Shown here: one piece after another, positions 1 to 54,013 of the stretch | Layout: each line of letters begins with the position of its first letter | Numbering within the stretch: position 1 is the stretch's first letter | Assembly: GCA_001724265.1 (NCBI GenBank) | Contig: MEDY01000194.1 | Location: forward strand, 1-54,013 | DNA from: Rhizaria sp. SCN 62-66 | Taxonomy: Eukaryota | Length of the DNA stretch: 54,013 nucleotides | Direction: 5' to 3' | Notes under the pieces: generated by a model | Told to the model about the DNA's origin: nothing | Database searches by the model: none | Seen by the model: the letters and a program-made list of their open reading frames with translations, nothing else | Position numbers and translations under genes: made by a program

Positions 1-46
<46 letters not shown>
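1..46. repeat. (AC)23 dinucleotide microsatellite, truncated by the window edge
   Basis: Perfect AC repeat from base 1 to 46, in the 3' flank of the MAPK gene. Confidence 0.97.
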
Positions 47-49
<3 letters not shown>

Positions 50-214
50 TTGCGAGCTATCACACGCAGTGAGAGCACATTTAGCGCGCTCAAAAGCACG
101 CATGCACTTCATCTACGAGCAAAACGCACACACAAACACACTCATCCTGCGCCTCTCGACCGTCGACTGCACTCCTGCTTGCAACTCTATACATACAACT
201 CTTTGTTTTCTGCC

Positions 215-1672
215 TCACTTCCAGTTGGGCGCCTGGGCGCCGTAGCTGGAAGTGGGGCGCGACCGCGGCTGCCCGGCCGCCGCCGCAGCGCCCGCGGCAC
301 CCGCAGCGCCGCCGCCGCCGGGGACGTACGGCGCGCCCGCGGCGGGGCGAGCAGCGCGGGCCCCCGCCGCCGCAGCAGTCGACGAGGAGCCAGCAGCAGC
401 AGCGCCAGCGGCGGCGGCGGAAGTGCGGGAGGGGCCGGGCTTGGCCACGCGCGCGCCTGCGGGGCTGCCCCCCGCAGCGGCGGCCGCGGCAGCAGCAGCG
501 GCGGCGGCCGAGGCTGCTGTGGACGACGCCGGGCGGACTGAAGAGCTCGCGGAGCTAGAGCCAGCGTTGTTGCTGAGAGCGGCGGCCTTGGCTCGGCGAG
601 CCTCCCGGGCCTTCTCCATGCGCTCGCGCAGCTCCTGCTTGCGCTGCACGATGCGGCGGTAGAGAGAGCGGCGGTACTCGTGGATCGTGTACCGCGTGTT
701 ATCATCCATGTGGATCGTGATGGGCGCCGACAGCGTAGGCTCGGTGGCGGGGTCGTGGAACATCGCCAGGTAAGGATGCTCGAGCACTTGCTTCGCGGAC
801 AGCCGCTGCGAGGGGTTGAACAGCAGCAACTTGCGGACCAGGTCGACGGCGTCTGCGGGGGCGGCCCCCAGCATGGCGTCGAGGCGGGCCCCGGCGCGCG
901 CGCGGAACGAGTCGAACATGTGCGGGCTGATCTTGACTTGCAGCGACGCGATGTCGGCCTCGGAGGGCATGCCGATGGTGGCGATAACGCGCTCGAGCTG
1001 GTTCAGCGTCGACTCGCCGGGGAACATCGGCTTGCCGAGCAGCAGCTCGCCGAGGATGCACCCGAGGGACCACATGTCGATGCCCTCGGTGTAGCACGTC
1101 GAGCCGAGCAAGATCTCGGGGGCGCGGTACCAGCGCGTCGCGACATAATCAGTCAGCACGACCTCCTTCTCCTTGACGTCTTGGATGGAGCGCGCGAGAC
1201 CGAAGTCGCAGATCTTGACGCGACAGTCTGCGTTGAGCAGCACATTGGACGGCTTCATGTCGCGGTGGATGAGCGCACCAGAGTGCATGTAGTAGATGGC
1301 CTTGGTAATTTGGTACATGATGTAGCGCTTGTGGACGTCTTCGAGGATGCCGGCGCGGATCACAGCGTGCAGGTTGATCTCCATGCACTCGAACACGAGG
1401 TAGATGTCGCGGTCGTTGTCCGCCTTTAGCACGTTGATGAGCCGGATGATGTTCTCGTGGTGGCGCGAGTTGAGCTCCTGGAGGAACATGATCTCGCGGA
1501 ACGTGCGCTGCGCGTCGGTTGAGTTCTGGAACGCGTCGAAAATCTTCTTGAGAGCGACCGACTTTTGCGATTGGCGGTCGACCGCCTTCCAGACGATTCC
1601 GTAGGCGCCCTTGCCGACCTTGGGGCCGACGTCGTACTTGCGTAGCACGTGCGCGTCGATCTCCTCACTCAT
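215..1672 (-). CDS. MAPK15: ERK7/ERK8 (MAPK15)-type MAP kinase, 485 aa, intronless
   Basis: ATG at 1672 (MSEEIDAHVLRKY). Motifs GKGAYGIVWKA, ALKKIFDAFQNSTDAQRTFREI, HRDMKPSN, DFG and the TDY activation loop (LTDYVATRWYRAPE). Ala-rich tail. Stop TGA. Confidence 0.93.
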   Translation of the reverse strand: MSEEIDAHVLRKYDVGPKVGKGAYGIVWKAVDRQSQKSVALKKIFDAFQNSTDAQRTFREIMFLQELNSRHHENIIRLINVLKADNDRDIYLVFECMEINLHAVIRAGILEDVHKRYIMYQITKAIYYMHSGALIHRDMKPSNVLLNADCRVKICDFGLARSIQDVKEKEVVLTDYVATRWYRAPEILLGSTCYTEGIDMWSLGCILGELLLGKPMFPGESTLNQLERVIATIGMPSEADIASLQVKISPHMFDSFRARAGARLDAMLGAAPADAVDLVRKLLLFNPSQRLSAKQVLEHPYLAMFHDPATEPTLSAPITIHMDDNTRYTIHEYRRSLYRRIVQRKQELRERMEKAREARRAKAAALSNNAGSSSASSSVRPASSTAASAAAAAAAAAAAAGGSPAGARVAKPGPSRTSAAAAGAAAAGSSSTAAAAGARAARPAAGAPYVPGGGGAAGAAGAAAAAGQPRSRPTSSYGAQAPNWK

Positions 1673-2375
1673 CGAAGGGAGGCTGCGACGGGCCGAAGAG
1701 GCGAAGGGCGCGAGGAGCGGGCAGGCGAGAGGCAAAAAGGAAGGGAAATGAGGGACTTATGGGTGAGTGAGGTGAAACCATCGAGATGCAAATAAAAGGA
1801 ACTCGAGAGAACCAGAAATAGTGCAGCAGCAACTGAAAACATTGCAATAATAGAAATAATGCAGTGGAGATGTTCGAAATTTAAGAAGCAGTCTCGCAAG
1901 TGGTTAGGAAGATACCAAAATCGTGCAGCCGACGAACGAAGACAAGTCGTTGGGATTTGTCAACGGGGCCAATCTTAACACAACACCAAAGGAGAACAGA
2001 ACCGACACAGCCAAGACTCTAATTGAACGTTATACAGTAACTGAGTCTGTGATACCCTATATTTTGCCCACACACAAAACACGCGCTAGGAAGCCTCAGA
2101 TAGCGCCTGCCTAATTCATGCCACCCCCCCCTCTGAGTCGTCTCTCGGATGTCTCTCGGTCAAACTCAAACCGACCGACTGAGCCTGACACACAGTCACT
2201 TTCCCCTCAGACTTGACTTTAGTTCTCGACCGACTCGGAGCGGTCACAAACGTAGCGATATCTCGACAAAAGCTCCGTTAATACGAATTATAGCTGACGA
2301 ACCCTTGCTTTATTTGCACATTCTATTATTCAGTTAATTTTCTTTATTAAAAAACCCTTGTAGCGCTGGTGGTCG

Positions 2376-5300
2376 ATGCTGCCCGCCCTACCCCGTCTCA
2401 CGGTCTTGCACCGGGCGGTGCTCCAACGCACTCCGACAGCCCTGCACACTTTGAACGGACTGCTCTTGGTCCCTGCGCGCGCGATCAGTCTTGCCTCGCA
2501 CATAACCACGCTAACCCCGCACTACCGCACTCTCCAGGGCTCGTACATCGGAGCTGCAGTCCCCTGCGTACCCGTCACCGCGACCGTGAGCGCAACTGCT
2601 GCTGCGGCTGCTGAGCCCTGGTGCACTGCCACCGTTGTGACTGTGCCGCGCGCGCGCTGGGGCAACGCGTCTAACGCCCGCACGCTTGACGAGGAAACCC
2701 GTCTTTTGCCCCCCGGCGAAGTTCTGCTTCCCTACCGCGCCCTCCAGCTTCCCGGACTCCTCCGCAAACCGACTCAACACGACAACAACAATGTGGATAA
2801 CAACAACAACAACAACAACAGCAACAACAACAACAACAGCGAGCCTGCTGTGAGCAACGCCGAGCCCGAGCCCGAGCCCGTGTGGCGCCCGATCTCCTCC
2901 GTGCTGCTCGGCGGCCCTCTGCGCCCCGGCGCCACCGCGGGGCTGGTCCGCCAGGCTGTCGAGGACTACGCAGCCGCGGGCGGCCGTGTTGTCGAGCTCT
3001 CCGAGCCCTTTGCGGCCGACGTCCGCGAGGCGCTGCAGAACCAGATATTCTACTGCGCGTTGGACGCGTCGCACTTTACGCTGTTGCAGCCGCTGCTCTA
3101 CAGCGAGCTCGTGACGGGGCTGCCCGCGCCGACCGCTGCCGCGCTCCCGGGGGAGTTCGCCGCGGCGACGACGGCGCTGCACCGAATCGACCCACAAGAA
3201 GACTGGGCGGCTCCGACGTGGCGCCACCGCGTCCCGCTTGCTCCTACTTCCACTGACGCCGCCACCGCCACTGGCTCTGCTGCTGAGTCAGCTAGTTTAG
3301 CTGCGAAGCCCACGAGTACCCCTACGGGTACTGGCGCCAACACCGCCGCTGCGGGCGCTGTTTCTGCGGCGGGCGAGGCGGCTGCTGTCTCAGCGGCGGG
3401 CTCCGGCGCGCGCCAGTACCGGGTGCTGTCTCTCTCGCGCGACGGCGTGCCCGTGAGCGAAAGCGCCGACGCCGCGGCGGCCCGCTTGGCCGCAGAGCGT
3501 GCTCTGGTCGGTCTGCCAACGGGCGACACTGTGGTTGAGCGGTTGGCGTCGAAGGTGGCGCAACTGACGGCCGCGCTGACTCCGCTGCAAGGCGTCGGTG
3601 TCGATGTCGTCCTCGTGCGCGGTCTGGAGCAGCTGCTGTCCCACGGTCTCAGCGCTGCCGCGACTAATGCAAACTCTGGGTCTGACGCCGCCGCGGGGGT
3701 GACCGCGCGCACTGCCCGTGCCGCTCTGCTGGAGCTGTGCGTCGGCTTGGAGACGCTGGCCGCCGACGGCCGCATCCGTGGCTACGCGCTGTCGCTGCCT
3801 GGGCTCGCCGCAGCGCCCGGCGCCGCCGCGCGCGTCGAGTTGACCGATGTCTGCAACATCGCCCGCGCCGCCGCCCGCATTGTCCGCCGTGGCGGCCCCC
3901 GCTGTGGCGAGCTTACTGAGAGTGAGGCCGCGCTAGACGCTCTGGAGGACGCGGCGGCTGAGGCTGAGGCTGCGGCAGCGTGCGCTGCGCCCGGAGGGGT
4001 TGATCCGCTGACTGTGGGCGCCGCGCGGGCTGTGGGATTGGCAGGGACGCGGCTGCTGGCGGTGGCGGCGCCGTTCAACGTGCTGCAGCCAGAGCTAGTC
4101 ACTGCGCGGACTGTGCTCGTCTCCACGTCGAACGAGGCGACTCAGCAGCAGCACGGCGGCAGTGAGGGCGACTCTAGTTGTCACAGTGCTCAAAGCGGCG
4201 CGGGCTCGCATGCAGTCGCGAGCGCGACGAGTCCCAAGTGTCCCGCGATGTCGCCGTTGATGGCGGCGGTGCTGTTCCGCCGAGGCGCGCTGCCGGGCGC
4301 TGCATCATTGGCCTCCCGGTCACTCCGTGCTCCGAGAGTAGCCGATTCCAGTGTTCAGAATGTGATGACGCGGATGGTGACAGTGCGCGAGGCTGCTGCG
4401 GCGAGGAATCTACTCGTGCTCGGTGAGTCGCCTCTTGAGGCCACTGTGCCCGCTGATTTTGACGACTTAGACGCTGACACTGAGGCTGAGGCTGATTATA
4501 GCGCTTTTGCAGATGCCGAGGCTGATGCTAAGGCCGCTGAGTATGATGGCGCTGATAATGACACCAACGACGGCGTCACTGCTGGCCACAACCGTCGCGC
4601 TCACGACCACAATCACAGTTGCAGTCGCGGCCTCGGCTCTAATTTCTCTGCCAGGCATGGCCCCACGCTCAGTCAGAATAAACGCAGGGGTATTAACCGT
4701 AATCTCTCCCACGGTGGCGAGCTAGACTTGGGCGAGCCCGCTGCGGTGGGCGACAGCGACACTCTTGCGCGGGTTCGATTCGAGGCCGCCGACGCGCTGG
4801 ACTTTCTCTACGCTATCGAGCGCGTGCTCGCCTTTCTCGCCCGCGACGCGCTTGCCGCCGCCACGGCAGAGCTCGCCGCGGCCGACACCGCGGCGGCGCG
4901 CGCGGCGGCCGAGGCCAAACTGCGCGCCATTAACGCGCTGCCGCCGCCGCTGGCCGTGGGGGTGGGTGTGACGGCACTGGCGTATCTCCCGCGGCTGGCC
5001 AACCCGCGACGGTTTGACGAGGTCGTCGGCCGCAGGCTCGCGCCGGTGCTGGAGGAAGCACTCGCGCGCGTTCAAGCGGTCGACACGATGCAGCCCTTCG
5101 CAAAGAACTACCGGTACGTCTTCCGTAGGATACTACAAAGATCTCCTCGAACTAAAAATATTATGAAATTTTTGAATCTATTATTTTGAATATTCTATAA
5201 TTAGTTTCTCTGTTTCTTTTTGATTTATTCACTTTTTACTTATCTATTTTGTTCATCTTTAGCGGTGGTTTCCGCGCTTGGCGAGAGTCGTGGCGCCGCC

Positions 5301-6166
5301 AACTGGAACACCTCACTGCCCCCGCGCAACAGGTCGTGGACGCCGCGCTCTTGGCCGAGCTCCCCGCGCTGTCCGAGCTGCCCTCGCTGCCTTCGCGCGC
5401 GCTGGCCGCGGCTATGGGCGCCGGTCTCGACTCGGTCTGTCTGTCGGCTGTGTGGGCCGGAGCGCTGCAGCCGGTGGTTCACGCGGTGCGGCTGGTCCAC
5501 GAGCGCGGGGATGAGGAGTTTGAGGACGACGGGTCGCCGCTGCTGCCGCACTGTGTGCCCGCTGCGGAGGACGCGGCGGATGCGCTGCCCCGGATCGCCG
5601 CGGTGCGCGATCAAGTGCTACAGGTACGGTGAAGCCAACAAATCATAACAGTTCTTGCTTCTTGTTCAAATGTGTCATACCTCTTTTAAGTGGGTGTTAG
5701 ACGGACTGAAACTAATGTATCGTATGGTCCAATGGATATTTAGATATTGAAACTTATTGTTATATCTTCAACTCTTTGTTACATCCCAAACTATTCAATG
5801 CAGCATCTGCGTCGTGTGACTGCGGAATTGGCGGAAGCGTCTGTACACGAACACACTCCCTTATTCATGGGCCCCGTCGCCCCCTTCGCACCCGCGGCCG
5901 AGTCCGCCGCGGCGCCGCTGCCGCCCGGCCGCGCTCCGCCGCTCGAGTACTGGGAAGGCCTCGCAGACCCCGTCGCGCGCGCCACGCTTGCCGCCGACCC
6001 CGGCGCTGCACACCGGTACCCAGCAGTGCCGGCGCGCGCGTTCGCAGCCTTGGACCGGGCGCTCAAGGCGCGGCGACAGGGCGCGTTTAGGCAGAGGGTT
6101 GGCGCGGTCGTGCCGGGGCCGCGCCGCGCGGTCACCGAGCTCGACGAGTACAAACTGCCGTTTTAA
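2376..6166 (+). CDS. Degenerate aldo/keto-reductase-fold protein, about 1153 aa; exons 2376-5113, 5263-5623, 5804-6166
   Basis: Three ORF segments join in frame through two AT-rich GT-AG introns. AKR-like segments occur in order: VDVVLVRGLE, LETLAADGRIRGYALS, AVAAPFNVLQ, LLVLGESPLEA. Arg/Leu/Thr-rich, acid-free N-terminus resembles a mitochondrial presequence. Stop TAA. Confidence 0.62.
5114..5262 (+). other. Spliceosomal intron, 149 nt, phase 2
   Basis: CG|GTACGT ... catctttAG|C. AT-rich. Restores the frame NYR-GGFRAW. Confidence 0.88.
5624..5803 (+). other. Spliceosomal intron, 180 nt, phase 0
   Basis: CAG|GTACGG ... aatgcAG|CAT. AT-rich. Joins QVLQ-HLRRVT. Confidence 0.85.
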
Positions 6167-6620
6167 GCGCATTTGGAAGCGCTTTTTTTTAAAGTGAAAC
6201 GAACAACAATGAGTCAAATTCGTAAAGTCTTGCTCAGCGTTTGTTTCCTGCGCATGACAGCGCAGTATTCATAATTATAGTTTATATATTTACACGTACA
6301 TAGTTCTCTTTGTGCCTGCTTGAGAAACAATACAGACACACTATTTATTCCAAGTTGTTTTATCGTGCGACAACAACATTGTATTGGTTATTATTACACT
6401 TTCACGACGAACACTAAAGAGAGATAAAGGTTGCTGATTTGCTCGATTGATACGTACACAACAAGGAACGTATCGTCACATCACAGAAAAGACAAACACA
6501 ACAAGCAGTTCTCAACCAGAGCACTACTGTGTCGTGTCAAACAACAAGGGGGTTACTGTGGCGCCAACGACATGATCGTGCGCGCTGGCCACACAAGCGC
6601 TGACTACGCAGGCACCGCGC

Positions 6621-8096
6621 TTACTCCCACATGTTGATGACGGTGCGGATGCCCTTGCCGTCATGCATGTCATGGAAAGCGTCGTTGATCTTCTCCAGCG
6701 GCAGGCGGTTGGTGACGAAGTCGTCGATGTTAAGCCGCCCGGCGTTGATATCATCGATGTACGTGTTAAGCTCGGTGCGGGGCTTGACGCCGCCGAACGC
6801 CGTGCCGGTCCACTTGCGGCCCGTGACAAGCTGGAAGGGACGCGTGGAGATCTCCGTGCCGGCGGGCGCGACGCCGATGATGACGGAGGTGCCCCAGCCC
6901 TTGTGGGTCATCTCGAGCGCGGCGCGCATGGTGTTGACGTTGCCGATGGCCTCGAACGAGTAGTCGACGCCGCCATCAGTCATGTCGGCGACGACCTGCT
7001 GCAGAGGCTTGTCGGGGTAGTCCTTGGGGTTGAGGCAGTCGGTGGCGCCGAGCTTGCGCGCAAGGTCGAACTTCGCAGGGTTGGTGTCGATGGCGATGAT
7101 GCGCGCAGCCTTGGCCTTGGCGGCGCCGAGGACAGCGCCGAGACCGACGGCGCCGAGCCCGAGCACGGCGACGGTGGCGCCTTCCTCGACCTTGGCGGTG
7201 TTGATGACGCCGCCCATGCCGGTGGTGATGCCACAGCCCATGAGGCAGACCTTGGAAGCGTCGGAGGACGCGTCGATCTTGACGACGGAGATCTCGGCAG
7301 CGACAATGTACTGGGAGAAGGTGGAGCAGCCCATGAAGTGGGCGAGATCCTTGCCGTCCTTGGTGTAGCGGACAGTGCCGTCGGGCATCTGGCCACGGCC
7401 CTGGGTGATGCGGATCTTCTGGCACAGGTTCGTCTTGGTCGAATGGCAGAACTTGCAGTCGTGGCACTGGGGGATGTAGGCCGGGATAACGAGGTCGCCC
7501 GGTACGACGGAGGTGACGCCCGCGCCGACGGACTCGACGACACCCGCGCCCTCGTGGCCGAGAACGCACGGGAACACGCCCTCGGAGTCGAAGCCGCCGA
7601 GAGTGTAGGCGTCAGTGTGGCAGACACCGGTGTAGAGGACCTTGATGCGGACCTCGCCGGCCGCGGGAGGCGCGACGGTGATAGTCTCAATCTTCAGGTC
7701 CTCCTTGGGGGCCCAGGCAACGGCGGCCTTGCACTCTGCGATGGCGTGCGAGAGCAGAGCAGAGCGGAGTGACAAGATGAGTCATCGCGAACGAGGAGAG
7801 ATATGTGACGATGGAGAGGCGTGAGTTGACGTTGCAGAGAGTACTGTGCGGCAGAGACGCAGAATAAAGCGCGCGGGCAAGAGAGTGCAGTGCCAACAAG
7901 AGCGAGGTATGCAGTGGATATGGCGGGCATTGGGCAGTTGGGAAGGCGGCGGAAGACGAGGATGATGCCAGTCGGCGTCGGGGTGCAGAAGATGAAGTCA
8001 TTCATGGCCAAGATGACGTCAAAATGCGAGCATATTAAGAGAAAATATCGCTCACGTACCAATAGGCTTGCCAGCAGTCTCAAAAGTAGTCGACAT
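6621..8096 (-). CDS. ADH5: Class III alcohol dehydrogenase / S-(hydroxymethyl)glutathione dehydrogenase, 383 aa; exons 8096-8060 and 7735-6621
   Basis: A 37-nt first exon ([12 protein letters not shown]) splices to ECKAAVAW. Motifs GVCHTD, LGHEGAG, structural Zn site CHDCKFC..NLC, GLGAVG and [12 protein letters not shown]. Stop TAA. Confidence 0.95.
7736..8059 (-). other. Spliceosomal intron, 324 nt, phase 1
   Basis: ATTG|GTACGT ... catcgcAG|AGTGC. Gives the canonical ADH3 N-terminus [14 protein letters not shown]. Confidence 0.93.
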
Positions 8097-8185
8097 TCGT
8101 GTAACAGTGTGTATTGCACAGTTCGAAAGTTTATCCGAACCCCTTCTCAGATCTCACTCTCTTTCCGGTGGTCGGTTTCAGACGA

Positions 8186-8240
8186 GAGCGACTGTGAGCA
8201 GCCCGGCTTGACTTGACCGGCGGGCTGCCCACGGTCGCTC
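8186..8240. promoter_or_regulatory. 20-bp imperfect inverted repeat in the divergent promoter between ADH5 and the 8518 gene
   Basis: GAGCGACTGTGAGCAGCCCG (8186-8205) and CGGGCTGCCCACGGTCGCTC (8221-8240) are 18/20 complementary. The loop contains CTTGACTTGAC. Confidence 0.55.
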
Positions 8241-8517
8241 GGTCGCTCGCCAGTCAAGCAGTGGGGCAACTTTGGAGAGCTATTTCTCGATCAAGATGCG
8301 TTTGTTTAGCTTATGTTAAAAGTATATTATATTTCCGTCCTAATATATTTTCTCGCATTCCACACAAGAGTGTTAACGACGGATGTATTTCCCCGTAGAC
8401 GCTTTTCGAGTGCTGCCACTTGGCCTACTAACCTGACTCATCGTCTCTCTTTTTTCCTTCCTGCCCGATTCCACGCACACTGTTTTGCTCTTTTTGTTGC
8501 TGCGCAGAACACCAGAG

Positions 8518-9078
8518 ATGCTGGGCCGCTTGTTCACTGGTGCCGTGCGTCAGGGCGTGTCGTCGACGCCGCGCCGTGCCTTCGGCGCTGGCCCCCACGC
8601 CGCGCACCCGATCGAGGAGCAGTTTTACGTCACCCCGCGTATCAACGGCGAGCTCCCTCTTCCCGGTTCGTACACTATCAACCCTAAGGTGCTGCTGACG
8701 CACTTTGCGTCCATTACTTCGATTATCGGCCTCTACGTGCTCAACAAGGAGACCCGCGCCGTGCCCGTGCAGATGGAGAAGGTGTCGATCGCTGACCCCA
8801 CCACCGGCGAGGTCCGCTCTTACATGAAGCCGACGGGTGTGTTCGACCAGACTTCGGCCGTCTCGCGCGCGTACCCGGGCTACGAGATCGTGCGCGGCGC
8901 CGCGCCGAACCGCGTCGTGAACCGCGAGGGTGACGTGCTGGCCGCGATGGAGCAGTACAACGCCCAGATGGATTCCTATGCGCACGGTGACCTGTCGTTC
9001 ATCGGCCGCCCGGGGCAGCTGTTCTTCCCCGACAAGGCCGACATCATGCCCTCGCTTGAGTGCCCCAAGTCCGCGTAA
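8518..9078 (+). CDS. Orphan, probably mitochondrial single-pass membrane protein, 186 aa
   Basis: ATG 8518. Presequence-like MLGRLFTGAVRQGVSSTPRRAF, one weakly hydrophobic helix (VLLTHFASITSIIGLYVL), strong C/G-ending codon bias like ADH5. Stop TAA. Confidence 0.75.
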   Translation: MLGRLFTGAVRQGVSSTPRRAFGAGPHAAHPIEEQFYVTPRINGELPLPGSYTINPKVLLTHFASITSIIGLYVLNKETRAVPVQMEKVSIADPTTGEVRSYMKPTGVFDQTSAVSRAYPGYEIVRGAAPNRVVNREGDVLAAMEQYNAQMDSYAHGDLSFIGRPGQLFFPDKADIMPSLECPKSA

Positions 9079-9799
9079 GCGCGCTGTACGCGCGCGGGGC
9101 CCAACCGAGTCACACACCTCACTCATCCATGTGACGTGAGTGAGTGCTCTATCTATCTGATGTTGCCTGTGACGCTGTGCCATGGCAAGCGGTGCGGCGA
9201 CGTACGTTGGCGGTTCACGAGCCGATCGACACACTGGCGCGCGCGGGCGCGCGCGTGTGCGGCTGCGAAGGGGGGAGCTATCTTGTCCCATGTTTGATGT
9301 CTGCGGTGGTGATTGCAACGTTTCATGCGTTGCGCCAGTCACAGCAACACGCCTTGGGAGCTCAGATCTATCTAAACTAAACCTCTCAAACCCTTTTAGC
9401 TGACTCGCGCGGGCTGGTGGATTGCCATTATGTATTGATTTTTCGTTTTGTTGATCTAGATGTTGCCATGTACCGTTTGAGGAGAGCTGCTGCCGAGGGC
9501 AGTGGCCACGACATGCTGCTGGCAAATGCCACAGGGGACCATCGTTTGTGGACCCACAAGGGCGAACTTGTTACAAATATTATACACACTCTAGTTTAAG
9601 TCATATGTTCATATACATGTACATGGAAATTGAAATCACGTCAGCACCCACATATGCATCTCCTATCATGTGCTAGCTCTTCAAAATGTGAGCCCACCAC
9701 ATGTCAATTTTGCTCTTTGGGCCGTTACGCTTTGTTGGGTGAGTGAGCTGAAGAGGCAGATTTTAGAGTCAAGTTGCCTGCTCCTTTTGATCGTCATCA

Positions 9800-10581
9800 A
9801 TGGCTGAGATTGTTTGCGCGAGCCAGTCTGCTCGTGGTTATTACCGCATGGACCGCACTTTTGCGCGTACTGGTCGTTCTTCCCTCGAATTCTCCACTTC
9901 GATTCGCCCCGGTGCCACCGCCTTCGTTTCGACGGGCGCCAACGCCCCCGGCGTCTTTGGCGTCCCCGAGCCCCGCGTCGCGCCCGTGCACCGCGTCGGT
10001 GCGCCCTGCAAGACTAAAGCTAACGTTACCCACAACCCAGTCACAGGTGCGTCTCTTTCTTCTTCGCCGCTATCGCTCTCTAGCTTCATACCCCTGCTCT
10101 CACGTTTCCCTCTCCTGCTCATCGATCACACCATTTGCGCCCCACAGGCACTATCGGCGGCGTCGCCCGCCGCGAAGCCGCGCTGAAGAACCAAGCTCTG
10201 ACCGAGGGCGCGCCGGCCTACTGCAGCGAGTACGTCTCCGAGTTCGGCCGCGACGACCTCGCCGCCGGCATGGCTGAGCCGCGCCCCTTCCTCCGCAAGA
10301 CGCTCCCGGCCGAGGAAACGGACCCCGCGCGCATCGATTCGTTCGCCACCACTACACTCCCGCGCTGGAACGCACTCCAGCGCGCTGCGCCCGTCACCGC
10401 GGACGCCTACCGCGCGCGCCAGCTCGCGTCCGCGTCCGGCTCTCGTCCTCAGAACAACTCTGGTGCTGCTCCTGTTGAGGCGCCGCGTGCGACGTATTCG
10501 TTCGATATGCGCGACCATATCACGGTGTACCACCCGCGCAGTGCCGCTCTGTGGCCTGATCACAAGCCTCCCGTGTTCTGA
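9800..10581 (+). CDS. Hypothetical protein, 226 aa; exons 9800-10046 and 10148-10581
   Basis: ORFs 9800 and 10135 join in frame (NPVT-G-TIGG) through a 101-nt pyrimidine-rich intron. Biased codon usage. Stop TGA. Confidence 0.78.
10047..10147 (+). other. Spliceosomal intron, 101 nt, phase 1
   Basis: ACAG|GTGCGT ... ccccacAG|GC, with a CT-rich interior. Confidence 0.82.
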
Positions 10582-10979
10582 GCGTGTAAACACACTGTGT
10601 ATCGTGACTTTCCACATGTGTCATGCTACTGCTGATTCATCTGGACCGGCGTGATCGCTTATTCAGGCCACGACTCAACGTTGCATGGCTTTTGCACTGC
10701 AATGCGTGAGACTAGGCCATGCTGGTATCAGATACCGGCTTCGAATCAGAACTTTCAATGACACTTTCAAATAAACCATTCTTCAATCAGCATCGCCTTC
10801 GCAGTTCATCCCATTGATTTTAAGTTCTTTGAACATCAGTATCTCAATGTATCATATACATAGTCGACATTATAACAATATACTTCTTCTACACCATACG
10901 TCATATCTTGCCACATTATCAATGCAGCATTACAGCACTACATAAAACATATCGTACGCCTTATTGCCTTGTGATTAGC

Positions 10980-13900
10980 TCAGTCACTGCGCTGCGCTTT
11001 CTCCCTGTCACCGCAGCATCTGCTACCAAGTCTGCGCAGTGCTTGCACTGTGGCCCAGCCCCACAGCCACAGCGTTAGCCCCGGCCCCGCCGCGTCCGCG
11101 CGCGCACACTGGCCCCCGCCCCCGCATTGCGGTCCGCAGTGCAGCGGGCCCCGCTTCACCGGCCCACTGTCCGATCCGAGAGCACTGATCCCAGAAGGCT
11201 GGTGCTGCTGGCTAGCAGCGCGAAATGTTTTGCTCCCCGTTGCTTTGCTCGCAACTGGCGTGGAGGCAGCCGATTGTGGTGTGGAAGCGTGTGCACTAGC
11301 AGAATATGTAGAGCCCGACATTGCCGCAACAGCGTTGTTGTCAGCATCACCAGCCATAACAGCGGCAGCAGAACGCAACGCCGGCGTAAGAGACCCAACA
11401 CAATCGTGAACATTAGCGCAGTCTTCACCGCGGCCGCCAAGCGCCACAGCTGCAACGGCAAGCTCTAGCGCGGGCTGTGCAACCACCCAGTCCATGAGCC
11501 CGCCCACCAGTGCGAACACAAGCGGCGCGTGCTCTGCGAAGGCGACACCAACGCGGGAGCCGCCGTTGTTTTCCCGGAACAGCCGGGGGATCTCACGGGT
11601 CGCGGCGATGGCGACGACGCACGCGACGTCGAGGCCACACCACGGCAGCACGTGCGACCGCAGCCGCGCGCACCGGCCCGCAAAGGCGATCAGTGCGCCG
11701 CCGCCGCCAGCACCCGTGACACCTCTGAGCGCGAGAGCGAGGGAAACGACGGTGGCGATCGCAAAAGCCTGTGCGAGCAGCGGCGCGGCGGCGAGCATGG
11801 TGCCAGTCAGACCCATGAGTGCGCGGGAGGCTGCGGCACCTGTGACGGAACCCGCGGGACCTGTGAGTATTGCAGTCAATGACAGTGAGCGCTCGTACCG
11901 CGGCTAGCCCATCAACAGCCCTGTGTGCGTGAATAACGGCAGCGCCAGCGCCAGCACGGGCGCAAGAGTGCATACCACGCTCACTGCAGCGGCAACAGCG
12001 AGCGCCAGTCCAGCCGGCGGCAACGGTGGCGGCGGTGACGGCGAGAACACGCGAGTTGACAGGGTTTGCAGCTGTTTTATAGTTGCAGCAGACTAGGTGG
12101 TTGTGCAGTCACGCCACGGATGCGAATGCAGAGGAATTGCGCTGGCTACGGCCTCATTCACTCGAGCTTGCGTTGCTGTGACCGTTGTGCGGACAGGCGT
12201 GGGGAGCGGTGGCGGCGGGCGCGGAGGGCTGATGCGCGCGCGGATATCGTTGTCGCCGCAGCAGTCAGCGTAACCACTACTGCTCCCGCTATCATTATTT
12301 CCACCGCCGCTGTAGCCGGGAACCGCGACTGCAGTTATGGCGGCCACAATGGGCATCAGTGAGGCACCGGGGCCAGCTGAGGCCGGCGATGTGTCAGTCG
12401 GACTTGATACAGCAAGTGAGTGTGACTGTCTCTGCTGCGGAGACGGTGACTGCGACTGTGAGCTCGAGTGTGTGAGGCCTCCAGATGCATCAGTCTCTGT
12501 TGGGTTGGTTTGGACGCGAGTCGCGCCGTTGCAATGCATCGGGGACGCACCAACCAAGATCGGCGTTTTGTGGTGGCTGCTTGATCCGCTCGCTTTCTTC
12601 ACGTTGGTGAGCAAACTGACAGGAGTGCGGACAAGCGGCGCCGTTGATGTTGCTGTGCCATCCGCAGTCTTCTGCTCACCACCACAGCCGATGTCACAGC
12701 GCATAGAATCTGCCGTCAAGGCAGTCTTCTGCTCGTCATCGTCACAGCGCTTCTGCTCACTGTCATCGTCAGCGGCATAAAGGCTGTTGCGCTTGTCGTT
12801 TGCCGTTTCTGCGCCATGGTTATTGTTGTCATCTATCGGCGAGTCTGGAGGTGTCACCAAGTGAGTCAGTAGTTGCGGCGACGGGAGCAACGGCAGGGTT
12901 CTACCAGGACGCCTTGATATCGGTGTTACACTGCTGTCTGTCGCGCCGATGTTTGCTCCGCCCATCACAACATTGGTACTAGTTGCAACAACAGCGCGTG
13001 ACAGAGCAACGCCGTCTTCTTCCTCCTCTTCCAGCTCGTCTTGGTGACTGCAACCAGCCTGTGCGGCCACTGTTCCCAGTGACTCAAACGCATAAGCACG
13101 TTCAGTCGCGGGCACCGTCGGTGGCGGTAAGGCAGGCAGGACCACCGCGGCTGCGTTGCTCGCTACATCAGCATCAGCGACTGCGCTGGAAGAAGACGAT
13201 GATGAATCTGCATTGTCGTCTGCAAAGTGCACCTGCGGCAGTCCTGTGCGCGACACCGACGCCGGTGGAGAGTGCGGGCCGTGCACTGCAGCGTTATCTA
13301 CTGCCGCGGCGGCAATGCCGCGGTGACCGTGCGCATTGCTGTGAGTTTGACCGTGGCTGTGACAGTGGTTGTAGCCGGCGCGCGCTCGGTCCCAAAGAGC
13401 CAACGCGCACGGTGTTGGCCCTTTGCCAGCCGCAGCGTTTGCCTCCTCCGCAGCAAGCCTTGCCCTGCGTGCAAGGAGTCCCACGTGGGCGAGGGAGAGC
13501 GCTTGACTGTAGAAGACCGAGAATAAGAAGACAAACACGCCGCGGTCAGTCCAACCCTCTGCGACAACGCCCATGAGACCGTTTTGCATGCTGAACTGCA
13601 TTACAGCCAGCGCAAGCACGCAAACCCAGACGTCAAAGAAGGCCCACTTGCCCCATAGCAACAGCGCACGTGGCGCCCAGGCTGGAAGCCGGCGTCGTAT
13701 AGCTTTGGGGCCAAGTGTGATCGCGAGTGCGAACAGCTTCGCGTGGGGCATTGCGCCGGCGAAGATCGCAAGCAGAGCTGCCAACGCGCGTAGGTCGCTG
13801 CGCCAGAGCTCGCGCGCCGTACTCCAGACCGTACAGTCAAGCCGCGTTTGGAACTTGCGTGGGTTGTCGCGCGGGCCCCAGTTCACGGCGACGGAGAACG

Positions 13901-14126
13901 CTGTCGTGAGTTGGGCCGCGATGGTGAACACGATTCCCAGCAGCGCGGCTGCCAGCAGCGCCGTGTCAACCGAGACCAGTGAACGCAGCCGCAAAGTCGG
14001 GGACAGCAATGAGCGCCAACGGGTAGTGGTAGCGCTAGGCGTAGTCGGCTTGGCCCTTGGTGTTGGCAGCTGTGTCTATCCCCGCGAGGTCTCGGGTGGC
14101 AGAGCTCGTCGTGAAGGAGAGAGCAT
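10980..14126 (-). CDS. Two-domain PqiA-like multi-pass membrane protein, 1048 aa if three internal TAG codons are sense
   Basis: One frame from ATG 14126 to TGA 10980, interrupted only by TAG at 14076-78, 12093-95 and 11904-06. Domain 1: TVWSTARELW..LLAIFAGAMPHAKL..WGKWAFFDVW. Domain 2: RSLSLTAIL..LPWCGLDVACVVAI. Confidence 0.75.
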
Positions 14127-14657
14127 CTGCTGTTCAAGTCAAATCAGTCGCAAAGAAAGGGTGCTTCAAAATAAATAGGAATCTACAGTAATTTCTAGGT
14201 TTGTTCATACAATTTAATGGACTTGATTTTTCTATTAACGATGACACAATGGCAATCAAAGTCAGTATCTCACGGTCCACGATACAACAAATCCTTTCGC
14301 TGAGGTTTGTTGTTGAGTGGGTGTGTTGCAACCAGTGGATATGTGCCGATAAAATTCAACCATATATAAACATGAACTTGAAGATGCATGCATTCTTGCC
14401 AAATATTATGTCCAACACTATTTCACACTCTCAAGTTCCTCCATCGAAATTTCAAGTTGTGTTCCTAATTTCAACATTAACGCAACAGTGATAATAAAAT
14501 AAGCTATTTTATTTGCGCACCATTTCTGCCCGCAAGATATAAAGATATCAATAATATGTAACATGGCGTGGTTCTTCTCTGTCTTGTTTATCATAATTTA
14601 AAGTTTAGAAAAGCGACGGCATCAGAAGCGCTTGTAAAACTGTTGAATGCAATGAAA

Positions 14658-17600
14658 TTAGTCGAACTTATCGAACGACTGCATGCGCTTCGCGCCCTGC
14701 TGCCGCTTCACACCCGGCCGCGCCAGCGCCACCGCGGGCATCGCACCCTGCTCTCCCTTGGCATCCTGAGTTGCAGTCTCTGTAATTGCGGGGCCGGGCT
14801 GAGCTCCAGCGCCGCCAGCGGCTGCGGCGGCTGCGAGTGCTGCAGCATTGCTGCTGTTGGTGTAGCCCGGGGCGGCGGTGGGCACGTTGCCCGGCAGCGA
14901 CTGACGCACCATGCCCGCGTTGGTGCGCGGTTTGACCGACAGCGCGGCGTTAAGATTCGCCGCAAACGCCTCCGAGTGGCGCGCACCGCGCGGGCGCAGG
15001 CCGGAGCCGCTGGTCCCAGACCCAGAAGACGCAGACAGGTCCGCAGTGCCGTTCCCGGCGTGACTCGCAGTCGCGGTCGCCAGAGGATTCGCTGCGGCGG
15101 CCGACAGGGCGGCGAAAGCGGCGGCGCGCTCGCGGATGCTTGAGCCAGCGGTTCTCGCGCCCACAGCGGCGCCAGTACTCGCGGCGGTACTCGCGCTACC
15201 TGCAGCACCGTTGGACGGCGAGATCACATTCGCCCCGTTGGTGTTCGCGTTGCTGTTGTCGTTGCCGTAGTTGTTCGCCTTGTTTGCGGCGACGGCAGCC
15301 GTCACGGCCGCGGCCGCAGCGGGCGTGAGCGTGGCCGCGGGAGTGCGAAGTGGCGGCGCCGGAGCGAGGCCAAACGCAACCGCGTCTGCAGTCAGCGAGT
15401 CGGTGTTGCCCGCGCCGGGCTCGGGCTAAGCCTGCTCGGGGGCTGTGGGCGCGGCGTCGGCGTTGTCGATGCTGCTGTAGCGAGACACCGGAGCATGCGG
15501 GGCCTCGTGGTCAAGACTGGGCTCCTCGACATCCGCACCGGCGGCAGCCGCGCTATCAGCAGCAGCGCTATCAGCAGCCGCACTATCAGAACCGGCAGCA
15601 GCGTCAACAGCGTCATTGTCGTCATTAGCACGTGATTTAATTTCAACCGGCGTTTGCGCGTCGCCAGGAGAGGGATTACGCCGCACAATCTCACTAATCT
15701 GCGCATCAGCAGGCTCAGTATCGGCTGAACCGGCGGTGGAGTCTGCGGTTGTGGCTGCTGGGTTCTGAGCGGGGACGGAGACAGGGGCAGCAGCGCTGTG
15801 ACTGGAGGGGATCATGCGGTCTAGGGCCGCGGTCGTCCACCGACCCATCGTCCCAGTCAGTCCGCCCTCGGTCGCAGCCGCACTGGCGCCAGCCGTAGCA
15901 CTCGAGCTCGCGGCAGTGGCGGCGCTCGCCGCAGACACGGAACACGCAGCATCTTCATCCTCAGACTGTGCCTGTGTCTGCTGCTGTTGTTGCGCCTTCG
16001 CGGCCGCTTGAGCCACTGCCACCGCCCGCGCCTGGGCCTGAGCGCGCGCGACAGCCTCCGCTGCAGCTTGCTTCGCTGCTGCGGCGGCGACAAGCGCGGC
16101 GGCGGTGGTCGGCGCCGGCGCCACCGCAGTCTTCTGAACAGGCGCAGCAACCGCGGCAGGAGCATTGGCGGGAGTGTTTGTGTTAGCATCGGCGTTTGCG
16201 CTGGCATTCTCCAGGGCTTTCTGCGCCGCGGCCAGCCAGGGGTACATGCCGCGGATATACATGAGCACGCGCGGCAGCGTCGCCTCGGCCGCAGCACGTG
16301 CCCAAGTGTTCCCGTACAGGTGCGCGGGCACGGTCACGTGTAGCTCCGCCCCCGCGGCGGCCTCCCCGCCCGGCAGCTCCAGCGCCTCGGCCAGGGCGGC
16401 ACTCACCGTCGCGTGGTAGCAGCTGACTGCGCGCGCCAGGGCCAAGCGCACCGCGGCCTCGCGGGCGGCACCGGGGCCCGCGGCAATGCCAAGGGCTTCG
16501 GCGGCGGCCGCGGCGGCGGCGACGGCGGCGGCGGACACGGCCGGCCCAGCCTGTGCACTCGCGCTCGCGTTGGTCGGGCTCGGGCTCTTGCTGCTGCTGC
16601 TGCGGGGGAGATTGGCGTTCGCAGGATCGCTGGGGAGCGCGCGGAGACACTCTTGCGCGAGCGCGGCGGGATCTGCCGCCAGGACGCGGCGCCAACGCAG
16701 GACCGACGACGCCGGCAGTGCGTCGAGCGCCTCCGCCACCGCGGGAGACAGCGCGGGCGGCGGCGACGGTGACGGGGCAAACACACGGGCGCCTGCTGCT
16801 CCAGTCGCAGTTGTGGCAAAGGCGGATACGGCCTCCGCCGCCTCCGCTTTGAGCGCGGGGGTCGCGGCGGCCGCGGCGGCGGCGCTGAGAGCCTCGAACG
16901 CGTCGGCGAACGCGTCGGCGGCGGCGCGGCGCGCGGCGGCGTCCACCGCCTCGACAGCGCTCGCGTCGCCCGCGCTAAGCGAGATCTGCCCCACGGCAGC
17001 GTCGAGCGGGCTCACCTGCAACGCCAGCGCGGCGGAGAGAGAGGAGCAGAGCAGGATGGGCAGCTGACCCGCGGCGCGGGCGCGGTTGCAGGCGACCGTC
17101 AGGATGCTGAGCCCGCCGGCGTCGAGGGCCTGGCAGGGCGCATCGGCGTCGATGACGGCGATCAGCGGGCCGAACATGCGCCGGAGCAGTGCGGCGAGCT
17201 CGCGGACGCCGGTGGCAGTGGAGCCGCACAGAACGAAGGGGCGCGCGTGCAAAGCGTCTGTCAGCAGCAGCGCGGGCGCGGGGCACTGCGCGGTAGCGGC
17301 GGTGGCGGCGGCGTCGGTGTTAGCGGGGGCAATGGCATGGTAGCGGCGCCAGGCGTTGCGCGTGGCGCGCAGGAGCAGGGACGCGGCGAACACGGCGACC
17401 ATCGCGGCGGTGGCGCGGGTCGCGGCGGGGTTCTCCTGCGCAGTGTGGCGGGCGAAGTCCAGCGCGCGGCGCGGCAGCGCGGCGACAAACTCTGCCGCAG
17501 AGCTGCCACTGGAGCCGTTGGAGCACGGATCGGTGGTGGTGGAGGCAGAGGCGTTGCGGAGAGAGTCGAGGGTGGACGCGGCGAAGCGGGAGACCGTAGT

Positions 17601-17729
17601 GTAAATGCTCACCAGCGTCGCAAGGGTGCCTTTGGCGGCGGCGGTGCCGGTGCCAACCGGCGCGGGGGACAAGGACGCGTGCTCGGAGAGCGCGGCGGAA
17701 AGGCCGGCGTGCTCGCTGTGGCTGCTCAT
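14658..17729 (-). CDS. Ala-rich protein with a TM segment and a degenerate P-loop (IPT/MiaA-like) region, 1023 aa with one internal TAG
   Basis: ORFs 15426..17729 and 14658..15305 share a frame. The only stop between them is TAG 15426-28 (PEQA*PEPG). Motifs RPFVLCGSTATGVRELA..IAVIDAD and ARAAGQLPILL. Stop TAA. Confidence 0.72.
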
Positions 17730-18313
17730 GATGAGAGGGGAACGACTGGTGTCGCTGCTGTGATGAGTGCGAGTGTGTTGTGTGCGCGAGAGTCAAGCTA
17801 TAGGTATGCGAACGACGAATGCAGGGAATATATGCCAAATATTTCGTAATAATGAGTTTAATTATACGTATTCCCAAGCGCTTTCACTGTGATAAACGTG
17901 CTAAACAACGAAATTATGGGGGATTACAAGCATAATTAGATGTAGTAGTCGGGTAGCGTGCGTCCAACATGGAAGTTCGATCGGTGAAATGAAAAGACAC
18001 CATAACACACGTGGATACTGGGATTAACAGATATAATTTAAAATATACAGAGTTTCACGTGGTTAATATATCAAATTTCAAACATATCAATGAAAAGATG
18101 CCTGAACACTCCGAAAATATATATCGAAAGTTCACGCCCGTTGGGGTCAGTCCTCCAGCCTTCCAACCAGTGGCTCAGCAGAATTATCTTCAAGTAAGTA
18201 TAGCAGTCGCATATAGTGAGTTATCAGAATAAATTCGTATTTAATGTATAATAAATGTAGTTTAGTTATTAAATATCGTTAGTTTGATCTATATATCGTT
18301 TGTTTAACTGCGA

Positions 18314-20767
18314 TTAGTCATCATTGTAGTAGTCGCCGTAGCCCTCCGCACAACCAAACGCAGCCTCAATCGCGTCCGAGCCCTGTGCCGGCGCTGTCTG
18401 AGCCTCAGTCTGAGACTGTGAGGCCCCCACAGCAGCAGCAGTAACGGCTGCGGCACTGGTCGGCTCAGCGGTCGCGACCCACATGCTTTCATCGTCCCTA
18501 TAAGCAGCCGCCGCCGCCACCACCGCCGCCACCGCAGCATCCGCATCCACAGTGCCGGTCTGAGAGGCATTGCCCAGAGTGGGGAAACTGTTCGCGCCCG
18601 CAGCAAGGCCCAACGACGCGATGAGTCCGTCCGCCGCCGCCCTGGCCCCCTCAGCGGCCTTATTGCCGCGGCGGTAGGCGGCGCGCTGCTCTCCGTCCAT
18701 CCCGGCCTCTGCGGCGCGCGCGGTGACACGCGCCCGGGCGGCGGCCTCGAGCTCGGCGCGCGCCGCCGCGGTCAGGGGCGCGTGCGAGAACGGGCACTTG
18801 TCGCCGTTGCGGCAGCTGCCCACCGTGGCGTGAGGGTGGGCGTGAGAAGAAGAGTGTGCATTGGTAGCGGCGCCCAGGGGCGCGGCAGAGAGATTGTGGT
18901 AGTGGCGGCACGGCACGCGTGATAAGTCATGCGAGTAGCCACATTGCGCGCCGCGGGTACACGCGCCGCGCAGGTGGTGTGCACACACGGTCACGGGTAC
19001 CACGGGTACCGTAGTTTCCCCGCCCGCCCCAGCACCAGCTGTCGTCGCTGATGTTGCAGCTGCCGCGGCGCTCTTGCTCGTGTGCGAGAAGGGACAGGAT
19101 GCGCCCGCGCGGCAGCCGCCCTGGGCGAAGAATTTGCACTCTGGCTTCACACGTGCGGCCTCAGCAGCACGCCGTTGCGCTAAGGCGGCAGCAAGCTGAG
19201 CGCCGACGGCCTGCTTGCCGGCGTATATCTCCTTGCGGACGGCGCGGCGGGTCGCGCGGTCGGGCCTCTCAGCGCCGCCGCCGCCGTCAGAATCGAGGCG
19301 TGCATTGGCAGGGGGCTTCGCCGTGCTCGGCTTGGGGGCGCTGTGGTGTGACTGCGAAAGGGCGGGCTGAGGGGGACGCCGCTGTGTCGGCGCGTTGCTC
19401 GTGGTAGTTGTGATAGCGGGGCCACCGGGACGGGCACTACTGGGTGACTGCGTGCCGCTGCTGCCAGCGGGTGCGGGGCGCTTAGCACGACTGGTTGCAG
19501 CATGCGTTGTTGCTGATGTTGTTGTTGCGGTGTCAAGTTCAGAGTCAGTATCAGAGCCAAGGCTCGCGTCAGATTCGGAGTCAAACATCACAGCAGACTT
19601 CGTTGTCGCAGTGGCAGTGGCAGTGGCCGTCCGTGGCTGTGACGGTAACTGCGACCGTGGCGGTGACGGTGTGACACTGCTGATGCCACCGGTACCGGGC
19701 AAAACCCACTCTGGTTTCTCTGTTTTTTGTGTCTTTTGCACATCCGCAGTCTGCGTGTGAGTGCGCGCCTGTGCCTGTGACCGCGGCAGCGGCTTCTGTA
19801 TCTGTGGCTGTAGCTGTGTCTGCGCCTTCGAGCCAGCAGTCCCAGCAGCTGCAGTCTGTGACTGTGCCTTGGGCTGCGGCTGTGCGCGACGGGACTGAGA
19901 GATGGCTTGAGTCGCGGCTGCAGCCGTCGTCGCAGTCTCATCTTCAGCAACCTCAAATGCAATCGTAGATGCGCCCGCGCGCGGCTCGTTAGGCACAAAC
20001 GGAAACAACGCAAACAGCCCCGTGCTCTCCACACTCACGCTCGCACTCGCATCGGTTTGGCCGACAGCACGCTTTGCAGAGGGCGCAGGTTGAGGAGCGT
20101 ACGGCAGGGCGGCGGCCACAACGGCGGCCGCGGCCACGGTGAGCCTGGAGCCGTCCCCGCGCAACTGCGCCGCGTCCTGAGCAATCTCCTCATTATAGTC
20201 AGCACCAGCTGCAGCTGCACCTGCCGCAGCAGCACCTGCACCAGCAGCGGCAGCGTAATTGTTACTATAGTCGGCTTCGTAGTCGCGGGAGGACTCTGTG
20301 GCGGCCGCAAGCAGCGCGCGCATACGGGCAACCACCGGCCACTGCGGCGCTGTCGCAGCAGCGGCAGTGCTGGATGTCGGTGCTGCTGAGGTTGTTGCTG
20401 TGTAGAGTGCTGTGTAAAGCGAGGCAGGGAGCTGGGCGCCGTGGTAGGCTGCGGCGGCGCGCGCGGCGGCGGCGATGGCCGCGTCGCCACTACCGTCGGG
20501 CGCGGCGGCTGCGAGCGCGGCGGCAGAGTGCAGGCTGCGGGGGCGCGCGCTCGCAGCGGAGACTGTCGTCACAGTCGCAGTCGACGCGGTCGCAGCAGGG
20601 GAAGCATCGCTTCTCGGAGTGAGATAAGCGACGAGCGCGGGCCCTGCGGTGATGAAGCCGGTGCCTGCGAGCGCGTCTGTCAGGCGAGCGCGCAACGTGT
20701 CGGCCGCGCCTTCCGCGGCCGACTTCCTGGAGCGCCCCGGAGCGCCATGGGAGGCTGAGACGGACAT
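18314..20767 (-). CDS. CCCH zinc-finger protein (three fingers, ZC3H4/6/8-like arrangement), 817 aa
   Basis: CKFFAQGGCRAGASCPFSH, CAHHLRGACTRGAQCGYSH and CRHYH-[insert]-CRNGDKCPFSH. ATG 20767, stop TAA. Confidence 0.85.
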   Translation of the reverse strand: MSVSASHGAPGRSRKSAAEGAADTLRARLTDALAGTGFITAGPALVAYLTPRSDASPAATASTATVTTVSAASARPRSLHSAAALAAAAPDGSGDAAIAAAARAAAAYHGAQLPASLYTALYTATTSAAPTSSTAAAATAPQWPVVARMRALLAAATESSRDYEADYSNNYAAAAGAGAAAAGAAAAGADYNEEIAQDAAQLRGDGSRLTVAAAAVVAAALPYAPQPAPSAKRAVGQTDASASVSVESTGLFALFPFVPNEPRAGASTIAFEVAEDETATTAAAATQAISQSRRAQPQPKAQSQTAAAGTAGSKAQTQLQPQIQKPLPRSQAQARTHTQTADVQKTQKTEKPEWVLPGTGGISSVTPSPPRSQLPSQPRTATATATATTKSAVMFDSESDASLGSDTDSELDTATTTSATTHAATSRAKRPAPAGSSGTQSPSSARPGGPAITTTTSNAPTQRRPPQPALSQSHHSAPKPSTAKPPANARLDSDGGGGAERPDRATRRAVRKEIYAGKQAVGAQLAAALAQRRAAEAARVKPECKFFAQGGCRAGASCPFSHTSKSAAAAATSATTAGAGAGGETTVPVVPVTVCAHHLRGACTRGAQCGYSHDLSRVPCRHYHNLSAAPLGAATNAHSSSHAHPHATVGSCRNGDKCPFSHAPLTAAARAELEAAARARVTARAAEAGMDGEQRAAYRRGNKAAEGARAAADGLIASLGLAAGANSFPTLGNASQTGTVDADAAVAAVVAAAAAYRDDESMWVATAEPTSAAAVTAAAVGASQSQTEAQTAPAQGSDAIEAAFGCAEGYGDYYNDD

Positions 20768-20977
20768 GGTAACCGAGGTGAAGAGCTAACGTACAGCTAG
20801 TCCTCTGGGTCCAAGCAAGTCTGCGGATGCAAACAAAGATGACAAATTGAGCACAGATGATTGAAATCACAAGTCAAAAAACCAAGTTAAATTCTATAAA
20901 GCGAGTCATTATATCATATGACGGTACAGGCGGCGATCTAGAGCAAGCTGAAGTTGCTGCACTTGACTCGGCCGGGT

Positions 20978-20999
20978 GACCGTGAGCAAGCCCACGGTC
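20978..20999. promoter_or_regulatory. Inverted pair of GACCGTGRGC motifs in a divergent promoter
   Basis: GACCGTGAGC-AA-GCCCACGGTC. Same core as the 8186-8240 arms and 40808-40817. Confidence 0.5.
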
Positions 21000-21156
21000 G
21001 GCTGGACGACGTGGGAACGGGATGCTTTTTTTGTCTGCTTCGGGAAACCACTGAGCTGACGAGCTCGGTGCGATGAATCATCGACTCCAGTGCGCGCCTG
21101 TGTCAGTATATTCGCATAGCTTTACTGGATTATTTAAGAAGTGCACGTTGTGAATC

Positions 21157-24100
21157 ATGGGTAATACCCTTTGTCGCAGCCTACGCGCGGGGAGGACCAC
21201 AACCCCCGATGATTTTGATTCTGAGGTACGACGACAAGAAAGGAGACATCTCTTTTGCATTTGATGCCCCATGCCGTCATCTGCCACTGAATCCGATCGT
21301 GATTAGTTTTCTCATTTATTTATTTGACTTTTCTTCCTGTTACATTGCTTTTTTGCTTGTTTACACTTTATATAGGAGTTCAATGTGAGCAAATATGCCA
21401 CCACTCCAAAGAAGAGTAAGAACAACAAGTCGGGCCCGCGTCCCCCGCACGTCCCGACGTTCAAGCCCAAGTCACCCGCGCCCCTCGTCACGGGCACAGT
21501 GCTCCAGGCGCCCGATCTCAGCGACAGCGAGCTCAACGACCTGCCCGAATGCGTCTCGTCCTCCTCCAAGCCGGGTTCCCGTACCGCCACCAACAAAGGC
21601 GCGCAGAAGCCCGTCCCCTCAACGACCTCAACGTCCGCTGTCAAACCCGTCATGCGCATCACGCCGCCCGCGCCAGCGCCCGCGGGCTTCGTGGAGAATA
21701 CCGACTCGCCCTCTCCTGTGACCGCGCCCCCGGCACCCGCGGTGTCGCTCGCAGACTCAGTCATTCTCCCCGCCCCGCCGGCGACGCCCGCGTTCGCTCC
21801 GATCGTGGCGACGGCGGCGCACTCGCCCCGCGTCGGCCCCGGCGCCGCTGGCCCCGCCGACAGCTCCATCGCCACCGCGACCACGCTCGCCGCCGCGACG
21901 TCTGTTTCCTGGGCCGATCTGACCGACTTCTGGTCCGACAACGACAACGACGACAACGATAACGAAAATGACCACGAGGTTGATGCTGCTGCCGTGGCTG
22001 GTGCGACTGGCCACCAGCGCCGCCGCGGCCCGCGCGTGCAGCAGCAGGGCCACAGCGACAGTGACAGCAGCCGCCGCAGCGCCGCCAGAGCCACCGCCAG
22101 CGCCGCTGTCACGGCCGTCTCCGGGCTCACCACCGCGAAGCACAATGCCGCTGACCGCAGCAGCAGTGACCGCAACAATGACCGTGAGCAGCAGCAACAG
22201 CATGGTCAGCAACAGCGGCAGGGTCACGCTGACGACGACGACGAGTGTTCCGGCGGTTCTGACGAGTTCGTGACCGTCACCACAGGCCGCAACAACAGAG
22301 GCCGCCGCGCGCGCCCCACCTCCGCTGCCGCCGCCCCCGCTGCCGCTTCCGCGTTCACCTCTGCCGCCAGCGCCGCTGCGCCTGCTTCCTCGAGTGGCGC
22401 GACTGGCGCTGTCACGCCCTCGCGCGCCGCGCAGCGCAACAGCAGCAGCAATGGCTCCGCCGCCGCGGCTGGCGCCTCCGCTGCTGCTGCTGCTGATGCT
22501 GCTGCGAATGCTGGGGCGAGTGCGAATGGTGGCGCGGCTGTGCTTGTGTCCCCGCGCCCGCGCCGCCGCGCTGCGTCCTCTGCCGCCCCGTCGCCGTCAA
22601 CAGCCGCCGCTGCCCACGCCGCAGCCGCTGCACCCTCTGCCGCCGCTGCCGCTGCCGCTGCTGCCACAGACTCCGCCGCTGCAAGTGCTGCGAGCGGCGG
22701 AGAAGCAGCGGGCGCTGTGCTGCGCCCCGAGAAGGCCCGCCGCAGCCGCAGCAGCGCCCCTACCTCGACCGGCGCCGCCGCTGCGGGCGCGAGCGCGAAC
22801 GCTGGTGTCGGTGGCGCGAGCGCGCATGCGCCGCACGTGAGCGCGAACGCACCTGGGACGCCGGGGAGCTATGACGCGCGCCGCCGCGGCCGCACCGAAT
22901 CTGGCGCCGGCGCAGGATCCACATCCGCAGCTGTTACATCACCTACCGTGGCCGCCGGGGGCAGCGCTGCACCGCGGCGCACGGTCACTCTCCCAGCGCC
23001 CGCCCCCGCCGCCACCGGCTCCGCGGCCACTGCCGCTGCGCACAGTAGCTCGAGCTCTGCTGTTGCTGCGCATGCTGAGCCTGTCCGTCCTAGCGCGCCC
23101 GCGCCCCTTAGCGCCAGCCTCAGTGCCAACGGCTCAGCAAACAACAACGCGGCTTCCGCCGCTGCGGGGACGGCGCCGTCGCCGTCGGTCCAGTCGCTGG
23201 GGCTATCGTTCGCGGCTGCGATTCGCCTGCACAACCCCGACGCGAAGCCCGCCGACGGCAAAACCGCTGACTCCAAGGCTGCCGACGCTAAGGACGGCAA
23301 GGATGACGGCACCGCGCACCACGTCAACAACCACAACAACCAGCAGCAGCAACAGCAGCAGCAGGGTGGAGGTCGCAGCGGCCGCCGTGGCGCCTCCGGC
23401 CTCCCAACCGCCGCCGCCGCTAACGGCGCCAGTGTACCCAGCGGCAGTCGCAGCACCCCTGCCTCGCCAGACAAGCGCGCGCGCGCCCCGCGGCCCGCCA
23501 CCGCCGGCGCCGGCCCCTCGAACGCGCACGCGCACTCGCACTCCGGTGCGGGCGCTGCAGTGAGCCCCGCCGCCGCGCTGGCCGCCGCGATGTCCCCCGC
23601 CGAGGTTGCCGCGGCTGCGGGCACTGTTGTGATTGTCAGCGGACCACGCGGCAGCTACACGACGTACCGCATTCCCTCGTCGTCGTCGTCGTCGTCGTCC
23701 TCCGCCACAGCTGGCGCCGCGCCGGGCTCCGGCCGCCGCGCAGCCTCAGCCACCGCCGCTCCGACTAACGGCACCGGTAGTGCGGGCGCGAACGCTGCTG
23801 TGCCAGCGGTGTCGATATCGTCCCCCGCGCACGGCGCGCGCGCAGCCGCACAGGCCCAAGCCCAAGCCCAGGGCCAGGGCCAGCAACAGCAGCAGCATGG
23901 CCAGCACGGCGGTCGCGGTGGCCGCCGCGGCCCCGGAGTTACCCCCACGCCCGTGTCTTCCCCGGCCACAGTCGGCACGGGCGCCCCGCGCCGTCTGCTG
24001 CCGGGCGCTCTCGCGGCGCAGGGCCCCTCGGCGTCGTGGGCTGGCACTGGCAGCGGCACCGGCGCCGCTCTGCCCGCGCCCTCGCTCGCCAACATCTCCA

Positions 24101-24876
24101 GCGCCAGCGCCAGCAGCGGCAGCGGCAACGGCGGCGGCAGCGGCAGCGGCGGGATCGGTGGCACGCCGCTACGGTTGAGCGCGGCCTCGCCCGCGTTCGT
24201 GCCTGCGGCTTTCACGACCATCGGTCTCCCATCGCGCCCGGTGACCTCAAACGCGCACGCGAATGCGTTTGGCGCGGCGGTGGCTACGACGTCGAGTGGC
24301 AGCGGTGGCAGCACACCTGGCACGCCCGCAGTCTCGCTCGCGGGCCCCTTCACGCCCACGCACGGCGCGCGCTCGATGCGCAACCACAGCAGCCACAGCG
24401 GCGTGAGCGCCGTGACCGCGACGACGCTAGGAGAATTCGCCCCGCTCCCGGCCGGCTCACCGCGCAACAACAGCAGCAACTGCAGCACTGCCAGCGGCGG
24501 CGGCGGCGGCGGCGGTGGCGTGGCGCCGATCCCACTCGCCGCGCCCGCAGCGCTCGTCTCGGCCCTCCTGCTGCGCTCGCCCGGCGTCGCGTCCCGCGCC
24601 GTGTTGAGCGGCCCGCTGTCCCCGCTGGCGCTTGCACGCGCGTCGCCGGCGTTCCCGTCCTCCGCCGCGGCGGCCGCCAGTCTCGCTGACTCGCTCGCGG
24701 ACAGCATGGAGCTGGTGGAGCTCGATCTCGCGCAGCTCAGCGCGGACGAAAAGAGCTTTCTGGCCGAGGAGGCAGCGCGCAAGGAGGCTGAGGCCGCGGC
24801 CGAGGCGCATGCGCTGTTACGCAAGAAAGCCGAGATGGAACGTGCGCTGCGCGAGCAAGAGAGTAAGGCCAAGTAA
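21157..24876 (+). CDS. Largely disordered protein with predicted N-myristoylation and a PAM2-like motif, 1189 aa; exons 21157-21225 and 21376-24876
   Basis: Exon 1 MGNTLCRSLRAGRTTTPDDFDSE splices in phase 0 to EFNVSKY. RLSAASPAFVP at 24172-24204. C-terminal coiled coil. Stop TAA. Confidence 0.8.
21226..21375 (+). other. Spliceosomal intron, 150 nt, phase 0
   Basis: GAG|GTACGA ... tttatatAG|GAG with a T-rich 3' part. Supplies the missing ATG. Confidence 0.85.
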
Positions 24877-26029
24877 GTGGAACAAAGCGTCATAGAGCAG
24901 AGCAGAGCAGGCTCATTATATTCGCACCTCTTTGTACATGTCACATGTGCGTGTGATCCTGTTTGCGCGCTTGGTGGATTCCAACTTGACTTCCGATGTT
25001 GTTTTTAAAACGCGCATCTCCGCAATAGTGTGCAGATTTGAGTGTGGTATGCCGATGTCATTCTTCGTCGCTGTTTTAACTTGTCTTGTTTATTTGCTCC
25101 CGCTTTACTTTCCCGATCGCCCCTGTTGTTGCGGTTGCCGTCTCCTCTACACTGCAGTTTTGTAATGCAGTGCAGCTCCGTGCCGTGTTGATTGCGCTCT
25201 GATCGCAAGACACGGTGCTGAGCTTGGTGGCAACAGTCGGGGCTTGATCATTTCATCCGCGTGATCTTGTAGTACATTGATCTGTTTGCACGTTGTATGC
25301 ATGTCACAGGCGCGACATGACCTGCACGTATCACACCTTCACTTTGTTAATTGAAGAGACAGTGTTTATCCTTACGTGTTTTGTTAATTATTTTTTTTAA
25401 ATCAGACATGCGTAGTGTACCGTACGTATTTGTATCGTTCTGGCTTTATGTCTTTGCATACACAAGCGTATTGTTTAGATGTTAAAATCCTGGTTCAGAG
25501 GCCGAACAGGTGGTTGATGTGGTCTGTAAGGTATGAAATACATTATTAGCGCACCTGCGGAGCGACAAAGTATAGATTGTACGAAACAAATGTGTCGTCG
25601 TACTCAACTGCTCAACACCCGCAGGAGCAACGGCCAAGTGTCTCGTACAAGCACGCTGGACATGAGGGGCACGTTGACGCCTGGTTCAGGGCGCATAATG
25701 AATGCCCCGTTGCAACCCTGTTGCGTTGGAAAAGCAAAAGGAATGTTTAAATAAACTATATGAACTCGGCATCTCTCGACAAAGCAAGCGCTTCGCTGAT
25801 TTGTTGCTGCCTGTAGCTGTTGACTCCACTAGGCGAAACTTGAATAACGATCAACTGCAATAGCGTTATTATTCGCCAAATTAGACTCATAGTCATCGTA
25901 AAGAGCATGCTGGGCGATATTTTTGTAACTATTGTTGTAATGCGCATTCCTGCAATACGGGCGTGCAGCCATAACTGACATGACCGGTATTCATCGCTCA
26001 CTGTTACCACTTGAACATGGGAAACATAA

Positions 26030-28105
26030 TTGATCTTAGACCTGAATCGCAGCAATCCGCGTCCTCCAACCAAGTTCATCGTCAACGAGAGCAGAAATGC
26101 GTCTTCTCGGGACGTTTATGAAGGTGGTTTGCGAGACAGCTCGAGCGATGAGCATACCCGCAATGAAAGCGACATTATTTACTGGCCGTTATTCACCACC
26201 AGCGGCATGTTGCGGAACTGCATTAATCTTGCAAACTACAATGCGGAGCTTGGCGCAACGCTGGCGAGGTACAGCGATATTGTGGATCTGGACACTGGCC
26301 GTCGTTGTTTTGGTGCAATACGCAGGGTGTTGCTAGCGGCACTTGTGCAATCACGTGCTACGGCTGACAAGGGGGCTCGCAGCTACAGTCAGCGCAGTGC
26401 CGATGCGTTGCAAAAGATTTGGCAATGCAAGCTCAGGACTCGTGCGGGCAAAAGTGTGAGACGGTTTAGCGCGTTTCGGGATGCACTTTGTCAGAGAGTT
26501 GCCCATCGTGCACTGCTTATGCTTGATAGATGTGTTATTGAGCAGATAACCCTGCTTATTCCCGCCGAAGAGATCCGCGCAGTGATGAAATCCGCTCCTG
26601 AAGTGCTTGGGGCATAGATCACACACCAGCATCCAACGGAAGTCGATCAAGCAGGCATATGTGAGGCACTTGCGCTGCTGTCCAAGCAGGTAACCAATCA
26701 CTTTGTTGCTGACGCGCTTTACATCACGCATGGCTCAAAATCATTGCTCAACCTTACGGGGCTATCTTTTCTACACACACTTGTGCGTGGTAGTCACTCG
26801 GAGCTACTCTGCAACGTGATGGCACTGATTACGCCCAGCATTTCTCGTATCTGTGTTCGTGATCTGTACTTTACACTTCTTGCATCAGTGTCAAATCACC
26901 TTGAGGAGTGTGATAAATCATCGAGCTGTTCGATCGCTGAGCTTTTGATTGGCCTTGGAGACTATTGCCTTAGTGGGGAGTGCTGTCTGCACTACGTAAG
27001 CGAACACGCAAAACCCTCGTTATTGCTTGGTATGATTGGTACGCCAAGGATTCCTCCGGCTGCATGGCCTTTGGCAACGCGATACGTCTTTGGTGCACTT
27101 ATGTTGTCAGTGTTTGCAGGGATAAGCTTCTTTTCAACACAGCAAAGCGCTCATCTTAGGCAGACACTGCTGTTGAAGCTTTTAAAGTGCGGTGTTGATA
27201 GTGGATTTGTTCGGAGTGAAATGCTCAACGACCAAAGCGATGAAAGTTGGAGTTTTGATATAGATAAGTGGGGTATCGTTGCAAAGTATAGGTGTGTGGA
27301 AGACGCGTGGATTACGACAAATAAAAATATGGATTGTTGTGATATACGTTCTTGCACAAAGGCAAGCTATGACCTTCGAGCCGTTGGAAATAGTTACAGT
27401 ATCGACGAAGACGAAAGCGAAGAAAGTGAGGGGGAAGATGAAGATAGTGGTCGCGAAAGTGCCGATGGGTCTGACAACACCTCAAACAACATCAACATCC
27501 TCAGATTTGGCAACCATGACACAGACTGTGATGATGAATATGAAGATGATGAAGATGAGGATGATGAAGATGAGGATCATGAAGATGAGGATGATGAAGG
27601 TACTGATATCGACGATTACGACCCTCATGATGTGAAGGACATTCTTTATCGAAACGACTTTGTTGATGAGACGGATTGTGACGGCAACCATGAATGTGAT
27701 GCTTGTCTATTTCTTGGAGACATTCCATATGATGTTGGACGCTTTGATAGAAGGTACAAGTTTGTGGCTCCCGGAATCATGCGCACCCAGTGCGTCATAA
27801 CCAACTCATCTCTAAACCCCGATATCGGCGGAAACACTGCGAGTAACCAGACGAGCCAAATCCCCAACTGCGAGCTCCGCGAACAACGCCGCAATGCTCA
27901 AAACCCGACAACAGCCGTCAGCTCGAGTGTGCTGACTGCGACTCCGGCAATGAGCGCCGCAAGTGTGCGTGAACAGAATGCGGATGAACTGCGCAAAGTT
28001 TTAGTGAGCGCGTTGCGATGGCCGTGTGTGGTCAATTTGGGACGCAGCGCAGCTGGACTCAGGTCTGGACTCGCAAAGATTCGTAAGGCTTTGTGCACAC
28101 CTTAA
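26030..28105 (+). CDS. Low-GC hypothetical protein with a long Asp/Glu tract; about 690 codons with one internal TAG; 5' end uncertain
   Basis: ORFs 26030..26617 and 26744..28105 are in one frame, separated only by TAG 26615-17 (VLGA*ITHQ). A possible upstream exon is 25702-25924, joined by intron 25925-26039. Stop TAA. Confidence 0.55.
27530..27600 (+). repeat. Degenerate coding tandem repeat (GAT/GAA/GAG) encoding a D/E tract
   Basis: GATGATGAAGATGAG-like units repeated, encoding DDEYEDDEDEDDEDEDHEDEDDE. Confidence 0.7.
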
Positions 28106-28284
28106 AAGGCAGTTACCTCGTTGGATACAAGCTTATGCATCCGCGTATCAGGGCATTTAGTCAGATTTTAACGAGAGGAATAAGTAGAGAGATATAGAGC
28201 TCTTTATTTAACTCAAAATCTCATTTTTAAATAAAATTTCTAAGTAGAAACGAAAATCTAGGTACCATCGATGTCTTTCATCCG

Positions 28285-31200
28285 TTACGCATCAAGGTAC
28301 GCCTGCACATTGCGCTCGTCCCACCGTCCTGCCACCAGCAGCGCCGGTCCTGGTGCAGGAAACATCAAGCGTGCATGTAGCGGCACTGCCACCAGCGCCG
28401 AGTCCAGTCCGTATCCTTGCGCAGCGTCCCTGTCTTGCGCGCCCCCGCGCGCGCCCTCGCGCCCGCAGGGCTTTCCGCCGCGTCCTCCGTTGGCGCCACG
28501 GCGCCCCGCTCCCACCCCGATCCCGCCGTAGTCCTCGGGAACCGTGTTGGCGAGCGCCATGTACCCCAGCTCGCGCAGCCCTTCCGTGCCCGGTGCAACG
28601 TGTGCTTCGTCGCCCATGTCAACCTGCGGCACCAACGCGGCCTCGAGCGAAGCGCCGTAGCGCTCGATCGCGGCCGCGAGTGTGCGCGCCAAACCCTCCG
28701 CGGCGCGCTGCAGCGACGCCCGCACGCGGGGCCCGAGGCTACCGCCGCCGTTGCCGCGCGCCGCGACCAGGAAAATGTGCCCTTCGGCGCCCATTTTCAC
28801 GCCCGTGTCGGTGGCCGAGCGGGCAGCGGTTGTGGACTCTGCCAGGGTAGCATTAGGAACGCGGATCATCGGCTCGCAGGCTGCGGCAAACGTGTTGACA
28901 ATTGTGAGCAGACAGCGTGTACGCGCGAGCAGCAGCGCCAGTGCAACGGGGCCAGGTCGTGCGCCAGCGCCCGCGTTCGCCAGTGACGCATCCAAGTCTG
29001 CCTCGGAGGCGCCGGTGGCGTCACCGACAGCGGCCGCAAACGCGCTCTGCAGCGGCGGCAGAAAAGCCAGCAGAGCCGCCACAATGCGCGGCCACAGCGG
29101 GCTCACTAGCTCCGCAGCCGCGGGCAAAGCTGTTGCAGCTGCATGTTGTTCGTCGTCGGTCGCCGCATCGGAGCGGCGTGAGAAGATGCTGTGGGTGCGT
29201 GCTGCACCAGTGGCCGCGCAGAGAAACGCGCGCAGGGAAACAAACGCGAGATCAACCGCAAACCCTAAGTGCCAGCCTGCTGCGGCGGCCAGCGGCGGCA
29301 CGACAAACACGCCCGTCGCTGTGAGCTGTGACAGCACAGAAGCCGCGCTGCCAGCGCTTTGATTGGCGCTCAAGTTAGCGGCGTCGGTGGACGCGCAAGG
29401 GGCGTCTGCGCCGGAGAACTGTACACGCGGAGAGGTCAGCAGCAGTGCGGCGCTGGCGAGCAGGCCCATCACCAGCTGCGCCGTCGCGCCCATGGTCACC
29501 GCTGCGGCGGCCACGGCGCGGCGCCCGGTGCGCTTCTGCGCGGGGTGTGTTCCCAGGGGGGGCGCGGGCACGAACAAACGGGCCTCTAGCAGTGCGGCGA
29601 AGAGCGAGACTGCGGTGAGTGTGTCGGCGGGCCGTGTGAGCGCGAGCGCGTGTGTCAGCACCCACGACGTCATAAACGCTGACGCGAGGCTCGTGGGCGC
29701 CGCGCGGGACGCCAACGCAGTAACGGGCGCTGCAGGGAGCGCGAAGGCATCAGCAAAGCGTTCGCGCAGCAGTCCGACGCCGATGACGCCAGCAAGACCG
29801 CTGCCCGCGGCGGCAGCCACGGGGGCAGATATCGGCGGTAAATTCGTGTGAAGCGACGGCAAAGCGGACGCGTGCACGCTTTGACCCCCGCGGCTTCGAG
29901 CTTTTGCAACGCGCTCATTGCGCCGCAACGCACGTACATCGAGCCATGTATTGCCACTCTCAGCCGGAGCGTCCGCCGTCGACTGTCGCTTCGAGGCAGA
30001 GAGCAGCGCGTCGGCTGCCCTAACCGTTTCCGAGAGTAGGGTGTCCCGGCCCCACTCCCACAGCGCCGCGCCAGCGTCGCCCGCAGCCGGTGGCGCAAGC
30101 GTGAGCACAGACGCCACTGTCGCAGCGCTCGCAGCCGCGGTAAGGCGCGCGAGCGTGGCGAACACAGGCAGCCGCGCCGCTGCGCCCGCGCCGCTCACCG
30201 CGCGCGCGGGGCACAGCGCGGCAACCTCGGCAGCCGTGAGCCGCGGCGGCCGCGCGCGCAGCAGCGACAGGCACTGCCGCGCGAGTGCGTCGCGGTAGCC
30301 CGTGTCGGGGCGCGCCAGCGGGGCTAGCAGCGCGATCGTCAGCAGCGGCAGCGCGGGCACCGCGGGGCGCGCCGCCAGCGCCGCGGCGGTCGTGGTCAGC
30401 GCGGCCTGCAGAGTCGCAGCTGTCTCCGCGAGGCGCCGCGGCGGGGACAGTTGCGCCGCCGCGAGCGCGGGTCCCGGCAGTGGCAGCCACGCGAAGGCAG
30501 CGCCGGCGCCCGCAGCGGGAGCGGTGCCGGCGCCGTGAAGCAGGCGTAGGCGCGGGGCCAGCGCGGCGGCCGGCGGCAGCGGCGCGGCGAAAACGTGGCC
30601 GCCACCGCCACAGTCGCCGCCGCTGCCGCTGCTGCGCGAGGATAGCAGTTTGAAGGGCGTCATGGTCGCCACCGCCACCAGCGCAGTGACCGTGAGCAGA
30701 GCGGCTTGTTGCGCTGAGAGCAGCAGCGGACCGCAGCGCCGCAGGGCACCAGCAACGGCGGCTGCAACAGACGCAGCAACCGCGGTATTCGCGCGCCGGC
30801 GGAAGACGTGGCGGGCTTCGTATGATGTATGCGTCGCTTTCTCTGCGCGATCGTTGTCGCCATCGTCTTTATCGCCGTCGACGTCGTCTTCGTCGTCGTC
30901 GTCACTACTGTTGCCAATAGGGCGGGTCTCATCTGTGACGGAGATGGAGTGTGACTGAGGCACTTGCGATGCCTGAATGCGGCTCAGTACACGCGCACCT
31001 CCAGCAGCGGCGGCCACGGTCCAAGGTGGCAGCACAGTCAGCAAGCGCAGAGTCGCAACAGTGGATGCCGTAGCGCAGTCACCGTCACCATGACCGCAGC
31101 GTGCAGAGGCGCATGTGCCGTCGATTTGATCATCAGCAGTGCCACTGGCCTTGCTATCTTCATCGTTGTCGTCATCGTCGTCATTGCGCATTGCAATGGC

Positions 31201-34200
31201 GTTGGCCGCAGCGAGGTGACACGGGGCCCACGCGGCGTCTAGCGCAAGCGCAGCTACAAGAGCTGGACACTCAGCCGCGATGAGAGGGGACACTGTCACC
31301 GTGCGGCCGCAGATGCCACAGCACTGCGCTGGTGCAATCAGCGCAGCAACTTCGGCCTCAGCAGCAGCTTCCGCCTCTGCGTTGGGGAACAGCGCCGCAC
31401 GCCACACGCCCCCATCAAAGTCGGCGCCGCTACCGCAACCGTCGCCAGTCGTGTCGTGGCCGTCGTTGTGGCCGTGGTCTTCGCAGTGCCCGCGCGCGAC
31501 CGACCGCAGCGGCGCCAGAATGCGCGCCAGCAGCGGGGCCACAGCGGCCCACGCACCGCGCTCACTCTGCGGCGCCGGCGCAATCGGTGACAATGCCACG
31601 CCGCAAACGGCAGCCGAAGCCGTCGCAGCAGGCGCACCGAGAGCGCGTGTGGCAGTGCGAGGCGCAAGCGCAAGTGCAGCAAACGCGGGCGCGCTGATGG
31701 GGACGCCTGCGGCCTCAGCGGCAGCGAACGCGGCGGCCAGCGCGGCAGCTGCCTCGCCGGCAGCGTGCGCCGTGCGCGCAGCGGCCAGTGGAAGCTGCAG
31801 CGCGCCAGCGGCGTTGGCGGGCGCTGTGAGCGATAAAAGCGCAACGCCGTCACCTGCTGCCGCGGCTGCGGGCGCGCTTGCCGCTGGCGCTGCGAACGCC
31901 GCCGCCAATGGCCGCAGCAGCGTGGTTAGCGTGGCAAGCCCGGCCGCGAATAGGGAGAGCGCGTTCGCGGTCGACTCTGGCTCCTCCGGGCTGTAACGCG
32001 GAGGGGCGAGGGCGTTTGTGAGCAGCAGCGGTGAGTCCGCGGCGGACACCGCGCGCAGCGCCAGTGTGGCGGCGACGGGATGCAGCGGCGGCGTTGACGT
32101 CAGTGCCGCTGACACCGTGCGTGCCGCTGCAACGATCGGCGCGGCGACCGCGGGCGCGACGTCTGGCCCCGTTGCCGCGGCGAGAAGCGCAGTCAACGCG
32201 GAGCGGCCAGCCGAGACCGCGGCCGCGGCCGCGGCCGCGCGGCGCGCAAAGCCCCGCGCGAGCCGCATCAGCGCGGGGCACGGCCACGCGTGGACGATAG
32301 CGTCTTGCGGCCGCGCGCCGCCATGTGTCGCGGTGACCGCGTAGTGCTCTGCACACGCACACGGCACGGAGTCCGCGTTTTGCGTGAGATCGACTGCGGG
32401 GGCCGCGGCGAGCCACGCTGTGTTGGCCGACGCAACTGCTAAGTGTGCGGCCACGGCGGCGGCCCACGCGCGCGAAAGGAGGAATGCGCTCAGCAGCGGC
32501 AGCGTGCGGCTGCGGTTGCCGCGGGCGCTGTCGTCGGGCGTGATGGGGTCGTGGGACATGTGCCAGTAGACCTGGGCCGCGTGGTCGTCTCTTCCACACG
32601 CCATGGCCTCAGCCACCATAGGGCTTACATCTTCGTGGGCTTCGTGTTGATTGTTATAAAGCTGAGACAGAGGCCAGTCGCGTGGCAGTATCGGCATGCA
32701 GAATGGTGTCTCCGTCCACTCAACAGGCCCGGCCATGCCTACCTTCGATCCGGTGGTCGAAACAGCTGTGGTGTTAGAAGGCGCGAAATACGGGACGCCG
32801 CGTGCCGAGAGCTCAGTCATAAAAGCTTGGACTGCGGCCATCAGCAGCGCAAGACGTGAGAGCAGCTCAGGGGTCAAGCTCGGCACAGTCGACGGGGCCG
32901 TGGCCGCGGGTGCGAAGGCCGCCAGTGACACGGACATCGTTGCAATGGTCACAGTAGATGTGGATGCGAAGTTAGGAAAGAGACAGGGCCCTGTGGCAGA
33001 GGCAGCGAGCAAGACTTCGAGCAGCTGCTGCAGCAGAGATGTCGGCAGCGAAGGCACCAGCGGCGGCAACATCGTCAGCACTGACACGGCAGCTGCGTGC
33101 ACGTCCACCGCTGACGCAGTCACACTCACGCTCTCACTCACACGCGCAGGCGCAGCCGCAGTTAGCGCAGCAGCAGCGGCCGTGGAGGCGGCATCCGCCG
33201 TCGCTGTCATAGCCGCGAGTGAAAGAAGTGGTAGTGTCGCGGGTAGCCGTTGATACGCGGGCGTGACTGCAGCAGGCAAGTCAGCGTCCGCGATGAAACG
33301 CAGCAGCCACGCTGCAAGCCCGCTGCCGCCACCAGTGGCGCCACCAGTGGCTCCGCCGCTTCCCTGCTGCGTTCGTTCTGCTGCACTCGGAGACACAGCG
33401 CGCGCAACAAAAAGCGCCTGCGCAAGTGCGGCTGCGGCGACCCGCGGGCGCACTATGGGGGCCGTAGCTGTGTAGTCTGCGTTTGCGCGCAGTGCGGCGG
33501 CCGCCTCTGCCGCGGCCGCCGCCGTGGCCGCCGCCGCCGCGGTGCGCCACTTGTGCAGCCGCAGCAGCGCGGTAGTCTGCAGGCGCGGCTCGGCCGCAGC
33601 GGCCAGGGCAACTGCGAGCGCAAGAGAGCGCGCAACGGCGCCCGCGGCGTCTTCAGCTAACGCGGCCATACGCGCACTCGCAACCTCGCCAGCGGCAATC
33701 GTGTGTTGTTGCTGCTGTTGTTGCTGAAACTGCGGTGACGACTGCGTGGTTCCGGTGACGTCGATGTCGGCGGCTGCGTAAGCTAAGAGAGCTTCGTCCG
33801 CCGCCGCGCCCACCGCCAGCACATCGTCTGTACTGCTGCTGCTGCTGCCGCCACTATTGCCGCTGCCGGCACTGGCGCTCTCCGCGCGGCCGCGGCGGCC
33901 GGCGCGCGCCGCCACGATGGCGAGCACTGGCAGCAGCGCGGCTGCGCAGCGCGCGCGGTGCGTCGCCTGCAGCGCAACGAAGCAGCGCGCGCGCGACGCA
34001 GCGGCGGCCGCGGCGGGGCTCGTCGCGGGGGCCGCAGTGGCCGCAGCGGACGCGATCTGAGCGGCCGCAGCGCCTGTGGACGTTGCCGCCGCGGTTGCAA
34101 ATGCTGTGTGCACCGCGACGGCGGCAGACAGTGCCATGTCGCCTGCACCGCTGCCAGTAAGCGCGACCGCGGTTTCGGCGGCAGTCGCGGCGGCAGCAGC

Positions 34201-36807
34201 GGCCGCAGCAGCCGTCGACGCCTGGTGGTCCGCAACCGCACCTTCGTCCAGAAGCGCCGAGAACGCCGTGGGCGTGTCCGCGGCGACTGCCTGCAGCGCG
34301 ACCGGGCGGCGCCACTGCCACTGCTCGCGCACGCTCTGTGCAAGCGCGTGCGCGGGGTCCTGCGCCGCCAGCGCGTCTAGCAGCCCCGCAGCGTGCGCCG
34401 ATGCGCTGCTGTCAGCGCCTCCGCGCGCAACGGCGGCGGCAGCGCTCGCAGAGCCAGCGACTGTGCAGTGGTCGAGCGGTGAGAAGGCGGCGAAGATGCC
34501 CGCGTCCCCACCGGCAGCCTCGTCGGCGCTGCCCGCACCGCCCATACCGCCGCCACTGCCCGCGCCCGCGTCCGCGTCCGCGGCGGCTGCGGCAACGGCG
34601 GCGACGGCGGCGGGCGCGGGCGGGCGCGCCAGGGCCAGCAGCCGCTGCAGCAGCGCGCGGCGTGTTGCGGGGCCCTGGGACCACAGCAGCGGCAGCAGAC
34701 GCGCTGCCCAGTGCAGTGTCGCCGGCGCGCTCGCCAGCAGCAGTGTGTGCGCCTGCAACACGCCCGCGCGCGGCCGCTCACAGTCACCCCCTGCACTTTG
34801 CGACTGTTGCTGCTGCTGTTGCTGTGTGCTGCAGTGGGTGGCGGTGAGCGGCGCGGGGGGCGCGGGCGCCACTGAGGCATGCAGAGGCGCCGGCGCTGGC
34901 ACGGCGCGCGGCTGCAACCACGGCGGGTACAGCCTGCCCGCCGCGCCCTCCAGCGGCCCCGGTACGACGGGCTCTTCCAGTGTGCTAATGGCGTCGACGC
35001 TGCCCGCGGTCGCTGTATTGCACAGAGAAGGCTCCGGCGCGGGCCCCGGCATTGCGGCCATGAGCAACGCCGCGGGGTCTGAGGCGCATACACCGGGAGG
35101 CGGCGGCAACAACCACGTGCCGCGCTGCTGCATCAACGCAGTTGCTGCGCCGGTCATCGCGCTTGTCGCCATGTTCGCCGCCGTGGCAGCCCAAGACAGT
35201 GCGTCGGCGGTCGCGGCGGCGGCGGCGAGTCGAGCGACGAGCTCCAACGCGCCGGTCTGCAGCAGTGGCGTCACAACGCTCACCCCGCCACGCGCAGCCG
35301 CAGCCGCAGACGCTGACGCGGATGCCTTGCTGCCACGGCGTTTTGCACCGTTAGCGCCAGTGGGGAGGATCGACGTGCCGCGCAGCGCAGCTTGGATGCA
35401 CGAGAGGCCAAGCCGTCCACTGAGCAGCGCACGCATGCAGACACGGGTCGCAGCGGCAGCGTGCGCGGGCGCGGCCAGCAGCGCGAGGAGCAGACTGGCG
35501 TCGCTGACTGGGAGCAGCGCGGCGGCGTGCGCGCGCGAGGTCGCCGCGGCCTCAGCCTCGGCCTCAGCCTCAGCTTCCTCGTTGTCGTCGGTGGTGGAAA
35601 AAAATGCGCGGTGTCGGTGCTGCGTGCTGTGGTTGTAAAGGTCATCGCCGTCTGAGTCGTCCTCGTCATCGCTGTCACTGTCGCCCATGCCGCCGCTAAG
35701 TTTGCTGGAGCGGTGTCGAGCGATCGCAGCCGGCGCGGGCGCGGGCACGAACGGCGACGAGTGCCACGCCGCAACATTCGCTGTATTGGCACTGCCGCTG
35801 CTGCGTGCTATGCCGGCGCCGTCGCCAGCGAGTGCGGCGTCGATTGACGTGAGCACGATGACCGCAGTGTATGGATGGCGCGCGACGTGGTCTGCGACGA
35901 CTGCGATCACCAGTGGCAACGCGGAGGGCTGCAGTGAGCGCAAGCGGGCGCGCAAAAGGTAAGCCGCCTCCAAGTCGCTCGCGGCCGGCGCAGAAATACC
36001 CTTGGGCGCGAGCGCCACGTGCTTCTGTGTCTGCGAATTGCTGCCAAGTTGTTGCTGCTGCTGTTGCTGTTGAGTTGGGGGGTGTGAGAGCGCGCAGCGG
36101 AGCAGAGCACGCGTTAGTGGCGCGATATCGTCATCAGGGGCGCGCGGCAGCGAGCGCAGCGCCAGTGCGCGCACGGCGGCGCGCGCGGCGGGAGTGGGCA
36201 AGTCAGCGAGCGCGGCGAGAGCGGGGACGAGCAGCGACGCGTCGAGCGCAAGGGCGGATTCGACTGCGGTGACGGTGAGCGCGGCGGCCGCAGGGGACGC
36301 GGAAGACGAAAGCGGAGGAAGCGCTTCGAGGACCAGCTGCGGGGTGGACACGCGCGGCAGCAGGGAAAGAACTGCGGTGGTGAGTGGCAGTGACGGCGCC
36401 GACCAGAGGGCAAGCGCGCGTAAACCCGACTTAATCTGCGCGCGCCAAGCGAGAGAACAAAAATGTCGATATCTTTGTGAGATAAAAGAAAAAACAAATA
36501 TACATCGCGGTAACAAAATAAAAAATATATTTAAACGTTATCATAACGTGCAGAGTTCTTAAACAGATAATTAGCTGGCGCTGGGTAAACGTACAGCTTT
36601 CGGTGTGTCCTCTTGGGCGATGCTTTCACAGAGGAGCTTCGCGGCAGGCGTTTGCGTGGCGTCAGCTGTAAGATATGGTGGAATCGCGCGGAGCAGGGCA
36701 TCAAATGACTCGGATGCCACCTTCTCCAGCCGTGATATATCAGAATCAGTGAAGGGTTGCGCAAGGGCCTCTTCGCCAGCGCGCAAAGGGCGCGAGTTGA
36801 GGTTCAT
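28285..36807 (-). CDS. Very large Ala-rich protein with an N-terminal FANCD2-like helical region, 2787 aa; exons 36807-36595 and 36435-28285
   Basis: Exon 1 (MNLNSRP..TPKA) splices to IKSGLR. LVLEALPPL..LALDASLLVPALAALADL..VRALALRSLPRAPDDDIAPLTRALL resembles, from memory, the FANCD2 segment SLTVPILDVLSSL..VRQLVMDKL..EDLPVIIKFIL. The ORF is solid and the family call is moderate. Stop TAA. Confidence 0.6.
36436..36594 (-). other. Spliceosomal intron, 159 nt, phase 0
   Basis: AAAGCT|GTACGT ... gcgcgcAG|ATT, very AT-rich interior. Confidence 0.87.
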
Positions 36808-37218
36808 CTCCACCTCAACTCGTCTGAATCAGTCTACAGGAGTCAAGATGGTGAAATCAAGAGTGATAATTAAGATAAAATAACCAAAATCTCATTTACA
36901 GTCTCATATCATAATCTCACAGCAAGCGACGAAAGTTAGAACTTAGATATGTATGGTTGTGATTGGGTCAATGCAAAGAGCAAGAACCGCACAAAGCAGT
37001 GCGGCGATCACTCTCTATGGGCTAAAACCCTAAAACAGCACAAAATGGGTGCAGATGCGCACCAAGAACAAGTACCTTATGCTACTAGGTTAAGAATGCT
37101 GACAAATATACATATTATTTTGCTTTACATCTCGACATATACAACAAACTGAACTCCACGCATCAGCACACCTCATGGTACTTCAAGCGGAAAAATAAAC
37201 AAACATCATATCTACAAG

Positions 37219-37261
<43 letters not shown>

Positions 37262-37280
37262 GCAACACCAACAACAACAA
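37219..37280. repeat. (AAC)n microsatellite, 14 perfect units plus a degenerate tail
   Basis: AAC x14 at 37219-37260, then AGC AAC ACC AAC AAC AAC. Intergenic, downstream of the CBS gene. Confidence 0.95.
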
Positions 37281-37471
37281 ACTCATCGTGACGAAACAAA
37301 AACTCTAACAGATCTCAAGAAAATTACAAGATACCAGCTGGAGCTGACCCCATGAACTCATCAGTACACTCGTAAGTAGTACTAATAATCATAATCACCT
37401 TATCACCCTCATCTCATCGAATGGTCTTTGCACAGAAACAACTGCGTGGCAGCGCGCACGCGCTGCGTCGC

Positions 37472-40116
37472 TTAATGGCCCGACGCAAGGCGCGCAATGT
37501 CCGCGAGCGCAACGACGCGCATGGGCACATTATCCTCATCGACCAGGAAGGCCCTGTTCGTGCCGGCCTGCGCCAGCGCCTGCAGCACCTCCAGCACGGT
37601 CGAGCCCTCGGGCAGCGTGCTCGCCGTGACGTCGCCGTCCGCGGCGGCCATCGCGGCGGGGGCGGGCGCGCCCGCGGCGGCGGCGGCGGCGGTGCGCGCG
37701 GCCGTGAGATAATCGAGGACGGGCATCGACAGCGCCATGCGGCCCTTGTCAAGCGCGAAACGCTTCATGTCGCGCGAGGATGTGGAGGCGACGAAGCGCC
37801 CGTCGTCGTCGACGATGGCAAGCCCGGACAGGCGGACCTCGTCCATACGCTGGAAGGCGTCGAGCGCGGTCTGCGACGTCGACACGGTGATGACATCGCG
37901 GGATCCCAGGTCCATGTCGGCGACGCGCACGTTGAGCATCTCCGCAAACTCGCTCTGTGTCGCCGCGTTGGCGAGCAGGAAGCGGATCAACGCCGCCTGC
38001 GAAATGATGTCCACCACGGTGCCGTCGGCGGCGACGACGGGGACGCGGTGGGACCCACGCGCGAGCAGCTCGGCGACCTCGAGCAGCGACGACGACATGC
38101 GGACCGCGCGGAACGGGTTGCGGCGAGAGAGGTACGTCACGCTGATCGCGCCGCCCGCGGCCGCGCTGTTGACGTTGCCGCCCGCGACCGCCCCCGCCTG
38201 CGAACTATTAGCGGGCGACTTGGGCAGGAAGCGCGAGATGCCAGCGCCAACCGCGGCCTCCCATTGGTTGTGGGTGTGCCCAGGCGGAGCCCCCATGGCG
38301 ACCCCGAGTCCGTGGCCGTGGCCCAGAGACGGGCTCAAGCGGGGATTCATCCGCGGACTCGCGCGCGGGCTCAGGCGGCCAGCACCGGCGACACCGGCGG
38401 CGGCGGCCGCGGCCGCGGCGGCGGTGGCGGCGGCGGCGGCGGCGCGGGGGGACAGCGAGGCCGGGGACGGGGGGTCGACGCGGCGCGTCTTGGCGCACTG
38501 AGACTGCGCGGGGGACGCGTCGGGCGGCACCGTCAGCGAGTCGCGGCGAGTCCGCGTCGGCGGGGGGCTGTCGAAGAGCGAGAAGAAGGGCGGGCGAGAG
38601 AGCGAAAGTGAGAGGAAGATTTAAAAAGTGAGAGCTTGATACGATGTTGAAGACTAATAAAACAAAAATAATATAGAGAGTAATATGCATTTGAATATAC
38701 AGTTATAAACATATATTAACGAAATGCATGAGATATCTTGCATGTAAAGTGTAAAGAGGCGTACCTGCAGGGGATGTCGATGGCACCGGCAGCGGCGAGC
38801 GCCTCCTCGGCCGCCGCGGCGGCGTCGGCCGTGGGCGCATGCTCGACCGCAGCGACGGCGGCGAGTGCCTTAACGGGCACGGAGAGCGGGGAGTTGCCTG
38901 CCGCGGCCGCCACAGCGCCCAGGGACGGGATGCGCGCCAGCAGGGCCTCGGGGAAGATATCCGAGGCATCCGCGGCTGCGTTCGTACTACCCGCGCTGGT
39001 GTTCGCGCCGGCGGCGGCGTCAGAGGCCGCGGGGTCGAGCGTGGTGGTGACGGTGACGGCGAGCGGCGCCACCGCCTCGCCGCCGTTTCCGTGGCCGTTG
39101 CCGTTAAGAGACTGCGGCGTGATGACTTCGGGGGCGACGGCGGCGTGCGCGCCGCTGTTGTTGGCGCTGCTGCTCTGCGACGAGGGGCCCGAGGGCGACA
39201 GCACGAACGAGGCGGGCTCCTCGCGCATCGCGGCCAGCGGGGCCGGGACGAGCTCCTCATGGCGCTCGAGGGACACGAGCCCGTCGAGCCCGTGCGTGTC
39301 CGCGACGGCGGGGACTTCGGGGCCCTGCGCGGTGAAGACGAGCTCGTCCTCGTTGACGGGCTGCGTGTGGAGCAGGATCACCGAGGAGACGAGGTCGCGC
39401 ACGTCGAGGAAACCCGTGTAGTCCTTGACCAGCGCGTTCGGGTTCGTGCTGCTCGCGGCGCCATCGACCGAGGCGGTGGACGGCGCGGGGGAGAGAGCGC
39501 GGCCGTAGGGGCTCGGGGACAGCGGGGCGGTGGGCACCGGCGCCGGGGACAGCGAACCCGCAATCCCAGTACCGCTGCCGCTGCCGATGCCGCTGCCGAT
39601 GCCGCTGCCAGAGAGCGGGTTAGGGGTCGGAGACAGCGCGCGCGGCAGCTGCGGCGCGCGGCGGGACAGCGGCGACACGGGCGGCAGCGAGAAGACGGCC
39701 GACGTCGTGCGGGTGTGGGACGGAGACCGGGCGAGGCCGGGGGGAAGGTCGCCAGCGCGGCGCAGGGTGTACACGGGCGCGGCCTCGATGTTGTTGTTGA
39801 GGAGGATGTCGAACGCGGCGACGGGGTGCGTCGTGCCTTCGATGTCGATCAGTCTCTCGGACGGGACGGAACGGTCCAGCTCGGCGACCGTGTGCGCCTG
39901 GAGGAGCTGGCGCACGGCGCGGCGGTGCTTGTCGAGCGCCTGCTCGTGCTCCGACGCCGCGCGGTGCAGCGCCTCGCGGTGCGCCGCCAGGTCCTTGAGC
40001 GAGCCGCGGCGGTTCGTCAACGGGCCCGCCGAGGGCGTGGCGAGGTTCGGGGTCGCGCCACCGAGCGACGGACGGCGCGCCATGAGCACGTTCGAGAGAG
40101 AGCTGCGGCGGGACAT
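37472..40116 (-). CDS. CBS-domain protein (AMPK gamma/SNF4-like), 815 aa; exons 40116-38765 and 38567-37472
   Basis: AFDILLNNNIEAAPVY..YTGFLDVRDLV; LLEVAELLARGSHRVPVV..VVDIISQAALIRFL; ALDAFQRMDEVRLSGLAIVDDDGRFV; LEVLQALAQAGTNRAFLVDE..VVALADI. Stop TAA. Confidence 0.85.
38568..38764 (-). other. Spliceosomal intron, 197 nt, phase 2
   Basis: TGCAG|GTACGC ... long polypyrimidine tract ... cgacAG|C. AT-rich core, frame restored. Confidence 0.9.
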
Positions 40117-41127
40117 TTGTGGAGCAATGTAAAGCAGCGCAAGAGTGTGCTTGTGTGTGTGGGTGCGAAGGGTGAGGGCAGGGGCGCGAACGAGCGAACG
40201 AACGAGGGAGCCTTCGAAGAGAGAACGGAAAGCAAACAAGCGAGCAAGCAAGGCTACGATGCAACGCGGCGCGGCGAGGGCGGGGACGCGGCTGTGAGGA
40301 CGCGGAAAGTCGGAAAGGAAAAGCCTTGCAGTGCAGTGAGACAGCAAAGGCAAAAGCAGGAGCGACTGAGGGAAAGGGAAGTCTACAGCAGAAGATAAGG
40401 AACGAGAGCAGAGAGAGAGACGGAGGCAAAAGAATCAGCGATGATGCCATGAGGTGGCGGGGCGGATTTCAAGGCAGACCGAGGGTACAAGTCGGCGTAA
40501 TGAATTATGCAAAGTAGGCTGCAGAGAAAAACAGTAATAACAGTTGGTTTAAGCCGCCTTGTGGGTGTGAAATCTCGTCATAAAGCGGCGTGATCCCAGA
40601 TACCTGGCGCGAGCAAGCTTCAGACCCGAACGATAGCCGCCATCAACGCCCAAAAACAGCATGTGAACACATGTACAAGCACCCTAGAGATCCAAACCCC
40701 ACTTGAAAATGTCCAGATGCATTTCGCAAGGCATTTTCGTCACGCAACAGTCGTAATGAAAATTTTGGTGTGGACCCACTCTCGTCCGCCACCACCACTG
40801 TGTTGGTGACCGTGAGCAAGTTTAGAGCAGTTCCAATCGAACGAACATGGCCTGCTAGTCTGAACCCGGCCGACCCTAAACTGATGCAGTGGGACTCCAG
40901 CTGATCGTCAACTTCTACCGAAATGCGTGAATGCATATTATATTTCACGTTAGTTTTAATAACACTTGTTTTTAATTCAACTCTGCGTGGTTATACCCTT
41001 CTGCGGGACCCACTTGCGAGACGGACTTGAAGGCTCCTGTTTGCTTACGCTCCGCTCACCCTCGCCCTCTCTGCTCTCTCTGTCCTCTTATGACCCTTTT
41101 TTGCCCGCGTGCGCATCCACAGCCCGC

Positions 41128-43461
41128 ATGAGCACCGGCCCGTTGCTCCCTCCCTCGACCAAGGGCGGCTTCTCCAACGACGGCTCCGCCGTCATGGCCG
41201 ACTCGTCCTCGTCCTCCGCCGCCGCCGCCGCCACGGCCACGGACGGCCGCTCGCACGTCCTCACCCACTCTGCGCTCTCGCTCGAGGCCTTCTACGAGGT
41301 CCCGCGCATCATCGCTTTCCTCCGCGCGCGCCGCTCGCGGATCTGCGCACTGCAGTTTCCTGACGACCAGCTCTCCGATGCGGTGCCCCTCACCGACGCA
41401 CTCCGCAAAGCCTGGAACGAAAACAACAACGCAAATGAAACTAACACCGAGAGCAGTAGCAGCGGCATCAGCGCGATTGCTGCGAGCGAGAGTGCGGATC
41501 TCGCGTCCACCACCCCCTGTCCCGCATTTTACATCCTCGGCGACACGAGCTACGCCAGCTGCTGCGTCGATGCCATCGCCGCCGCCCACGTCAAGGCCGA
41601 CGCGCTGGTCCACTTCGGCCTCGCGTGCTTCTCCCCGGCGCCCGAGAGCTTGCCCGTGCTGCACGTCACCGGTGCAGCGCCCGCCTCGGCCGCCGCGCTC
41701 GCCGCCGCCGCCAACGCGCTCGCCTCACAGTCCGCCCTCGCTCCTCTCTTCCCCACCAGCTCCAGCGATGACGCCAATAAGGACAACAACAAGTACTTGC
41801 TTGTGCTGTATGACCAGCGGTTGAGGCGTGCGATCCCCACGCTTGCCGCCGCCGTCGCTGCCAATGGCGTCCGCGTTCACGTGCGCAAGAACAACTGCTG
41901 CAACAACAATAGCACCAGTAACACGTGTATCATGGATACTGAGAGTGCTACGAGCGCGTCCAACACGCCTCACCCGTACACAATCGTCTTTGCAGACATG
42001 CCCGACGATGCCGACGCCAACAGCTGCGGCAACACTCCGAACGCCCCGTGCCCTCACACCGCTAATACCTCTTCGACTGTAACTGTTGCCAAGACTGCTG
42101 CCAAGAAACCCTCTGAGCAGCGTCTGTCGTTCGCAGGCTACTCATGGCCCGCGCTGCCGGCGCCTCCCCGCGCACCGCGCCGCCGCCGCTCCCTCTGGAA
42201 GCGTTGCTTCGCGCCCGGCACCTGGGCCGTGCTCGTGCTCACCCTCCCCGTGGACGACGTCGCTGACGCCGGCGCGCTGCGGGCCGCCGAGTCGGCTGCG
42301 CGCACCGGCGGGTTCGGGGTCCCGCGCGCGCTGGCGGCGGAGACCGCGGGCGCGCTGTCGCCACGGTCCGCGACGCTGCTTGCGCTGACCGTGCTGAACT
42401 TCACTATGCACACGGTTGCGTCGCTCGCAGTCACCAGCGATGCTGAGGCTGAGGCTAATGAGATGAAGACGAGTGCGGGCGATGTCACTCTGGACGATGT
42501 CCTGGCCGCGTCTACCGCTGCTGACGCGCCTGCTGCGGCGGCACCGGTGCGTCTGGAGAGCGGCGCGCGGCCCATCAACGCCACACTGTCGCGTCGCGTG
42601 TACCTCATCGAGAAGGCCAAGAACGCGCACGTGTTCGCGCTCGTCGTATCCGCGGTCTCGGGACGCGCCGCGCCCGCCGCGGTGGCGCGCGCCGAGGCCG
42701 TCATCACCGAGGCCGGGCGCAAGAGCTACACCGTGTGCGTCGGCAAGCTGAACGAGCCGAAACTGCTCAACTTCGCCGAGGTCGAGGTATTTGTCATGGT
42801 AGCGTGCCCTGTGAGTGTGCTGCTGCAGGACCACAGCAATATGAACTCGACCGACGTGGTGACGCCGTTGGAGCTCGAGTTTGCGCTGTGCCCCGACCGG
42901 CCGTGGACGGGGTTTTACTCCACCGACTGTGCGGATGTTGATGAGAAGAGCGGTCGGCTCGGGCGCAAGCTGGTCGGCGAGGCTGAGTATGATCCCGATG
43001 CAGACTATGACGGTAACAGCAGTGGCGATGATAACAACGGCGAAGATGGCGACGGATCTGACTGGGACAGCAGCAGTGAGGACGATGACGGTGAGCAAAA
43101 CGGCGATAGTGAAATTGCTGACGACGACGAGGAATATGATGAGACTGCGCCTCGCTTCTCGGTCGTTGACCAGAAGTTCCACGCTCCGATCACCACCAAG
43201 GCCCAGCGCGCGCGCTCCAACGGCGCCGCCGGCGGCAGCAAGACGACTGAGGACACGACTGCGTACGGCCTGGTCGAAGTTGGCCCCGCGGCGTTGACTG
43301 ACGCTGGCTACAAACCGCACCAGCGTTCTTTCACCGGGCTTGACGCAGCCGCGGACCCTGCGGTGCTGGGGACGGTGATCCGCGCGGGGCTTTTCGGCAC
43401 CGCGGCGGGGTATGTGACGCAGGGCACGCAGGGGACGGCCGAGGGCGCCGACAAAAAGTGA
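41128..43461 (+). CDS. DPH2: Diphthamide biosynthesis protein 2, 777 aa, intronless
   Basis: ICALQFPDDQLSDA, FYILGDTSYASCCVDAIAAAHVKADALVHFGLACFS, GRKSYTVCVGKLNEPKLLNFAEVEVFVMVACP, VVTPLELEFAL and the DPH2-type C-terminal RSFTGLD..GTAAGY. Stop TGA. Confidence 0.9.
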   Translation: MSTGPLLPPSTKGGFSNDGSAVMADSSSSSAAAAATATDGRSHVLTHSALSLEAFYEVPRIIAFLRARRSRICALQFPDDQLSDAVPLTDALRKAWNENNNANETNTESSSSGISAIAASESADLASTTPCPAFYILGDTSYASCCVDAIAAAHVKADALVHFGLACFSPAPESLPVLHVTGAAPASAAALAAAANALASQSALAPLFPTSSSDDANKDNNKYLLVLYDQRLRRAIPTLAAAVAANGVRVHVRKNNCCNNNSTSNTCIMDTESATSASNTPHPYTIVFADMPDDADANSCGNTPNAPCPHTANTSSTVTVAKTAAKKPSEQRLSFAGYSWPALPAPPRAPRRRRSLWKRCFAPGTWAVLVLTLPVDDVADAGALRAAESAARTGGFGVPRALAAETAGALSPRSATLLALTVLNFTMHTVASLAVTSDAEAEANEMKTSAGDVTLDDVLAASTAADAPAAAAPVRLESGARPINATLSRRVYLIEKAKNAHVFALVVSAVSGRAAPAAVARAEAVITEAGRKSYTVCVGKLNEPKLLNFAEVEVFVMVACPVSVLLQDHSNMNSTDVVTPLELEFALCPDRPWTGFYSTDCADVDEKSGRLGRKLVGEAEYDPDADYDGNSSGDDNNGEDGDGSDWDSSSEDDDGEQNGDSEIADDDEEYDETAPRFSVVDQKFHAPITTKAQRARSNGAAGGSKTTEDTTAYGLVEVGPAALTDAGYKPHQRSFTGLDAAADPAVLGTVIRAGLFGTAAGYVTQGTQGTAEGADKK

Positions 43462-44147
43462 AGTGCAGCAGCGAAAGACTACCGTTTCATTCACCAGTAA
43501 GGACTGACAGAACTTGAGAATGACTATTATGTGCGAGCAGGACTCGTCAATAACGCTAGATTGTGGCCAGTATGTTGATTAAATAGTTGTGATGTGAAAT
43601 ACACTAAATTCTAGTGCTTTCTGAGACATATAAATGACTGCTTCGTTTCAGAAGGTGAAATTTAGGACGACCAGTTCTTGTTACACGTATGCATCTTCAG
43701 GGATACATCGTTGTTAACAACAAAATTATCATATTATGCAATGAAACCTAGTTTATTCATCCGCGAAATACGCCATACTTTGTTTTCACTGCCGCAACCC
43801 GACGTTACAAACTTGAAAACTGTGTATTTTGACTTTACGCTGGATTGGTTGCCGACTGGAAAAAATCTCAACTGGGGACTGCTGATGCACGTGCAAGCAG
43901 CCTCGACTTTGATAAAGCAAGCATTCGTTTCTGATCGTCTAAGTGCGATCGCTGCTGTATATAAAAACCTGTTCATAATATTATTTTGTTTCTTCAAATT
44001 GTAAAGCTTCTGCACTTTTTTATTCTCCCATCTGATGAAGCAATTCGCGCCCTCACCAACTGTCAACCACATCCGCCCTTGCCTCGTCCAATCTACAGCC
44101 ACAAGTCACTCTATTGGACACATCAAGCCACACGCGTCACTGATCCC

Positions 44148-47100
44148 ATGAGCTGCACAGCAATGCGTCTAAAAAGACTGGCGCTGCTTGCGTGCGTGGC
44201 GCTCGCGCTGCTCCTGTGCACCGTCTCTGTCTCTGCCTCGCTCGCCTCAGCATCTGCCTTGTCAGCCTCTACCGCCGCCGCCGCTGCTCCTGCCGCCGCC
44301 TCGCTTTCCTCCCAGCCCGCCCCCCAGCTCGACGAAGACGAGGACATGGACAACTTTGGCACATTGCTGGCCGCAGACGGCGATGACGACGATGACGGCA
44401 TCGACTTTGACTTCGATGATGCCGACGCCGACGCAGCCGACCGTGCCGACACGATCGCTGACGCTGACGCAACTGGTGATGAGCACGTGACGGATGCCAA
44501 GACTGTTTCGACGGCCAGCGCGCACTCTAATGCTGAACCGCGCACGAGCACTCGCCCTGCCCCCGCTGCCGCTGCTTCTGGTGCTGGCGCTGGCGCTGGC
44601 TCTGGTGCTGGCTCTGGCGCTGCTCGTGGCAAGAGCACTGGTGATAGTAAGACTAAGAACAATGCCGCCAGCGCTGATGCTGACGTCGACGACGCGGACG
44701 TGCTGGATGCATTGATCCTAGACGCGATCGACGAGCGTAACGCCGAAGTCGCCGCTGCTGCCGCCAAGGAGACAGAGAAGACCGACAAGGGTGATAAGAC
44801 TGCTGCTAAAACGGACAGTGACTCCGCAAGCCAGAACCAGCCCAGTAAGACGAGTGGGAGTAGCGCCGCTGCGACGGCAGCGAAGCCCGACTCTGCTGCT
44901 AGCAAGAACAAGAACAAGAACAATGGCAAAGCCTCTTCTGGTGGCCGCACAATGGAAGACATGAGCGAGGACGAGCTTGTCGCCATGCTAGCCGACACCG
45001 AGGCCGCAATGGCGAGACTCACCTCCGCCGGCGCGGTCTCCAAGTCCCAAAAGAGCGCCGCGGACGTGAACAAGGGTGACGGCGCTGTTAAGGGCAAGGG
45101 TGGTGCAAAGGGCAAGTTTAGTATCGGTATGGACGAAGAGGAAGAGCAGGCGATGGCTGCGTTGATCGAAGCCAACGGCGGCGACTTCAATCTCGACGGC
45201 GACGGCGACGGCGACAGTAGCAACGCTGACGGCGACACTGCCGCTGAAGCTGCGCTCGCCGCTGCATTGGCCGCCGAAGACGACGATGACTCCGATCACG
45301 ACGACGGCGACGATCTGCATATGGACGGTGGTGTGGCGGGATTTGACCCTGCTCTGTCGCTGTCAGTCTCTGTAGACGACCGTTCCCTGACCGCGGGCGC
45401 CGGAGCAGTCCTTGCACTGCTCTCCGCCAACGCCAGCTCGAGCGCGAGCGCCAGTGTCGGTGCCGGCGCTAGTTCTCCAAGTGGCGGCAGTGATAAGCGG
45501 TGGAGTGATGCGTTCGCGGCGACTGCACTGTCTGCGGCGCGAGTCCTGGCCGCCGTGGGGGCGGACCTGCCTCCTGCTGCCACCCTTGCTGTCGTCGCGG
45601 CGCCCTCCGCCTCGGCGAGCGCTGACGGTCACAGCACCGCGAGGGCTGCGAATGAGAAGGATGACAATGAGAATGGCAAGTCTGGGATGGACGCAGCGTC
45701 CGCGGTCGCCGCCGGCGCTCTCTTAGCCCACACAGTCTCTCATAGCAATGCTGAGGCTGGCAGTAAAAGTGGCACTGCTGACTCAGCAAATGCGGCAAAT
45801 GGCGGTGGTGCGAACATTGCGCGCGTGATTGTGGTCGCCTCTGGCGACGTCGGTTTTGCCCGCGCATGTGCTTCTTACGCCGCTCTCGCGGGCGCAGTGC
45901 GGACCGAGGCTAAGCTTTGGCCCCAACGCAACGGCAAAGGCAACGCGAAGAGCAAGGGTGATGACAGCCACAAGAAAAGCGCTGGGAACGCACTGGTCAA
46001 CGTGACTCCCGCGCACTCGTTCTTAGCGGGCTCACTGCGGCGCCGCTTCGCGCTTGCGCTCGCCGCGACCGCGCCCGACGCGCCATTGGCCTCTGCCGCT
46101 ACCGCCGCCGCGCTCACTGGCGGCGGCGTCGAGGCGGCCAAGCTGGCGGAGACCGTGGCGCTTACCCCGCTGACTCTCGAGGCGCACCTCATCACCGCCA
46201 CGAACGCTCTCAGCAGCGGCGGCGGCGGTGGCGGCAACGCTAACGACGGCGCCGCCGGGAAAGACGGCAGCGCTGCTGCGGGCGGTGGCGCCGTGTTCTT
46301 GGGTGACGCCGACGCCGTGTGGCTCGCGCAACCAACCGCGACCGGCTTCGGCTTCAACGCCAACACCGGCGGCGGCACCAACGCTGCTGCGTCTGCGACA
46401 GAGGCTGATGTGGCGGCGACGGCAGGGCTGCTGCGCGCGTTTGCGCCGGACACGCTCGTGCTCTCGACTGCGCAGCTGCCAGCCGCTCTGCTCATCACCA
46501 CACACAAAGACAGCAGCAAGGACAAGGACGACAAGAGCAAGAGCGGCGACAAGCCCGCTGCTGGTGCGCACGGTGTTGTTGTGGAGGAGCATCTCATCAC
46601 TCAGCGCATTACTAACGCCCTCGCTGCGAACCCCAAGGAGGCGAACGGTGCTCGTGTGTGGGTTTACCGCGTCTCACCCCTCGCCCTCGCCAACGCGCAC
46701 ACCAACGGTAGCGTTTACAGCAACAGCATCGCTGAATCAGGCGCGTCCCCCAGTCTCGCCGTCGCTGCCAGCCGTGCTGCAGCGAGTATGAGCTCTAGCG
46801 CCGCCTCTGCTGCGGCGGCGGCGCGTGCTGTGTGTTCTCTAGAGGTCGCGCCGCCGCCGTTGCGCGGTGCCGCGGCCTGGGCCCCCGACGCGGTCACGGT
46901 GGTCTTCCCGCGTCCTGCGTTCGCCGTATTTGCGGACTCTGTCGCCGGCGCACCCCGCGGTTTAAGCGCCGGGGGCAAGGGCGCTGGCTCCGAACAGGGG
47001 TTCGAGTTCGGCGACGAGGATGAGGAGTTTGAGAGTAGGGGCCGAAACAGCATCGAGGAGAACGACGATAGCCTGATCCCGTTTGACGAAGCGATCAACA

Positions 47101-47925
47101 CTGAGGCGGACGCGGAATCCGACCCTGACGGTGACCTGGACGCCGCGGACCCGCACGAGGGCGACTTCATGCTCGAGGGCATGATGACCGACCGCGATGA
47201 AGACGGCGACGGATACGGAGACAAGACTGGGGTGCACTTGGAGTAGCTCAAGACCGGCGGCGTGGGCCACGACAATGTACGAATATGCACTATACCTCAG
47301 AAAATCAATGTTTATAACATGCTTATTTGCTTTCGTTTAATTGAAATTTTATTATGAAGTGTTCATATCACAAACGGAAACTCACATCACTTATCTCAAC
47401 TTTGGTTGTTCTTGCGTTCTTGATTGACAACAGGACTACCATTTCGACTCTCTGTACGCAGACGCGGTCGACTCGTCCCACTTTGACCCCGCCCACCACA
47501 GCCCTCGCGGCGGCTCCGCGCCCCCCGCCGACGCCACCGGCCGCGCCCTCATCAGCGTCGCCGCGGGCGTCTGGGGCTTTCTGCTGCTCGCCGCGGCCGC
47601 CGCGGTCGCGCACCAGCGCTTCGTGCGCGGCAAGAGCGCGAGCGTCATCGCCACCGATGCGGGCGCCGCCGCGCTGTGGGTGCTGCAGTGCGGCGGCGCG
47701 GGCGCGGCGGCCGTGGCAGGCGCGCGCAGGCGGTTCGGCCGCGGCGGCGTCTCGACCGAGTCCAACCGGCTCACGGCCGCGGCGGGCGCAGGCGGGGACG
47801 GCGACTCGGATGTCGAGATGGGGTCTGTGAGCCCCGTGGGCGCGAGTCTCAGTCTCAACGTCGGTGCTGGTGCGCTGTCGCCGAGCGCGACACTGGGCAA
47901 GAGTCTGGCAAGCAGCCACCGGTGA
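44148..47925 (+). CDS. Signal-peptide plus C-terminal TM protein with a degenerate DxD glycosyltransferase-like motif, about 1206 aa with one internal TAG; exons 44148-47276 and 47434-47925
   Basis: Signal peptide RLKRLALLACVALALLLCTVSVSA. Motif VFLGDADAVWLAQP. TAG 47244-46 lies 10 codons before the donor AAT|GTACGA. Exon 2 (DYHFDSLY..) encodes the TM helix ALISVAAGVWGFLLLAAAAAVA. Stop TGA. Confidence 0.72.
47277..47433 (+). other. Spliceosomal intron, 157 nt, phase 0
   Basis: AAT|GTACGA ... tgattgacaacAG|GAC. The GC-to-AT transition coincides with the donor. Confidence 0.78.
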
Positions 47926-48273
47926 AATAAGCCTCACACAAAGGTTTCACGCAGATGTAACTCACGATCACAATGCGTTGCAAAAGAAGGGTCAATGTAT
48001 AAGTGCAGTGCTAATGGGGTCGCTCTGTGCGTTTCATGTTTCAAAGAAGTAAGATACTTAGTCAATTTAACAAGTTATACTGCTCACATTATTTCTCTCG
48101 TTTCATTATGGAAACTACAAATTCATGACTTTCAACAAATTGAGTGCATCAGAATTGTCCATAGATTGTGTTGAAGAATGCAAACTAATGTATTTTAGGT
48201 AACTCAGCTAAAGTAACGTGGAATAAATGTGTAAACAATAAATCGTATTGAAATTTAATCTTGATTGTAAGTC

Positions 48274-51200
48274 TTAGTCGCTGGGCCTCGCAAGTGCCAT
48301 CGCCTTGGCCAGGGCCCGCGCCTCCAGCTCTCCACCCGCGGCGATACGACCACCGCCTGCGCGCGCAGCCTGTGCCAGCAGCGCGAGCTGCGGCGCAGCC
48401 AGCGCTGACGTGCCGGCACGCACGCGCCGCGCCAGTTCAGCCCGGTGCGCACTCTGCACGCGTACGCTCTCGCTCTCTGACGCGCTATCGGATGCTGAGG
48501 CTGGCGCGGTGAGCGGAGGCAGAAGTGACAGGATGTGCATGTCACGGATCAGAGCGAGCAATGCGGCCTCGTAAAGAGCGTCATCGTCGCCGTTATCAGC
48601 GGCATCGGAGCCGTTATTGCTCGCTGTGACAGGCTGGGCCGCAACGCGCGGGTGGGAGGTCTGGGGGCGGGGACGCAACTGAGGCTGCTGTGCTGCCTGT
48701 GTAGTGGCAACCTGCTTGATGGCTTCGACAGCTGGCTGATCCACTGCACTGCGTTGTTGTTGCACACTTGGGGCAACCACTGCCTTTGTGGTGTGTGCGG
48801 TGGCAGGACGGGGCCGCGTCTGCGCAGTCGGCTGACTGTGAGCAGCTGGATTAGATAACGCTGCAGATAGACTCTGCGCCGCCGCGGCCTCAGAGCAGCC
48901 CTGTGCGGCCGCCACACCGGCCAACAGTGCCGACGCAGCCGCTGCAGTCTGCACAGCGGTTTGCCGCGCGCGCTGCGCCGTCACAAACGCGCTGAACGCC
49001 GGCGGGGGCGCAGCGGCAGCAACAGCGGGATTAGTTGTCGTAGCAGCGTGAGCAGCTGCAATAGGCACTGTTGTTGTCGCAGTAGATGCAGGAGCACTAC
49101 CTCCAGACAAGGGGCGCCGTCCTGCGTCAGCAGCAGTCACAACAGCCCCGTTAGAATTGCTGCTGCTCACTGTGGTTGGCAAAGAAAACGCGGCGCCCGA
49201 CGGTGAGAAGCTGCTGAACCCAGCCCCGCCCGCGCCGCCACCGCCCTGGAACACCGGCCTTTGCAGCAGCGGCGCAACACCGGCAAACGCACTCGCGGGC
49301 CGTGCGCGGCCGACAGCAGCGGCACCCGTGGTCACAGTGTCGATACGGGTGCTATCAGCGGTGCGTGTGGGGCGCAGACCGACGCCGGCTACTGAACCCA
49401 CCGCCAGCACGTCCGCCGCCGCCGCAGCCGCGAGGGGGTCGGCGCCGGTGGCAACCGTGAGCGCGGTGGCGGGCTTGGCTTGCGCTATGGCGTGCGCGCG
49501 CGCCACTGCGTGTGCCGCGGTGAGCGACTGGGCCAGCGACAGCGGCATACTGGCGCGCGCCTCGGAAGAAGCGGTGGGGGGACGCCGGCGCAACCGGTGC
49601 TCATGGGTCGTGTTCTCTGTCTGCGTCTGCACCTGAGACTGCGTCTGCGACTGTGGGTCAGGCTCGGAGTTAGACTGCTTTGTCGCCGGATCAGTGTTAG
49701 CCGCAGGCGTGGCTACGCGAGTGCAAACTTGCGCTTCAGCCACGGGCTTCGCAGTCGCCAGCTCAGGCTCCGCCACAGTCGCAACAGCTGCTGTGTCCGC
49801 GGCCGCCGCAGCAGCTACCGCGAGCACAGCGCTCGCTGAAACAGCTGAGGTGGACGCAGTGGACGGTGCAGCAGAGAGAGAGTTGGCAAGCGCGGGCACC
49901 GCCAGGGCGTGCGATGGAGCAGGGCGGAAAGCGAACGCGGTCAGCGGGCGCCTCTGCCGGCGAGTCGCATCCACAATGACGGCAGCAGCTGAGGCAGTAG
50001 TCACAGGTGAAACGTTTGTCTCTGAAGCAGAAACAGGCGCGCTCGGACCAGCCGCAGACACTGCTGTGGACCCGGCCGGTTCACCAACAGGCTGAACAGT
50101 CGTTGCAGTCACCTCCTCACTAATCTGATCTCTCTTCGCTGATTCGTCGACAACAGGCATTGTGGTTGTTTCCATCTCCCGCGCCCCTGGCGCTGACTCA
50201 GCAGCCGCAACCGCAGGTCTCGCCACAGCGTTCACCGCGTAGTTTGCCGCAGCACCCGCCACGGCGTTCGCTGCAGCGCGCGCGTGCAGTGTGCCAGCAG
50301 TCGCCGGCCTGCGACCCGTGTCCCGCGCAACCAGCCGCGCACGCAGCTCGTCCCGGAGCGCTCGCAGCTCTGCCGCCGTCTCGAGCGCGCGCGCCCGCTC
50401 CAGCGCCTCGCGCTGCTGACCCGCCGCGACTGCCGCAACGGCCGCGGCCGCGGCAGCAGCGGCAGCCTCGGCGGCGGTGGCCGCGCCCGCGAGAACAGCC
50501 GCCTCAGCGGTCACGGCGGGGGGCGTCGCGGGACGCGCGCAGGCCGCCGCGGCCGCCGGCGTCGGCGTCGGCGGCTGAGGAAGAGGCGGGGGCCGGCACG
50601 CGTCAGACGCTGGCGGTTGATGCGCCCACTGGTCAAGCGCGGTCCACAGCTTGCTTTCGCGCCACGGAGACTCGGGCTCGGCGGGCTTAGGCGGCGGCTG
50701 TTGCGAGGCGGTTGGAGGGTCGGGCGGAATAGAGACGGACATGGCAGAGACCGGCGCTTTGGGTGATGTTGCCTTTCTGGGGGCGAGCGACGGAGACTGC
50801 GAAGGGACTGCATCCGTGACAGTTGAAGAAGACAATGCTGGTTGGGCAGAAGACTGCGACTGTGACTGGGACTGCTGTGACGGGAAGTTGAGCACAGTGA
50901 AAGGCGACCGAGGACGCATGTGCTGATGTTGCTGCTGCTGTTGCTGCTGTTGCTGGTGATGAAGCTGGAGTGCAGGTGACAATGGACGCGAGTGTGGGGG
51001 CCGCGGAGGCAGCGCACTATGTTGCCCCACTAGCGGCACCTGTGCCGGACCGTGAGCAGAGGGACCGTGAGCACCAGCAGTGGCGGTGGCGGTCTGGTAC
51101 GAAGGCGTGCGCGGGCGCTGGTGCGGTGTGCGCGCGCGCGCCTGTGCCCACGATGGGTGCAAACCGGTATCGTCCTGTTGTTGTTGCGGCTGCAGTCGCT

Positions 51201-54013
51201 GCTGCTGTAACTGCATCTGGTGCAACTGCAGACTGTCGCCGTACGGCGCGCCGCTCCCGTCGTGAGCAAGCGCGTCGGCGTGGTGATCGCCCGTAAGCAC
51301 GCCAGGGTTGCTCTCCTGTGCATTGGCATTCCCGTCACAGCCACCGTTGTCGTTGGCGCGACCGTTGTCGTCGGCATTCCCGTCACGCGTGCTGGGTCTG
51401 CCGTCGGCGTCGCCGCCGTCAGCGTCAGCGTCGATGTTGACGTGCAGTCCCGGACTGTTCTCGTTGATTCTCGCGACCGAGGCCCTGACCTCCTCGACCG
51501 TGGTCGGCGCAAGGAACGAGATGTGGCGTGTGTGCCGCGGCTTCCTGGCGCGCCCGCCACTGTCACGGTGGTCGCCGTCGCGGCGAATGCTCGTCGGCGT
51601 CGGCGCGTGCGCTGTCTCACCAGCCACGGCCGCGGTGATCACGTGACCATCACCGCCGTTCGACAGCGGCTGCTGCTCCTCCTCGGCGACCACGGGCACT
51701 GCAGGGGGGATGCTCTGTGACTGCGTATGTTGCACGGGGGTGAACGGCGACGTGAAGCGCGCGCTGGTGCTGGCGCTAAAGCTTGCGCTACCGGGGAAAC
51801 CAGCCAGTGCCGCGCCGGGGATGGCGCTTGCCGCAGCGCTGCTATGGGCGCCGTCAACAGCGTTCGCGTTCACACTGGTGCTGTGGCTGCTGCTGCTGCT
51901 ACTGCTGCTGCTGACGTTGCTGACGTTGCTGGGGAACGTGTTAGGGAAGACCGGCCACGGAGTCTCGGGCGTGGGCAGGGCGTTGCCAGCGCCGCCGCTG
52001 CTGTTGTTCGCAGCGGCGGCCGCTGCCAGGGGGTCCAAACCGAGGCCCGAGCCGGAGCCGGAGCCGGGCGCGGAGTTGAGCCCTGGCGGCGTGAGCATCG
52101 GCTCGCTCAGACTCACGTGGCGGTGGTGCAGCTGCAGCCGGAGCTTCGCGGGGGGTTGCGCCTGCGCCTGCGGCCGCGCCGCAGCACCGCTGAACACGAC
52201 CTCTGGCCCGAGAGCGCCGTAGAAGCTGCCGGCGCCGGCCGCGCCAATGCCTCCAGCAGCACCGAGAGCCGCGGCGGCTGCGAGCGCGGCTCCGGGGCCG
52301 AGCCCGGTGAGACCAAGTCCGAGCGTGCCGCCGGTGCCAGCTGTGCCAGCGCCGCCGCCGGCGTGAGAAGAGGAGGCGAGCGTTGATAGAGAGCGCACGT
52401 GCGCGGGCTGCCGCGGTCCGTCTAAGGGGGCGTTCGCGCCGTCTACGGGGGTGCTTGCGCCTGTTCCCGCGTGCGGAACGGGAAACGTAATATGGCTGTG
52501 AGCGCGGTTGTGGCGCGGCGACGCCGTCGCTGCCGCTACTGCTTTAAGACCAGCATTCGCACTGGTGCTGTTAGCGGCGGCGGCGGCGGCGGCAGCGGCG
52601 CTTGCAGCAGTGGCCGCCGCGGCGGCAGCAATCTCAGCAGCCAGCGCCGCGTCCGCCGCCGCCGCCGCCGCCGCCGCCTGCGCTATCGCCACCACGTCGT
52701 CGTCGTTGCTCGCCTTCTTCCCCGCGCCGCCGGAGCCGGCGCCAGTCGCTGCGGTCACGGCGGCGGCGGCAGTGCGCACAGCGCGGTCGGCCGGGGTCGG
52801 CCACCGCAGCCGCACCAGCCTCACCGGCCCCGCCGCCCCCGCCGCCGCGGCACCAGTCTCTGAGAGCCCTGTCGGCAGCGACTGTGCGCCCAATGACGGC
52901 GCGGCAGAGGCAGCAGCGGAGCCGGCGGGGGTCGGCGCATTCGACGCGGGGCTGCTGCGGAACGGGGATGGCGCTGCCGCAGTGGCGTAGGAAGGGAAAT
53001 GCACAACGGCGGGCGTGCTGGGGGGGTCTGGCCGTTGCGATGACGGTGACAGCGCACTGGTGCTACGGCTATCAGCGTCTTGACCGCCGCCGCTACGGTT
53101 GGCGTGAGTCTGAGCGCCGAAAGGAGCGGGGGGCGACTGCGGCTCTGGCCCGACGAAGACTGTGGGCATCACCTCACCCGCGCAGAGGGACCGCCAGAGG
53201 CGCACCAACGCGGCCGACAGGGAGGCGCCGGGGCCGGCCGGCAGGTCCGAGGACTCCACGGCGGCGCCAGTGCTGGAGGCGGGTGCCGCGGCGGCGGGCT
53301 GTGCGGCGGCTGCGGCTGCGGCGGCGGACACGGCTGCGGCGGCGGCTGCGGCGGCGGCGGTGGCGGCCGCAGCGGCAGCGCTGCTCGGGCCAGTCAGCGC
53401 CCCCGAATTTGCGGTGGCCGCAGTGGCGGCGACGACAGCTGATCGGGGCGACGGCGACGGGAAAGCAGGCACACCGCCGCTCGCACCGAGGCCGTGGTGA
53501 AAGCTCGGGATGGCCGAAGAGGGCGGGCGTGAGCGCAGAGCGAAAGGGCTCGGGCCGCCGCCGTTAAGAGGCGAACACGGCCGCGAGGAAGAACTCAAGC
53601 CGTCCGCGCCGTAATTTAAGCCGCCCGCGTGCTGCGCCGCGAGCGCAGCGGTGGCGGTGCGCGCCGCCCACTGGCTCAGCCGCTGCGGGTGCAAGTTCAG
53701 CAACAAATGGTGCGAGAACCGCTGAGTGAGCGGCACGCCGGCCAAGTGCTCCGTGCCAATGCCAACGCCAGGGTTTGAGCCGGCGCCGGCACCGTCATCA
53801 TCGCCGGCCGAGGCGTCCGCCGTGTTGCCGTTGCTACCGCTGCTGTGGCTCGCGCCCGTGCCAGTTCCGGCGCCGGTGCCTGTGCCGAGGAGCTGGGGCA
53901 GCGCGGGGGCTTCGGACGCCGCCAGCGCGGCCGCGGCCGCGGCGGCGGCGGCGGCGCGGGCGCGGGCGGCGGTCGCGATGCGCGCGCGCGCCGCGGCGGT
54001 GGCGGCAGCGGTC
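48274..54013 (-). CDS. Large low-complexity (Ala/Ser/Pro/Gln-rich) protein, 5'-truncated by the window edge
   Basis: The frame of ORF 48274..53745 stays open to the window end. Recurrent RPxTA/RPxSA motifs and a short coiled coil. No recognisable domain. Stop TAA. Confidence 0.75.
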   Translation of the reverse strand, partial: TAAATAAARARIATAARARAAAAAAAAAALAASEAPALPQLLGTGTGAGTGTGASHSSGSNGNTADASAGDDDGAGAGSNPGVGIGTEHLAGVPLTQRFSHHLLLNLHPQRLSQWAARTATAALAAQHAGGLNYGADGLSSSSRPCSPLNGGGPSPFALRSRPPSSAIPSFHHGLGASGGVPAFPSPSPRSAVVAATAATANSGALTGPSSAAAAAATAAAAAAAAAVSAAAAAAAAQPAAAAPASSTGAAVESSDLPAGPGASLSAALVRLWRSLCAGEVMPTVFVGPEPQSPPAPFGAQTHANRSGGGQDADSRSTSALSPSSQRPDPPSTPAVVHFPSYATAAAPSPFRSSPASNAPTPAGSAAASAAPSLGAQSLPTGLSETGAAAAGAAGPVRLVRLRWPTPADRAVRTAAAAVTAATGAGSGGAGKKASNDDDVVAIAQAAAAAAAADAALAAEIAAAAAATAASAAAAAAAAANSTSANAGLKAVAAATASPRHNRAHSHITFPVPHAGTGASTPVDGANAPLDGPRQPAHVRSLSTLASSSHAGGGAGTAGTGGTLGLGLTGLGPGAALAAAAALGAAGGIGAAGAGSFYGALGPEVVFSGAAARPQAQAQPPAKLRLQLHHRHVSLSEPMLTPPGLNSAPGSGSGSGLGLDPLAAAAAANNSSGGAGNALPTPETPWPVFPNTFPSNVSNVSSSSSSSSSHSTSVNANAVDGAHSSAAASAIPGAALAGFPGSASFSASTSARFTSPFTPVQHTQSQSIPPAVPVVAEEEQQPLSNGGDGHVITAAVAGETAHAPTPTSIRRDGDHRDSGGRARKPRHTRHISFLAPTTVEEVRASVARINENSPGLHVNIDADADGGDADGRPSTRDGNADDNGRANDNGGCDGNANAQESNPGVLTGDHHADALAHDGSGAPYGDSLQLHQMQLQQQRLQPQQQQDDTGLHPSWAQARARTPHQRPRTPSYQTATATAGAHGPSAHGPAQVPLVGQHSALPPRPPHSRPLSPALQLHHQQQQQQQQQHQHMRPRSPFTVLNFPSQQSQSQSQSSAQPALSSSTVTDAVPSQSPSLAPRKATSPKAPVSAMSVSIPPDPPTASQQPPPKPAEPESPWRESKLWTALDQWAHQPPASDACRPPPLPQPPTPTPAAAAACARPATPPAVTAEAAVLAGAATAAEAAAAAAAAAVAAVAAGQQREALERARALETAAELRALRDELRARLVARDTGRRPATAGTLHARAAANAVAGAAANYAVNAVARPAVAAAESAPGAREMETTTMPVVDESAKRDQISEEVTATTVQPVGEPAGSTAVSAAGPSAPVSASETNVSPVTTASAAAVIVDATRRQRRPLTAFAFRPAPSHALAVPALANSLSAAPSTASTSAVSASAVLAVAAAAAADTAAVATVAEPELATAKPVAEAQVCTRVATPAANTDPATKQSNSEPDPQSQTQSQVQTQTENTTHEHRLRRRPPTASSEARASMPLSLAQSLTAAHAVARAHAIAQAKPATALTVATGADPLAAAAAADVLAVGSVAGVGLRPTRTADSTRIDTVTTGAAAVGRARPASAFAGVAPLLQRPVFQGGGGAGGAGFSSFSPSGAAFSLPTTVSSSNSNGAVVTAADAGRRPLSGGSAPASTATTTVPIAAAHAATTTNPAVAAAAPPPAFSAFVTAQRARQTAVQTAAAASALLAGVAAAQGCSEAAAAQSLSAALSNPAAHSQPTAQTRPRPATAHTTKAVVAPSVQQQRSAVDQPAVEAIKQVATTQAAQQPQLRPRPQTSHPRVAAQPVTASNNGSDAADNGDDDALYEAALLALIRDMHILSLLPPLTAPASASDSASESESVRVQSAHRAELARRVRAGTSALAAPQLALLAQAARAGGGRIAAGGELEARALAKAMALARPSD

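Follow-up and report, generated by a model that had tools for sequence, protein, structure and literature searches.

Is UAG read as an amino acid in the nuclear genes of the organism behind this DNA, or do the TAG triplets found inside its genes have a more ordinary cause? The stretch analyzed here, 54,013 nucleotides in length and hereafter called the window, carries six such codons, at 11904-11906, 12093-12095, 14076-14078 and 15426-15428 on the minus strand, and at 26615-26617 and 47244-47246 on the plus strand. The original prediction placed all six in the frames of four long open reading frames (ORFs) and proposed a code in which UAG alone had become sense; their positions and frames were confirmed throughout. 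According to the sources at hand (PMC5304391, PMC11687900), UAG is known to have been decoupled from UAA in the nuclear genes of very few lineages, namely a fornicate, a rhizarian and some of the phyllopharyngean ciliates.

The window was described by 16 gene models comprising 14,718 codons. Besides the six TAGs, these models hold neither a TAA nor a TGA in frame, as had been claimed, a zero that arises partly by construction, since TAA and TGA set the limits of the ORFs. A scan of the window for pairs of strongly coding, same-frame ORFs split by TAA or TGA saw none, and a frameshift was needed in none of the 16 models. On the minus strand, two adjacent TAGs (8425-8430) were dropped as a further case; their frame is not coding. 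The models end in TAA (11) or TGA (5) and never in TAG, where gene ends were compared with orthologues loosely and for ADH3 only, and the end of g4 rests on a predicted intron. If TAG usually makes up 15-30% of stops, a count of 0 in 16 has a p value of 0.003-0.07 in this small sample. Euthynema, a protist with the standard code, is described as hardly using TAG as a stop (4%; PMC9161772). Past five of the TAGs the frame stays open for 307, 62, 660, 255 and 495 codons; past true stops it was closed within 36 codons in 12 of the 14 cases examined.

In-frame TAG is nonetheless very rare, at about 0.4 per 1000 codons; the 6 observed are some 18 times fewer than the 111 expected from position-specific base composition. 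All six lie in fast-evolving, low-complexity or orphan genes that are poorly conserved, and the genes for the mitogen-activated protein kinase (MAPK), ADH3, Dph2, the CBS protein and the CCCH protein, together with two giant ORFs, are TAG-free. Such a distribution would be expected if the code were standard and the TAGs were true premature stops, that is, young nonsense alleles or pseudogenes in dispensable, fast-evolving genes, where nonsense alleles are best tolerated. Given this codon usage, a nonsense mutation arising at random would yield TAG in 57-60% of cases, and the probability that six of six hits are TAG is about 0.04 on a pseudogene model, which is not decisive. Against this reading, a search for lesions in the four genes, some 3,900 codons, returned six TAGs and no TAA, TGA or frameshift, and none of the 16 models ends in TAG. 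Moreover, a quarter of the models (4 of 16) would have to be dead, and that many pseudogenes with nonsense lesions and no indels would, we infer, be unlikely in a genome this compact.

The TAGs are real in the DNA, stable, and not errors of one assembly. Five of the six recur unchanged in contigs of two other studies, the exception being 47244, which lies outside the compared stretch. Contigs from run X3 of one study cover 11392-13008 (TAGs 11904 and 12093), 13219-14196 (TAG 14076) and 14804-16489 (TAG 15426) with no differences at all. A contig from run X4 of a third study, covering 24914-28150, differs by a single substitution at 27127 and a single insertion at 25752 and leaves TAG 26615 intact. 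Identical TAGs in three studies, in samples dated 2015-2025, also speak against young nonsense alleles.

A second alternative under the standard code is that the TAGs never reach the ribosome, either because unrecognized introns of a multiple of three bases remove them or because RNA editing changes them. A-to-I editing, which turns UAG into UGG, occurs in certain filamentous fungi during their sexual stage. The genome does have spliceosomal introns, with four well-supported models and two candidates in the window. The four share the donor consensus GTRCG (4 of 4) and comprise two plus-strand introns of gene A, at 5114-5262 (GTACGT) and 5624-5803 (GTACGG), one minus-strand intron at 7736-8059 (GTACGT) in the gene for class III alcohol dehydrogenase, and the plus-strand intron at 10047-10147 (GTGCGT) of gene 9800-10581. 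Spliced in this way, gene A (2376-6166) has 1153 codons open to the TAA at 6164-6166, gene 9800-10581 has 226 codons open to a TGA stop, and exon 1 of the dehydrogenase (8096-8060), joined to ECKAAVAW, fits the N-terminus of solved class III enzymes. Intron 3' ends read YAG, a further point for this alternative. The accepted introns are AT-rich and pyrimidine-rich and score from -0.2 to 0.2 per codon, whereas the pieces spanning a TAG are neither and keep the coding signal of their gene (0.43 per codon for the candidate piece 15426-15686); any such piece must also be free of TAA and TGA in frame and a multiple of three bases long. At the RNA level, a contig of the poly(A) run X6 covering 11541-11921 is colinear with the DNA, which argues against excision there, and the same contig, the nearest to any TAG, carries two mismatches whose positions were not placed, a point on the other side. 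It extends 15 bases past TAG 11904, below the 31-base bridging rule, and the assembled X6 contigs, all short, include none that satisfies this rule at any TAG; where they give no coverage they carry no information. Editing would have to act on 25% of the genes. Allowing for the individual sites discussed below, we regard removal or change of the TAGs in RNA as unlikely.

A homologue with a sense codon across the site is available for one of the six TAGs, 11904; for the remaining five no homologue spans the TAG, and they rest on frame continuity and coding signal, or on splice models. TAG 11904 belongs to a minus-strand gene for a PqiA-like membrane protein (10980-14126; 1048 codons and a TGA stop) with three in-frame TAGs, whose ORF extends over 10980-14138 when TAG is read through. 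The protein matches the Pfam PqiA family (E 2.7e-6, 27.8 bits, cut-off 23.8). Its N-terminal domain has relatives in P0004 (55%) and P0005 (28%), and its C-terminal domain in P0006 (36%); a profile comparison of the two domains gave a probability of 1.8%, which is no proof of an internal repeat. When metagenomes were scanned with the C-terminal alignment, 48 pattern stretches matched, with no relative among them, in a collection that includes neither the contig of the window nor that of P0006.

TAG 11904, at residue 741, is the best-supported case. The window sequence PLFTHTGLLMG*PRYERSLSL, with the TAG as an asterisk, aligns without gaps to PLFTHDGIVMMEVRYTRRFSL of P0006, with Glu opposite the TAG, and the surrounding block is conserved at the same spacing (...PLFTH.G..M.[TAG/E].RY.R..SL...). 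Since this segment aligns residue for residue with a relative, it is an exon. A 38-base 'intron' directly 3' of the TAG was rejected, as it consists of conserved coding sequence and would leave the TAG in place anyway. TAG 12093, at residue 678, lies in a low-complexity linker where the gene frame remains the best, though weakly, and the conserved C-terminal domain follows downstream in the same frame; that domain could therefore be made only by passing TAG 12093. As both the N-terminal and the C-terminal domains have relatives, the full product would require passage of both 12093 and 11904. The sole GTRCG donor able to excise TAG 12093, at 12550, would need an intron of 567 or 690 bases, a stretch that is open in frame with the gene's own weak coding signal. 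A gene with three TAGs whose downstream domain is still conserved relative to its homologue is also hard to reconcile with a pseudogene.

TAG 14076 is ambiguous. It stands 16 codons past the sole upstream in-frame ATG (14126), and the ATG that follows in frame already falls within the Pfam PqiA domain, so that translation must start 5' of the TAG. A possible one-codon first exon, ATG|GTGCGC at about 14523-14515, could be joined to an acceptor AACAG at about 14130, in which case the TAG stays exonic; a rival, purine-rich acceptor, ACACAG at about 14070, would make it intronic. The best splice model probably keeps TAG 14076 in the exon, but the rival site would excise it, and this is one of two sites at which splicing could account for a TAG.

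The next two TAGs lie in orphan genes. Gene g2 (14658-17729, minus strand) is Ala-rich and has 1023 codons and a TAA stop, within an ORF of 14658-17792 when TAG is read through. At its TAG 15426, residue 768, codon usage in the gene frame gives the 60 codons upstream a score of 0.52 per codon and the 60 downstream one of 0.55, and all other frames score 0.11 or less. A further 255 codons are open past the TAG, with the first ATG only near the end. Gene g3 (26207-28105, plus strand, TAA stop) occupies an island of lower GC content (0.485) within an ORF of 26030-28105 read through TAG. Its two halves, 195 codons upstream and 495 downstream, are joined in one frame by TAG 26615, round which the gene frame is the best of the six, though weakly; the first ATG past the TAG is 67 codons on. 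Database searches returned for each gene only its own fragment, of 767 residues ending at the TAG for g2 and of 428 residues downstream of the TAG for g3, and no relatives. The lack of relatives suits the idea of dispensable pseudogenes, and a coding signal undiminished downstream of TAG 15426 does not. Taken with the absence of other lesions, this leaves nonsense alleles, in our estimate, a slim chance, slightly slimmer than that of splicing or editing.

Gene g4, on the plus strand, consists in our model of exon 1 (44148-47276), encoding a signal peptide and, after it, an acidic low-complexity region, a predicted intron, and exon 2 (47434-47925), encoding one transmembrane helix and a tail and ending in TGA. 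Read through TAG, the ORF runs from 43965 to 47357. Past TAG 47244 there are 10 GC-rich codons and then AT-rich sequence, and coding resumes in another frame at 47434, where exon 2 itself offers no ATG ahead of residue 130; like the segments past the TAGs of g2 and g3, it thus lacks a usable start. The AT-rich stretch is best read as an intron, modeled from sequence at 47277-47433 (157 bases, GC 0.32, GTACGA...ACAG), and exon 1 then ends 11 codons after the TAG. Among 24 frame-compatible donor-acceptor pairs, only the donor at 47277 (GTACGA) fits the GTRCG consensus found in the four introns outside g4, and it would keep TAG 47244 in the exon. A rival donor at 47232 (GTGCAC), the second of the two sites that favor splicing as the cause, would make the TAG intronic, although the stretch 47232-47276 (45 bases) has a gene-frame score of 0.44 per codon. 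On this model TAG 47244 is probably exonic. The claim that coding composition is unchanged on both sides of the TAGs thus held for 15426 and, by homology on both sides, for 11904, and weakly, as the best frame, for 12093 and 26615; it did not hold literally for 14076, which has only 16 codons upstream, and for 47244, with its AT-rich sequence after 10 codons.

If g4 were left unspliced it would end at TAG 47244, just where its composition starts to change, and this bears on a third alternative, namely that UAG has a dual meaning: a terminator that is nevertheless read through efficiently in some contexts, by programmed or leaky suppression or in the manner of Condylostoma or Blastocrithidia. 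The rarity of TAG in frame accords with such a role. A C after a stop codon favors readthrough, and three of the six TAGs have C as the next base. On the other side, none of the 16 gene models needs TAG as a terminator, and the tail of g4 is better explained by the consensus donor and exon 2. Three readthroughs in one gene would also leave very little full-length product, unless suppression were so efficient as to amount to reassignment. A dual role is accordingly improbable, the least likely of the three alternatives in our judgment.

The source of the contig, with its GC content of 62%, long genes and GTRCG introns, is best explained as an uncultured eukaryote living in wastewater reactors, rich in GC and poor in introns. 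A giant virus was rejected, given the housekeeping genes in the window (MAPK15-like, ADH3, Dph2 and CBS) and its spliceosomal introns, and a kinetoplastid was rejected since genes occur on both strands. A query of a protein atlas with Dph2 confirmed its family. The best named matches of the window MAPK are those of chlorarachniophytes (65-67% identity), but in the MAPK tree the window is not sister to them and groups with no named group, only with unnamed environmental sequences. A MAPK scan of genome contigs gave six loci, the best of which, L001, is only 53% identical and represents another eukaryote; viral contigs scanned in the same way yielded nothing. A metagenome scan with P0048 recovered 80 loci, which share at most 69% identity with the window MAPK. 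The nearest relative in the tree, L007, a 21-kb piece of a 181-kb contig, has no internal TAG in five large ORFs, and one of its ORFs probably ends at a TAG (3765-3767); it therefore lends no support to a shared code. A scan of genome contigs with a 2750-residue protein, covering its poly-Q and poly-D patterns only, found nothing.

Taken together, we consider it moderately probable that UAG is read as sense in this organism and that UAA and UGA are its sole terminators. The proposal is supported in part, by the block conserved in a relative, the continuing coding signal, the lack of genes ending in TAG and the freedom from other lesions; it had overlooked introns, on which TAGs 14076 and 47244 depend, the bias toward TAG is weak as evidence, and the cases come from fast-evolving genes only. 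UAG would then be a rare sense codon, so far confined to such genes and to low-complexity or orphan ones. A tRNA bearing a CUA anticodon would pair with UAG and not with UAA, and eRF1 would no longer recognize UAG efficiently, as has been proposed for known UAG-only codes. Within the window, ARAGORN detected no tRNA, Rfam gave no match, and an eRF1 gene is not present. As to the amino acid, the preference for Gln in the original prediction found no support: the single aligned homologue has Glu, in a variable column with Ile or Asp in P0009 as judged by eye, and Gln is not supported over Leu or Glu. A guess from the tally of known cases would put Gln first, at somewhat less than an even chance, followed by Glu or another residue and, a little lower, Leu.

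If real, this would be another case of the known class of UAG-only codes. In the fornicate Iotanema spirale, UAG is reported to encode Gln, while UAA and UGA terminate (PMC5304391, PMC9161772). As described there, it resembles the window in that only UAG occurs in frame, UAA is the main terminator, UGA is also a stop, and UAG never ends a gene; it differs in that hundreds of transcripts carry UAG in columns where Gln is conserved, against one homology-anchored site here, and in that its eRF1 has a changed GTS motif, a gene for which the window offers no counterpart. Rhizarian sp. exLh (Sainouroidea), in which UAG is given as Leu, is also UAG-only, with 56 UAA and 15 UGA terminators compared with 11 and 5 here; its UAGs are scarce in highly expressed genes, and yet, at 384 in 71 genes, they are many times denser than the 6 in 16 of the window (PMC5304391). 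The MAPK tree does not support a rhizarian affinity of the window. Relatives of exLh are dwellers in dung and sewage, which would fit a wastewater source. Diplomonad introns carry a fused branch-point and acceptor motif, of which those of the window show no sign.

The UAG-only ciliates likewise have UAG alone reassigned, with UAA as the preferred stop, and were mined from metagenome-derived genomes; they make widespread use of UAG and have identified suppressor tRNA genes, whereas the window shows nothing ciliate-like and holds no tRNA. Codes in which a codon is ambiguously stop and sense are reported in Condylostoma, Parduczia and Blastocrithidia (PMC5304391, PMC4967479), where a stop codon can be translated inside genes, as proposed here; in those organisms, the same codon also ends genes and other stops are affected too. 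The window is unlike them in that no gene needs a TAG terminator and TAA and TGA never occur in frame. Narrow literature searches found, among the papers listed, no report of a UAG-only code in a wastewater eukaryote, which is not proof that none has been published. It is possible, though doubtful, that UAG was captured independently, and is still at an early stage of capture, in an undescribed lineage that is neither ciliate, fornicate nor sainouroid. On this view UAG would have been lost as a terminator and have come back at its present low density only in fast-evolving genes.

A stretch of 54 kb cannot prove reassignment of UAG; the pattern suggests that UAG is read as an amino acid. At every TAG a standard gene caller breaks these genes apart, and eukaryotic bins of the organism would be mis-annotated. 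The database contains only fragments of the TAG genes (P0001, P0002, P0003 and P0028), those of the PqiA-like protein breaking off or restarting at the TAGs (P0002, residues 81-677; P0003, residues 771-1048). If true, an independent separation of UAG from UAA in an organism that is GC-rich and not a ciliate would provide a data point on the co-evolution of eRF1 and tRNA(CUA), and the very low use of UAG in fast-evolving genes would inform the debate between codon capture and an ambiguous intermediate. Should early capture prove to be the right reading, this organism would show, as a snapshot from nature, the intermediate of low usage postulated by models of codon capture.

Within four genes of the window, in-frame TAG triplets had been predicted at 11904, 12093, 14076 and 15426 on the minus strand and at 26615 and 47244 on the plus strand, and we find all six at these positions in the frames of long ORFs. 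Contigs from two other studies carry them over the 20 kb that the comparison spanned, a range beyond which TAG 47244 lies, and show that they are not artefacts of a single assembly. The contigs of one sequencing run (X3; 11392-13008, 13219-14196 and 14804-16489) have no differences from the window, and that of a run from a third study (X4; 24914-28150) differs at 27127 and 25752 only. The in-frame TAGs are largely real.

Among 16 gene models comprising 14,718 codons, six TAGs were found in frame together with no TAA and no TGA, in agreement with the original prediction that neither of these triplets interrupts the frames. The same models terminate at TAA (11) or TGA (five), never at TAG, and require no frameshift. 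Past the true stops, the frame shuts within 36 codons in 12 of 14 flanks inspected; past the TAGs, 62-660 codons remain open. In-frame TAG occurs ~18-fold less often than base composition predicts (six observed versus 111 expected), and is absent from the conserved genes of the window. The absence of TAG stops from 16 genes has a p value of 0.003-0.07 under ordinary TAG shares; in some standard-code protists, TAG makes up only 4% of gene ends (PMC9161772). It could be argued that the TAGs are nonsense alleles or belong to pseudogenes. Given the codon usage, TAG would arise from 57-60% of random nonsense mutations, so that the restriction to TAG is worth just p ~0.04. Nonetheless, this explanation is quite unlikely, as other types of lesion are absent, homology and coding signal are kept downstream of the TAGs, and the TAGs are identical between years and studies.

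The 54,013-base window has ~62% GC and consists of long ORFs on both strands with short AT-rich spacers between them. Pfam and PDB searches identified eukaryotic housekeeping genes, namely those for an ERK7/MAPK15-like kinase (215-1672, minus strand), a class III alcohol dehydrogenase (ADH3; 6621-8096, minus strand), a CCCH zinc-finger protein, a CBS-domain protein and diphthamide synthase subunit 2; the rest are Ala/Ser/Gln-rich orphans. Two giant ORFs on the minus strand, at 28285-36537 (2750 residues) and 48274-54012 (at least 1912 residues), include stretches of poly-Q and poly-D and are free of in-frame stops altogether, and neither matched a Pfam domain. No tRNA gene was found in the window, nor did an Rfam search of it return a match. 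Its DNA is present in bioreactor, wastewater and fuel-cell metagenomes of several studies from 2015 to 2025. GCG/GCC-type simple repeats at 16858-17523 and 22186-22851, within Ala-rich genes, draw contigs from many organisms (summed depth 128-258, versus ~5-10 in the rest of the window) and generate dozens of spurious joints in read mapping.

Several genes of the window have an ORF whose head lacks a start codon. Four introns were modelled from sequence, each of which would restore a complete, stop-free coding sequence. Two are placed in a plus-strand gene with exons at 2376-5113, 5263-5623 and 5804-6166 (introns 5114-5262, donor GTACGT, and 5624-5803, donor GTACGG); one in ADH3 on the minus strand (exons 8096-8060 and 7735-6621; intron 7736-8059, donor GTACGT), where the joined N-terminus agrees with solved class III ADHs; and one in a plus-strand gene at 9800-10581 (exons 9800-10046 and 10148-10581; intron 10047-10147, donor GTGCGT). 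These putative introns are 101-324 bases long, AT-rich (GC 0.26-0.35) or pyrimidine-rich (GC 0.55), and devoid of coding signal, with YAG acceptors and the unusual donor consensus G|GTRCG(T), a signature that could help to bin or identify the organism. Introns appear to be few and near gene ends, the four falling within three genes, close to the 5' or the 3' end, with an additional candidate in g4. Introns were left out of account when the TAGs were originally read as in-frame codons, and the splice models bear on two of them, 14076 and 47244. That the TAGs are removed from the RNA, through editing or through cryptic introns in frame, is possible at these two sites; it is improbable at 11904 and 15426, and as a general explanation we consider it unlikely.

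The PqiA-like gene (10980-14126, minus strand) carries three TAGs. In an exhaustive HMMER search, a relative of 317 residues (P0006) covered residues 709-983 of its product with 36% identity (E 5.6e-14), and the alignment runs without a gap across TAG 11904, with Glu opposite the TAG and the blocks 'PLFTH.G..M' before and 'RY.R..SL' after it. Judged by this alignment, TAG 11904 is within conserved coding sequence and almost certainly belongs to the mature one. The sole RNA contig near a TAG (11541-11921, from the poly(A) RNA run X6) ends 15 bases beyond it and has two unplaced mismatches, and therefore leaves room for editing or splicing. In the same frame, 63 codons upstream, TAG 12093 falls in a low-complexity linker between the C-terminal domain and an N-terminal PqiA domain (Pfam match 27.8 bits; relatives P0004 and P0005), and a full-length product must pass it. 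The only consensus donor able to remove it, at 12550, would need an intron of 567 or 690 bases; both candidates are open in frame and have the gene's own coding signal, and the longer would also remove the conserved block. TAG 12093 is very probably part of the mature coding sequence. As for TAG 14076, a single in-frame ATG precedes the first transmembrane helix, 16 codons before the TAG, and the next ATG falls within the Pfam domain. At 14515-14523 on the minus strand, 390 bases upstream of the ORF, a start codon directly abuts a consensus donor (ATG|GTGCGC) and may form a first coding exon of the start codon alone. The better acceptor, AACAG with a pyrimidine tract at ~14130, would leave TAG 14076 exonic; a rival, the purine-rich ACACAG at ~14070, would remove it. 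On balance, we lean towards TAG 14076 being coding.

The gene g2 (14658-17729, minus strand) found no relatives in database searches. In the gene frame, the 60 codons before and the 60 after its TAG, at 15426, have per-codon scores of 0.52 and 0.55, with at most 0.11 in any of the others, and the 255 codons past it contain an ATG only near their end; this TAG is coding with high confidence. TAG 26615 links 195 and 495 codons of the orphan g3 (26207-28105, plus strand), whose coding signal is weak with the gene frame still the best of six, and the first ATG past it is 67 codons downstream; it is probably coding. The region 26000-28100 is a lower-GC island (0.485 versus ~0.62 for the window) with a different codon usage, and no relative of g3 was found among 5.8 billion proteins; g3 may be foreign or recently born. 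In g4 (predicted exons 44148-47276 and 47434-47925, plus strand), TAG 47244 is followed by 10 GC-rich codons and the donor GTACGA at 47277, exactly at the switch to AT-rich sequence. An ACAG acceptor at 47433 precedes an ORF (47434-47925) with a transmembrane helix, a TGA stop and no ATG of its own. The candidate intron, 47277-47433, close to the 3' end of g4, is the sole GTRCG-donor pair among 24 frame-compatible donor-acceptor pairs; a rival donor, GTGCAC at 47232, would make the TAG intronic. TAG 47244 is likely to be retained.

The pattern of the window is that of UAG-only codes. UAG is Gln in Iotanema spirale and Leu in the rhizarian exLh, which has 384 UAGs in 71 genes and stops at 56 UAA and 15 UGA (PMC5304391), and it is Leu, and twice Gln, in phyllopharyngean ciliates (PMC11687900). 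Unlike these, the organism of the window has a very low UAG density, a genome that is rich in GC and poor in introns, the latter with GTRCG donors, and an unplaced phylogenetic position. In a quick tree, its MAPK clusters only with environmental proteins (P0031, P0048, P0029 and P0030; SH-aLRT 99); the best named matches, from chlorarachniophytes (65-67% identity), are not sister to it. In the nearest relative retrieved, L007 (69% identity in MAPK), five large ORFs are free of internal TAGs, and one gene probably terminates at TAG (3765-3767), followed seven codons on by TGA, so that its code is probably the standard one. If real, the trait is thus not obviously shared. L007 (stretch 3744-7532, minus strand) is part of a 181-kb metagenome contig and has long intron-free ORFs as in the window and a GC of 0.53. 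Another locus, L001, a 3879-base contig with a eukaryotic ERK7-like MAPK (53% identity to that of the window), is filed in a candidate-phylum bacterial MAG, where it is probably a eukaryotic contaminant.

The original claim that UAG is a sense codon is plausible and the best available reading, though 54 kb do not prove it; we hold, with some reserve, that UAG is translated into an amino acid and that UAA and UGA terminate. By analogy with known cases (PMC5304391), a tRNA(CUA) would read UAG and eRF1 would be weak on it. The proposed preference for Gln found no support, the sole aligned residue being Glu in a variable column. A dual meaning of UAG, or readthrough, is very unlikely. If confirmed, the reassignment would be another case in the rare, already known class of UAG-only codes, and may be of additional interest as one at an early stage.
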